From assembly GCF_963921235.1 (NCBI RefSeq), contig NC_086106.1, positions 25,296,001 through 25,360,000 of the forward strand: DNA of 64,000 nucleotides, given 5' to 3'. This document shows, in pieces, positions 1-64,000 of this stretch (the first letter of the stretch is position 1; each line of letters opens with the position of its first letter). The position numbers and the translations under genes were made by a program. A model generated the notes under the pieces. The model was not told where the DNA came from. It worked only from the letters and a program-made list of their open reading frames with translations, and did not search any database. This DNA comes from Mobula hypostoma (Eukaryota).

Positions 1-59
1 TGTCCTTCTCAATTTACCTTTGATGATCATTTGTTATCCTATCTATTTATTTTTCTGTG

Positions 60-345
60 TACATCACTCGGTCCCTCTGCTTCATCAATCCCACTGTTGC
101 AAAGACGAGGCTGGTGACGAATGCCAGAGCAGGACATAGGCGCAAAGGCAGAATCTTGAGGCCTTAGCACCGCCTCGAACGGTGAACCGGTATCCCGGAG
201 AGTCTTTACAAGGAGACAAGGTTTATGTATAGTATCCAGGAAATGATGTGGAGCTTAGAACTGACAGTCCCAAGGAATCAGAAAACGAGGTTTACTCACA
301 CTAGAATAGACCAACGAATTGGCAAAGCATAGCTGTGCCGCTATG
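60..345 (-). pseudogene. Highly decayed V-segment relic (possible leader donor at 294-299, V-exon-like FR1/FR2)
   Basis: Minus strand has a GTGAGT donor at 299-294, an AG acceptor at 205-204, then SPGYRFTVRGGAKASRFCLCAYVLLWH, which has FR1-like V-x-G, a Cys and a Trp. Weak. Confidence 0.3.
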
Positions 346-839
346 TTCGTTAATAGGAACCAGGCGTACTGTAATTAGTGGAACTAGGAATGACTAGAAA
401 TCAGACAGGGGATTAATGCCCAATGAAAGAGGTAAGTCAGGATGGGGAATTACCAGACGGCACCATTACAGCCACATTCTTAGGAACTAGACGATTGCTC
501 AAATGGAAAGGTGATATTCAACAGGAGCGGGGGAGCTACCCTGTATGATTTAGTGAAACTAATATATTTCAATATTTCATTGCATTATGTGTGCCTGACG
601 TTAGTAGACAAGGGGAGATACTACAGGTCACGATATATGAAATTACGTGTGTCAGTGTGGGGGGGGGGGTTCCTTCCGTATAGCTGACTCTCTGCTAATC
701 AATTGTGTTCTGCACGAGCGAGTTTGAGTCCCACGCTTCTTGATTGAGGTAATTTCAGAAAAGATTACATGGTACGATGTGATTTTATTTAAATTTTCAG
801 AGTAAGATGCGAGAGAATAGGACCAATCAAATGTGACAG

Positions 840-3150
840 CGGAAAAGTAAGTATGGAACCAGAGGAAATTGCAGGGATACGTAATGAGTATTTTGCTTCA
901 GTATTCACTACGGAAAAGGATCTTGGCGATTGTAGGGATGACTTGCAGCGGACTCAAAAGCTTTAATATATTGATATTAAGAAAGACGATGTGCTGGAGG
1001 TTTTGGACAGCATCAAGTTGGATAAGTCACCGGGACCGCACGAGATGTACGCCAATCTACTATGGGAGATGAGGGAGGAGATTGCTGAGTAACATTGCGT
1101 CCAGATATAATCGTATGGTCTGACACCAGTAGAGCAGTGGTTATTGGTGAATTCACAGTCCCCTGGGAGGACAACATTGATGAAGCCCCTGAGCGCAAGT
1201 TAACCAAGTATGCAGAATTAAGATCAGAGTGCAGAGACAGAGGGTGGCAGGTCTCATGCTATCCATTCGAAGCAGGCTGCTATGGGTTCACTCTTCAGAA
1301 GCGGCTACATGACCTTGGCTTCACTAGAAGACAGATCAAGTCATCCAGCAGGGCACAAGCTGAGGCAGCAGAGAAAGGATCAGCATGGGTGTGGACCAAG
1401 TATGCCCAGAGGGGCAGATAGTCAGACAGTGTATACATATCTTGCAAACCCTTCAGTAGTTGCATAGACACTTGAAGAGCAGACTATCTGTTAGATGCAA
1501 GTGACTGATAGAGGCAGATACCAAGTTTTTTTAAGCTCACCAGTGGGAGGCGGTGCTTTAGCACTGCTGGCCCACCACCTCAGGGGGGTCTTGATCATAA
1601 GCGGGCCGAAACTCCTGAAGACAGGTGGCAGATCAACTGAGATCCCACTGGTGATAGCACAGGACATCTTAGTCCACGTGTATTTTGTGACTCGGGGATG
1701 AGGGAGGAGATTGCTGAGCCTCTGGCGATTATTTTTGCATCATCAATGGGGACGGGAGAGGTTCCGAAAGTTTTGCGGCGGGGGGGTGGCAGTTGCGAAT
1801 GTTGTTCCATTATTCAAGGAAAGGAGTACAGATAGCCCAGGAAATTATAGACCAGTGAGTCTTACATCAGTGGTTAGTAAGTTGATGGAGAAGATCCTGA
1901 GAGGCAGGATTTATGGACATTTGGATGAGCACAACATGATTAGGAAAGTCAGCATAGCTTTGTAAAAGGCACGTCGTGCCTTACGAGCCTAACTGAATGT
2001 TTTGAAGATGTAACTAAACACATTAATGAAGGCAGTGTATACGGATTTCAGCAAAGCGTTTGACAAGGCATCCCATGCAAGGATTATTGAGAACGTAAGG
2101 AGACATCGGATCCAAGGGGACATTGCTTTATGGATCTAGAACTGGCTTGCCTTCAGAAGGCAAAGTGTGGTTGTGGATGGTTCATATTCTGCATGGAGGT
2201 CGGTCACCAGTGGTGTGCCTCAGGGATGTGTTCTGGGCCCCTGCTCTTCGTGAGTTTTATAAATGTCCTGGATGAAGAATTGGAGGGTTGGGTTAGTAAA
2301 TTTGCTGACGACACGAAGGTTGGGGTGTTGTGGCTAGTGTTTAGGGGTGTCAGAGGTTATAGTGGGACATTGATCGGATACAAAACAGGTCTGATGGTGG
2401 TAGATGGAGTTCAACCCAGATAAATGTGAGGTGATTCATTTTAGTTGGTCAAATATGTTCGCAGAATGTAGTATTATTGGTGAGACTCTTGACACTGTGG
2501 AGGATCTGAGGGATTTTGGGGTCAGAGACGATAGGACACTCAAAGCTACTGCACGAGTTGACTCTGTTGTTAATCAAGCATACGGTGCATCGGCTTCATC
2601 AATCATGGGACTGAGTTTTGGAGCCGCAATGTAGTCTTGCAGCTATATAGGACCCTGGTCAGACCACACTTGGATTTCCGTGGTCAGTTCAGTTCGCCTC
2701 ATCACAGGAAGGATGCGTAAATCATAGAAAAGGTGCAGAGGAAATTAACAAGGATGTTACCTGGATTAGGGCGAATGCTTATGACAGTAGGTTGATTAAA
2801 CTCAGCCTTTTTTCCTTGGAGCGAAGGAGGTTGAGAGGTGACCTGATTGAGGTGTATAAGATGATGAGAGGCATTGACCGTGTGTTTAGTCAGAGGCTTT
2901 TCCCCAGGGCTGCAATGGCTAGCTCAAGAAGGCACAGCTTTAAGTTGCTTGGAAGTTGGTATAGAAGAGATGTCAGGGGTAATTCTTTTACCTGAGAGTA
3001 GTGCGTGCGTGGAATGGGCTGCCGGCGACGGATGTGGAGGCGTATACGATAGGATCATTTTCAGAGACTCCTCGACAGGTACATGGAGTTCAGAACAATA
3101 GAGGGCTATGGGTAAACCTGGGTAATTTCTAAGCTAAGGACATGTCCGAC
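840..3150 (+). mobile_element. Degenerate 5'-truncated CR1 LINE (RT region to 3' end), interrupted at 1090-1696
   Basis: Fragments PGNYRPVSLTSVVSKLMEKI, SKFADDTKVG and LFSLERRRLRGDLIEVYKMMRG are typical CR1 ORF2 motifs; many frameshifts. Confidence 0.9.
1090..1696 (+). mobile_element. 5'-truncated RLE-type non-LTR retrotransposon (HERO/NeSL-like) with restriction-like endonuclease C-terminus and 3' UTR
   Basis: ORF 1095-1421 RPDIIVWS...VIGEFTVPWE...ERKLTKY..L..EC...GW....PFEAGC.GF matches the PD-(D/E)xK RLE domain. Flanked by a 22-bp direct repeat GATGAGGGAGGAGATTGCTGAG (1068-1089, 1697-1718). Confidence 0.75.
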
Positions 3151-3229
3151 ACAGGTCGTGTAACTCAAGGAAATCATCCTATATTTCGGTGGCATTCCAT
3201 TCGTTATACATAGTCAGTCCGAACAAAAC

Positions 3230-3397
3230 TAATTTCCCCCCTTTATCTGATTTTCTTTATTGAATCATTGTCAACGGATTCCACATGAGCCTTTGCCTAG
3301 ATCTGTAGCATTTACTGTACAGCAGTTGGACGCCACTTCCTAGAGACTCGCCAGGCAAAAAGCCAATAAAACAATAAGGAACAGAAGAATAGCGCAT
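3230..3397 (-). pseudogene. Orphan V leader exon (3352-3397, GC donor) with decayed V 5' remnant
   Basis: 46-nt ATG...CCTG|GCGAGT exon ending like the other leaders (LPG); sequence downstream is degenerate and runs into the CR1. Confidence 0.45.
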
Positions 3398-4139
3398 GGC
3401 ACAGTTATTCTGGCTTTGTTGAAAGGCCGTCTAGTTCTAAGTAGTTACTATTAATTGACAGATATTGTAAAATGAATGAACATCAGCGGCACACGTTTTT
3501 TATTAACATAGCAGGCATTATCTTACTGAAGAATAGGCTGATCAATTTGTCTTCTGAAGCTACAACTTTTTTTTTATTGCTGGTACACTTTACTATGCAT
3601 TATCTTATTATTTTATCTTGTACTATCTCGACAAACCGGACAATGGACTGTTCAGCAGGAGATGTGACAATAATAAAGGATTTCTAATTCCAATTTGTGA
3701 GTCACTGTCCCATGCACGTAATTAGATTCCACATGGATCTTAGCTTTGACCATAAGCGTTTCTAATGTCACCTCATCCAATTCTGTCTCAGGATAAAATG
3801 TCTCTGTATCTACAGGTTTCCCCACCCCCACTCCGCCATCCTCACTATAATACTGTACCTCAAGGATGTAGAATGAATTTTTCATAGACGATGTCGAAGG
3901 TTCGCTACCTTGATATGGCATTCCAGGCTGAAGAGTTTTGGAGGATTGAATTCCCTGAAATTCATTGAAAAATAAGTAATTTCAGTACGCGTTGCATTCC
4001 ATAGTTTGGGCGCCTTTTGCTATTGCGTTTCGTCCAATTAATTCGAGCACACTACAGAACTCACTTTGCAGTGCGATCCTTCCAGTTTCACAGCACAGGA
4101 AGTGCTCTAGTGAGAAGTCATTGCATCATCGACGACAGG

Positions 4140-4568
4140 GTTTTCTGCAGACCCGTTGTCTCCCTGCTGTAACCTGTGGCACAGGGAAACACGGTGTTCT
4201 CTGAAACAAGTGCCCCAGAGATATTCAAAATGAGCCACCGTACTACCTTTCTACGAACCAGCCGTAACCCACAACGGTCCTTCTGGAGACGTATCTAGCT
4301 TGCCTGAACTTAAGTAAGTATTTTTGAAATGACCCTCGATGCTGGCTGTAACAATATCTTGGGTGTAATTAGAGTTCCTTCTTTCCTCGGTCGTTAATTC
4401 GGGAGGGCCCTACATCACTGCAAGTTTTCCTTATTTCCATGGAATAAAAGACGGAATGTTTGAACGTTCCTGGCTCCTATTAACACAGGAAACAGTAGCT
4501 ACCCGATTACACAGAGACTCACCAGGCAACAAGGTGGAAACAATTATTAAGGAACAAAAATCATGCAT
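4140..4568 (-). pseudogene. TRAV-like pseudogene (leader 4523-4568; RSS 4140-4178)
   Basis: Leader MHDFCSLIIVSTLLPG|GTGAGT; acceptor mutated (AT); FR3 LNISGALVSENTVFPCA; RSS CACAGGT-23-GCAGAAAAC; deletions in FR1. Confidence 0.75.
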
Positions 4569-5516
4569 GACTTTAGGCTTCTGGTTCGATTGAAAAGCAG
4601 ATTAGTTCTTAACAATTACTATCAATTCATATGTACAAGAGGAAGAGATGATGATCATAGGCACTCTTGACTTTGTTTATGATCGGGCACATTGCCCTAC
4701 TGAATGGTTGGCTGGTAAAAAGTGGGCCCAACATTCTTGACCACCAATCAGAATCGACTTTATCTTTCAGTTTATCACTGATTGTGTTTTCACGCGAAAA
4801 AAAAAACAAAAACGCCTGTAGCAGGGTGGTGGAAACTACACTGGATATTCGAGGTATGTGCTCTCAAACGTTTGCATGTTTTCCTTTTGGAAGCAATGGG
4901 GTTGCCGGTTGGTTAGGGAACATAATGTCTTTGCTGATGCTGTCTGCCAGTTGTGTAGAGAAGTAGGCCAAAGCATAGAGAGAGGTTGCAGTGAAGTGTC
5001 TTCAGTTGCGTGATGGATAACATAGCAAAGCGGTTAGTTGGGATGCTATTACATCTCATAACGTCGGCGTTCAGAGTTCAATTTCAGCGTTTGCAAGGTT
5101 TCTGAACTTACATCGTGTGTAATGATTGTTTTTACAAGCTCTTCCGTTTCTTTCCACTGTCCAAGTTATGATATTTAGTTGTTGTAAGTTGTTCTTAGAA
5201 TAAGTTAGAGTTAATTTTGGGTTGACAGGATTTGCTGCATTGGCGCGAGTGGAAGCATCTTAAAGTCCTACTCCACGTTGCATCGTGATGAAAATAAGTA
5301 CATAAGTATCTAGATATCCCGAAAATGGAATTCAAAGTTCCTATTCGGCTACGCCATCAAACCAAGAACAGTTTTACAGTCTTCAAAACATTTTACCACT
5401 GAGTGTTTCACGCTTATGTCGAGTATGTGACAGTCAGTGATTGCCGGGTACCTCCCGCTTCTAATATTGCAACAAATAGCACACTCCAGTGAGGGCCAAA
5501 AACATCCATCCCGCAT

Positions 5517-5984
5517 GGTCTTTGACCAGGCCCAGTGTCTCACTGCACCACAGTGTGCTGCATCTCAAAGAGATAATCTCCGGAATCCGACACAAGAGCT
5601 CCAGAGATATTCAAATGAGTTGCCTTATTGCCTTGCCACAAATCAGTGGTAAAACTTACCGAACATTCTGGAGGTCGGTACAGATCTACTGAGCTGATTA
5701 TCCTCAGCAAGTATTTTGGATCTTCCCCACGATGCTGAATGCACCAGAAAATCGTAAAATCGATACTACAAGTGCAGTTCAGTGTTATGGCCAATGCTTC
5801 TTCAAGCATTAAATCAGAAGGCTCCTGTTTCACTAAATCCTTCGTTCTCGTTTCTGTAAGAAAAAAAGAAAAACATGTGTAAGCGTCGTTGTCTTACAAT
5901 AAAGCGACGGTGTATGATTGTCAATCACAGAGGCTCAATGTTCAGCACAGCTAATACAATCAGAAAGGAACGGAGAGGACGCAT
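5517..5984 (-). pseudogene. TRAV-like pseudogene with open V exon (leader 5939-5984, V exon 5556-5853, RSS 5517-5555)
   Basis: ETRTKDLVKQEPS...TLNCTCS..IFWCIQHRGEDPKYLL...LNISGALVSDSGDYLF; second Cys replaced by Phe; donor GT>TT; RSS CACTGTG-23-TCAAAGACC. Confidence 0.85.
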
Positions 5985-6919
5985 GGTGCTGGAACAGTCG
6001 ATCGATCAGTGGAATCCTTCTCTCTGGGTAAGACCTGGGACGTTTCCCTGCTAGACCATTGGATGATACAGCGGGATGGAGTTATTTAGGCAGATATCGG
6101 CATCAGCCTTCGGTCTTTTCTTCTTTGCTAATTTTACCGCGCCACAAGTCATCAAAGTCATCAGAGAATTTGACAACTCTCGCTGCCCTAACCGCTCTCT
6201 ACACCATATATGCCTTTCTTTTTGTAGTTCTCTCCCTACTGTTCGTGTTTTTTTTTCTACTCATGCTCACTGCTCCCTTGCGTTCGTTGCGTCATTGAGA
6301 CATTGAGTCTCCAATTACTATGGGGTCTGATTCAGAATCGCTCCTGAATTCTTTCTCCTACTTACTGAGCACGAACTCTCACTCGAGGTTGTTCTTCCCT
6401 CTCCCTCTTCGTCTCGCTCATCTATCCCCCCATTCCCGCTCTCGTCATCTTCTCCGGATTCCTTTCTTGGTCGTTCAGTGTCTGATCTCTCTGTCTCCCT
6501 GTCTCTCTGCCTCAGTCCCGCTGTTTATCAATTCCATCTCTCTCCGTCTCTTATGAACTAAGACGAAGACAGTTGTCCTGACAAAATTGAACGGAAAACC
6601 GTCTGTGTGTGATTCACCGATATATACAAAGATATTTTGTGTTCTACATTTTATTGGAGAGCTACTGTTGGAAGAAGAACCGGTTGCTGCTACTGGACGT
6701 CTGGTCCATCGGTGCCGTGTTCCAGTGAAGAACATGGACTAAAGACCGTTGCATCTACTTGCGTACTTTTTTCTGAATTCAAAGAATGGAAATTTAAAAC
6801 TGAAATATTGATCAATGTTGAAAAAAGGTGAAATAGCGCCAAAAAAGACTAGACATACTTAGCTCGTCTAAAAAAGGTCTGAGGAGACAGACAGTTCAAG
6901 CTTTTTATCAGCACCATCA

Positions 6920-7021
6920 GACCATAAGATCATAAGACAAAGGAGCAGAGGTCGGCCATTCGGCCCATCAAGTCGGTTCCGCCATTTTATCATGCGTTGA
7001 TCCATTCTCCCATTTAGTCCC
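6920..7021 (-). mobile_element. 3' tail of the CR1 at 11903-14340, split off by the LTR insertion
   Basis: The reverse complement matches the 3' end (59360-59470) of the same-family CR1 and joins seamlessly with 11903 across the TCCC duplication. Confidence 0.85.
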
Positions 7022-7886
7022 TGTTACGTACCCCGTAACTGGGTTGCCAAACCAGCAGAAATGGATCATTCAGTTGGAGTCTGGAGTACTAGAACTAAGA
7101 AAGTTTTATTAAGGAAACAAGCAACACAGTAATCGAAAGGATAATAAATGCAACAGTTCAGTGATGATAAACACACATTTGCACAGAATTAAGATAACAG
7201 CATCAATCAAGCTCTATCGTTGTCTAGGGGTAAATGACCAAATTTCAAAATGACTCAAAGTTCAGTTCGCAGTAATCGTTTCCATGGCGATGGACAACGT
7301 GGGGGAAGAGAGACAGAGAGAACAGGAACAACTCATCATTCAGAACGGCTTCACTCACAGACCAGCAAGATGGCTCACAGACCAGCGAGATGGCTCACAA
7401 ACAGCTTTTGGGCAGGTCCTTGGTGATGTCACCTGAGGTCACCGACTGTGACCCCTCCTCCAGATGCGGTCGATCCTCTGCAGTGAACCCGGCACCCAGG
7501 CAAGGGCGGACACACACCGGGTTCCCGCTGATCGTACCTTTCCACCCTGGTCGTTGTTTGTTACTTCTCACCCACTCGTGAGAAGCGCACCGCTTCCAGG
7601 GTCTCGTTAGCTCGGGTGGCGTGTGTGTCTGTCTTAGCGAACCTGTCCCTTTTTATCCCCCTGCTGGGGTATCGCCTGTCCATCACTTCAAACAGTTCAG
7701 GGTTCAAAGGGGGGAGCCGCTCCTGACAGCTCTTCCTCCCACATCCCTTCATTACACATCTCCAGACGCTGCTCCATTGTTCCTTATCTCTCCTTCCCCT
7801 GAGGGCAGGTGGCAGACCAACTGCTGATGCCACTGATGCTAGCCCAGGCCAGCAAACATCTTAATTTTATGTGTATTCTCGTAACA
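7022..7886 (-). repeat. 3' LTR
   Basis: TGTTACG...GTAACA termini; direct repeat of 11038-11902; AATAAA on the minus strand at 7105-7110. Confidence 0.95.
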
Positions 7887-7900
7887 CTTCCCCCCTTTAA
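7887..7900 (-). promoter_or_regulatory. Polypurine tract
   Basis: Minus strand TTAAAGGGGGGAAG directly abuts the 3' LTR. Confidence 0.85.
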
Positions 7901-8058
7901 GGATTTTTACCGGGAGGTAAAAATTACAAACATTACTACATTATCTGATACATACACAATATACATCTTTAACAGTTATTTAGCTAATACAGAGAATTTG
8001 AAGCTGTCAACACCTTGACAGACAGTCATCACATTTTCTGTTCCTTTTACACGTGTTA

Positions 8059-10938
8059 TTAATAATCCCTTAGACCAGGCTCCAACTCAGCAAACTTCAT
8101 AGTGGCCAAAAACACTGATGAATTGCGACCAATGTAACCTCTCATTTGGTTTTGTCCCGGACCACAATAACAAGGGTCGTCCCATTCCGACTCAGTTTTC
8201 TCTCGCAAGGGCTTAGTAGGAGGGGGACGGGTATTGACTGCAGAGTTATTGCAAAACTTCCTGCAGTACCCCACCATCTCCAAAAGCCTTCTGAGGGCCC
8301 TCTTGTCTGTCGGGGTTTGGAGGTCAGCGATAGCCTGCACTGTAGCTTGCATCCCTGCCAGCTGCCCCTGTGTCACCACAATTCCCAGGTAAGTGACCTT
8401 CGTGTGGCCGAATTCATTTTTTCCAAGGCTCACTATCACGCTGGCTTCAGACAGCCGTATTAAATTGCCAATACACACCTCTGTGTTCATCAGCCCTTTA
8501 GTCACTGAATTACTCGAAAAATATGGGTGTTGTTTGCTTGGCTGCCCTATTGTAACCACAATCACCCAACGTCCCAGTTCTTTGCATTTCCTCGGGACAA
8601 TCGAACACATAGGTGCGAGTCGTTTAATTACTCCTTCGGGGATTAAGGGAGAGACCTTATCAGTAGACCTGGCCAAAAGAATAGCCTTCTCCCATCTGAC
8701 CGATCCCATCCTAATCTTTTCAAAATGGTTTTTTCCTCTTAGCAGGGGGCCCCTAGCTTCATTGATTTCCACGCTAACACCGACTAGGTTTGTTAGCATA
8801 TCAAAAGCCGGTGACCGTCTCAGTTCGCGTCGGTCATGATCAATAACATTCTTCCCCCTGGGCAGCCGGTAAATCTCTTTCATGATTCCACCAACTGTTT
8901 CCTCCAGCACCGCAAAATGTCCACCGGGGGGTACCTCGTGGGCCATGTTAAAAACCTCATCCCCATAACTCTTTTGCACCACCCCCCACTCCTCATCTGC
9001 GGATACTGTCCTTGATTTCCCTTTCTTCCTTAGCACTTCCTCATCCGCACAATAGCCTACTAGTTCCCTTGTCAAGGCTGTGTCAGAGAGAGCTGTCTCT
9101 GCAAAACCCATCAGCCCCTCGTCTCGCTCCTGCGTCTGCACAAATTCTTTCCTGGCTACTGCTACGTCCGTCCCAGCTCCCTCACTACCTCTTATCTCAC
9201 TACACCCTGTCTCATACAAGGTTGGCAGAAATGTTTCAGCCAAATTCACCATCGCGGGCGGGGCCTCCATGCTGGCAGGCTGACCCGTCAATCTCACGAC
9301 TGGGAACACGATTCCTCCGGCGATGTCATTACCGAGCAAGACTTCCACGTCTTTCATCGGTAATTCGGACCTCACCCCAATCGTGACTAGTCCAGAGACC
9401 AGGTTGCTCTGTAAGTGTATCTGGTGCAAAGGGACTGACTCTGTCCCTTCCCCAACACCTTTGACCTCTACCTCCCCAGTCTGGGTCTCTGAGCTAAACT
9501 CTAATACACTCTTCAGTATTAGTGACTGACACGCTCCCGTGTCTCTCCAGATCCGCACTGGAACTGGTTTTAACCTCTTTTTCACTGACACCAGTCCGGC
9601 CGAGATAAACCTCTCGCGCCCTTCCTGGACTTTTTCAGACCTGTCCTTCCCTAGCGGTTCGCTTAACAGCTCAATACAGCCATTCAAAATTTCCGCTTTT
9701 CCTTTCCCCGTCTTCTTCCTTGGGGCAAAGCACCTGGACGCAAAGTGTCCGACTTTCCCACAATTAAAACAGACGACCCCAGGAGACTTCCTACCAGACT
9801 GCTCCCGGTCTACCTTATCCTTTTCACTAGTCCCCGGCTTACTTTCTGACTTTTCCGGTGGACTATCCCCGCCGTCCTGACTACCCTTCTGGTAGCCTTT
9901 ACTCGGGGCAACCTTCATTTTATGCGTCAACGCATACTCATCCGCTAACTTAGCAGTTGCGGCTAACGTGGCTGCCTCTTTCTCATCGAGGTAGGGTCTC
10001 ATACCCTCAGGGACACAACCTTTAAACTGCTCAATCAGGATCAGCTGTAGCAGTCTGTCATAATCCCCCTCTACCCCCTTCGAGGCGCACCAACGTTCAC
10101 AATATGTTTGCATCTCACGAGCAAACTCCAAATACGTGCGGTCCCACCGCTTCCTCGCATTCCGGAACCTCTGCCGGTATGCCTCCGGGACCAAATCATA
10201 AATCCTGAGGATGGCCTCCTTCACCACCTCATACTTCTGGGCATCTTCCGCGGATAAAGCGGAGTAAGCTTGTTGGGCTTTCCCTTTCAGTACACTCTGA
10301 AGTAAAACAACCCACTTATCCCTTGGCCAGTCCTGACTTATGGCCACTTTTTCTAAATGGAGAAAGTACCGATCCACATCGGTATCGTCAAATGGGGGAA
10401 CCAGCCTAACCTCCTGGGTCGCCCGGAACCCTCCACCTTGGTTCGGCACGAGCCCCTGCTCGGCCCTTATCTTTAACTTCTCCAGCTCAAATTCCCTTTC
10501 CCTCTGTTTCTCCTCTCTGTCCAACTGCCTGTCCCTCTCTCTCTCTTCTCTCTCCAACTGTCTTTCTCTCTCCTGCCTTTCTACCTCTTTCTCTCTCTCC
10601 CGCCTTTCTAACTCTCTCTCTTTCTCCTGCCTTTCTAACTCTCTCTCTTTCTGTTCTAACTGCCGTACCCGGAACTCGTGCTCGAGTCTCAGTTTTTCAA
10701 GCTGTACCTGTACCGCGTCTCCAGCAGGTTTTTCAATAGACACCTCCCCCAGCTCACCTTGGGGAAACACACCTTTAGATACATAGTGCTCTACAATAGC
10801 TCTGTGTATCTCCTCTCTCCTCATTGTCGACTTCACCTTAGCAAGATTCACCCGTTTTGCCACAGCTATCAATTCCGATTTCCTGGCATCCTCTAATGCC
10901 TCCAAGGTCGGCGCCTTTATAAATTCCTCAACCTCCAT
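8059..10938 (-). CDS. 959-aa Gag-protease polyprotein with fused integrase-N and RT-thumb remnants
   Basis: ER-rich coiled coil; Gmr1/SCAN-like capsid (PPFDDTDVDRYF...LILIEQF); CCHC knuckle CFNCGKVGHFASRC; protease RDTGA...LLGNDIAGG; IN H-H remnant AHEVPPGGH; RT end KVTYLG...LRRLLEMVGYCRKFC. No YxDD, DDE or RNase H found. Confidence 0.9.
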   Translation of the reverse strand: MEVEEFIKAPTLEALEDARKSELIAVAKRVNLAKVKSTMRREEIHRAIVEHYVSKGVFPQGELGEVSIEKPAGDAVQVQLEKLRLEHEFRVRQLEQKERELERQEKERELERREREKEVERQERERQLEREERERDRQLDREEKQREREFELEKLKIRAEQGLVPNQGGGFRATQEVRLVPPFDDTDVDRYFLHLEKVAISQDWPRDKWVVLLQSVLKGKAQQAYSALSAEDAQKYEVVKEAILRIYDLVPEAYRQRFRNARKRWDRTYLEFAREMQTYCERWCASKGVEGDYDRLLQLILIEQFKGCVPEGMRPYLDEKEAATLAATAKLADEYALTHKMKVAPSKGYQKGSQDGGDSPPEKSESKPGTSEKDKVDREQSGRKSPGVVCFNCGKVGHFASRCFAPRKKTGKGKAEILNGCIELLSEPLGKDRSEKVQEGRERFISAGLVSVKKRLKPVPVRIWRDTGACQSLILKSVLEFSSETQTGEVEVKGVGEGTESVPLHQIHLQSNLVSGLVTIGVRSELPMKDVEVLLGNDIAGGIVFPVVRLTGQPASMEAPPAMVNLAETFLPTLYETGCSEIRGSEGAGTDVAVARKEFVQTQERDEGLMGFAETALSDTALTRELVGYCADEEVLRKKGKSRTVSADEEWGVVQKSYGDEVFNMAHEVPPGGHFAVLEETVGGIMKEIYRLPRGKNVIDHDRRELRRSPAFDMLTNLVGVSVEINEARGPLLRGKNHFEKIRMGSVRWEKAILLARSTDKVSPLIPEGVIKRLAPMCSIVPRKCKELGRWVIVVTIGQPSKQHPYFSSNSVTKGLMNTEVCIGNLIRLSEASVIVSLGKNEFGHTKVTYLGIVVTQGQLAGMQATVQAIADLQTPTDKRALRRLLEMVGYCRKFCNNSAVNTRPPPTKPLREKTESEWDDPCYCGPGQNQMRGYIGRNSSVFLATMKFAELEPGLRDY

Positions 10939-11014
10939 TTCTGCTGTTTGTCTTTTCTTTCTTTCGGGAATTTTAACCCAATCAATTTACTCCGTCCCAA
11001 ATTTAGCGTTCAAA

Positions 11015-11033
11015 ATCGCGGACGAGAACCCCA
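11015..11033 (-). promoter_or_regulatory. Primer-binding site, tRNA-Pro-like
   Basis: Minus strand TGGGGTTCTCGTCCGCGAT versus canonical tRNA-Pro PBS TGGGGGCTCGTCCGGGAT; 4 nt from the 5' LTR. Confidence 0.8.
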
Positions 11034-11037
11034 CTTA

Positions 11038-11902
11038 TGTTACGTACCCCGTAACTGGGATGCCAAACCAGCAGAAATGGATCACTCAGTTGGAGTCTGG
11101 AGTACTAGAACTAAGAAAGTTTTATTAAGGAAACAAGCAACACAGTAATCGAAAGGATAATAAATGCAACAGTTCAGTGATGATAAACACACATGTGCAC
11201 AGAATTAAGATAACAGCATCAATCAAGCTCTATCGTTGTCTAGGGGTAAATGACCAAATTTCAAAATGACTCAAAGTTCAGTTCGCAGTAATCGTTTCCA
11301 TGGCGATGGACAACGTGGGGGAAGAGAGACAGAGAGAACAGGAACAACTCATCATTCAGAACGGCTTCACTCACAGACCAGCAAGATGGCTCACAGACCA
11401 GCGAGATGGCTCACAAACAGCTTTTGGGCAGGTCCTTGGTGATGTCACCTGAGGTCACCGACTGTGACCCCTCCTCCAGATGCGGTCGATCCTCTGCAGT
11501 GAACCCGGCACCCAGGCAAGGGCGGACACACACCGGGTTCCCGCTGATCGTACCTTTCCACCCTGGTCGTTGTTTGTTACTTCTCACCCACTCGTGAGAA
11601 GCGCACCGCTTCCAGGGTCTCGTTAGCTCGGGTGGCGTGTGTGTCTGTCTTAGCGAACCTGTCCCTTTTTATCCCCCTGCTGGGGTATCGCCTGTCCATC
11701 ACTTCAAACAGTTCAGGGTTCAAAGGGGGGAGCCGCTCCAGACAGCTCTTCCTCCCACATCCCTTCATTACACATCTCCAGACGCTGCTCCATTGTTCCT
11801 TATCTCTCCTTCCCCTGAGGGCAGGTGGCAGACCAACTGCTGATGCCACTGATGCTAGCCCAGGCCAGCAAACATCTTAATTTTATGTGTATTCTCGTAA
11901 CA
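11038..11902 (-). repeat. 5' LTR
   Basis: 865-bp near-identical copy of 7022-7886. Confidence 0.95.
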
Positions 11903-14340
11903 TCCCACACCCCCGCCTTCTCACCATAACCTTTGATGCCCAGATGGCTACTCACATGCCTATCAATCTGTGCCTTAAATATATCCAGTGACTGGACCTC
12001 CACTGCCGCCCGTGGCCACGAATTGCACAGATTGATACACTCTGCTTAAAAAAAAAAATCTTCTTATCTCTGTTCTGAACGGGCTCTCTTCAATCCTTAA
12101 GTCATGCTCTCTCGTACTAGACTCCCCCATCATGGGAAACAACTTTGCCACATCCACTGTGCTCATGCTTTTCAACACTCGAAATGTTTCTATGCGGTCC
12201 CCCTCATTCTTCTAAACTACAAGAAGTACAGTCCAGGATCGGTCAAACGTTCCTCATATGTTAATCCTATCATTCTAGTGAATCTTCTCTGAACCCTCTC
12301 CAACATATGCATATCCTTTCTTAAATCATGAGCCCAAAACTGCTCCCAGTACTCCAAGTGTGGTTTCACTAGTGCCTAACAGAGCCTCAACATTACATCT
12401 CTTCTCCTATACTCTATTCCTCTAAAAATGAATGCCAACATTGCATTCGCCTTCTTCACCGCCGACTCAGTCTGGAGGTTAAACTTAAGGTATCCTGCAC
12501 GAGAACTCCCAAGTCCCGTTGTATCTCAGAACTTTGAATTCTCTCCACATTTAAATAATAGTCTACCCGTTTATTTCCTCTGCTAATGTGCATGACCATA
12601 AACTTTCCAACATTGTATTTCATTTGCCAGTCCTTTGCCAATTCTCCCAATCTATCCAAGTCTCTCTGCAGACTCTCTGTTTCCTCAGCACTACCGGCCC
12701 CTCCACCTGTCTTAGTATCATCAGTATACTTAACCACAAAGTCATCTGTTCCATAATCCAAATCGTTGACGGACAACGTAAAAAGAAGCGGCCCCAACAC
12801 GGACCCCTGTGGAACACCACTGGTAACAGGCAGCCAATCAGAATGGGATCCCTTTATTCCCACTCTCTGTTTCCTGCCAATCAGCTAACGCTCTATCCAT
12901 GTATGCTACTTTCCCGTAATTCCAGGGGTTCTTATCTTGATTAGCAGCCTCGTGTACGGCTCTTTGTCAAAGGCCCTCTGAAAATCCAAATACACGACAT
13001 CCTGTGCATCTCCCTTCTCTAGCCCTCTTGTAATTTCCTCAAAAAATTGCAATAGCTCTGTCATGTAGGATTTTTCTTTATTGAAACCATGCTGAGTTCT
13101 ACCTATCTTGTCATATGCCTCCAGCTACTCCGTAACCTCATCATCGACAATAGACCCCAACAACTTCCTAACCACCGATGTCAAGCTAACAGGTATATAA
13201 TTTCCTTTTCGCTTCCTTTCCCCCTTCTTAAATAGCGGAGTGACATTTGCAATCTTCCAGTCCTCCGGAACCATGCCAGAATCCATTGACTTTTGAAAGT
13301 TCATTGCTAATGCCTCCGCAATCTGTACAAATATTTCCTTCAGAACACGAGGGTGCATTCCATTTGGTCCGGGAGATTAACCTAACTTTAGACTATTCAG
13401 CTTCCTGCGTGCTTTCTCTGTCGTTATTGTGACTGCGCACACTTTTCTCCTCCGACAGCACCGAGTGCCCGGTATACTGCTGATGTCCTCCTCGGTGAAA
13501 ACTGATGTAAAATGCTCGTTCAGTTCCACCGCTATCTCCTTATCTCCCATTAAAATTTCTCCGGCATCATTTTCTCTCGGTCCTACATCTACTCTCAACT
13601 GTTTTTTACTCATTATATACTTGAAAAAGCGTTTAGTATCCTCTTTGATATTATTTGCTAGCTTCATTTCATAGTTCATTTCTTCCTGATTAATGACCTT
13701 CTTAGTTTCCTTTTGTAAGTTTTTATAAAATACCTTATCCTCTGTCTTCCCACCATTTTTGGCTTTCTAGTTTGCCCTCTCCTTTGCATTTACTTTAGTC
13801 TTGACTTCTATTCTTAGCCACGGTTGCATCCTTTGTTGCATTGCTAAATTTCTTCTTCTTTGGAATATATCTGTCTTGCACCTTCCTTTCACCTCGCATA
13901 ATAAACTCCAGCCAATGCTGCTCTGCCGTCCTTCCTGTTAATGTCACTTTCCAGTCAACTTTGGCCAGTTCTTCTCTCATGTCACTGTAATTTCCTTTAC
14001 TCCACTGAAATACAGACACATCGGATTTCGGCTTTTCTTTCTTAAATATCACAGTGAACTCAATCATGTTATGATCACTGCCTCCTAAGGGTTCCTTCAC
14101 CTCAATCTATCTACTCATCTCCGGTTCATTACACGCACCCAATCCAGGGCAGCCGATCCCGCAGTGGGCTCAACAACAAGCTGTTCTAAAAAGCAATTAC
14201 GGTGACATTCTACAAATTCTCTCCCTTGAGATCCAGTGCGGACTGTATTTTCCCAATCCACTCGCATGATAAAATCCCCCACAATTATCATAACACTCTT
14301 CTTCTAACAAGGCTTTTCTATTTTTGTTGCGCACCTTCCA
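11903..14340 (-). mobile_element. 5'-truncated CR1 LINE (same family as 55480-59470), disrupted
   Basis: Fragments EPLGGSDHNMIEF, HPRVLKEI...GNYIPVSLTSVV and GVPQGSVLGPLLF...KYTDDTK. Confidence 0.92.
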
Positions 14341-14409
14341 GATTGGCCGCAAAAAGGGGTCCTCCAGTGTGGTCCAAACGTTGGAGGGTCAAAGATTTTT
14401 TTCCTCCCT

Positions 14410-14748
14410 TTCCCACTCACAATAACTCCCTGCCTGTTCTCCATTTTCCCACTGGTGCTCCCCTCCCCCTATCTTTCTTCCAAGGCCTTCTTTCCCATGA
14501 TACTCCCCCTTCTCCAGCCTTGTATCCCTTTTGCCCATCAGATTCCGATATCTTGGCTTCATCCCTTCCCCTCCTGTCTTCTCCTATCATTCCAGGTCTC
14601 CCCCTCCACCTCCCACTTTCAAATCTCTTACTATCTCTTTTTTCCCCGTTAGCCCTGACCAACGGTCTCAGCCCGAAACATTGACTGTACTTCTTCCTTT
14701 CGATGCCGCCTGGTTTTACTGCGTTCCACCAGCATTTTGTGTGTGTTA
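14410..14748 (+). mobile_element. Penelope-like element terminal (pLTR/3') fragment
   Basis: Pyrimidine-rich tract followed by CCTGACCAACGGTCTCAGCCCGAAACATTGAC...CCACCAGCATTTTGTGTG; same repeat family as 21656-21860 and 31218-31339. Class assignment is from recollection. Confidence 0.55.
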
Positions 14749-17700
14749 CATAGAAACATAGAAACATAGAAAATAGGTGCAGGAGTAGGTCATTCGGCCC
14801 TTCGAGCCTGCACCGCCATTTATTATGATCATCGCTGATCATCCAACTCAGAACCCCGCCCCAGCCTTCCCTCCATACCCCCTGACCCCCGTAGCCACAA
14901 GGGCCATATCTAACTCCCTCTTAAATATAGCCAATGAACTGGCCTCAACTTTCTCCTGTGGCAGAGAATTCCACAGATTCACCACTCTCTGTGTGAAGAA
15001 GTTTTTCCTAATCTCGGTCCTAAAAGGCTTCCCCTCTATGCTCAAACTGTGGCCCCTCGTTCTGGACTTCCCCAACATCGGGAACAATCTTCCTGCATCT
15101 AGCCTGTCCAATCCCTTTAGTATTTTATACGTTTCAATCAGGTGCCCCCTCAATCTTCTAAATTCCAACGAGTACAAGCCCAGTTCATCCAGTCTTTCTT
15201 CATATGAAAGTCCTGCCATCCCAAGAATCAATCTGGTGAACCTTCTTTGTACTCCCTCTATGGCAAGAATGTCTTTCCTCAGATTAGGGGACCAAAACTG
15301 AACACAATACTCCAGGTGTGGTCTCACCAAGGCCTTGTACAACTGCAGTAGTACCTCCCTGCTCCTGTACTCAAATCCTCTCGCTATAAATGCCAGCATA
15401 CCATTCGCCTCTTTCACCGCCTGCTGTACCTGCATGCCCACTTTCAATGACTGGTGTATAATGACACCCAGGTCTCGTTGCACCTCTCCTTTTCCTAATC
15501 GGCCACCATTCAGATAATAATCTGTTTTCCTATTTTTGCCACCAAAGTGGATAACTTCACACTTATCGATATAAAATTGCATCTGCCATGAATTTGCCCA
15601 CTCACCCAACCGATCCAAGTCACCCTGCATCCTCTTACCATCCTCCTCACAGCTAACACTGCCACCCAGCTTGGTGTCATCCGCAAACTTGGAAATGCTG
15701 CATTTAATTCGCTCATCCAAGTCATTAATGTATATTGTAAACAACTGGGGTCCCAGCACTGAGCCTTGCGGTACCCCAATAGTCACCGACTGCCATTCTG
15801 AAAAGGTCCCGTTTATTCCCACTCTTTGTTCCTGTCTGCTAATCAATTCTCCACACACATCAATACCTTACCCCCAACACCGTGTGCTTTAACTTTGCAC
15901 ACTAATTTCCTGTGTGGGACCTTGTCAAAAGCCTTTTGAAAATCCAAATATACCACATCCACTGGTTCTCCCCTATCCACTCTACTAGTGACATCCTCAA
16001 AAAATTCTATGAGATTCGTCAGACATGATTTTCCTTTCACTCATCCATGCTGACTTTGTCCGATGATTTCATCGCTTTCCAAATGCGCAGTTATCACATC
16101 CTTGATAATTGACTCCAGTAGTTTCCCCACCACCGACGTTAGGCTAACCGGTCTATAATTCCCCGGTTTCTCTCTCCCTCCTTTTTTAAAAAGTGGGGTT
16201 ACATTACCCACCCTCCAATCCTCAGGAACTAGTCCAGAACCTAACGAGTTTTGAAAAATTATCACTAATGCATCCACTATTTCTTGGGCTACTTCCTTAA
16301 GCACTCTAGGATGCAGACCATCTGGCCCTGGGGATTTATCTGCCTTCAATCCCTTCAATTTACCTAACACCACTTCCCTACTAACATGTATTTTTCTCAG
16401 TTCCTCCATCTCACTGGACTCGCTGTCCCCTACTATTTCTGGAAGATTATTTATGTCCTCCTTAGTGAAGACAGAACCAAAGTAATTATTCAATTGGTCT
16501 GCCATGTTCTTGCTCCCCATAATCAATTCACCTGTTTCTGTCTGTAGGGGACCTACATTTGTCTTTACCAGTCTTTTCCTTGTTACATATCTATAAAAGA
16601 TTTTACAGTCCGTTTTTATGTTCCCTGACAGTTTTCTCTCATAATCTTTTTTCCCCTTCCTAATTAAGCCCTTTGTGCTCCTCTGCTGAACTCTGAATTT
16701 CTCCCAGTCCTCAGGTGTGCCACTTTCTCTGGCTGATTTGTATGTTTTTTCTTTGGAATTGACACTATCCCTAATTTCTCTTGTCAGCCATGGGTGCACT
16801 ACCTTCCTTGATTTATTCTTTTGCCAAACTCGGATGAACAATTGTTGTAGTTCATCCATGCAACCTTTAAATGCTTGCCATTGCATATCTACCGTCAATC
16901 CTTTGCGTGTCATTTGCCAGTCTGTCTTAGCTAATTCACGTCTCATATCTTCAAATTTACCCTTCTTTAAGTTCAGAACCTTTGTTTCTGAATTAACTAT
17001 GTCACTCTCCATCTTAATGAAGAATTCCACCATATTATGGTCACTTTTACCCAAGGGGCCTCTCAGGACAAGATTGCTAATCAACCCTTCCTCATTGCTC
17101 AAAACCCAGTCCAGAATAGCCTGCTCTCTAGTTGGTTCCTCGACATGTTGGTTCAAAAAACCATCCTGCATACATTCCAAGAAATCCTCTCCCTCAGCAT
17201 CTTTACAAATGTGGTTCACCCAATCTACATGTAGATTGAAGTCACTCATTATAACTGCTGTTCCTTTAATGCACACATTTCTAATTTCCTGTTTAATACC
17301 ATCTCTGACCTCACTACTACTGTTAGGTCGCCTTTCACAACTCCCACCAGCGTCTTCTGCCCCTTAGTGTTACGCAGCTCTACCCATATCGATTCCACAT
17401 CTTCCCGGCTTATGTCCTTCCTTTCTATTGCGTTAATCACTTCTTTAACCAGCAACGCTACCCCACCTCCCATTCCTTCATGTCTATCCCTCCTGAATAT
17501 TGAATATCCTTGAACGTTGAGCTCCCATCCCAGGTCACCCTGGAGCCATGTCTCTGTGATCCCAACTATATCATAATCATTAATAACAATCTGCACTTTC
17601 AATTCATCCGCCTTATTACGAATGCTCCTTGTATTGACACACAAAGCCTTCAGGCGATGTTTTACAACTCTCTTAGCCCTCATACAATTATGTTGAAAAG

Positions 17701-18072
17701 TGGCCCTTTTTAATGCTTGCCCTGGATTTGTCGACCTGCCGCTTTTACTTTTCTGCTTAGTACTTTTTGCTTCAAGCCTCACTTTACACCCCTCTGTCTC
17801 TCTGCGCTGGTTCCCATCCCTCTGTTGTGAACTAACCTCCTCACGCCTAGCCTCTTTAATTTGATTCCCACCCCCCAACCATTCTAGTTTAAAGTCACCT
17901 CAGTAGCCCCCGCTAATCTCCCTGCCAGGATATTGGTCCCCCTAGGATTCAAGTGTAACCCGTCCTTTTTGTACAGGTCACGCCTGCGCCAAAAGAGGTC
18001 CCAATAATCCAAAAACTTGAATACCTGCCCCCTGCTCCAATCCCTTAGCCAAGCATTTATCCTCCACCTCAT
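14749..18072 (-). mobile_element. Nearly full ORF2 CR1 LINE (ORF1 C-terminus, APE, RT, 3' tail), frameshifted
   Basis: ORF1 end NAWLRDW...DGLHLNPRG; APE NTRSIRNK, GITETWL, SDHNMV; RT QGSVLGP, FADD; tail (CATAGAAA)n on the plus strand at 14749-14772. Confidence 0.95.
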
Positions 18073-18118
18073 CTTCACTGTTGCCTTCAAGTGAGAGCTC
18101 TTTGTATCACACATGACC

Positions 18119-18588
18119 AGTTTTTGTCAGGACACGCCGTCTCCATACAACAATATGGTCTTCATTGCACAGATATGCATGCCATCGTCCGACACCAGAG
18201 CCTGAAGGATATCCAGTTGAGCCGTCTTGCTGCTTTTCTGCAAACTCCCGGTAAATCTTGATGGGCAATCTGGAGCCGCTGAATTCCACCTGTGTTATAT
18301 ACCTTCAGCAGATAGTCTGGAGGCTCTCCATAAGTTGATTCTACCAAATGATATCAGCACCAGCATAAGTGAATTTGCACTTCATTGTTATGGTCTGTCC
18401 TTCCTCTGCTGTCACGTAGGGAAGATCTTACGTCACTGAACTTCTCCCACTCTTTCCTGCAAAAGAAGGACAGAATACGTGAACATCGCTGGCTTCTATT
18501 CCACGCAGGGGAAATTCTCTAGCCACTTTTGCAGAGACTAACTAGACAACACAGCCAATGCAATAAGCAATGAACAGAGGGAAATCAT
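18119..18588 (-). pseudogene. TRAV-like pseudogene (leader 18543-18588, V exon 18158-18456, RSS 18119-18157)
   Basis: MISLCSLLIALAVLS|GTTAGT; in-frame TAA and TAG plus frameshifts; heptamer CATATTG-23-ACAAAAACT. Confidence 0.9.
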
Positions 18589-19148
18589 GGTTTCTAATTT
18601 CTGGTTGGATCGAACTGCAGATTTTTTTTTTTCACAAGAGCTTATCACTTAAAAAATATTGTGGTGTGATATCATTTCACCGATACCTTTTACTTTGTGT
18701 AAGACAGGGGGGCGGGGGTGCGTGGTGAATCTCTGGTTAAAGGATTCGTTGACACCAAGAAATGTGCCTTTCTGAGCACCAATCAGAAACTGCTTTGTTT
18801 CCGTTCGCCATTCTGCCTGCTTTTCCGCTCCTTCAGTGCTCCGCTTTCCTCCCCCCTCTCTCTCTTTGTCTTTCTCACCGTGCCCTACTGCCTCTGTTCC
18901 CATGTACTCTGCGTAATCACTGCACGTTCACATAGTTATCAATTTGTAACCTAACACAATTAAGACTTTTTCCACATGGTCGCTTTTACGAAATCGGCAG
19001 TGTTCCACTGGAAGTTGTTTGTTTATTTATTTATTTATTTATTTATGTACTTCATTGTTTTGGAGCTATATCCCAGAATAGACCTTCAAGTCTTTTTTTT
19101 TTCAATATTTCGCCACTCAATGTCAGCAAGAGTTCATCTCGTTATTCC

Positions 19149-19193
<45 letters not shown>

Positions 19194-19544
19194 TTACTGT
19201 TGGGAAGCCAATCTGCTATGCACATTCTATGGACTCCTGACAGCACATTCTGTGTAGCCAGTATTCTCTTCTTAAAAAAAAAAAATCACATCGGTATCCT
19301 CCTTGTAACTTGTAATTTCATTAAAATATCATACTCTCGCATTAGCCAATTCCACCCTTAGGTCAAAGTGTTGCTTGTCCACTCTATCTATGCCTCGAGA
19401 TATAATACACAGCTGGTAAGTTACCCCTCATCTTCCTTCGTTCGAAAAACAATGTCCCTTGTTCCCGGAAAATGAATTGACCAGTGGAATATACAGGCAC
19501 GCGGATGTGTAACTCAAGTTCAACCGTATGATTCGTCATCATTT

Positions 19545-19830
19545 AATCTTCGATGCAGAGAGCTAGATTTCCCACACCGTTCTACAAAAGAAGGACAAAA
19601 TGACTGAACATCAAGTGCTCTCACTGCACCTGCGAGACGCCCTCTGACTATTGGCGCAAATATTCGCCAAGCATCATAGACCACATAATCAATAAGGAGC
19701 ATGGAAGCACATTGTGTCTGCGTTCACGTGCGAACTAAAGACATATGACATCCAAGAAGTTAATACCACCGATTTGCGAGAATGATGTAAGACACGCTAC
19801 ACTGTTCACTTTGCGTAAAACCCGCGTAAA
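19545..19830 (+). pseudogene. Opposite-orientation V-like relic, copy 1
   Basis: TGCAG acceptor, EGQN-like FR1, PSDYWRK (~PPHYLLK); homologous to 27300-27537 and 29875-30160. Confidence 0.4.
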
Positions 19831-20622
19831 TCGCTCTGCTAAATGGACGTTGAATTGGGGAAGTCACAGATTAGACTATTGAGAACCCATCTGAATGGAA
19901 GTACTACACTCTCTGCTTAGTTATCATGCACTTAATTATATTGTATTTGTCAATATCACCCCCTCTTCTTTATTGTACTTTAATTAACACTTCATTTCTA
20001 ACAAAACGTCTCCTTCTTTGTTCCCTCTTTTGTTACTCTCCTATATTTTCGTCGTTGTGTCAGTCAATTACTCTCTGTCTGCCTTTGTATTCCAATTTGC
20101 AATATCTGTAAATCATCAATGCATCTTTAAAGTCGTTGTGGGAACGTCCATTAATCTAATCCCAGCTCAATCGGTATTGATTTTCAATTCGAAAAATAAA
20201 TATCGATTTATATCCACTTTTAGGAAGCTAATGTCAATAGACTTTACCTGAAATATATCTTCTTCAGAGCATTTGGTCATACACCTTTTTGTCCGATGCT
20301 ATTTAGCCATATAGAACCTCAGTATCTCCAGTTTGCACTCCTCGTCACACTTGAGGGGTGGGGGAAAATGAATTCCAGCAAAAAATAACCACAAGGTAAT
20401 GTTGTAGGCAACAGAGAGATATGAACATCGAGATATAGTGGAAATGTTCCGGAAAGCTGCCACAATATCCCTAGATAAGTTAAATTCAAGAAGTTTTCCA
20501 ACAGTCTGCGGGCATTTTGCTGCTGAATACAGCGTTTCAATCGACCACGTGATCCTCATGCTTTGTGATACTGCTGTACCATTTTTCCAGCAAAAGGCGC
20601 TCTCAAGTGATCACGCATCGCT

Positions 20623-21060
20623 GGATTTTGTCCAGACCTGCTGTTCCCTGCAATGCTGAGGTGTCCGTTGCACAGCCGTAGACGCCAGAGTCAGGGACAA
20701 TAATTCCAGAGATATGTAAATGATCTGACTCTGATTTGTGCATATCAGCTGTAAATCTCCCTGGACATTCTGAGGCCGCTCCAGTTTTCCTGAGCCATAT
20801 ATCTTCAGCAGTTGTTTAGGAGATTTTTGCGACGCTACGTGTATCAAACGTGTTTGTATCAGTTCGTGAATAACTGCATTTCAGTGCTAAGATCTGACTT
20901 TCGTCAGCCGTTAATTTAGGAGCATCCTAGATCACTGAATTGGACTCCCTCTTTCCTGCAATAAACAGCAGAATGCAGAAATATACCTGACTTGCATTGA
21001 ACTAATGTGGCACTCGCTGATCATGTGTGCAGCGTCTTAACTGTCAGGACGACGAATGTA
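20623..21060 (-). pseudogene. V pseudogene family B, copy 1 (V exon 20661-20955)
   Basis: SVI*DAP.LTADE...LKCSYS...HISGIIVPDSGVYGCA; RSS CTCAGCA-22-ACAAAATCC; stop and frameshifts; GC-donor leader remnant. Confidence 0.85.
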
Positions 21061-21655
21061 TTCAATAAGAAACAAAGGTGCACAAACTCTGAACCTCGAT
21101 AGGACGGCGAAAGTATTCAATGAGAAACAGAGGGACATATACTCTCAGCCTCGATAGGACGGCAAATTACTTCCAAGAATTTATCGTCATAACAGATACT
21201 GTATTGTAGAGTAAAATCTTAACAAAAGTAGACTGTACGATACCCTGCTCAACGATTGGTAGATAAAAGACAACCGAGGCTATGTGAGCACGAATCACAA
21301 TCAGTTTTCGTTGAGTCCCCATTATTTCCCTTTTCCCACACTATAAATATCTCTCACCACCACTTCTGCTCTCCCCACTCTCCCTCTCTCTCCATCCAGT
21401 TATCTGTCTTTCTCTTTTGCTCTCCGTGTATTTCTCACTCTCTTGCTTTCTCCCTACGTCTTTTCTCTCTCTCTCATTCCGAAAATTGATTTCTATATTT
21501 TCAATTTATCTACTTATTCAATGCCTTACCAACTCACTTCACTTTTTTTTTTTTGCCATGCTTCTCCTGCACTATCCTTTCTCGCACCATGTCTATCCAT
21601 GCTAGTCACCATATCCGCAAGTAGTCCAAGAAGGCATCCGCAAAATTATCACCCG

Positions 21656-21860
21656 AAATGCTGGTGGAACGCAGCAGGCCAGGCAGCATCTATGGGAAGA
21701 AGTACAGTCGATGCTTCGGGCCGAGACCCTTCGTCAACACTAACGTCCCGGCCCGAAATGCCGACTGTACTTGTTTCCTAGAGATGCTGCCTGGCCTGCT
21801 GCGTGCCACCAACATTTGTGTGTCTTGCCTGAATTTCCAGCATCTGCAGATTTCCTGGTG
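21656..21860. repeat. Inverted pair of Penelope-like termini forming an ~68-bp-arm hairpin
   Basis: 21656-21723 is the imperfect reverse complement of 21749-21817, with a 25-bp loop. Confidence 0.8.
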
Positions 21861-22059
21861 TTTCCGCAGAATTATCACGTTCCGCTGTTCCTGTTATCTA
21901 ACTCATCCTTACCATTTTAAGTTATTGATGAAATGCATTTCAATCTTTCAGCATATCGCTGGATATTCTTTGTCAGTAGCACAGCACATATTTATCCCCA
22001 TGGTCGAGCTGGACTTGCATGTTGAGGAAACACTGGAGGCATAGTTTAGATTAAGCAGA

Positions 22060-22309
22060 CACTGCGAACACTCAGGTGTCCGGATCTGGTATCGCCGTGG
22101 AACGTTAAGTGTGAACTGCGTAATGTTATTAGATGGAGTCCGGCAAAATGTCCCCGAACATATTTAAGGGAAACACCTACAATTTTTGTCCAGAGATCCG
22201 AAATCCGGACCAGACTGTCTGCGCGTAGAACAATACAGTGACATGGTCTGCCCTTCCACGGTCAATAAAATCCTCCTTTTGGGGTTCACAAAATCTGCCC
22301 CACTCGTGC
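22060..22309 (-). pseudogene. V pseudogene family C, copy 1 (internally deleted)
   Basis: Acceptor followed by GTSGADFV...TVEGQTMSL; FR2 deleted relative to the copies at 32.3 and 36.8 kb. Confidence 0.6.
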
Positions 22310-22628
22310 CTTTAACAGGCCCCGAATGTATGAGCCGGGCCGGAAGGCACTGACCTTGCAGGACGCGCTCCGACAGATTAGACATTTTCAACAAGCAACG
22401 TAGTCGATCCAAAAACCTTCCAGGGGTGGTTATAGCGGGAACCTCGTACATTGAAAAAAGTAAACAGAGAAGGATTTGAAGATGTTTCTCCTAAAAGACA
22501 AGTTATTCAAGTAAGGACAGGCAGAGATTTACGGGAAGTTCGGCGCTTTCTTTTTGAAGTATATGCGGCTTTTATTTCTAAATTCAGGGTATATTCCAAC
22601 CACAGGACGGTCTAACTCACCTCTCCCC

Positions 22629-22806
22629 NNNNNNNNNNNNNNNNNNNNNNNNNNNNNNNNNNNNNNNNNNNNNNNNNNNNNNNNNNNNNNNNNNNNNNNN
22701 NNNNNNNNNNNNNNNNNNNNNNNNNNNNNNNNNNNNNNNNNNNNNNNNNNNNNNNNNNNNNNNNNNNNNNNNNNNNNNNNNNNNNNNNNNNNNNNNNNNN
22801 NNNNNN
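22629..22806. other. Assembly gap or masked run (178 N)
   Basis: N run. Confidence 1.
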
Positions 22807-23746
22807 CCCACTCATTCCTTCTGTTACCTCAGTTTTCCTCGCTTCCTGTCTTCTTACTCTGATTTTTCTTTCTCCGCCGCTGTCTGATCTCCCTCTTTGT
22901 GTCAGTCCATTATTTTTGCCTCCCCATCTCTCAGTCATCCTCCTTTTCATCTCCTGTCCTTTCTCCCTCTCACTGTCATTTTAAAGTGGAGGTGAAGGTA
23001 TTTATTTTTGCATTGTTTTAGCGCTTAATTTTGTACAACTTCGATAAGCTGATCAATGATTTCATCTGTTAAATCGTAGTCGATGCAATCATCGTACAAG
23101 AATAAACAGAAATATCCAGCAAAATGACCCACCTGGTGATAACTTCAGATCCGTTAAATCTGTTTGGGAAACCAGATTATGCAAGCTATCACTCTGCTGT
23201 GCTCCCATACCCTCTCTTCATCTCTGTCTGTCTTTTGTACTGAAAATGGCTTCAGAGTATAAATCTATGGGTAGTATGTGAACATTGGCAGGTTCTGTTG
23301 CATTATCTAAATACTCAGTATAAATCAATGTAGCTGCTGCAGCATCCTTAATATCAGCAGCATGCCACTTGCAAATCTTTGTCAATCTGAAGACCACCAT
23401 TTTGCCCACCTGTGTTTTCCTTTCGTCAGTAATTATACAATTTAAATATGCCCCGCTTACATTCTCACTATTTCTCACTGCAGATACTGGAACAAAGTGT
23501 CCAAAAAAAAAAGGTCAGGCAGTGTTGTCAATCGTGGTATGGAATTGCAGCAAAACAGTTTGCGTGAAAAAAAAAACATTTCAGTATCCCGGAAATGCAT
23601 TGTAAAGTTTCAATTTAGTTGCGCATTGGAATCAGGAACTGCTCCTTTAGATTTGGGACGTTCCACTGCTGAGTTCAGCGCGTTTAAGTAGGGCACGTGA
23701 CCATAGCTGAATTCTCGGTGTGCCCCTTCCAGCTTCCCGGAAAAAG

Positions 23747-23760
23747 GCGCCCTCCAGTGA
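23747..23760 (-). promoter_or_regulatory. CTCF-like motif 3' of a V segment
   Basis: TCACTGGAGGGCGC on the minus strand. Confidence 0.65.
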
Positions 23761-23785
23761 GAGAATTTCTGCGTTGTACAGAACC

Positions 23786-24217
23786 AGTTTTATGCAGATA
23801 CAGATACATGCCAGTAGTCGACACAAGAGATTCAAGGCAATGTACTTAATCCGTATAATTTTCCTTTTGCAACTAGCGGTAAATCTCACTAGGCAATCCA
23901 GATACCTCTCCATTATTGCTATGTTGTATAACTACAGCAAATCTTTTGGGTATTCTCCACAGGTCTGAATGTCCAAAAATGCACTTGCATCATCATACGT
24001 GTAATTACATTTCAGAGTTATGGTCTGTCCTTTCTCAGCCGTTACTTCGGGAGGATTCTACGTCACTGAATCTTTCCCGCGCGTTCCTGAAATAAAAGAT
24101 ACAGTAAGTAAGCATCACTGTCTTGCATTGAACGCATGGGAAATTCGCTGCCCACCTTCGTAGAGGCTCACCAGGCAGCAGAGCCAATATATTCCCGAAT
24201 GAACAGAGGGAAAGCAT
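23786..24217 (-). pseudogene. TRAV-like pseudogene (leader 24172-24217, exon from 24086), RSS heptamer deleted
   Basis: MLSLCSFGNILALLPG|GTGAGC; DSVT*NPPEVTAEKGQTITLKCNY; two stops; the C-A end and heptamer are missing. Confidence 0.9.
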
Positions 24218-24574
24218 TGTGTCTAATTTCTGTCTGCATCGAACGGCAGATTCCTTCCAGGACGTCATTATCACTTAACAAATATCCTGTTGTGAGGTCG
24301 TTCAGTGATAGCTTTCATCTTGTGTAAGACCAGGAGCGTTTCCCTGCTTTTTGGATTCGCTGACATAAGGAACCGATTTTTTTACTCTCTTTCTCTCACT
24401 CCCACGCTGCTTGGGTTTTTGTACTGTTTAGAGGATGTCTGTGGAGGGTATGAATTTCGGGATATACATTGTGCTCATTCTCTGATTTTAAAGGGATCCA
24501 TTGAAACATGCTGGATAGGTTTTTCGCTGTACCCTGGTACATCAGAAAAAGAAACAAAATATAATGAACGTTAA

Positions 24575-24890
24575 CAAGTTTGATGTAAGTGTGGGGGTCT
24601 GCAAAGTGAAGGAATACATCAGGCTGTCCTACAGCTCACAGAATATCGGGTGAGCGGAAAAGTTGAGGTGATGGACTGCAGAATACCTTCCTTACAGCGC
24701 GGTGATATCTGGTGTCATTTCCCCAGGGATCCGGTTCGATTCCGATATTCGATTCGATCAGCAGATACCTGTGTGCTCAATTTCCACGTTTCCCGCGTTA
24801 TCATGTTTTCAACGTCCCGCAAAAGATGCTCTGGGTAGCATTCCTCCTGATCGAAGGATCACTGAGGACGTGTTAAGAGGAATTTGCGAA
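24575..24890 (-). pseudogene. V relic family D, copy 1
   Basis: NRIPGEMTPDI (FR2-like) and DSLMYSFTLQT (~DSAMYYCAL); homologous to 33500-33830. Confidence 0.45.
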
Positions 24891-25912
24891 AATTCGACGG
24901 GTAAATCTGTTGACCATTGGACCATAATATATAGGAACAGAATTAGGCCATTTGTCCGATCGAGTCTGCACCGCCATTTCAGATGAGACAGTGTGGTAAT
25001 GGGATTTTTTGAAACGGTAAACATACCATTAAAATTAGAGTTTCAGAAATTGGAAATAAAGCTTGGGAAACAGATACAATGAATTTGTCTTTCTTCGACA
25101 GTAATCATTTGTTCTCTCTATTTGTCTCTTCCACCTGAGGGAAAACACAAAAGTCTAAAGTGGAAAAGCAGATTCCACTGTGCACAAGTATACATTCTTC
25201 CTGATTATAGGAGTATTGAACTGTAGGATGAAATTGAATCTCAATCCCAATATAACTGGCACTGATCGTGTTCTTTATTTCCTGGCTGCACAGCATTTGG
25301 GCACTATGCAGTCGCCTGCATGTATTTTAACCATAAAGTTACTTTCAACACTGAACCTGTTTGAAACAGCATGGGAGCACATCGATGAACATAGTATCTG
25401 TATGCTCTATCATGCTGAGCATCCACAGGTTCTGTCGGATGATCTAAATCATGAGCAGCTGTTGTATCTTCCCTAATTCCAGTGGGGTGTAAATTTCTGG
25501 GTTACAGTAGCATGCCACTTGCAATTCTTTGTCATTCTAGAAAGCACCAATTTTGTCACCCTGTGCTTTCCTTTGGTCAGCCATTGACCACTTTAAATAT
25601 ATACCGGTTCCACTCCGTCCGTATTATTTGTCCTTGCAGACGAACGAACAAAGTGCTCAAAGACAAGGCTGTCCATCGGTATATACCCTTAGAGCAAATG
25701 AAGACGAGCGAATGCACTTTGTGTTATTCAGGAAATGAATTACAAATTTCCAGTTCGGTTGTGCCTTGTAATCGGAAACTGTTCATTCCGCTTCGGCAAA
25801 TTGTGCTGCTGTTTACTGTCGCTTAAGCAGGGCACGTCACTATGATTTCTGGGTGCAGCCCTTCCAGATTCGCCGAGAAAAGGCGCCACCAGTTTCTGCA
25901 TCATACTGTACT

Positions 25913-26382
25913 AGTTTTTGTCCGGTCCCTCCGTCTCCATACAACAGTGTGCTACTCACTGCACAGAGATACCTGTCAGAGTCCGACACTTGTGCTGCAC
26001 AGTTATTCAACTGAGCCGTCCTGCTGACTCTCTGCAAACTCGTGGTAAACCTGAATGGGCAATCTGGATGTCGATGCATTCCTCCATTGCTAGACATCTT
26101 CAGCAAATAATGTGGACGTTCTCCGCTATGTTGAATGTACCGAACTATATATAGATCATAGTCACTGTAATTACAGTTCAGTGTTACGTTCTGTTCTTCC
26201 TTGGCTTTAAGTCTGGAGGATCCTGCGTCACTGAATCTTTTCCACTCGCTCCTGCAATAAAGGACAGAATACGTCAACAACATCGGCTTGTATTGAACGC
26301 CAGGGAAATTCGCTGGCACCGTTTGCAGACACTCACCGGGCAGCACAGCCAATATGATCATTATTAAACAGAGGGACGTCAT
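25913..26382 (-). pseudogene. TRAV-like frameshift pseudogene (leader 26337-26382, V exon 25952-26251, intact RSS 25913-25951)
   Basis: 1-nt deletion in FR1 after DPPDL; conserved Trp>Arg; both Cys kept; CACACTG-23-ACAAAAACT. Confidence 0.9.
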
Positions 26383-27299
26383 GGTGTCTAACTTCTGATT
26401 GATTCGAACAGCAGGTTCCTTCCAGGACTTAATTATCACTCAATAGATATTGTGGTGTGAGGTCTTTTCAGCAATACCTTTCAGTTTGTTTAAGAGTGGG
26501 GGCGTTTTCCTGGTCAAAGGATTGGTTGACACAGTAAACCGCGAATTTCTGAACACCAATCGGAATCGTTTTTTTTTCCTACGTCATTCTACCTGTATCT
26601 CCGCTCTTTCAATGAGCCGCGTTCCAATTTCTCTCTCTTTCTCGCTCTCTTTCTCAGTCTGTCCTACTGCCTATGTGTCCCTGTTCTCTGCATAATCACA
26701 ACATATTCAAAAACTTACCAATGTGTAATCACGCCCAATTAAAAATTGTTCATATTGTCGCTTCTTCGACATCGACAGTATCCCGCTGGAAGTAGTTTAT
26801 TTATTTATTTGTTTGCTTATTTGGTTACTTGGTGATATATTCCACAATAGTCCCTTACGTCAACATTTGTTTCAATCTTCCAGCATTGAACTAGTTATTC
26901 AAAGTCAGCAATTGTTCATCTACTTATTCCCAAATCCTTGTTTGGTGTCGGGGAGCCAATCTGCTATCCACGCCAATATATTTCTGAAAGCACATTCTGT
27001 GCTGCCAGTGCTCTCTTCGTTATAAAAAAAATAATCACATCGGCATGCCCCTTGTAATTACTTCCAATCGCACTAAAATATCGTAATTTCGCATGATCCA
27101 TTTCCACCCTTCGGTCAAAGTGTTGATTGTCCACTCTATCCATGCTTCTTGGCAGTTATTAAGTTGTTAAGTTACCCCTCATCTTCTTTCGTTCCAAAAA
27201 GAAAGATCCTAGCTCACAGAAACTAAAATGACCTGTGGAATATATAGGCACTTGCGGATGTGTAACCGAATTTGATCATTACAATCCATCTTCCTCTAA

Positions 27300-27537
27300 T
27301 CGTCGTTGCAGAGAGCTAGATCTTTCCCACACGCTTCTACAGATGAAGGACAAAATGACTGAACAGGAAGTGCTCCCATTGCACCTGCAAGACGCCCACT
27401 GACTATTTGCGAAAAGATTCGCCAGGCAGCAGAGACAAAATAATCAGTAAGGATCAAGGACGTACACGGTGCCTGCTTTCGTGCGCGAACTCACTGCAGA
27501 TAACAAGAAGTTTCTACCACAGATTTGCGAGAATGAA
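27300..27537 (+). pseudogene. Opposite-orientation V-like relic, copy 2 (truncated by CR1)
   Basis: TGCAG acceptor, DEGQN, PTDYLRKDSPGS, FVRELTADNKKFLPQI (FR3-like). Confidence 0.45.
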
Positions 27538-28295
27538 GTTTTCCTATTTTTGCCACCAAAGTGGATAACTTCACATTTATCCACATTAAATTGCATCTGC
27601 CATGATTTTGCCCACTCACCTAACTTATCCAATTCATCCTGCATAATCTTAGCAGCCTCCTCACAGCTAACACTGCCGCCCAGCTTCGTGTCATCCGCAA
27701 ACTTGGAGATGCTGCATTTAATTCCCACATCCAAGTCATTAATATATATTGTAAACAACTGGGGTCCCAGCACTGAGCCTTGCGGTACCCCACTAGTCAC
27801 TGTCTGCCATTCTGAAAAGGTCCCGTTTATTCCCACTTTTTGCTTCCTGTCTGCTAACCAATTCTCTATCCACATCAATACCTTACCCCCAATACCGTGT
27901 GCTTTAAATTTGCACACTAATCTCCTGTGTGGGACCTTGTCAAAAGCCTTTTGAAAATCCAAATATACCACATACACTGGTTCTCCCCTATCCACTCTAC
28001 TAGTCACATCCTCAAAAAATTCTATGAGATTCATCAGACATGATTTTCCTTTCACAAATCTATGCTGACTTTGTCCGATGATTTCACCGCTTTCCAAATG
28101 TGCTGTTATCACATCTTTGATAACTGACTCCAGCAGTTTCCCCACCACCGATGTTAGGCTAACCGGTCTATAATTCCCCGGTTTCTCTCTCCCTCCTTTT
28201 TTAAAAAGTGGGGTTACATTAGCCACCTTCCAATCCTCAGGAACTAGTCCAGAATCTAACGAGTTTTGAAAAAATATCACTAATGCATCCATTAT
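27538..28295 (-). mobile_element. Internal CR1 RT fragment lacking both ends
   Basis: ORF 27444-28292, closely similar to 15520-16280; no 3' tail. Confidence 0.92.
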
Positions 28296-28498
28296 TTCAC
28301 TATATCCTTACAGCAAAAGAAGATGGGCGAATGCACATTGCGTGAATGAACTGCAAATTTCCAGTTCGCTTGCGCTTTGCAATCGGAAACTGTTCCTTCA
28401 GCTTCGGCGCCTTGTGCTGCTGCTTACAGCGCGCTTAAGCAGGGCACGTGACCAGCGATGGTTTCCGGGTGCGCCCTTTCCAGATTCGCCGCGATAAG

Positions 28499-28512
28499 GC
28501 GCCCTCCTGTGA
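28499..28512 (-). promoter_or_regulatory. CTCF-like motif 24 bp 3' of the RSS nonamer
   Basis: TCACAGGAGGGCGC on the minus strand. Confidence 0.65.
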
Positions 28513-28536
28513 GAGCCTTTTGCATCGTGCTGGACT

Positions 28537-28575
28537 AGTTTTTGTCCGGACCAGCCGTCTGCATACAACAGTGTG
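28537..28575 (-). promoter_or_regulatory. 23-bp-spacer recombination signal sequence
   Basis: CACACTG-23-ACAAAAACT. Confidence 0.92.
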
Positions 28576-28995
28576 GTACTCACTGCACAGAGATACCTGC
28601 CAGAGTCCGACACCAGAGCTTCATGGATGATCAATTGAGCCGTCTTGCTGTCTTTCTGCATACTAGCGGTAAACCGATTCATTCGATTCAGTACTTTAGT
28701 GCTAGATACCTCCAGCAAATAATGTGGAGGTTCTCCACCATGTTGAATGTACCAAAAGATATATGGATCATACTGAGTGTAATTACAGTTCATTGTTATG
28801 TTCTCTCCTTCCTTGGCCGTTATGTGGGGAGGATCCTGCGTCACTGAATCTTTCCCACTCGCTCCTGCAATAAAGTACAGAATACATTAACAACGTCGGC
28901 TTCAGTTGAACGGCGGGTAAATTTGCAGGCTACCTTCGCAGACACTAACCAGGCAGCAGAGCTAGTGCAATCATCAATAAACAGAGGGAAATCAT
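28576..28995 (-). CDS. TRAV: Intact TCR alpha/delta V segment (leader 28950-28995; intron 28865-28949; V exon 28576-28864)
   Basis: MISLCLLMIALALLP/GASGKDSVTQDPPHITAKEGENITMNCNY...IFWYIQHGGEPPHYLL...SDSGRYLCAVST; GT-AG intron; Cys/Trp/Cys intact; RSS present. Alpha versus delta usage cannot be told from the germline. Confidence 0.9.
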
Positions 28996-29039
28996 GGTGT
29001 CTAATCTCTGGCTGAATCGAATAACAATGGCCTTCCAGG

Positions 29040-29190
29040 ACGTAACTATCGGTGTGAGGTCTTTTCAGCGATACCTTTCACCTTATGTAAGATCTGGTGC
29101 GTTTTCATGGTCAAAGGACTGGCTGACACAATGAAACCAGACCTTGTGAGTACCAATCAGAATCTGTTTTTTTTCATACGTCATCATGCC
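29040..29190 (-). promoter_or_regulatory. Conserved V promoter block (CCAAT 29153-29157, CRE-like TGACGTA 29177-29183)
   Basis: Same motifs and spacing at 26556/26580 and 42136/42161. Confidence 0.6.
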
Positions 29191-29225
29191 TATTTTTTCG
29201 CTCTTTCAATGCCCCGAGTCTCCGA

Positions 29226-29259
<34 letters not shown>

Positions 29260-29874
29260 ATCTTTCTCAATGTGACCTACTGCCTTTATCACCCTGTTCT
29301 CTGTATAATCACCGCACATTCAAATACTTTTCAATGTGTAATCATACCAAATTAAGCATTTATCACATGGACGCTTCTTCGACATCGACAGTATCCCGCT
29401 GGAAGTAGTTCATTTATTTGCTTGTTTAGTTAGTTATTTGGTGATATATCCCAGAATAGTCCGTTATGTCAACATATTTCAATCTTTCGGCATTGAACTA
29501 GATTTCAAGTCAGCAAGTGTTCACCTAGTCTTTGCTGTTGCGGAGCCAATCTGCTATCCACGGCAATAGACTCCTGCCAGCAATCTCCTGGTTAAAAGAA
29601 AACGCCCACATCGGCACGCTCCTTGTAGTTGCTTCCAATCGCATTACAATATCGTATTCTCGCATTAGGCATTTCCACCCTTAGGTCAAAGCGCTAATTC
29701 TCCTCTCTATCTATGTCTCTTGACATATTATGCACAGTTATTATGTTACCCCACATTTTCCTTCTTTACAGAAAGAAAAGACCTTGCTGGCAGAAATTGA
29801 AATGACCGGTGAAATATATAGGCACATGCGGATTAGTAACTGAAGTTGAGCATTCCGATTCGTCTTCCTTTAAT

Positions 29875-30160
29875 TGTCGATGCAGAGAGCGAGACCTTTC
29901 CCACACAGTTCTTCAGAAGAAGGACAAAAGAAATGAACATCACGTGCCACCATTGCACCTGCGACACACCCACTGATTATTTGCGAAAAGATTCGCCAGG
30001 CAGCGTAGACGATATAATCGGGAAGGATCAAGGACGCAGATGGTGTCTTCTTTCTCGCACGGTCTTAAGCCAAATAACAAGAATCTAATACCACAGATTT
30101 GCGAGAACGATGCCAGATACGCAACAAGCTTCACTTCGTGGAAAACCTGCGTAATTTGCT
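29875..30160 (+). pseudogene. Opposite-orientation V-like relic, copy 3
   Basis: TGCAG|ESETFPTQ...EEGQ; PTDYLRKDSPGS; homologous to copies 1 and 2. Confidence 0.45.
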
Positions 30161-30881
30161 CTGATCACTCGGAGTTGAGCCGTTGATGTCAGAGCTGAGC
30201 CTTTATAACCACCGACGTGAATAGAACTAATACAGTACTGTTTATGTATCAGTCACTTTCGTTCATTCAGGTGCTTTGCCGTTCGGTGTGGGCGATAATT
30301 TCTCACCATTCGTCACGGTCCCTGACCCTCCGAATTTTAGTTGTTGCCTCCACTGTTTCTAACCATGATGTTATTCCAACTATCATTTCCATTATCTGTC
30401 TGTCTCTCCTTTTTGTTTTTTCTTCCAGCTTTCCAGTTGTAACTAAATGTTCTAATGTCTCTGTTCGTAAAATAACATTTATTTATCTGCACTTTTAGGA
30501 AGCTAAAGTCAATAGACCCCAACTGAAATGTATCTTCATCAGAAGCATTTAGCGTGACAGCATGTCCAATACTGTCTAGTCATATACAATCTCAGTATCT
30601 CTAGGTTTCACTCTTCTTCACTGTTAATCCCACACGGTAGTGAAAAAATGAAGTCTCGCAAAAAAGTTAACCACAACATATTCTTATCGGTATCAGCGGG
30701 ACATGGACACCAACATATAGTAGAAATGCTTCGGAAAGCCGCCTCAATATCACTAGGTAAAACTAAATTCAAGATGCGTTCCACAAGTTCGGTCGCATTT
30801 TGTTGCTCAATGCAGCATTTCAAATTGACCACGTGATCCTCATGCTTTCTGCGTACAGCTGTTCCAGTTCCCCAGCAAATG

Positions 30882-30895
30882 GCGCCCTCTAGTGA
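30882..30895 (-). promoter_or_regulatory. CTCF-like motif 12 bp 3' of the RSS nonamer
   Basis: TCACTAGAGGGCGC(CA), 13/14 match to CCACTAGAGGGCGC. Confidence 0.75.
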
Positions 30896-30907
30896 TCACG
30901 TAATGCT

Positions 30908-31490
30908 GGTTTTTGTCCAGACCCGCTGCTTCCCTGCAACACTGAGCGGTCCTTTATACAGAGGTACTGTGTACACCAGACTCAGGGACATTAATTCCAG
31001 AGATATTTGAATGAGCTGACACTGCGTCTGTGTGTAACAGCTGTAAACCTCGCCGGACGTTCTGAGAAAGCTCCAGTTTTCCTCAGCCATAGAGCTTCAG
31101 CAGCTGTTTAGGAGATTCTCCGCTATGCTGAGTGTATCAAACATGTTTGTCTTAGTTCGTGTGTAACTGCATTTTACTGTTATCATCTGACTTTAGTCAA
31201 CCGAGAATTTAGGAGCAAACAGAGGAAATCTGCAGATGTTGTAATGTCAATCAACGCAGCAGGCGAGGCAGCATCTATAGGAAGACGTACAGTCGACGAC
31301 GTGTCTTGGCCTGCTGAGTTCACCAGCAATTGTAATGTTAATTTAGGAGCATCCTGATCATTGATTTGTACTTACGCGTTCCTGCAATAAAGGACCGAAG
31401 GAAATGACTTCCCTAACTTGCACTGAATTACGCTCTCGCTGGTTATGTGTGCAGCATCTTTGCTGTCAGGATGGCGAATGAAACCTATAA
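30908..31490 (-). pseudogene. V pseudogene family B, copy 2 (V exon 30947-31381, with a 122-bp insertion)
   Basis: RSS CTCAGTG-23-ACAAAAACC; homologous to 20623-21060. Confidence 0.85.
31218..31339. mobile_element. Short Penelope-like-derived insertion with 12-bp TSD
   Basis: AATTTAGGAGCA duplicated at 31206-31217 and 31340-31351; absent from the paralogous B copies. Confidence 0.75.
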
Positions 31491-32259
31491 GAAACTGAGG
31501 GACACATAGTCACTCGCTTCAGCCCCGATAGGATTGCAAAGCACTTGCAAGAATTTATCAACCTGACAGATAATGGAGAGTAAAAGGTATCAGAAGTAGA
31601 CTGAATAAGTGCAATGCTCAAGGATTGCCAGATGAAACCAGAACAAAGGCCATATGAGCACTAATCAGAATCTCGTTACGTTGAAACCTAATTTTTGCCT
31701 TTCCCCCACTATAAATCTCTCTCTTCCTCGCTCTCTCTCTCTATCTCCCTCTATCTCTCCTCCACCTCTGTTTATTTCACTTCCTTCCCCACTCTCCCAC
31801 TCTACCTCTCTCCATCTATCTATTTATCTATCTTTCTCTCTTATCTCCGTCTCTCTTTCTCACTCTCTTGCTCTATCCCTACCTACTCCCCTCGTTCTCA
31901 CTCCGGACATTGATTTATATTTTTTTCTGTCTATCTACATGTTTGAAAGCTCTAACAGCTCACTCACGCTTTCTTTGCCATTCTGCCCCTGCTCTGTCCT
32001 TTTCACACTATGTCACTCCATGCTAAGCAGTGTATCCGCGACGATTCTTACGAGAATTCCTCAAAATTATGACTTTCCGCTGTTGCTGTTTTCTAACTTA
32101 TAAATAGCCTTTTATGTTATTGACTCAAAACCTTTCAATGTTCCAGGACCCGGTTGGATACTATTTTTTTGTCAATAGGACATCAAATATTTATTCCCAT
32201 GGACGAGCTATGATTAGATGTTTAGCGGGCATGGAAGGCATCGATTAGAGCAAGCAAAC

Positions 32260-32570
32260 GTTGCGAACACTGAGGTGTCCAGGACCTGTATCGCCGTGAA
32301 ACGTTGAGTGCTGAACTGCGCAAAGCTATTCAGTGGAGTCCGGCACGATGCCCCCGAAGTTATTTAAGCGGGACATCTTTGCCCAGAGACCTGAAGTATT
32401 ACTAGACTGTCTTCGCGTAGAACAATAATTTCATCGGTTTTCCAGAATATTGACCGGACGACAAATAGGTTCTGCCAGATTCGAAGCAATGTTGCACAGT
32501 GAGACGGTTTGCCCTTCCGGGGACATTAAGTCTCTCCTTCTGAGGTTCACAAAATCTGCCTCACTCGTCC
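32260..32570 (-). pseudogene. V pseudogene family C, copy 2
   Basis: GTSEADFV...PEGQTVSL; QYSGKPMKLLFY; stops and frameshifts. Confidence 0.65.
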
Positions 32571-32798
32571 CTGTATCAAACCCCGAAAGTGTGAGGGGTG
32601 TCGGGCACGTTCTGACGGATTCGCCAGCCTCACCAAGCAGAACACAAAGAACCTCGTAGATGGTAATTCGAATAAAATAAACAGAGGAAAATTTGAAGAC
32701 GTTACTCCGATGAAACAAAAATGATTCAAGTAAGTACAACAAAAAAAGTACAACACTTTCCGGGAGACTCGGCGCTTTCGTTTACTCTCTTCCTTTTC

Positions 32799-32942
32799 NN
32801 NNNNNNNNNNNNNNNNNNNNNNNNNNNNNNNNNNNNNNNNNNNNNNNNNNNNNNNNNNNNNNNNNNNNNNNNNNNNNNNNNNNNNNNNNNNNNNNNNNNN
32901 NNNNNNNNNNNNNNNNNNNNNNNNNNNNNNNNNNNNNNNNNN
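32799..32942. other. Assembly gap or masked run (144 N)
   Basis: N run. Confidence 1.
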
Positions 32943-33499
32943 AGAGTTTAAAGCCGATTTCCAGTCGGAGATATTGGAATTAAAACAATATCTTGCTGTT
33001 TCGAGGACTGTAACATCGAAACAGCAAGCGCTGTCGCCCCTCTCGCTTTCGAACAAGCCATGTCAGACTCTCCCTTGTTAGTGTGAGAGAGAGAATATGT
33101 GTGGGGCGACGAAATGTTGTGGTAAACAACTATTTTTTTTTCCTGTACTGTAGGCCAAGCCTCTCCTTGTACAACTGCGGTGGCTGGACGGTAGTTGGTG
33201 GTTAAAATGCGAATGCCTTATGCTACAATGAGTAAGAGAAATAGAACTGGGTTAGGTTAATGCTGCTTGTCGCTTATTTTGCGAGAGACGTGGCAGTGGG
33301 CGTTCAGGTTCTTACCTGTTTTCTGACATTGATTCTTTGGGTTTTTGTTCTCTATTAAGGATATCTGTGGAGACTATATATATCAGGTTGTGTATTGTGT
33401 CCATTCTCTGATTTTAAAAGTAACTGTTGAAGCATGCTGGGCATTCTTTTCGCTGTACACTGGTATGTCCAACAGCAAAAAATTATTTAATAAAATTAA

Positions 33500-33830
33500 A
33501 CCAGTCTGGGGTAACCGTAAGCGTCTGCAAAGTGAAGGATTACATCAGGCTGTCTTTCATTAGTTGATAACATATCCGTTCAGCGGGGAAGTGTAGGTGG
33601 TGGTGGACGGCACAGAACCTATCGTGGCACCTTGGAGATATCTGGTGTTATTTCACCAGGGATCCGGTTGGATTCTGACTATTTCGATGCTGTCAGCAAA
33701 TACTTCTGTGCTCAGTTTCCACATTTTGAGCGTTACCAAGTATTACACTGCCCGCAAAAGATGTTCTGGGTAGCATGTGCCCGTGATCGGAGGATTAGTG
33801 AGTGTGTACGTTAAGAGGGATGTGCGATAA
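33500..33830 (-). pseudogene. V relic family D, copy 2
   Basis: NRIPGEITPDISK; KDSLM*SFTLQT; homologous to 24575-24890. Confidence 0.45.
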
Positions 33831-34529
33831 TTGGGCCGATAAATCAGTTGAACATAAAACCTTAAGAATTGAGTAACTGAATTCGGCGACTTGACCTATC
33901 GAATCTGCTCCACCATTTCAGATGAGGCAGTGTGGTAATGGAATTCTTCGACACAGTAAACATGTAACTAATATCAGAGGTTCAAAAAGTCGACATATAC
34001 CTTTGGAAACAGAAGATATCACTTGTGCTCCTTCGGTAGTAATCTGACGTTCCGTCTCTTTGTCTCTTCTAGCATGAGCTGATTCAAAGTTCTAAAAGCA
34101 ACAATAGATTATTTCCTTTGCAAGAGCATTGAACGGTAGGATGAAATTGAATCGCAATCCCTCCCATCTCGGTATGACCTTGCTCTTTAATTCCTGTCTG
34201 CTCTGCATTTTTATACGGGGGTGTAGTGAATTCATCTATAAAAACCGAATCAAGGCAATCATGTTACAATAATAAATAAATTCGTATCCAATTTACATAT
34301 GTAGCGAACTTCACGTGGTGATAACATTAGACCGGTTACAAGTAATCACCCTGGTGTGATCCCATTCCCTCTCTCCCCCTAGCTCTCTTTTACACTGAAA
34401 ATGCTTTCAAATATATGAATCTCGGGATAGTATGCGATCACGTATATGTAGTTTAATCATGAATTCACTTCAAATATTGAAACTCTTTCTCACAGCAACG
34501 ACCATAATAGTATCTGCATTCTCTATCAC

Positions 34530-35110
34530 ACTAAGCATCCACTGGTTGTGTCGACCCTGAGGGCTGACCGTGGAGAGGTGTGTAAAATCCTAAGGATGAT
34601 TTCATTTTGTTGAGAACTGACGAACTGCAATGCACAGATTGAAGGTCCGAGGAGAGACAGGATTTTATTTTCAGGAAACCTTGAGGGCTCTGTCCTATAA
34701 TGTCATGTACCTCAAGATATTCCGTAATCTCATCCCTAACAATCGATTCCAACAACTTCGCAACAACTGATGTAAGGCTAACATGTTTATATATCGCTTT
34801 ATGCTGCCACCCACCTTTCGTAAATCGCGGAGTAACATTTGAAATTTTCCAGACATCTGGTACAATGCCAGATTCTATGAATTCTTGAAAGATCATTGTG
34901 AATGCCTCCACAATCTCTGCAGCAACTTCCCTCAGAACCCGAGAGTGCATTCCAGTAGGTCCAGGAGATTTATCCAGCATCAGACCATTAAGCTTCCTGA
35001 GTACCTTCTCAATCGTAATTTCCACTGCACGTACTCTACTTTCCTGACACTGCTGGGTGCCCGGGATACTGCAGATGTCTTCCACTGTGCTGACTGATGA
35101 AAAATATGCC
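34530..35110 (-). mobile_element. CR1 ORF2 internal fragment
   Basis: DKSPGPTGMHSRVLREV...HVSLTSVVAKLLESI. Confidence 0.88.
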
Positions 35111-35114
35111 TTCA

Positions 35115-35340
35115 GTTCCTCTGCAAGGTAATCCCTCTGATTGATAGCTGATCACGATTAGAAGAGAGATCTGGATGAAAACGCCGGAAAATTCGTGATT
35201 GGGAAATATACTGGGCAGTGTGAATAACCGCAAACATAAAATAAAAATGAGTATTGTTGAAAAAATTTGTGCAACCCTTCGGCAGTAAACCGGGCGTATT
35301 CGCCGCTACCTCTCCCAGCAATCAGAAGATACAAAAGCCT
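35115..35340 (-). pseudogene. Possible V relic truncated by CR1
   Basis: TTTCAG acceptor; GCTNFFNNTHFYF...RRFHPDLSSNRDQLSIRGITLQ (FR3-like). Weak. Confidence 0.3.
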
Positions 35341-36744
35341 GAAAAAAGGTAGAACAGCATAAATAATATCTTCTAGCCTGGTGGTATGACACTATTGAAT
35401 GGCGCAATAGAATGAAATATTGCCCCATACCACTGTTTTCCTTGTTATGACTTTACGCCTTATAATAGTCTCCCTGCTCTACATTACTTTCGGAGGATGT
35501 TGCACTTTAATTTACTTCCTGGTGTTGTTTACCTTTTTTAACCACGTTGCACTATGCAATAAATCGATGGGTATGAACAAGACATTTCAAGACATTATTG
35601 CCTTGTATCTCGGTAGACGTGCCAATAATAAAACAATTCCGTTTCCATCTGGCGTCAACCTCGAACCCGTTCTACCTAGCTGTCAGGTTAAGCTACACTG
35701 AATTTGAAACTCTTTTTAAATCTCTTTCTGTCAATCCTTCTTGTCTTTCCCTTTCCGTCCCTCTCTCTCTTTATCGCCCCCCTCGCTTTTTCATCTTTCC
35801 CACTCACTGCCTCATTTTTTTCCTCATTCCGTTCCTACTCTCACTGTGAATTCTGCAATGAAGGGTATCAAAGTTGTCAAAAACAAGTGCACTAAAATTG
35901 CCAACTGCGATATGACGTTTTGGGCAAAAGGATAATGACAAGAACATCAAATTGCGCTGGGCGTTCTTTATGAAAATATCATTTGTATCTGTCAGTCCGC
36001 ATTTGTTTCGAGAAAGGTTCCTCAATCTTGAACACATGTTGCTCTTGAATGTGGCTCCATAAAATCTGCAAAGACCTCTTTCCTTTTCACTGCTTCTTTC
36101 CTAACCTGCTTTGTCTTCCCTCTTTCCCGCTTTATCCATCCCTGTGTCTTGCTTCTCTTTCGCCACTCTCCTCCCAGCTAGTCTTTCTCTCGTTATCAAT
36201 CCAAGCTCCCTCCTTCACCCACCCTAGCCTTTCCCACTCCCTCGCTCTTTTTCCTACCTCTCACTCGATCTCCTACGACATTTCTTTACTCTTTCCTCTA
36301 CTTCTCTCATTGGCATCTCTCTCTTTGGCATCATTCTTCTCGCTCTCGCTCTGTGTCGCGCTCCTTCATTTATTCACTTTCTCTCGCACTTCACCATATT
36401 TCGTTCTCCATATTTCTTTGGCTATCTCGCTTTTCCGTTTCTCAATAATTTCTCTCGTTTTCATTCTGTCCGCTTTTCAACACACTGTTACAATGCATCC
36501 TCATCTTACTCCGGCTTACTCTATTGCACATCTGAACCCATACATAACGGTCATGCCACTGAGAGTAGTGAGAAAGAGGGCCCTGTTTGCTCGGAGAGGA
36601 GGTGATAGTTCCTTGCAGAGCGTATCCCTCGTCGCTGCAGCCTTGAGCAGCCCCTCCGGAGGGAGAATGCGATGACGTGTTCGCCCCATGGACGAGCAGG
36701 AATTGAATGTTGAGGGAACACCGAAGGTACCCGTTAGAGCAAGC

Positions 36745-37028
36745 AAACACTGAGAACACTCTGGCGTCCGAATCCTGTATGGCCGTGGAACGTTAAGTAC
36801 GGAATTGTGCAATGCTATTCGGTGAAGTCATTTAAGCGGAACACCTGCCATTTTAATACAGAGACCGGAAGTCCTCACCAATCTGTCTTCGTCGGTTTTC
36901 CAGAATATTGAACGCACAACAAATAGGCTCCGCCAGATTGCAAGTTACTGCAGCACAGTGACACGGTCTGCCCTTCCAAGGTCATTAAATCCCTCCTATT
37001 GGGGTCACAAAATCTGCATCGCTCGTCC
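36745..37028 (-). pseudogene. V pseudogene family C, copy 3
   Basis: TAACAG acceptor; LMTLEGQTVSLCCSN...AYLLCVQYSGKP; LNV...QDSDA. Confidence 0.65.
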
Positions 37029-37352
37029 CTGTTACAAACCTCAAATGTTTGAGCGGCGCCGGAACACACTGACCCTGCAGAACACGATCCGACTGATTAG
37101 ACAGATTCAACAGGTAGAATAATCGATAAAAGAAGAGAACCTCCATGTGGTAGTTGTATAGTACATTAAGTCAATTGAACAGATGTTGATTTCAAGATGT
37201 TACTCCGAAGAAGACAGAGTGATTCAGGTAAGGACTAGCAGAAACTTTCTGTGAGACACAGTGCTTTCGTGTCAAAATATATGCGCCTTTTACTTCTAAA
37301 ATCGGGGATTATAGATCATAATCTAAACCAATTTCCCCCGGGATCAATAAAA

Positions 37353-37402
37353 TATGACTATGTCTATGACAATGACTATGACTATGACTATGACTATGAC
37401 TA
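37353..37402. repeat. (ATGACT)n hexanucleotide microsatellite
   Basis: About 8 imperfect copies. Confidence 0.9.
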
Positions 37403-39744
37403 AGAATGTACTGACGTTAATTGACTGTCTTCTTCTCCTCCTACTCAATCTCTCTCTCTCTCTCTCTCTCTCATTCTCTCTCCTTATCTCTTCGCTTTCC
37501 CATTCACCCCTTCGCCCTCTTTCCATCCGCTATCACTTTTTTCTCTCTTCCACAATGTACTGTATTTTACTTACTCCTTCACTGTCCGATATCTCTCGCT
37601 GTCTCACTTCATCTCTCTGACGTCCGCCTCTCTATGTACTCATCCTATTCGACTCCCTCAGTTTCTCTCCGTCACTGTCAAGTCCTCCTTCCAATCCCTA
37701 CAATATCGATCCTTCGTTGAGATCTTTCCCATCCACCTCTCCGCAGCCCCTCTCCCAGATGCAGAAAACGGCCCCAGATAAATGAGTAACAATATAAAAT
37801 TGTGATACGAAGAATTTCTTCCAGCGGATACCTCTTCCAATCCTCTCTCACAAAGGGCTGCGGAGGCAGTGATTTCCTTTAAAACACAGAGATTATGTTT
37901 GCATCTTCAAGGAATCGGGAATATGTGCAAGCTTCTGTAAAATATAAACAAAGATTATTGAGCGGTCTCGACCGACTCAGATAGATTGGTCTTTCTCTGC
38001 TCACCTTTGATTGTAAACGTGGAACTAGTCCTGGTTACAGCGACAACTCCTCGTTGTTCAAGTGTCCAGTGTCTACGTCTCGCATACTTACAAAACAGAG
38101 TAGGGAGCTACTGCAACAATGTTTTACGAAAAGGGAAATCCCGACAACAAATATTTTTAGGTGAGCTGGATGTTCTTTCACCAGAATATCGGGCATGTTC
38201 GATGTTTTATGAGCTATGGTTGCTTGCATGCTGAAGAAACAGCTATGATCGAGCAGTTTGGGTCTGTATCTGAAATCACAGGGATTGACAATGCTGGTGT
38301 TAAATCCATGTGAATTTTGAGAGGGCAGGTGAGGACAACAGCAGGGAAAATACATTCCCTTCTGAGGGCAGTTGAGACAAAGCGTCTTCGATAGGATTGA
38401 GAACAATGACTTCATATGTTCTGGTGGAGAATGTAAGATCGATGTTACAAATTTATAAAACTATGATTGAACGGCACCTGGAGAATTGAGTATTCCGGCT
38501 GCTGCTATAAAATGGAGGAGAAATAACATGTAAGGGAACATACAGTAGAAAGTGGGTTTACATGTGGTCAGGAGCAGGAAGATGATAGGTGGAGTCAACA
38601 AAGTCCTTAACAGATAAGATACGAAAGGAAGGCAGTGATTATAACCAAATGAGGGTGAGATGGTGGCCCAATGGGAATACCTGGATCGAGGGGCAAAGGT
38701 TCCCGGGCAAGATATGGGACTGAGGACGTTGAATGCTTGAAGACAGATAGGGAGGGTAAAGAACCTTGGCGACAAAGAGCTGGATGATGCTTAGAGATAA
38801 GAGACGTGCGAGGGAAATGGGCCAGTCAGAAGAGATGAGAGAACGAAAAGTGATGGGATACATGAAATTGCAATTCTTATTTATCATGCGGTGGGATTTC
38901 AACTCACCAGGCGAAACATGGGATAAAGTTCCACTAATTTCATTGGCTTTATCTGTGCAGATAAAGAGATCGAATACAGATCAAGAACAAGGATTCACAC
39001 TACTTGATATCGAGAGTATGCCGCTGGAGGTAGTTTAATTATTTATGTGTTTGTTTAGTTATTTGTTATTTGGTGATATATCCCACAACAGTCCCTCCGG
39101 TCAACATTTTTCAATCATCCAGCATTGACCGAGTTATTCAATGTCAGCAAGTGTTCATCCAGCTGTTCCTTTTTTTTTAGCTGTTTGGGAGCCAACCTGC
39201 TATCCACTACAATAGACTCATCAAAGCACATTCTGTATAGCCAGCACGCTCTTCGTAAAAAAAAACTCACATCGTTATGCCCCTTGTAATTACTTCCAAT
39301 CGCATTAAAATATCGTAATCTCGCATTACCCATTTCCACCTATTTAACCACCGACGTGAATGGAACTAATACACTCTATGTTTATTTATCATTCACTCTA
39401 ACCATATTCTATTTTCCAATCTCACCCTTTCCTTCTTCGTTCTATTTCAATTAACACTTCATTTCCTGCAATGCATCTCCTCCTTTCTTCCCCATTTTGT
39501 TACTGTCCAATATTTCCTTCGCTATATCACTCAGTGCATCTCTGTCTGTATCTGTATTTCAATCTGCGATTTTAGTAAATGATAAATGTTGCGTTAAACT
39601 CGTTGTGGCAACATCGTTTAATCCAACGCCAGTCCACGCTGTATTAATTTTCAATCCGTAAAAGAATCATCTATTTATCTGCACTTTTAGGAAGCTAATG
39701 CTAATAGACCGTACATGAAATTTATCTTCATAAGAAGCATTTAC

Positions 39745-40271
39745 AGAGAACGGAGAAGGTTTACTAAAATATTACAGAGAGTACAGAGAAGGCTTACCAG
39801 AATGTTACCAGGGCTTCATCACCTAAGTTACAGAGCAAGATAGAAAAAGTTGGTTCTTTATTCATTGGAACGTAGACGGTTGGGGGGAGGGGGTCTTGAT
39901 AGAGGTATTTAAAATTATGAGAGGGATATATAGAGTTGACGTGGACAGGCATCTTCCATTGAGAATGGGGGAGATTCAATCAAGAGGACATGAGTTGAGA
40001 GTTAAAGGGCAAAAGTTTAGGGGTACCAGGAGGGGGGACTTCTTTACTCAGAGAGTGGTGGCTATGTGGAACGAGCTTCCAGCAGGTGTAGTTGAGGCAG
40101 GTTCGATGTGGTTGTTTAAAGTTAAACTGGACAGCTATAAGGACAGGAAAAGAATAGAGAGTTATAGGCTGAGTAGAGTTCGGCGGGGCTAGGTTAGAGT
40201 AAGAGTTCGGCATGGACCTCAAGGGCAGAGATGACTTGTTTCCATGCTGTAATTGTTATATGGTTATATGC
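39745..40271 (+). mobile_element. 5'-truncated CR1 3' end
   Basis: IEVFKIMRGIYRVD...RGDFFTQRVVAMWNELP followed by a short TATGGT/TATG tail; absent at the paralogous site near 30550. Confidence 0.88.
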
Positions 40272-40602
40272 TATGACAGCAAATCCAATGCTGTCTAGTT
40301 ATTTGCAACCTCAGTATCTCTAGGTTGCACTCATCTTCACTTTAACCCCTCAAGGAAGTCAAAAATGAAATCCAGCAAAGAATTAACACAAGATATTCTT
40401 ATAAACATCAGAGAGACATGGACACCACCACATAGTAGAAATGTTTCGAAAAGCTGCCACAATATCCCGGGGTAAAGCTAAATTCGAGATGTGATCCGCA
40501 TCTCAAGATTTAGTCGCATTTTGCTGCTGAATGTAGCATTTCAAATCGACCACGTGTTCGTCATGCTTTTTGCGTACAGCTGTTCCAGTTCCCCAGCAAA
40601 CG

Positions 40603-40616
40603 GCGCCCTCCAGTGA
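40603..40616 (-). promoter_or_regulatory. CTCF-like motif 12 bp 3' of the RSS nonamer
   Basis: TCACTGGAGGGCGC. Confidence 0.65.
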
Positions 40617-40628
40617 TCACGTAACGCT

Positions 40629-40967
40629 GGATTTTGTCCAGACCCGCTGCTTCCCTGCACCACTGAGAGGTCCTTTGTACAGAGGTAGTTTATACACCAG
40701 AGTCAGGGACAAGAATTCCAGAGATGCGTAAATGCGCTGACTCTGCGTCTGTGCATAGCAGCTGCAAACGTCGCCGGACATTCTGAGGCATCTCCAGTTT
40801 TCCTCAGCCATAGAGCTTCAGCAGTTTTTAGGACATTCTCCGCGATGCTGAATATATCAAACGTGTTTGTCTTAGTTCGTGTGTAACTGTATTTCAGTGT
40901 TATCAGCTGACTTTCGTCAGCCGATAATATAGGAGCATCCTGATCACAGAATTATACTTTCTCGTTC
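40629..40967 (-). pseudogene. V pseudogene family B, copy 3 (leader deleted)
   Basis: RSS CTCAGTG-23-ACAAAATCC; first Cys>Tyr; frameshifts; sequence just past the acceptor joins the 3' flank of the next V. Confidence 0.85.
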
Positions 40968-41465
40968 CTGCAATAAAGAAGAGATACTCTTTCAGATAAT
41001 CCGTTGGATTATCTAATACTCAGTATAAATCATGAGTAGCTGTTATATCTTCCTTAATTTAATGGGTTGCTCATTTCTCGGTTTCGTTAGCATGCCACTT
41101 GCAATTCTTTGGCATTCTGGAAGCACCAGTTTTGCCACCCTCTGTTCTCCATTGAGCACTTTATATATATCCCGGTTTCACCCCATGAGTTTTATTTTTC
41201 CTTGCAAACAATCGAACAAAGTGCCAAAGACAATGTCAGTCAAGGCTGTTCATCGTTATATACCCCTACAGTAAAAAAAAGATGGGAGAAAGCACTTTGC
41301 ATTATTCAGGAAATGAATTGCAAATTTTCAGTTCGGTTGCGCCTTGTAATCAGCAACTGTTCCTTCAGCTTCGGCGCCTTGTGCTGCTGCTTACAGCGCG
41401 CTTAAGCAGGGCACGTGACCATGGATGATTTCCGGGTGCACCCCTTCCAGATTCGCCGTGAAAAG

Positions 41466-41479
41466 GCGCCCTCCTGTGA
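41466..41479 (-). promoter_or_regulatory. CTCF-like motif 24 bp 3' of the RSS nonamer
   Basis: TCACAGGAGGGCGC. Confidence 0.65.
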
Positions 41480-41503
41480 GAGTTTTTTGCATCATTGAGG
41501 ACT

Positions 41504-41542
41504 AGTTTTTGTCCGGACTCGCCGTCGCCATACAACAGTGTG
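41504..41542 (-). promoter_or_regulatory. 23-bp-spacer recombination signal sequence
   Basis: CACACTG-23-ACAAAAACT. Confidence 0.92.
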
Positions 41543-41962
41543 GTACTCACTGCACAGAGATACCAGCCAGAGTCCGACAGGAGAGCTTCATGGATATTTA
41601 ATTGAGCCGTCTTGCTGTCTTTCTGCATACTAGCGGTAAGCCGATTCATTCGATCCATTACTTTAGGGCTAGATACCTCCAGCAAATAATGTGGAGGTTC
41701 TCCACCATGTTGAATGTACCAAAAGATATATGGATTACTGTAAGTGTAATTACAATTCAGTGTAATGTTCTGTCCTTCCGTGGCCGTTAAGTCGGGAGGA
41801 TCCTGCGTCACTGAATCTTTCCCACTCGCTCCTGCAATAAAAGACAGAATACATCAACAACGCCGGCTTGTATTGAACGCCGGGGAAATTCACTGGCCAA
41901 CTTCGCAGACACTCACCAGCCAGCATAGCCAATGCAATCATGAATAAACAGAGGGAAATCAT
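41543..41962 (-). CDS. TRAV: Intact TCR alpha/delta V segment (leader 41917-41962; intron 41832-41916; V exon 41543-41831)
   Basis: MISLCLFMIALAMLA/GASGKDSVTQDPPDLTATEGQNITLNCNY...IFWYIQHGGEPPHYLL...SDSGWYLCAVST; GT-AG intron; RSS present. Confidence 0.9.
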
Positions 41963-42029
41963 GGTGTATAATTTCTGACTGAATCGAACGTCACCTGCCT
42001 TCCAGGACGTAACTATCACTCAATAGAGA

Positions 42030-42170
42030 TTGTGGTGTGAGATCCTTTCAGCGATACTTTTCATCATATTTAAGAGCGGGTGTGTTTTCCAGGTTAAAAG
42101 ACTGACTGACGCAATATACCGCGATTTTCTGAGCACCAATCAGAATATACTTTTTTTCCATACGTCATTC
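42030..42170 (-). promoter_or_regulatory. Conserved V promoter block (RUNX-like TGTGGT ~42031, CCAAT 42136, CRE-like 42161-42167)
   Basis: Shared with the other family-A V upstream regions. Confidence 0.6.
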
Positions 42171-42221
42171 TGCTCTCCTGTTTCTCCGCTCTTTCAATGT
42201 CACGCGTTCTTCTCTCTCACT

Positions 42222-42265
<44 letters not shown>

Positions 42266-42709
42266 GTGTCTTACTGGCTTTGTTACCCTGTTCTCTGCAA
42301 AATCAGAACCTATTCAAAAACTTATCCAGGTATAATCATACCCAATTAAGCATTTTTCACATGGTCGCTTATTTGACATCGACAGTATCCCGCTGTAAGT
42401 AGTTTATTTATTTATTTATTTGTTTGTTTAGACAGTTATTTGGTGATAGTTCACACAATAGTCCCTTAGGTCAACATTTTTTAGTCTTCTGGTATTGAAA
42501 CACACGATGATATTACAGGCAACAGAGAGACATTGAGAACAACATATAGTAAAAATGCTTCGGAAAGCCGCCACAATATTCGTAGGCACATCTAAATTCA
42601 AGAAGTGATCCACAGGTTCGGGCGCATTTAGCTACTGAATGCAGAATTTCAAATCGACCACGTGATCTTCATGCTTTCCGCTGCAGCTGATCCATTTCCC
42701 CAGCAAATT

Positions 42710-42723
42710 GCGCCCTCTAGTGA
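42710..42723 (-). promoter_or_regulatory. CTCF-like motif 12 bp 3' of the RSS nonamer
   Basis: TCACTAGAGGGCGC. Confidence 0.75.
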
Positions 42724-42735
42724 TCACGTAATGCT

Positions 42736-43170
42736 GTTTTTTGTCCAGACCCGCTGCTTCTCTGAAGCACTGAGGGGTCCTTTGTACAGAGGTGCTGTGT
42801 ACACCAGAGTCCGGGACAAGAATGCCAAAGATACTTAAATGAGCTGACTCTGCGTTTGTGCCTAACAACTGTAAACCTCGCCGGACATTCTGAGGCCGCT
42901 CCAGTTTTGTTCAGCCATACAGCTTCAGCAGTTTTTTTTTTGGCGTTTATCCGGGATGCTGAGTGTATCAGACATGTTTGCCTTAGTTCATGTGTAACTG
43001 TTTTTCAGTGTTATCATCTGGCTTTCGTCAGCCAATAATTTAGGATCATCCTGATCACAGAATTGTCCTTTCCCTTTCCTGTATTAACGGATAGATTGCA
43101 GTGACTTCCCTGACTTGCACTGAACTGCGCTCTCGCTGGTGATGTGTGCATGGTCTTCGCTGTCATGATA
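42736..43170 (-). pseudogene. V pseudogene family B, copy 4 (V exon 42775-43078)
   Basis: RSS CTCAGTG-23-ACAAAAAAC; frameshifts; first Cys lost. Confidence 0.85.
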
Positions 43171-43351
43171 GCAAGTTAAACCTATAAGAAACTGAAAGAC
43201 ACATACTCACTCGCTTCACTTCGAAGGATTTCTCACCGCACAGTTAATGGACTGTAAAACGTATCAGAAATAGACTGAATGATGCAATGCTCAACGGTTG
43301 TTGGATAAACCCAGAACAAAGGCTATATGGGCACTAACCAGAATCCACTTA

Positions 43352-43562
43352 CAAACCCCATTTCCTGAAAAGTTGGGATATTTTCGAAAATGCAATAAAA
43401 ACAAAAGTCTGTGCTATGTTAATTCACGTGAACCTTTATTTAACTGACAAAATTGCAAATAAAAGATTTTCAATGGTTGTACTGACCAACTTAATTGTAT
43501 TTTGTAAATATACACAGATTTAGAATTTGATGGCTGTAACACACTCAACAGAAGTTGGGACT
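43352..43562 (+). mobile_element. Single Tc1/mariner IR/DR-type terminal inverted repeat
   Basis: TA|CAAACCCCATTTCCTGAAAAGTTGGGA... with the AAGTTGGGA direct repeat again at the inner end (~43552-43561); no transposase. Confidence 0.7.
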
Positions 43563-43829
43563 GGATGACTGGAGCTGGATGCTGCTTAGAGATAAGAGAC
43601 GTGCGAGGGAAATGGGCCAGTCAGAAGAGATGAGAGAACGAAAAGTGATGGGATACATGAAATCGCAATTTTTATTTATCATGCGGTGGGATTTCAACTC
43701 GCCAGGCGAAACATGGGATAAAGTTCCACTAATTTTATTGGCTTTATCTGGGTGATAAAGAAATGGAATACAGATTCACACTAATAGACTCTTGGCCAAA
43801 CACAACACGATAGGCCGAATTGCCTCCTA

Positions 43830-44090
43830 CTCTACCACAGTAACCGCAGCTTCCATTGCAGAGTTTCAGGTGGATTCGACGCAACCACGTACTGAGTGAT
43901 GGAAGAGCAACTGCATTCCTGGGAAAGAAAAATGCAAAATTCCGTGGGGAAAATAATGTCAGGATTCGCCGTCGCGGGAAAAGTGCGTGGACTGAATGCG
44001 TACCAATTCGTGGCGGAGTACGGCGCTGGTGACTTGGAAATTTCTGACCGTAACCCTGCGGCAAATTTAGTTACCTGCTCGAGCATTTTG
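43830..44090 (-). pseudogene. Possible V relic
   Basis: TGGTAC..ATTCAG (WYIQ-like), GACGGCGAATCCTGACATTATTT (~GGEPPHY) and HLKL...GYCGR. Weak. Confidence 0.35.
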
Positions 44091-45066
44091 GTGAAAGAAG
44101 TTGAAATGCTGATCATATAGACAAAGAGCTATACTGCACAGAAAGAGAGAGTTTGGCCCAAATCGACCTTGCTGATCAAGTTGCTTTACTTTGATAATCC
44201 TATTTGTTCAAGTTTCGCCACATCCTTCACGTAGCCCCAATGTCTATTGCCTTTAAAAGTTTTCAAATGTGAATATATATCTAAATATATATAGCTATAT
44301 AGGTAAATATATACATGTAAGTATGAACCTTAAAGAAGTACCCAAAGGGATTACATCCCTGACCTCACACGACATCCGAGGATGAATGTGATCAGCCGAA
44401 GCGATTTACATTGATGTGCCAGATGTTCTCGAGTACCCGGGTTTCTGTAATGTGACCTCCTCGTGCGACATTAGTAACATTCTGGCTTCTCCACGATAAC
44501 CTTTTTTTTCAGACATTTGCACGTTGTCATCTTAGCAACAGTCTTCAGAATGCGTCGACCGCGGGACATTTGCTCAGACACACACACGCGCCCGCGCGCT
44601 TTCTCACAATGCTGCGAGCACAGCCCACCAACGAGATACAGTTGAAGATGTTTGATCAGATTGCAAAAATGGAACCCGCGAAACACCGTATTGGATGTTG
44701 CTAGAGGCCAATACTTAGATCCCATGTAGATGACTTGGAAGCGTAATTATGCACGTTTCTAAATTAGTCCTGCTCCTATCTGAAGCTACAATCTGCTTTA
44801 TCATGAATACTACCAGCCGATTACCTGAGACAGACAACATAACTAGCCGTTAGGGCGATGGCCATGCGCTATGAGATTCAACATCATGAAGCGCGTCGAG
44901 TGGCCAGTCACGGCACACATAACTACAAATTGGGAGACTTCAACCTCCCAGGTAACTTCGGTCCGTTGTAGCTATCTACACGGAAACAAGTATGCTGAAT
45001 AAAATTTTACGGATGCTACTCTTGTCTCAGGATAATGAAGGCATCTAATCGTTGCATCACCCGTCC

Positions 45067-45396
45067 GGTTTTTCTCGATGCCCACTGTCTCCCTGCATCA
45101 CTATGAGATCCATGGCGTAGAGGCAAACGCCGAATTCAACTTGAGAGCTCCTCAGGCATTCAGAGGAGCCACTTGGCTGACTTTCTGCAAACTAGCGGAA
45201 AATCTCATCTGATATTCCGGAGAGCGCTCAAGATTTCGTAATCCATATACGAAATTTTGGAGAGTCTCGTGATGCGAGTGTACCAAGAACTGTTTGCAGC
45301 AGTGTAATTATGATTACATGACAGTCTTAAGGCCGACGATCTTGCTCAGCTGTTATTTAAGAGAGTGCTGAGTTACTGAATCGTTCGCTCTTATTC
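45067..45396 (-). pseudogene. TRAV-like pseudogene (V exon 45106-45396)
   Basis: IRANDSVTQ; WYT; RFSASLQKVSQVAPLN; RSS CATAGTG-23-AGAAAAACC; stops. Confidence 0.75.
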
Positions 45397-45509
45397 CTTC
45401 AAAAATGGTCAGAATTCAAGAACATAGTAACATACAGAAATGCTGGAGGAACTCAGCGGGTCAGGCTGCATCTCCCGAAAGGAAGAAACAGCCCGCCGTC
45501 TTTTTGAGG

Positions 45510-45810
45510 AAGTGCCGTCTACATGGCTTTGAGATACACAGGGGTGCTCGACACGAGAGCTCTAGCGATATGGAAATGAGCCGTTTTGTTATATTGCTTC
45601 AAACTGGCTGCAAATCTATCTGGAAATTTGTTGAGCGGCTCCATCTTGTCTGGCTTATGTTTCTTCAACAGATATTATGGGGATTACGTACGAAGCTGAG
45701 TGTAGCAAAAATCATGTGCATTAGTGATTGTGTAAGTACAGTTAACTTTTCTGACCGCCTGAATTCATCTTCAGCCACTAATTAAATAGAATCCTGTATC
45801 ACGGAGTCTC
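45510..45810 (-). pseudogene. TRAV-like pseudogene, RSS lost
   Basis: GDSVIQD...NCTYT...FPDRFAASLKQYNKTAHFHIARALVSSTPVYL; several stops. Confidence 0.75.
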
Positions 45811-46722
45811 CGTACTCCCCCCGCCCCCCCCCCACCCCCCTCTCTCTCTCTCTCTCTCTCTCACTCCAACTCGCTGTGCACACAGCAATGGGAGCCATGT
45901 GTTGCCGGTTCCTGCCTCTCCACCTACATGTTTGCAGATAACACCACGGTGGTGCGATGTGAATCCAATAACGATTAGACGCAGTACAGGAATGAGAAAA
46001 AGATTTTAGTAACAAGGTGTCAAGAGGGCAGCCTGCACTGAATGTCAACAAACCAAAAGAGCTGCACAGCAGAGGGCGAGAGTATGCAGAATTCATTTGG
46101 AACGAACATCACTGAAAACACGTCTATATCCAACTACAAGCAGGCCACATCCGGAAATGCTCCGCAGTGCGTCGACTTCGACAGAGGCTAAAACTATCTG
46201 GCACGACTTTCCATCTTCAACAATTGATATCAAGGCACCATAGAAGCAACCTATCCAGATTCATCATGGTCCATTCTGCGCTATCCGATAGAGCATAAAT
46301 TTCAGGCTCTTGGATACAGCTTAGCACATCACAGAACCAAACCATTGATAACCTTGGACTCTAAAAGGTCATCTCGCAAATTCGGTAAAGAGCCATTGTA
46401 AACAAAAACCGATCCGCTCCACGCCCAATCCATGATGCAAGTGCTTCTGGAATTAAGCATTGAGGAAGCTGCTGGGCTAATTTTTTGCTGCAGTCGGGAT
46501 CTTGACGAATCGCACAGAATTGCCTTTCAGGTACCTGGTGAATGCGTTGCATGTCTACTATTTGGGTACGTGTTGAATTCAAGAACTGTTGCAAGCCTGG
46601 ACGCTTTTACTGCTTTTTCTGCCCAGCGGAACCAGTGACTCTCGCAAATCTCTGGTTACGCCACTTTCAATTTCTCGGGAAAAGGTACGTTTTAGTGAGC
46701 TCTTATGATATAACCCATGGTT

Positions 46723-47070
46723 CATTTTTGTGCAGGCCCGTGGTCACCCTTTCTGCAACAGTACGGGCTCTGTGGTACAGAGATAAATTGCGGAGTCCGA
46801 TACAAGAGCTTCAGACATACCCAAATTCAAACATTTTCTCGATATCTTTCTGCAATCATGCGGTAAGCATGACCGGTTGTTCTGCAGCTGGTTCCATTTT
46901 TCCTGAGTTATATACCTTGAAGAAGTATTTTGGGGATTCTCCGCGATGCTGAATGTATTAGAAAATGCGTGCATTACCGCAGCTACATTTGCATTTCAGT
47001 TTGATCTACTGGACGTGCTCAACGGTCATTTCTCGCGTGTCCTTCGCGACTGAATCTTTCCAACTTATTC
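46723..47070 (-). pseudogene. TRAV-like pseudogene (V exon 46766-47070)
   Basis: ISWKDSVAKD...KLKCK...F*YIQHRGESPKY...SEALVSDSAIYLCTTE; degenerate RSS. Confidence 0.8.
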
Positions 47071-47949
47071 CTTCAGTCCAGGATAAAATGGATGAACAGC
47101 ACCGTATTATCTGGAACCAACAGGACACGCACTGTCCGCCTGTAGAGAAACTCAATGGGAAGACAAAAAAGGTAATCATTAAGGAGCAGAGGAACCTTAT
47201 CCTTTCTGGTTGCTGCACATACCGAAAGGCACATTTATTTCAAGAAAATAATGCTACTGGACTGATATTGGGCGGTGAAATCAGATTCACTGTACATTTA
47301 ATGTTCTGTAATCCTGTGATGCTTTTCTCTCTCATGGATTGGCTACGAGCACGAAGCTGGTCCTACGTGTGCACAGATCAGAACACAGTTGTTTCAATCC
47401 CTCCGTTTATTTCTCCTTGTTTTTATGATCCATTATCTCTCGCTTCTATCCACTCGCTTTGGTTCTTGCTCTTCCGACAAACTTTCTCTCTGGCGTTCAC
47501 TCTTCGTCAATTCTCTCCATCGGCAACTCGTTTTTTTTTGTTTTATTAATAGTCTCTCCCTCGCTCCTCACTGAGGTCTTTCTTCTTCTATGGCTCAACA
47601 TATCACTCCGTCCGTTCCCTCATTACTTCTTCCACCGCTCATCTCTCTTCTACGGGCTGCACGCCATTCCTCTTTCTCCCTTTCTATTACTCTTCCATTC
47701 CCACTTGCTTCCCTGCCCTCTGTCTCATCCCGTTCTGTCGCTCTACACCTCTCTCTGCCATCATTGCTTTCGGTCTATCTCTGTTGCCTTCATTCATTCG
47801 TTCACTTTCTCTCATTTCTCAGGATTTCCCTCTCTATATCTCTTGACCGACTTCTTGCTCCTTTGCAGACAATATTATTTCCTTCCGTTCCTCTGAACCA
47901 AAACGCTATCTACCTTCAGTCACATTTCGCTCTCGGTGTGAGTGGGGAG

Positions 47950-48293
47950 GATATAGAACTCGGGAATGCAGGCGAATCTCTTATCCTCTTGTATCTAGAG
48001 ATGAACATTGTATACACTTGTTCGATGATTTTTCACGGTGTTAGACGTACCACATATAGGCTCTGATATTTTGCCGAGTACCTGCAGCTCAGCGATACTT
48101 CTGCTCTTCCTCGGTCATTAATTCCCTCGAACCCGGGGTCGCCGAATCTAGCCCACTCGTACCTCTAACAAATGCCGATGTGTGTCAGCGATACCGGACA
48201 ACACAGACCTCGAATGACAGACGTTCACCAATTAGACATGGACTCGCCAGGCTGAGCAGCCATCGGGATCAGCAAATTGCACAGAAGGCACAT
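47950..48293 (-). pseudogene. V pseudogene, 5' half (leader 48248-48293, GC donor, 85-bp intron)
   Basis: MCLLCNLLIPMAAQPG|GCGAGT; GTSGLDSAT...LSCRYS...WYV*HR. Confidence 0.75.
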
Positions 48294-49189
48294 GGTGTCC
48301 TGTTCAAATTCAAAGGAACATCATGAAAATGTTACCGCGATTGAGGCGAATGGGTCCATCTCAGAACCTTCAGTCGGTCATCTGTTCAAGTAGAGGAGAT
48401 GATGGACCAATCAGAAAAACCATGTGCTATTACAGTTTTTCTCCGTCCTTTCCACACGTCCTTCATCTGTTCTCAGTTTCAAACGCCCCTCTTTCTATTT
48501 TCCGTTATCGCGTTCTCTCTGCGCTCTCTCTCTCTCTCGATCTCTCTCCCTGAGTTCTTTCTTACTCCCTCCTTCCCCTTCATTTTATCTTTCCCTTTCT
48601 CTTCCCTACCCTGATTTGCTTTTTCCTTTTTTTATTTTTTTTCTCTCCATCTCTGACCATAACATCTTCCGTATATCTTTTCCCTCCGCTCTTTTCCATA
48701 GATACTGCATTGTCTATCCTGTACCTCCAGCGTTATGTGCGCTGTAAAGAATGCAAATGAATCTCCATTGATCAAACGCCTGGTCGATTCCCTGCGGCTG
48801 GCGACAATAATACCGTAACTAGTCCTGGTGATATGGATGACTGTTCACTGTCAAGCATCTCGGTGACACCTCTCGCGTACTCTCTCAGAGAAAACGATTG
48901 GGATAGTTAGGGCAAAGAAAAATTGATAGGATTCAGAGAAAGCAAAAGTAAGGTCACAGTATGTAATAGATACTCCTAGTACAAACTTACAAAACAAGAA
49001 TTAGATCCCCCTTGAATTCTTATTTGAGGACCCGATAGCAGAAAAAGGAAGAGTACAGCCTGCAACAGCGGCTAGTCGGTGATACATCTCGCAAAATAAA
49101 AAAAAAATGCTTCAGTTAATGTGATTAGAGAGAATGGACGAGGTGAGTGCAATCACATAATGGAGAGAAATTGAGTCGTTAAGAACAGT

Positions 49190-49480
49190 TGCGGATAGGG
49201 AAACGGATAAGACACCGATCTGTCATGATCTTGAATGTACCACTGACAAGATCTTCCAGTTTCCGATTAGGTACCGCTCAATGATGCTGTCTGCCCTTCT
49301 TCAATCATTAATTCTTTGGGAATGCGGATCACGGAATCAGCCCCACTTCCTATCTGTAACAAACCCGTGAGTGTATGATCGGCGCCTACTCACACTGACC
49401 AGGTAGAGCACTGGATATTCCAACAGCCGGAGCTCTACTTGTCTTGTCAGAACAGCAATGAAGACCAGCATGTACCACAT
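49190..49480 (-). pseudogene. V pseudogene, 5' half
   Basis: MWYMLVFIAVLT leader-like; GSGADSVIRIPKELMIEEGQTASLSGT*...QWYIQ. Confidence 0.7.
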
Positions 49481-52200
49481 TAGGAATTTGGTGTCCGCAT
49501 TACTTTCAAGAGCGGTACATTTTGATAATATTGCCCTGATGGAACAGAACCGACAAAGATTATGTGGGCAATAGACGTCATTTTCTCTACATCTGACTGG
49601 TCGCTTGCTCCAGATGAGTGAATTTTAAAACCAATCCGAAAATATATATGCTACTACAATGCTCATCGGACCTTCTCAAACGTCCTCCTCCTGCTTTCAG
49701 TTTCCTCTCCTCGCTTCTTTCTTTGCTGTCACCACATCTCTCGTATCTCTCTCTCCCTATGTTTCTAACTTTCCTCATTCCCTTCTTTCCTCTGATTCTA
49801 ACTCACACTGTCTCTCCCTCTATCTATCGCTCTGCCTCTTTCCATCTTATATTTCTCCCGAGTCTCTGATACGACCTCTCTCTAATTTCCTTCTACTTTA
49901 AACTTACGTCACTACCTGCCCCTCTACACCTGACGATACCTGTCTCGGAATCCGATCGCTCTTGCTTTCTCATCCAACTCTGGCAGTGTTTAGTGTTTGC
50001 GAGTTTTTAGAAACATAGAAACAGAGAACCAGAAAACCTATAGCACCTTACAGGCCCTTCGGCCCACTAAGCTGTGCCGAACATGTACTTACTTTAGAAA
50101 TAACATTGGGTACCCAGGTTTTCTTTAGCTTTTCGTGCGGCGGTGGGTGATTGATGTTTTTTTTTCAATTACACTATGTTTAATTGTATACTAAGGCCAT
50201 TTGCAGAAGAGATAAATTTCAGAATTGCATTCTATATACTTACTTTGATGGTAAAATGAGGCTTTGAAATTTTGAAAAATCGAAGATATATAATAGTTAA
50301 TGTAGCACAGTGTTTTTCTCTGCCTTTATTTATCAAGTATTTCATTGTAAGGCAGCCGAGGAAACATATTTTACGACACATGTGTTGATATAAACTCCGG
50401 TTCTGCACATTTCAAGTGCCTCTGTGTAAGCAGACGGTACAACGACGTTGACGCCACGGCCAACATACCTCAGCAGAACTCTGTATGGCATACTACTAAA
50501 GAAGTTTGGTATGTCGCCATCGGTACGTAGAAATACTTAACGATGCTTCTCGTCTTGGTATTGCAACCGCTCTGCCCATGGCTACAAGACTCTGCAGAGT
50601 TAGAGACACATCTGACAAACCAGCCTACCTTCCGTGAATTTTGTCGCGTCGGTGAAGCCGCCATCTTAAATAAAAACAAAAATAAAATAACTTCATCAAC
50701 CCCGGATATTCCACCATCTCCCCATCTTTACCATCCGTTCTTCCATGGGGCAGAAACAAAAAAACAGTGGAAACTCGGACAACAAGTCGCAAGTGCAGCT
50801 ACAGCACTCTCGAAATAAAATTGGATGGTTGCAAGCAAGATCAGGTGCACTCTTCATTTCGCAGCATACATGGCCGTGGCTCTTGTACCTTGCAGTCTAA
50901 CTGTGCTACACGTTCTCGGTATTTAATACTTTATTCTGTGTCCTGCTGTTGTCTTACCTTGAACTACTTCAATGCAGTTTATAACAACCTAACTGAAAGC
51001 GCAGTGGATGTGGCAGTCTCAATCAGGGTTTTTTTAAATATATTTTTAAAGAAACTTGATTTTCTTTGTCCTTTTGTCTCTGAACTGTATTTCTCCGAGT
51101 CACCTCGTTCCTTTTCATTGTCTCTGTACTGCTTACCGTTTATCGGTTGTCTTTCGATGAGCTCTGGGTGTGCCCTTTGCTTTGCACGTGTCTCATTTGG
51201 CACTAAGGGGATTGCTAACCTCTGTTTGTATTTATCACTTTTCAAAAAACGGGAACTTTCAATTAGTAAGACATTTTCAACGTCTGTAATGATAGTTGTT
51301 TGTGTGGGGGATGATTTCTTTGCCTGGCACTTGTGTTACAGAATACTACGAATTTCCTAAGTGCTCCAGGGTGTATTTCGCCAGGGGCGGTTGGCGGGGT
51401 ATTTGATGCCAGCCCCTCTTTGCTAGGTACCTGTTGTTCCTTGCCGGGTGGCACTCCGGCCGAGATTTTCTGTGTATCAGGATTGATTTTAGTTCGTCAA
51501 GATTATATACAGTTGCCTGAGCTCTTATTCGTTTTTTTCTTGTTAATTTTTGTAGTAACTCTTTACTTTTATTTTAATTGCTGAGGTCACGGTGATTCCT
51601 GTTTTTGATCCCTGGTGACCCACACAGCGGCAAATTTTTCACAATACTTTTGTATAGATGACAATATTTACCACAAATCTAAATCTCCTCAGACTCTCTA
51701 TCTCGATCACTCAAAATGATTGTTAATCATATCAAATCGTCTAATCTGTATTTTTTTTTCGTTTTAGTATTTAATTGTCTATCAGACACATTGCACCTGA
51801 AAACTTCACGTATGTTGATTGTAGCAAAACATCGGATGTTTGTTAGAAATGTAAAAATCCAATATGTCCACAGTTCCCTTACTCAAGATGTAATGAGTCG
51901 AAGATATCTAGCAGAGCGGTAAATGGCAATTTCCACCAAAGTTGTCAACAACAGGCAGGAAAAAAAAAGAGCGCCGTATCCCATTAGATGTACCTCGCTG
52001 AAGTCCCTATTTGCACAGGGACACTTTTATGAGTGAAAACTGGAAGTCTGAAGTTCAAAGGTTAAAATACATATATGACACTTTATATTGCCCTGAAATT
52101 CTTCTTCCAGGCATTCACAGTAAATGAAAAGAAACACGATAGAATCGAAGAAAATCTGCAACGACGAACAAACATCCCAAATTCAACCGGCCGCAAATTA

Positions 52201-52830
52201 GAAACCATAGAACCATAGAAACTACAGCACAGAAACAGTCCTTTTGGCCCTTCTTGTCTGTGCCGAACCATTTTCTGCCTAGCCCTACTGACCTGCACAC
52301 GGACCATATCCCTCCATACACCTTCCATCCATGTATCTGTCCAATTTATTCTTAATTGTTAAAAAGAACCCGTATTTACCACCTCGTCTGGCAGCTCATT
52401 CCATACTCCCACCACTCGCTGTGTGAAGAAGACCCACCCCACAATGTTCCCTTTAAACTTTTCCCCCCTCACCCTTAACCCATGTCCTCTGTTTTTTTTT
52501 CTCCCCTTGCCTCAGTGGAAAAAGCCTGCTTGCATTCACTCTACCTATACCCATCATAATTTTATATACCTCTATCAAATCTCCCCTCATTCTTCTACGC
52601 TCCAGGGAATAAAGTCCTAACCTATTCAACCTTTCTCTGTAACCTGTTTCTCAAGTCCCGTCAACAACCTTGTAAACCTTCTCAGCACTCTTTCAACCTT
52701 ATTTATATCCTTCCTGTAATTTGGTGACCAAAACTGAACTCAATGCTCCAGACTCGGCCTCACCAATGCCTTATACAACCTCATCATAACATTTCAGCTC
52801 TTATACTCAATACTTCGATTAATAAGTTAA
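52201..52830 (-). mobile_element. 5'-truncated CR1 3' end
   Basis: (AACCATAG)n tail at ~52203-52222 and RT C-terminal sequence; flanked by AAATTA; empty site at the paralog near 63266. Confidence 0.85.
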
Positions 52831-53319
52831 TAAATTATGCAAATACAAACAAGAAAAACAATCAAAATGATAATAAGTAAAGAACCCTATGTCAAAGACA
52901 TTGAGAACAAGAGTTACAGCGTCCTTGAAAGTGAATCCATAGGCTGTGGAAACCATTGATGGAGTGAGTGAAGTTATCTATTCTGGTTCAAGAGACTGTT
53001 GGGTGAGGGGCTACAGCTGTTTCTAAACCTCAGCGCGTCTAAGTCTCATGTGCCTCCTTCCTGATGACAGCATGCAGTGGAGAGCATGATCTAAATGGTG
53101 GTAGTTCTTTTTGATGGAAGCTGCCTTCCTCCTTGTTCAATGGTAGGGCGAGCTTTACCTGCGATGAACTACGCTGCATTCACAACTTCTCGTAGGCTTG
53201 AGGAATAACTTCTGTCGCTTGGGCAGCACACTTAGTGTCGAGCACTTAGATGTCAATGGTGACCCTCAGTAACGTGCGTGCATCATTTCTACTTTCACTG
53301 CGACGTGTCCTGTACTGAG

Positions 53320-53625
53320 AGCCTATTTAAATACAAAGGACATATTTCGTAATTCATCTCCAGAATCCATATTATATTTAATTGTACGGTTTCCTGTATT
53401 TCTCCGAAGCAGTGGGTATATCTCACTGGGCATTCTGTACACTGTTTCATCTCTCCTAACTCACATATCTTCACCCTATATATAGGAGATCCCTGATGAT
53501 GCTGGGTGTTCAAAAATATATATAAAAATTGGAACTCGTGTCATTGCCGTTCAGTTTTATTGTCTGTTCTTCCCAGGTCAGTAATCTCGCAGTCTCCTGT
53601 GTCAATGAATCGCTTGTCATCGTTC
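53320..53625 (-). pseudogene. TRAV-like pseudogene
   Basis: TSDSLTQETARLLTWEEQTIKLN...QHHQGSP.Y..K...ECPVRY...TVQLNI; frameshift; acceptor mutated. Confidence 0.7.
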
Positions 53626-53811
53626 CATCAACAAAGCACATAGCAGCCAAACTCCTCAGGACTGTGCTTGATCCTTGGAACATTCAGGAACAACTTGGGG
53701 TACCTGGTGCAACGACTGGGACAATTTGTGATGACGACGTCAAAAACGTTGCGGGGAAATTCAGATAATAATCCTGATCAGCTGTGATTTGTGTGCTCTC
53801 TGGATTTTGAC

Positions 53812-54506
53812 TGTCACGTACCTCGTGACGGGTTAAACGACCAGCAGAAATGGGAAACACTTTGGAGTCCATTATTTCTATTAACTAATGGTGTTTATTA
53901 GTAACTACGCAATACAGTAATATAAAATCAGATATATAAAACAGGTTAGCAATGATTATAAATATGTCAGTGTGGAAATGTATGAAAAGCAAGCTTCTTC
54001 AAGTCTAGGGGTAAATAGATATCTTACGAATATGAGTAAAGGTCAGTTCAGTTCGTGGTATTGAGTCGAGTAGTGATGGAGAGAGAGAGAGAAAGAAGGA
54101 GAGATCTGAGTCTTCAGGTGAGCTGACTCCGTCGATCTTCCCGTTATCCTCCGAAATCCTTTAGAAGTCACTGACTGTGATCACAGCAAAGGGGACTGTT
54201 CTTCCGTGGTGGGATGATCAACCCAGTCGAGGGTTGGACCCAAGAATAACTCCCCCGGTCACATCCTTTCCGCACTGCGAGAGCCACTGATCGATCCTCC
54301 AAAACCACAACTTTTCCGTGGGCACAACAAAGTTAATTCTGTGTCCAAAACCATGTGTCTGTAGGTCTAACTGCTGACTTTTTTATCTCACGGTGCTGAA
54401 CGGCAACTGTCCATCTAGCAGCCCCTCCCTTCTCTCTCTATAAGAACTTGGAAGCTGACAGTGTCCTTGTAGAAAGTATAAACAAAGTGTGACCAGTCTT
54501 CACCTC

Positions 54507-54547
<41 letters not shown>

Positions 54548-54637
54548 TTAACACAATGTCTGTGTTGAACAACTCTCTCGCTCTCTCTCTTTAAAGGTAT
54601 AGTCCATCAAAAATATGATCCCTAGGGGTGCATAACA
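53812..54637. mobile_element. Solo LTR related to the LTRs of the 7022-11902 element
   Basis: TGTCACGTACCTCGTGAC...CCAGCAGAAATGG...TCTAGGGGTAAAT...TAACA shares motifs with 7022-7886; TSD not matched (TGAC/CTAC), so the end point is uncertain. Confidence 0.7.
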
Positions 54638-54888
54638 CTACCATATGTGTAAGATCTCCGCTTTAACTCCACACCCTGCATCGGTCTCTTTCTCTCTCGT
54701 ATCTCAACTTTTACTTCCCTCCCTCTCCGTCTCTCTTCGTTTTGTGCCTGCCTTTCTCGTTCGCATTGCTGGTCCCTCTTTACTTCGTCTCTTGACCTCT
54801 CCTTCGACTTCCTCTTCCCCTTTTCCTCCGAATGTCTTTCTCTCCAATTGTTGTTCGCTTTCTCTACCTGTCTCTGCTGATCTCTTAC

Positions 54889-54892
<4 letters not shown>

Positions 54893-54960
<68 letters not shown>
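54893..54960. repeat. (CT)n microsatellite in a pyrimidine-rich tract
   Basis: More than 30 CT units. Confidence 0.95.
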
Positions 54961-54961
<1 letters not shown>

Positions 54962-55140
54962 CCTCTCTTCCTCAATCTCTCTTTCTCGAATTGCTCCTTT
55001 CTCTGCCAAGATTATTTCACCTGCTGCTCTTTGGAACTAGAAATTTCCTCTAAGAGAGAGATAATATTGACTGGATCCCTTGGGTATCATCTGCTTCAAG
55101 ATAACATACTAGTGAAGCAACTCTAGCTCGTGATCGGTAT

Positions 55141-55222
55141 GGTGAGTTGGCTGAATGATTAAAGATGACAGCTACTTTCTCAATGCGCTCTCGATGCACG
55201 TACTCGAACCCCATCTTTTTCG
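55141..55222 (+). pseudogene. Decayed tRNA-Ser(GCT)-like sequence
   Basis: GGTGAGTTGGCTGAATGATTAAAG...GCGCTCT...TCGAACCCCATCTT aligns by eye with vertebrate tRNA-Ser-GCT (recalled sequence); A and B boxes are damaged. Confidence 0.5.
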
Positions 55223-55479
55223 ATTGATGTAATTTCTGATTTTTCTTGTCGGTCCATTATATTTTCCATTTTCAAAGTGTAATGAATCAAGAGTTAATTC
55301 ACTTATTGAAAACAAAATGGCGGCCGCCGGATGTTCAAATCGGGATACATTAATTGCCTGGGAACTTATGTGGAAGGAGAATGGTTTGATCTTTCCTCGA
55401 AACAATCTCACAAGTTGTGAAACTTCGCGGGTTCTTCGAATGTAAGTAGAGGGGTCACACATCCGAAACGTGTTAGGAA

Positions 55480-58400
55480 GGCCAGTTGTGAACCAAGATT
55501 GGAGGATCATCCTCCCTCATGGCCACATCTGCGCCAGGTGCACCGAGTTGCAGCTCCTCAGAGACCGTGTTAGGGATCTGGAGCTGTAGCTTGATGACCT
55601 ACTGCTTATCAGGGAAAGTGAAGAGGTGATAGACAGGAGCTACAGGGAAGTGGTTATCCCAAAGCTACAGAAGTCATAACACTGGGTCACTGTCAAGAGA
55701 GGGGAGGGAAATGCCCGGATAGTGGAGAGCACCCCTGTGGCTGTCCCCCTCAGCAACAAATATCTTGTTCTGGATGCTGTTGAGGGGGATGACCTGACGG
55801 GGGACACCACGGTGACCTTATTTCTGGCACTGAGCCTGGCGCTGTTGTGCAGGAGAGAAGGAGGCAGATGAGAAATGCGATAGTCGTGGGGGACTCCATA
55901 GTCAGGGGAACAGACAGGAGATTCTGTGGGCCTGACAGAGATACCCGCATGGTGTGTTGCCTCCCAGGTGCCAGGGTACGGGATGTCTCGGATCGGGTCC
56001 TGAATATTCTAAAGGGGGAGGGTGAGCAGCCAGTTGTCTTGGTACATGTTGGTACCAATGACATAGATAGGACAAAGGAGGAGGTCCTGAAGACAGATTT
56101 CCAGGAGTTAGGGAAGAAGCTGAGAAGCAGGACCGCCAGGGTAGTAATCTCGGGATTGCTACACGTGCCACATGCTAGCGAGGGCAAGAGTAGTCGGATC
56201 AGGCAGATGAATGCGTGGCTGAGAGACTGGTGTAGGGGGCAGGGCTTCAGATTCTTGGATAATTGGGATCTCTTCTGGGGGAAGTATGACCTGTTCAAAG
56301 AGGACAGGCTACACCTGAACCCGAAGGCGACCAATATCCTGGCGGGAAAGTTTAATAGAGCTGTTAGGGTGTGTTTAACCTAATTTGGCAGGGGGATGGG
56401 AACCGGAATGATAGAGCGGAGGCAGGGGAAAACAGAAATAAATCTAAGATAGTGAGCAGTAAAGATGTCAGGAAAGACAGGCGGGTGATGGGGCAAATTT
56501 GTAACCATTCGGACGAGTTGCAGTGCAATAAAGTTGCAGGGAAATCAAAGCAAAAAGTATCAAATACTGGTCTTAAGGTGTTGCACTTAAATGCACGCAG
56601 CATAAGGAATAAGGTGGATGATCTTGTTGTACAGCTACAGATTGGCAGGTATGATATTGTGGCCATCACTGAGACCTGGCTAAAGGATGCATGTCTCTGG
56701 GAGCTGAACGTCCAAGGATACACGGTGTATCGGAAGGATAGGAAGGTAGGCAGAGGGGGAGGCGTGGCTTTATTGGTAAGAAATGATATTAAATCATTTG
56801 AAAGAGGTGATATAGGATCGGAAGGTGCAGAACTTTTATGGGTTGAGCTAAGAAACAGCAGGGGTAAAAGGACCCTTATGGCAGTTATTTATAGGCTTCC
56901 AAACAGCCGCAGGGATGTGGACTACAAATTACAACTGAAATAAAAAAGGCTTGTCAGAATGGCAGTGTTATGATAATTGTGGGGGATTTTAACATGCGAG
57001 TAGATTGGGAAAATCAGGCCAGCAGTGGATCTCAAGAGAGAGAATTTGTAGAATGTCTGCGAGATGGCTTTTTAGAACAGCTTCTTGTTGAGCCTACTAG
57101 GGGATCGGCTGTACTGGATTGGGTATTGTGTAATGAACCGGAGGTGATTGGAGAGATTGAGGTGAAGGAACCCTTAGGAGGCAGTGATCATAACATGATT
57201 GAGTTCACTGTGAAATTAGAAAAAGAGAAGCCGAAATCTGATGTGTCGGTATTTCAGTGGAGTAAAGGAAATTACAGTGGCATGAGAGAGGAACTGTCCA
57301 AAGTTGACTGAGAAGAGACACTGGCGGGAAAGACAGCAGAGCAGCAGTGGCTGGAGTTTATGCGAGAAATGAGGAATGTGCAAGACAAGTATATTCCAAA
57401 AAAGAAGAAATTTTCGAGTGGGAAAAGGATGCAACCTTGGTTGACAAGAGAAGTCAAAGCCAAAGTTAAAGCAAAAGAGAGGGCATACAGGGAAGCAAAA
57501 ATTAGTGGGAAGAGAGAGGATTGGGAAGCTTTTAAAACCTTACAAAAGGAAACCAAGAAGGTCATTAAGACAGAAAAGATTAACTATGAAAGGAAGATAG
57601 CAAATAATATCGAAGAGGATACTAAAAGCTTTTTCAAGTATATAAAGAGTAAAAGAGAGGTGAGAGTAGATATAGGACCGATAGAAAATGATGCTGGAGA
57701 AATTGTAATGGGAGATGAGGAGATGGCAGAGGAACTGAACAAGTATTTTGCATCAGTCTTCACTGAGGAAGACAGCAGTATACCGCAACACTCAAGGGTG
57801 GCAGGGAAGAGAAGTGTGCGCAGTCACAATTACGACAGAGAAAGTACTCAGGAAGCTGAATAGGCTAAAGGTAGATAAATCTCCTGGACCAGATGGAATG
57901 CACCCTCGTGTTCTGAAGGACGTAGCTGTGGAGATTGCGGAGACATTAGCGATGATCTTTCAAAAGTCGATAGATTCTGGCATGGTTCCGGAGGACTGGA
58001 AGATTGCAAATGTCACTCCGCTATTTAAGAAGGGAGCAAGGAAGCAAAAAGGAAATTATAGACCTGTTAGCTTGACATCCGTGGTTGGGAAGTTGTTGGA
58101 GTCGATTTTCAAGGATGAGGTTACAGAGTACCTGGAGGCATATGACAAGACAGGCAGAACTCAGCATGGATTCCTTAAAGGAAAATCCTGCCTGACAAAC
58201 CTATTACAATGTTTTGAGGAAATTACCAGTAGGCTAGTCAAGAGAGATGCAGTGGATGTTGTATATTTGGATTTTCAGAAGGCCTTTGACAAGGTGCCAC
58301 ACATGAGGCTACTTAACAAGGTAAGAGCCCATGTTATTACGGGAAAGTTACATACGTGGATAGAGCGTTGGCTGATTGGCAGGAAACAGAGAGTGGGAAT

Positions 58401-59470
58401 AAAGGGATCCTATTCTGGTTGGCTGCCGGTTACCAGTGGTGTTCCGCAGCGCTCAGTGTTGGGGCCGCTTCTTTTTACATTATACATCAACGATTTAGAT
58501 TATGGAATAGAAGGCTTTGTGACTAAGTTTGCTGACGATACGAAGATAGGTGGAGGGGCCGGTAGTGCTGAGGAAACGGAGAGTCTGCAGAGAGACTTGG
58601 ATAGATTGGAAGAATGGTCAGAGAAGTGGCAAATGAAGTACAATGTTGGAAAGTGTATGGTTATGCACTTTGGCAGAAAAAATAAACGGGCAGACTATTA
58701 TTTAAATGGGGAAAGAATTCAAAGTTCTGAGATGCAACGGGACTTGGGAGTCCTCGTACAGGATACCCTTAAAGTTAACCTCCAGGTTGAGTCAGTCGTG
58801 AAGAAGGCGAATGCAATGTTGGCATTCATTTCTAGAGGAATAGAGTATAGGAGCAGGGATGTGATGTTGAGGCTCTATAAGGCGCTGGTGAGACCTCACT
58901 TAGAGTACTGTGGGCAGTTTTGCTCTCCTTATTTAAGAAAGGATGTGCTGACGTTGGAGAGGGTACAGAGAAGATTCACTAGAATGATTCCGGGAATGAG
59001 AGGGTTAACATATGAGGAACGTTTGTCCGCTCTTGGACTGTATTCCTTGGAGTTTAGACGAATGAGGGGAGACCTCATAGACACATTTCGAATGTTAAAA
59101 GGCATGGACAGAGTGGATGTGGCAAAGTTGTTTCCCATGATGGGGGAGTCTAGTACGAGAGGGCATGACTTAAGGATTGAAGGGCAACCTTTCAGGACAG
59201 AAATGCGAAGAATTTTTTTTAGTCAGAGGGTGCTGAATCTATGGAATTTGTTGCCACGGGCAGCAGTGGAGGCCAAGTCATTGGGTGTATTTAAGGCAGA
59301 GATTGATAGGTATTTGAGTAGCCAGGGCATCAAAGTTTCTGGTGAGAAGGCAGGGGAGTGGGACTAAATAGGAGAAAATGGATCAGCTCATGATAAAATG
59401 GCGGAGCAGACTCGATGGGCCAAATGGCCTACTTCTGCTCCTTTGTCTTATGGTCTTATGGTCTTATGGA
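55480..59470 (+). mobile_element. Near-full-length CR1 LINE (ORF1 zinc-finger/coiled-coil/SGNH-like; ORF2 APE-RT), disrupted by stops and frameshifts
   Basis: HICARCTELQLLRDRV; IVVGDSIVRG...VHVGTND...DRLHLNPKA; NARSIRNK, ITETWL, SDHN; RT ORF 57748-59367 with FADD; tail (CTTATGGT)n. Confidence 0.95.
57748..59367 (+). CDS. CR1 ORF2 reverse-transcriptase portion (539-aa open fragment of a disrupted ORF2)
   Basis: YRPVSLTS, QHGF...KSCLTNL, LDFQKAFD, VPQRSVLGP, KFADDTK. Confidence 0.85.
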   Translation: MHQSSLRKTAVYRNTQGWQGREVCAVTITTEKVLRKLNRLKVDKSPGPDGMHPRVLKDVAVEIAETLAMIFQKSIDSGMVPEDWKIANVTPLFKKGARKQKGNYRPVSLTSVVGKLLESIFKDEVTEYLEAYDKTGRTQHGFLKGKSCLTNLLQCFEEITSRLVKRDAVDVVYLDFQKAFDKVPHMRLLNKVRAHVITGKLHTWIERWLIGRKQRVGIKGSYSGWLPVTSGVPQRSVLGPLLFTLYINDLDYGIEGFVTKFADDTKIGGGAGSAEETESLQRDLDRLEEWSEKWQMKYNVGKCMVMHFGRKNKRADYYLNGERIQSSEMQRDLGVLVQDTLKVNLQVESVVKKANAMLAFISRGIEYRSRDVMLRLYKALVRPHLEYCGQFCSPYLRKDVLTLERVQRRFTRMIPGMRGLTYEERLSALGLYSLEFRRMRGDLIDTFRMLKGMDRVDVAKLFPMMGESSTRGHDLRIEGQPFRTEMRRIFFSQRVLNLWNLLPRAAVEAKSLGVFKAEIDRYLSSQGIKVSGEKAGEWD

Positions 59471-59889
59471 TATCCTGTGTAAGTGTCTCTCAACTTATGA
59501 TATTTGTAAATACAACTGGAAGCAGCAAGTATGCAGAAACATATGTTGTGAAAGTTTTTGAACGGAATGGAATTGGACGTGACCATCTGCCACGACAGCC
59601 TCCAAAGCATCCAATTTACCGATCCGACGTCAGATCAGTCTTCCAAAGTATGAACTCGTGAAAAGCATCTGACCCCTTTAAGGTCACTGCACGTGTCCTT
59701 CGATCTCTTCCACAGATCTTTAACATCTCCACACTTCAATATAAAATGATTCCATCGAAGTTGCCGCCACGCTAAATGTTAATAAGTTCAACAAGAAGTT
59801 GCACCAGACATGCTTTGTAAAGTTTTCATTTGTATCTCGAGGTGCGCAATCAGGTGAAGAACAGCAACTCAAGTTTGGATGTTGTTGTT

Positions 59890-61100
59890 CCTGATTCCGC
59901 TCCTCTTAAGACTATTTTCAGCTGTAAATTCCCGCCCTCCACTCCGCCACCACAGGAAACAATCTTTGCACGGCTACCCCATCCAGGCCTTTCCACATTC
60001 GATGTTTCAATGAGATCCACCTACTCATTCCGCTGAATTCCCCCGAGTACAGGCACAGAGCAATCGCACCCTCCTCTATGATAAGCCGTTCAATCCTGGA
60101 ATCATTTCCGTGAAACTCCTTTGAAATTTCTTCAATTACAGCGTATCGTCTCATGAATAGGGCTTCCAAACTGCTCACAATCCTCCATTAGTCCTCAGGA
60201 AATGAATGCTAACGTTCCTTTCGTAACACACTTCCTCTATAATCCAGCTACCACATCGTCAGTCTTATCTTCCCGGTTCCCATCTCCCTGCCAATTTTTT
60301 TGAACCATACAGAACCGCTTTAGCAAACCTACCGAAAGGATACTAGTCCCCCTCGGGATTAGGTGTAATCCGTCTATTTTCTACAAGCCGTACCATTCAC
60401 AGAAACGATCCCAATGAAGCAGAAATCTGAACCAACTGCGCCCTGCGCCTTTCCTCAGTCATGCATTTATATGCGAAATGCTCCTATTTTCACACTTTCT
60501 GGCTAGTTGCAGATACACAAATCCAGAGATTACTCTCCAGAAGGTCCTGCTTTTCAGCTTTCTACCATACTCCCTCAACTCTTTCTTCAGTACCTCCTCG
60601 CAAATCCTACCTGTATCGTTGATGACGACACGTCTCAAGACTTCTGCTGCTAATCTTTCCCCTTGAGAATGGCGTGGAAGCAATCCGAAACAACTCTGCC
60701 TGGAACTTAGAAGATAACATATTATCCATGAGTCTCATCCCGTCCATAGAATCCCGAATCTGTTCTTCTAACTATGGAATATCCTATCACTACTGCCGTC
60801 CAGTTTACCTCTCATCTCTTCTGAATCTCAGTGCAGGAGGCTTGGCCGCTGTTTCGCCCACGGTAGCTTGTCCCCATTAACAGTATCAAACACTAGCATA
60901 TCCATTATGGAGTGGAAAGGCCACAGGGGTACAGTCCACTACCTTCTCCTGAAAGTCACCCAGTTCTCTACCTCCTGCATCTTGGGGGTAACTACCTTCC
61001 TGGTCCTCCTATATATCGCCTGCTCAGTCTCCTGTATGAACAGAAGTTCCTGGACCTGAAGCGCCCGTGCTTTCACAAGTCCTCTGAGGAGTTGAACTTC
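59890..61100 (-). mobile_element. Old, internally deleted CR1 (ORF1 remnant plus 3' RT remnant)
   Basis: HICTRCTEVQLLR; VINDTGR..EEVLKKELREYGRKLKSRT; QRLFP near 59960-60000. Confidence 0.75.
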
Positions 61101-61236
61101 GGTACACCTGGTGCATATATGATTATACGAGAAGCTGGAGATCTCTCTGAATCTCACGTCTCACACAAAGAATACAATACCTCCCCTGGAACCATTCTCG
61201 CTGCTCTACCTACCGGCAGCCGAAGAATGAAGAATG

Positions 61237-61283
61237 AAGGATAAGAAGAAGAGGAAGAAGAAGAAGAGGAAAAAGAAGAAGCA
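61237..61283. repeat. (AAG)n microsatellite
   Basis: Visible tandem AAG. Confidence 0.9.
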
Positions 61284-61404
61284 ACGTTTCAGGCACTTAT
61301 CTTACCCAAGCCTGATGAAACCAATTCAAATTCTTCCCGCTCCAACAATTGCTGCTACACTAGCAGTTGCCCTATTTGTATTCACCCTTCGGGGTGAATG
61401 CCGT

Positions 61405-61482
61405 TTACTGATAGACCGCAGTTCAAAGTTCCGACGATAGGCTGTTAATAACCATTGTTTTGCACCCGTGGGTTCGAATACT
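61405..61482 (+). pseudogene. Decayed tRNA-Ser(GCT)-like sequence
   Basis: GACGATAGGCTGTTAATAACCATTGTTTTGCACCCGTGGGTTCGAAT versus tRNA-Ser GGCGATGGACTGCTAATCCATTGTGCTCTGCACGCGTGGGTTCGAAT (recalled). Confidence 0.55.
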
Positions 61483-63094
61483 CAGTTCAATTTGGGTAAT
61501 TTCTCTTTCTACTTATCAGAATCGGTAAAGTATTTTCCCCACAAGTTAATAACCAAGGGTCAAATTCAATCTAAAATTGCGGTCACCTGAAGGAGGAAGT
61601 ATGGAACTACAGTTCCGAACTACTCAAATGATCTGAAAATAGATATGGAAAGAAAGAGTCTTCAGGCCTCTCATCTACACGTTGTTTTGAAGTTGTTAAA
61701 GCGCACGAACTCTTCGTCTGCAGAGTGGGTTTTGAATACTGTATACTGGTGCTGACGTTTAGTGGCGAACAAGGATGAGAAAATCTAGTAATGAGGGTCT
61801 CCTCAAATCAATATAATGAGAAAACCATTTTGTTACTGAAAAGAAGTGCAACAGCGCATTCTTTTTTTCCGATTTCCTGAACGAGATACAAAGACGTTTT
61901 GAACAGAAAAAACATGAGAGTGTCAACACCCACCCTGACAACCTCAACGCCACTGAAATACAGACACGGCTGTGAGTGCAATATTCGTCTCCAGAAGAGT
62001 GAAATAACGAAAATCATTTCGACGGAATGGTGTCGGAGGCCATGACCTTAGATATTGCACAGTTCAGCTGGCGGCTTCTTTTCAAACGTTTTGAGCCTCT
62101 CATTGTTTTAATCTGATTCTCTCATCTGCCTTTAGAATGCAACCATCCGATCCGCACCTATGAAAAACATTGTAACACATGACCCCGAGAATTCATTCCG
62201 ATCTGTACTGATGCACAATACAATGCTTTCCATATGGAAGCATTTTCTTGCCCCAGTCTACAAGAAGCTCCAGAGTAATGGACACAATTCAATGATTTCA
62301 AACTCAAGGATTTCAAACAATGATAATGTCTATATTTTCGCCACCTGGGTAAAGCTTTCTGCAAAGGCAAACGCTGAAGATCCAGGGTAAAGGGCAGCAC
62401 CTACCATGCCGACATATGCGCAATGATTTTTGAACATACATTGTTGTGACTTTGCACTTTTTCATCTACCTGCAGTGCACTTTGACTGCAGCTGCTACAT
62501 TCTATTCTGCCTCTTTCCGTTTCGCTCTTTTTCCCTCTCCCTCTCACTGCTCCCGTCTACACAGCGTGAGAAAATGACAACAGTCATAGCAGCCGTAAAT
62601 TACGTCACGTAACACGTAGTCCCTTTTTGAACATATCAACTTAAGTTATACGTATATGTCGTAACATCATTTAATGTAATGCATTCCCACTAGTCATGCA
62701 CACAAAATACCCATTTACCCCCACTCTTTCCTTTCCTTTCCTGGTCCATAGACTCTAGCTCTATCTTTATTTTGATCACTTGCGTTTTGATGTGATGTCG
62801 GATCCATTCTTGTCTTGACATGTACAGCTTCTGCATTTGCAAGTTCCTCCCTCATCTTCACTGTAAAAGCCTCTAAAATCTCTGGCAAAGTTTCAAAAAC
62901 GATGCCCATCAAAAATATCAGGGAGGTACGGATTTGTAGATAAGCGGGGAAAATGGACTTTCACGCAGATCTTTTGCGAATACGTTTCGCATTCTTAAGT
63001 TGATCACGTGACCGTGGAGGATTTGTGTGTGAGTCCCTGGCAGTTTTCCGGCTAAGGACCCCCACTGGCGCGTGCTCATTGTATAACGGAGGTC

Positions 63095-63200
63095 CAATTT
63101 TGTGCGGATTGTCATCGCCTTCCAATACTGTGGGCTTTATGGCACAAAGATACACGGCAGAGTCCGACAAGAACTCCCGAAATCTTCAAATTACCTCTCA
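63095..63200 (-). pseudogene. 3' fragment of a TCR V segment with RSS
   Basis: LKISGVL.SDSAVYLCAIK|CACAGTA-22-ACAAAATTG; 2-nt deletion; 5' part replaced by other sequence. Confidence 0.85.
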
Positions 63201-64000
63201 TATTGATAGAATCGACGAAAATATGCAACGACAAACAAACATCCAAAGAGCAAACGGCCGCAAATTATGCAAATACAAAACAAAAAAAAAAGATAATAAG
63301 TAAAAAAACTATGTCAAAAACTCTGAGAACAAGAGTTGCAGCGTCCTTGAAAGTGAATCCATGGGCTGTGGAAACATTTCATTGTTGGAGTGAGTGAAGT
63401 TATCTACTCTGGTTCAAGAAACTGTTGGGTGAGGGGAACAGCTGTTTCTGAATCTGAGTGGATCTAAGTCTCATGTGCCTCCTTCCTGATGGCAGTATGG
63501 AGAGGAGAGCATGATCTGAATAGTGGTAGTCCTTTATGATATAAGCTGCCTTCTTCCTTGTTCAATGGTCGGGAGAGCTTTACCTGTGATGAACTAGGCT
63601 GTATTCACAACTTCTTGTAGGCTTCAGGAATAACTTCTCTCGCTTGAGCAGCACACTTACAGCCGAACACATAGGCGTCTATGCTGACCCTCAGCAATTT
63701 GGTCGTGCATCGTTTCTACTTTCACTGCGACTTGTCCTGTACTGAGAGCCTACTCAGTTCAATTTGGATAATTTCACTTTCTACTTACCAGGATCCGTGA
63801 AATGTATTTTCCCCACAAGTTAATAAACCAAGGGTCAAATTCAATTTAAAATTGCGGACACCTGAAGGAGGAAGTATGGAACTACAGTCCAAACGACTCA
63901 GATGATCTGAAAATAGATATGGAAAGAAACAGTTTTCAAGCCTCTCATCTACACGTTATTTTGAAGTTGTTAAAGCTCACAAGCTCTCCGTCTACAGAGT

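What the first reader, a model, noticed from the sequence alone, without database searches (positions are those of the whole stretch)
4100..63068. Fixed-distance, fixed-orientation CTCF-like element just 3' of the V-segment RSSs
Seen: on the V-sense (minus) strand a TCAC(T/A)(A/G)GAGGGCGC-type 14-mer (or a decayed version) lies exactly 24 bp past the nonamer in family-A genes (28499-28512, 41466-41479, decayed 5479-5492, 18081-18094 and 46685-46698; ~25 bp at 23747-23760). It lies exactly 12 bp past the nonamer in all four family-B genes (20597, 30882, 40603, 42710), with weaker versions at ~4100 and 63055. Known: the CTCF core is CCAC(C/T)AG(A/G)(G/T)GGC(G/A)C, and mouse D-proximal IgH VH genes carry forward-oriented CTCF elements a few tens of bp 3' of the RSS that stall cohesin-driven RAG scanning, whereas mouse Trav CTCF sites are mostly promoter-associated. 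Inference: this fish TCR V array may use an IgH-like RSS-proximal CTCF code, which would point to loop-extrusion-guided V(D)J recombination being ancient in jawed vertebrates.
Basis: partly seen in the sequence, partly recalled or inferred. Interest (0 to 1): 0.85.

Follow-up and report, generated by a model that had tools for sequence, protein, structure and literature searches.

The report
CTCF-like site behind ray TCR V signals
Behind the recombination signal of most T-cell-receptor V segments in this ray, and in a skate, sits a short conserved motif that looks like a binding site for the genome-folding protein CTCF, an arrangement so far described for mammalian antibody heavy-chain genes; binding is untested, and the two intact V genes in this window carry only a weak version.

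Summary
All twelve listed 14-mers are present, all on the V-sense (minus) strand. They lie 12 bp (family B) or 24-25 bp past a 23-RSS nonamer. TCACWRGAGGGCGC with up to 2 mismatches gives 8 hits against 0.98 expected.

The motif is a real conserved island. Across five deep V lineages (ray A, ray B, two little-skate V genes, one unnamed elasmobranch contig), pairwise identity is 0.79 in the motif and 0.83 in the nonamer. It is 0.30 in the linker between them and 0.40 just after the motif.

The CTCF reading is only partly supported in this window. Only three copies score strongly on a CTCF matrix (15.6-20.2 bits), and all three sit on pseudogenes. The two intact V genes score 7.6 bits. The skate and unnamed-contig copies score 16.9-18.3 bits on open V genes.

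Outside batoids the motif is sporadic: 3 of 62 V genes in shark, amphibian and ray-finned fish loci. Ancient origin in jawed vertebrates is therefore not shown.

The closest known system is the RSS-associated CTCF sites of mouse and human IgH. CTCF occupancy is untested. The scan had already noted this module elsewhere in the same genome (s1-141899, s1-142025).

The parts
28576..28886 (-). V exon of V28575 (family A), open reading frame ending ...YLCAVS
   Evidence: Translation. Pfam V-set E=3.5e-13. An RNA contig of run X5 covers 28584-28799 with 0 differences.
28537..28575 (-). 23-RSS of V28575: CACACTG-23-ACAAAAACT
   Evidence: RSS scan.
28498..28512 (-). Motif variant TCACAGGAGGGCGCC, 24 bp past the nonamer. 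Weak CTCF match: 7.6 bits, and the 14-mer has 3 mismatches to CCASYAGRKGGCRS.
28445..28451 (-). E-box TCACGTG about 60 bp 3' of the motif
41543..41853 (-). V exon of V41542 (family A), open frame ending ...YLCAVS
41504..41542 (-). 23-RSS of V41542: CACACTG-23-ACAAAAACT
41465..41479 (-). Motif variant TCACAGGAGGGCGCC, 24 bp past the nonamer, 7.6 bits
41412..41418 (-). E-box TCACGTG
30908..30946 (-). RSS-like signal of pseudogene V30946 (family B): CTCAGTG-23-ACAAAAACC. The heptamer lacks the CAC.
30881..30895 (-). Motif TCACTAGAGGGCGCC, 12 bp past the nonamer. Strongest CTCF match in the window: 20.2 bits, p about 1e-7.
30830..30836 (-). E-box TCACGTG
42709..42723 (-). Motif TCACTAGAGGGCGCA behind pseudogene V42774 (family B; RSS-like signal at 42736-42774), 18.4 bits. 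E-box at 42659-42665.
40602..40616 (-). Motif TCACTGGAGGGCGCC behind pseudogene V40667 (family B; RSS-like signal at 40629-40667), 15.6 bits. CACGTG at 40551-40556.
20596..20610 (-). Decayed motif TCACTTGAGAGCGCC behind pseudogene V20661 (family B), 5.5 bits. E-box at 20546-20552.
23746..23760 (-). Motif TCACTGGAGGGCGCC, 25 bp past the nonamer remnant of V23824 (heptamer and spacer lost), 9.1 bits. E-box at 23694-23700.
5478..5492 (-). Decayed motif TCACTGGAGTGTGCT (CpG lost) behind V5555, 1.1 bits
18080..18094 (-). Decayed motif TCACTTGAAGGCAAC behind pseudogene V18157, 3.5 bits
46684..46698 (-). Decayed motif TCACTAAAACGTACC behind pseudogene V46761, -12.6 bits
4099..4113 (-). Decayed motif TCACTAGAGCACTTC behind pseudogene V4176, -7.4 bits
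63054..63068 (-). Divergent copy ...CGCCAGTGGGGGTCC behind V63131, 5.3 bits. Palindromic E-box GGTCACGTGATC at 63004-63011.
25875..25951 (-). V25951 (family A, frameshifted): RSS CACACTG-23-ACAAAAACT. The 5' half of the motif is removed by an 8-bp deletion, leaving GGTGGCGCC.
14328..14369 (-). Orphan copy of the block (CCACACTGGAGGACCCCTTTTTGCGGCCAATCTGGAAGG) with no V or RSS upstream, next to purine-rich repeat sequence
45067..45105 (-). RSS (CATAGTG-23-AGAAAAACC) of pseudogene V45105. It has a linker remnant but no motif.

Best explanation
The window is part of a ray T-cell-receptor alpha/delta-type V array, with all V segments on the minus strand. Directly behind each 23-RSS lies a conserved block of about 190 bp. 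Its best-kept part is a 15-mer with ancestral form TCACTAGAGGGCGCC, always on the V-sense strand. It sits 24-25 bp past the nonamer in most lineages, 12 bp in family B after a 12-bp deletion, and 31 bp in one skate V.

Most likely this 15-mer is a CTCF-binding element that works like the RSS-associated CTCF sites of mouse and human IgH. In that model, bound CTCF points its cohesin-stopping side toward the J-C end. It stalls loop extrusion coming from the recombination centre, so the adjacent V RSS stays longer next to RAG.

Shown here: presence, orientation, spacing, island-like conservation across paralogous lineages and two to three species, and a strong matrix match in seven copies.

Inferred: CTCF binding, the cohesin-stalling mechanism, and any effect on V usage.

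In this window the element is mostly in decay. Only three pseudogene copies remain strong, and the two intact V genes carry a two-base variant that may bind weakly or not at all.
For: - Enrichment and orientation: 8 of 8 matches lie on the V-sense strand behind RSSs, against 0.98 expected. Matrix hits of 14 bits or more: 5 found, 0.56 expected; 3 of the 5 are these sites.
- Matrix scores: 20.2, 18.4 and 15.6 bits in ray family B. 16.9 and 17.4 (twice) in three little-skate V genes, which are open-reading V genes with CAC heptamers. 18.3 in an unnamed elasmobranch contig.
- Island of conservation: in five deep lineages, pairwise identity is 0.79 for the motif, 0.83 for the nonamer and 0.76 for the heptamer. 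It is 0.30 for the linker and 0.40 for the next 25 bp. In twelve lineages, motif 0.77 against linker 0.43; the motif window ranks 6th of 267.
- Neutral decay cannot explain the scores: with a per-site change probability of 0.4 or more, a score of 16.9 or higher survives in fewer than 0.6% of simulations.
- The unnamed contig's site (TCAGCAGATGGCGCC) differs from the ray and skate form only at positions that the published consensus CCASYAGRKGGCRS leaves degenerate: S, Y and K.
- Linker length of 24-25 bp is kept across ray A, skate V2 and the unnamed contig, although the linker sequence is near random. The same is reported for IgH RSS-associated sites in PMC6746451.
- Flanks far from the block (+400 to +890) align no better than shuffled sequence, while the block (+39 to +230) is as conserved as the V exon: 0.45 against 0.44-0.47.
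- Loop-extrusion signatures are already reported for the little skate (PMC10115646, cited).
Against: - The two intact, and in one case expressed, V genes of the window carry TCACAGGAGGGCGCC, which scores 7.6 bits. This variant has G where the matrix has its near-invariant central A.
- Within family B the number of changes in the motif is what neutral drift at 15-23% divergence predicts. There is no sign of ongoing selection in this window.
- A non-optimal T at the first core position is kept in 10 of 12 lineages. The 5' half (TCAC..GA) is better kept than the G-rich 3' half. Pure selection for CTCF affinity does not predict this.
The tool-based check with the published IUPAC consensus finds only two listed sites within 1 mismatch.
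- No ChIP, ATAC or Hi-C data could be reached.
- The position of J-C, and of partner sites in the opposite orientation, is outside the window.
Confidence: 0.55

Rival explanations
1. The block is a conserved composite regulatory element bound mainly by factors other than CTCF. Candidates are a USF/TFE-type bHLH-zip protein on the TCACGTG E-box and proteins on the GGAA-rich stretch. Such an element could open chromatin or drive non-coding transcription at the RSS. On this view the CTCF likeness of the 15-mer is partial or secondary.
For: - The conserved region is about 190 bp long, not 15 bp.
- TCACGTG sits at a fixed distance of about 60 bp 3' of the motif in 8 ray copies. Seven of the window's 13 TCACGTG matches lie in these blocks; 4.8 matches are expected in the whole window.
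- A further island, CAGCAGCAAAATG, is shared with skate V1.
- The non-optimal T at core position 1 is conserved, and the intact V genes score weakly for CTCF.
- CpG observed/expected is 0.82-0.99 in the block against 0.62-0.68 in the flanks.
Against: - The E-box is absent from the skate and unnamed-contig copies, where the 15-mer is strongest.
- The 15-mer is by far the best conserved part.
- Its variation in the unnamed contig follows CTCF degeneracy.
- No RNA coverage of the block in the one informative RNA run.
- I could name no other factor whose motif fits the 15-mer. YY1, E2F and ZNF143 were checked by eye only and did not fit across copies.
Confidence: 0.2
2. The motif has no function of its own. 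It is flank sequence carried along with V-gene duplications and looks conserved because elasmobranch DNA evolves slowly and the copies are related.
For: - Within families, homology runs through the whole unit for more than 1 kb.
- The fixed distance within a family is simply inheritance.
- Within family B the motif changes at the neutral rate.
- Most copies in this window are on pseudogenes and many are decayed, often by CpG loss.
Against: - Between deep lineages the linker 5' of the motif and the bases 3' of it are near random (0.30 and 0.40-0.25), while the motif is at 0.79.
- Far flanks align no better than shuffles.
- Strong sites persist in skate and in the unnamed contig on V genes only about 47-50% identical in protein to the ray's.
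- The neutral simulation gives less than 0.6% survival of such scores.
Confidence: 0.12
3. The element acts directly on the recombinase rather than on chromatin folding. On this view it is a protein-bound or bent DNA segment at a set distance from the nonamer that modulates RAG/HMGB1 binding or 12/23 synapsis. Ciccone et al. speculated along these lines for the IgH sites.
For: - Linker length is conserved while its sequence is not.
- PMC6746451 raises this idea for IgH RSS-associated sites.
Against: - Distances of 12, 24-25 and 31 bp are not a single phase.
- No structural or biochemical evidence here.
- The single-strand fold is no better than shuffles, z = -0.05.
Confidence: 0.05

Closest known systems
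RSS-associated CTCF-binding sites of the mouse and human IgH V region (Ciccone et al. 2019, PMC6746451; Loguercio et al. 2018, PMC5859386, Table 2; function in Ba et al. 2020 preprint 10.1101/2020.01.01.891473 and references there)
   Same: - The site lies a few tens of bp 3' of the V 23-RSS nonamer.
- It has one orientation relative to V transcription.
- It is as conserved as the RSS, while the linker keeps its length but not its sequence.
- Its presence follows V-family phylogeny.
- A CpG sits late in the core.
- The 5' flank GA(C/T)C resembles the mouse VH sub-consensus GACCAGCAGGGGGC.
   Different: - The locus is TCR alpha/delta-type, not IgH.
- The taxon is batoid fish, not mammals.
- The distance is 24-25 bp (12 or 31 in some lineages) instead of 17-19 (mouse) or 19/48 (human).
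- The first core base is T rather than C.
- In the ray it is accompanied by a fixed E-box.
- CTCF binding, looping and effect on V usage are shown for IgH and untested here.
CTCF sites of the mouse Tcra/Tcrd V region
   Same: Same type of locus; many CTCF sites among the V segments.
   Different: In mouse they lie mostly upstream of V promoters or between genes, and in both orientations (PMC5859386 Table 2; PMC6439775). Here they are RSS-proximal and uniform in orientation. The Danionella locus looked mouse-like: strong matrix hits mostly 0.3-1.3 kb upstream of V heptamers.
Chicken beta-globin 5'HS4 compound insulator (CTCF site FII plus USF site FIV); recalled from memory, not tested
   Same: A CTCF-type site and a USF-type E-box lie within about 100 bp.
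   Different: No evidence here for insulator or barrier activity. The E-box is not conserved in skate.

Membership tests
RSS-associated CTCF-binding element (IgH type) | Sequence matches the CTCF core motif | tested here: inconclusive
   Strong matches: 3 ray copies (15.6-20.2 bits), 3 skate copies (16.9-17.4) and the unnamed contig (18.3). Marginal: the two intact ray V genes (7.6) and V23824 (9.1). Failed: 6 decayed copies. With the published consensus CCASYAGRKGGCRS and up to 1 mismatch, only 30882 and 42710 qualify.
RSS-associated CTCF-binding element (IgH type) | Fixed short distance 3' of the RSS nonamer, with linker length kept and linker sequence not kept | tested here: met
   12 bp in family B. 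24-25 bp in ray A-type genes, skate V2 and the unnamed contig. 31 bp in skate V1. Linker identity is 0.30 against 0.79 for the motif.
RSS-associated CTCF-binding element (IgH type) | Uniform orientation relative to V transcription | tested here: met
   8 of 8 pattern matches are on the V-sense strand. The same orientation holds in skate and in the unnamed contig.
RSS-associated CTCF-binding element (IgH type) | Conserved about as strongly as the RSS itself | tested here: met
   Motif 0.77-0.79, nonamer 0.83, heptamer 0.69-0.76.
RSS-associated CTCF-binding element (IgH type) | Bound by CTCF (and cohesin) in vitro and in lymphocyte precursors | not testable with these tools
   No ATAC run was listed. 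No ChIP or Hi-C data were reachable.
RSS-associated CTCF-binding element (IgH type) | Presence or strength predicts V usage; convergent partner sites near the D/J/C end | not tested
   J-C is outside the window. Within the window, motif strength does not track V integrity: intact V genes score 7.6, pseudogenes up to 20.2.
TCR alpha/delta-type V gene segment | V-set domain exon ending in Y-x-C, followed by a heptamer-23-nonamer signal, in a tandem array | tested here: met
Pfam V-set E=3.5e-13. ...YLCAVS + CACACTG-23-ACAAAAACT. About 14 V units in one orientation. The nearest annotated relative is a little-skate V-set protein at 50% identity.

The most novel reading that the evidence does not exclude
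Rays and skates run their TCR alpha/delta V arrays on an IgH-like logic, with a cohesin-stalling CTCF site coupled to nearly every V RSS. In addition, the coupled module (CTCF-like core plus a CACGTG E-box about 60 bp further on) is homologous to the one behind a Danionella V gene. That gene carries CACAAGAGGGCACC at +30 and CACGTG at +88, against +24 and +86 in ray family A. If homologous, RSS-coupled CTCF sites would date to before the split of cartilaginous and bony fishes and would have been lost from most V lineages since.
Probability: 0.12. Interest if true: 0.85.

Novelty: new variant of a known kind. Interest (0 to 1): 0.6.

Why it matters
RSS-coupled CTCF sites are central to how mouse proximal VH segments are chosen during RAG scanning. 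So far they have been described for mammalian IgH, plus two mouse Vbeta genes near an RSS.

A selectively maintained, same-oriented CTCF-type motif behind TCR V signals in skates and rays would show one of two things. Either this coupling arose more than once, or it is much older than mammals. It would also show that the coupling can serve a TCR alpha/delta locus, whose mouse counterpart uses promoter-side sites.

The little skate is a laboratory animal with Hi-C data, so the idea is directly testable.

Full-text searches found no paper on CTCF at RSSs in cartilaginous fish. That covers only the held library.

Tried and rejected
- Transposon origin of the block: BLAST of the A and B blocks against the window finds only V-associated copies and one orphan. 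The repeats start only beyond about +236. Rejected.
- Structured RNA or DNA: no Rfam hit in the window. The fold is no better than shuffles. No RNA coverage of the block.
- A second CTCF site in the ray block: the best second forward scores are 2.5 or lower. Only the unnamed contig has a real second site, at 14.6 bits. The plus-strand hits at 30869 and 20584 are the reverse reading of the GGCGCC-centred block and lack the invariant G.
- Footprint against a related species: contigs of organism B were laid on 25600-31500. They are short and mix paralogues (85-90% matches even from the window's own organism), and the list of differences was truncated. Not usable, and the second call was not spent.
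- Word-based protein searches with the ray V and with P0144 found almost nothing. No ATAC run was listed. The accessions of L005 and L006 occur in no held paper, so L005's species is unknown. It aligns best to skate V2, and L006 aligns best to bamboo shark.
- nhmmer with a batoid block profile on non-batoid loci: the top hit is the Danionella V15578 site, but at E=1.3, which is not significant by itself. A bamboo-shark hit has no V upstream.
- Sturgeon versus paddlefish site: the flanks are about 93% identical throughout, so the comparison says nothing about selection.
- YY1, E2F, ZNF143 and STAT readings of the flanking bases: checked by eye only, and none holds across copies.

Full report
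**What the window is.**
The window holds about 14 V-set gene segments or remnants, all on the minus strand. They are separated by retrotransposon pieces: RT, endonuclease and gag-like ORFs.

Two V genes look intact: V28575 and V41542. Both end in ...YLCAVS and carry CACACTG-23-ACAAAAACT. The V28575 exon is matched without a difference by an RNA contig that stops near the V end, as a rearranged transcript would.

The four family-B genes are pseudogenes. They have frameshifts, and three of them share one stop codon. Their heptamer is CTCAGTG or worse.

The closest annotated protein is from the little skate Leucoraja erinacea, at 50% identity. The assembly gaps at 22629-22806 and 32799-32942 are intergenic. 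Each is more than 900 bp from any motif, so no measured spacing crosses them.

**The observation.**
Distances from the nonamer are 24 bp (25 at V23824) and 12 bp in family B. TCACWRGAGGGCGC with up to 2 mismatches occurs 8 times, always on the minus strand behind a V RSS. The chance expectation is 0.98.

The 12-bp versus 24-bp difference is one 12-bp indel in the linker. Within a family the fixed distance is therefore inheritance, not independent evidence.

**How CTCF-like the sites are.**
Scores:
- Family B: 20.2, 18.4 and 15.6 bits, plus 5.5 for the decayed V20661 copy.
- V23824: 9.1 bits.
- The two intact family-A genes: 7.6 bits (p about 1e-4).
- All other copies: 5.3 or lower.

The window has 5 hits of 14 bits or more against 0.56 expected, and three of them are these sites. 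As a check free of my memory, I used the consensus CCASYAGRKGGCRS printed in PMC6746451. It finds only 30882 and 42710 within one mismatch. So "low matrix scores" holds for most copies in this window, including both functional genes.

**Conservation.**
Within families the whole unit is homologous for more than 1 kb. Family A and family B are not BLAST-alignable in intron or far flanks. For eight lineage representatives, mean pairwise identity is:

| Region | Identity |
|---|---|
| V exon | 0.44-0.47 |
| RSS | 0.54 |
| Block at +39..+230 | 0.45 |
| +400..+890 | 0.24-0.28 (shuffle level) |

Inside the block the 15-mer is the peak.

**Related sequences.**
A full HMMER search with the V28575 protein led to genomic loci through the look-up of encoding contigs.

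*Little skate (L002).* All three V genes, with open exons and CAC heptamers, carry a forward site. TCACTAGAGGGCGCC lies 24 bp past the nonamer (16.9 bits). CCTCTAGAGGGCGCA lies 31 bp past it (17.4 bits, in two tandem copies).

*A Logan contig of unknown species (L005; a near-identical copy is L007).* It aligns best to skate V2. It has TCAGCAGATGGCGCC at 25 bp (18.3 bits) and a second forward site (14.6 bits). Its three differences from the ray and skate core fall on the S, Y and K positions of the consensus.

Pooled pairwise identity across ray A, ray B, skate V1, skate V2 and L005:

| Region | Identity |
|---|---|
| FR3 | 0.66 |
| Heptamer | 0.76 |
| RSS spacer | 0.56 |
| Nonamer | 0.83 |
| Linker | 0.30 |
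| Motif | 0.79 |
| Next 25 bp | 0.40 |
| Next 45 bp | 0.25 |

At the divergence the linker implies, a simulated neutral 19-mer keeps 16.9 bits or more in under 0.6% of trials. This is the same picture that Ciccone et al. describe for IgH RSS-associated sites. There the site is as conserved as the RSS, and the linker is conserved in length only.

**Limits of the pattern.**
V genes with a forward site of 12 bits or more within 100 bp of the nonamer:

| Locus | V genes with a site |
|---|---|
| Bamboo shark | 0 of 2 |
| Shark-like metagenome contig L006 (a TCACTGAATCAG relic at the right place) | 0 of 1 |
| L001 (GCA_933207985.1; species not named by the tools, an anuran by my recollection) | 0 of 12 |
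| Bonefish | 0 of 19 |
| Loach | 0 of 3 |
| Paddlefish | 1 of 4 |
| Sturgeon (the orthologous V; CCGCTAGATGGCAG at +47) | 1 of 8 |
| Danionella | 1 of 13 |

The systematic coupling is thus shown only for batoids. Origin in the gnathostome ancestor is not supported by this sample.

Within family B the number of motif changes (0, 1, 1 and 2) fits neutral drift at the copies' 15-23% divergence. The family-A variant replaces the near-invariant central A. The window therefore shows the element largely after selection has lapsed, or with relaxed need.

**Other parts of the block.**
A TCACGTG E-box lies about 60 bp 3' of the core in eight ray copies. Seven of the window's 13 TCACGTG matches are in these blocks, against 4.8 expected in the whole window. 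It is absent in skate and L005. A CAGCAGCAAAATG island follows it and is shared with skate V1. CpG observed/expected is 0.82-0.99 in the block against 0.62-0.68 around it. This is modest, and the copies are not independent.

**Mechanism.**
The best reading, at about 0.55, is a CTCF-binding element of the IgH RSS-associated kind. There it would stall cohesin-driven extrusion so that the adjacent RSS dwells at the recombination centre. Several dozen D-proximal mouse VH segments use such sites. In mouse TCR alpha/delta the CTCF sites sit mostly upstream of promoters. Every functional step here is inference.

Rival readings:
- A composite regulatory element bound mainly by other factors (0.2).
- A functionless inherited flank (0.12).
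- A direct effect on RAG (0.05).

**Novelty and prior notes.**
Searches of the held literature found nothing on CTCF at RSSs in cartilaginous fish. Loop extrusion itself is already inferred for skate and lamprey. The scan noted the same module before, on other DNA of this genome (s1-141899, s1-142025). I used those notes only as leads.

Noticed in passing
window 20546-20552, 23694-23700, 28445-28451, 30830-30836, 40551-40556, 41412-41418, 42659-42665, 63004-63011: A CACGTG E-box (TCACGTG in seven copies, the USF/TFE type) lies at a fixed distance of about 60 bp 3' of the CTCF-like core in eight ray V blocks of three or more families. It is absent from the skate and L005 copies.
   Followed up: partly
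L008:15578-15720 (Danionella): One of 13 V genes has GCAGCACAAGAGGGCACCC (12.9 bits, forward) 30 bp past the nonamer and CACGTG at +88. This nearly matches the layout and core (12 of 14 bases) of ray family A. It is also the top nhmmer hit of a batoid block profile in non-batoid loci, though at E=1.3. It may be chance or deep homology.
   Followed up: partly
L004:25290 and L009:2736 (paddlefish, sturgeon): Orthologous V genes with heptamer CACAGCG carry a forward CCGCTAGATGGCAG site (15.3 bits) 47-48 bp past the nonamer. The flanks are about 93% identical, so selection cannot be judged.
   Followed up: partly
window 30946-31260, 40667-40980, 42774-43090, 20660-20980: Family B is a pseudogene family that kept duplicating after it died. 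Three copies share the same in-frame stop (YG*GKLE), a 5-bp insertion near the second Cys, and a CTCAGTG heptamer.
   Followed up: partly
window 28513-28536 and equivalents; L002:3484-3508: The otherwise unconserved linker holds a half-conserved (GA)TGCA(A/G) that starts 12 bp before the core: TGCAGTGAG in skate V2, TGCAATGAC in V4176, TGCAAAAGG in V28575. It faintly recalls the upstream CTCF module (TGCAGT...), but I know that module only from memory and the spacing may not fit.
   Followed up: no
window 30869-30887 and 20584-20602 (+ strand): Read on the opposite strand, the bases after the core (TCCCCAGCAAATGGCGCC) give a second, overlapping CTCF-like match (12.1 and 10.5 bits) that shares the GGCGCC centre. 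It has A at the near-invariant G position.
   Followed up: partly
window 27373-28357 and 31116-31312: These are very high-copy repeats, with summed contig word depth of 1e5-1e6 in all DNA runs of both species. The first is an RT-bearing LINE fragment that begins about 236 bp behind the V28575 RSS and marks the end of the conserved block.
   Followed up: partly
window 7022-11902: An element with 20-bp terminal repeats (7354-7399 and 11370-11415) holds a 959-aa ORF with SCAN and zinc-knuckle domains (gag-like).
   Followed up: partly
L008 (Danionella), 0.3-1.3 kb upstream of the V heptamers at 999, 6608, 12599, 18279 and 24214: Strong CTCF matrix hits (13.4-19.0 bits) lie on the promoter side of several V genes. 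This is the mouse Tcra-like arrangement, in contrast to the batoid RSS-side arrangement.
   Followed up: no
window 45250-45800: A V remnant (…VYLKAM) has its RSS and downstream block replaced by a SINE-like insertion. It is directly followed by a second pseudogene, V45105.
   Followed up: no
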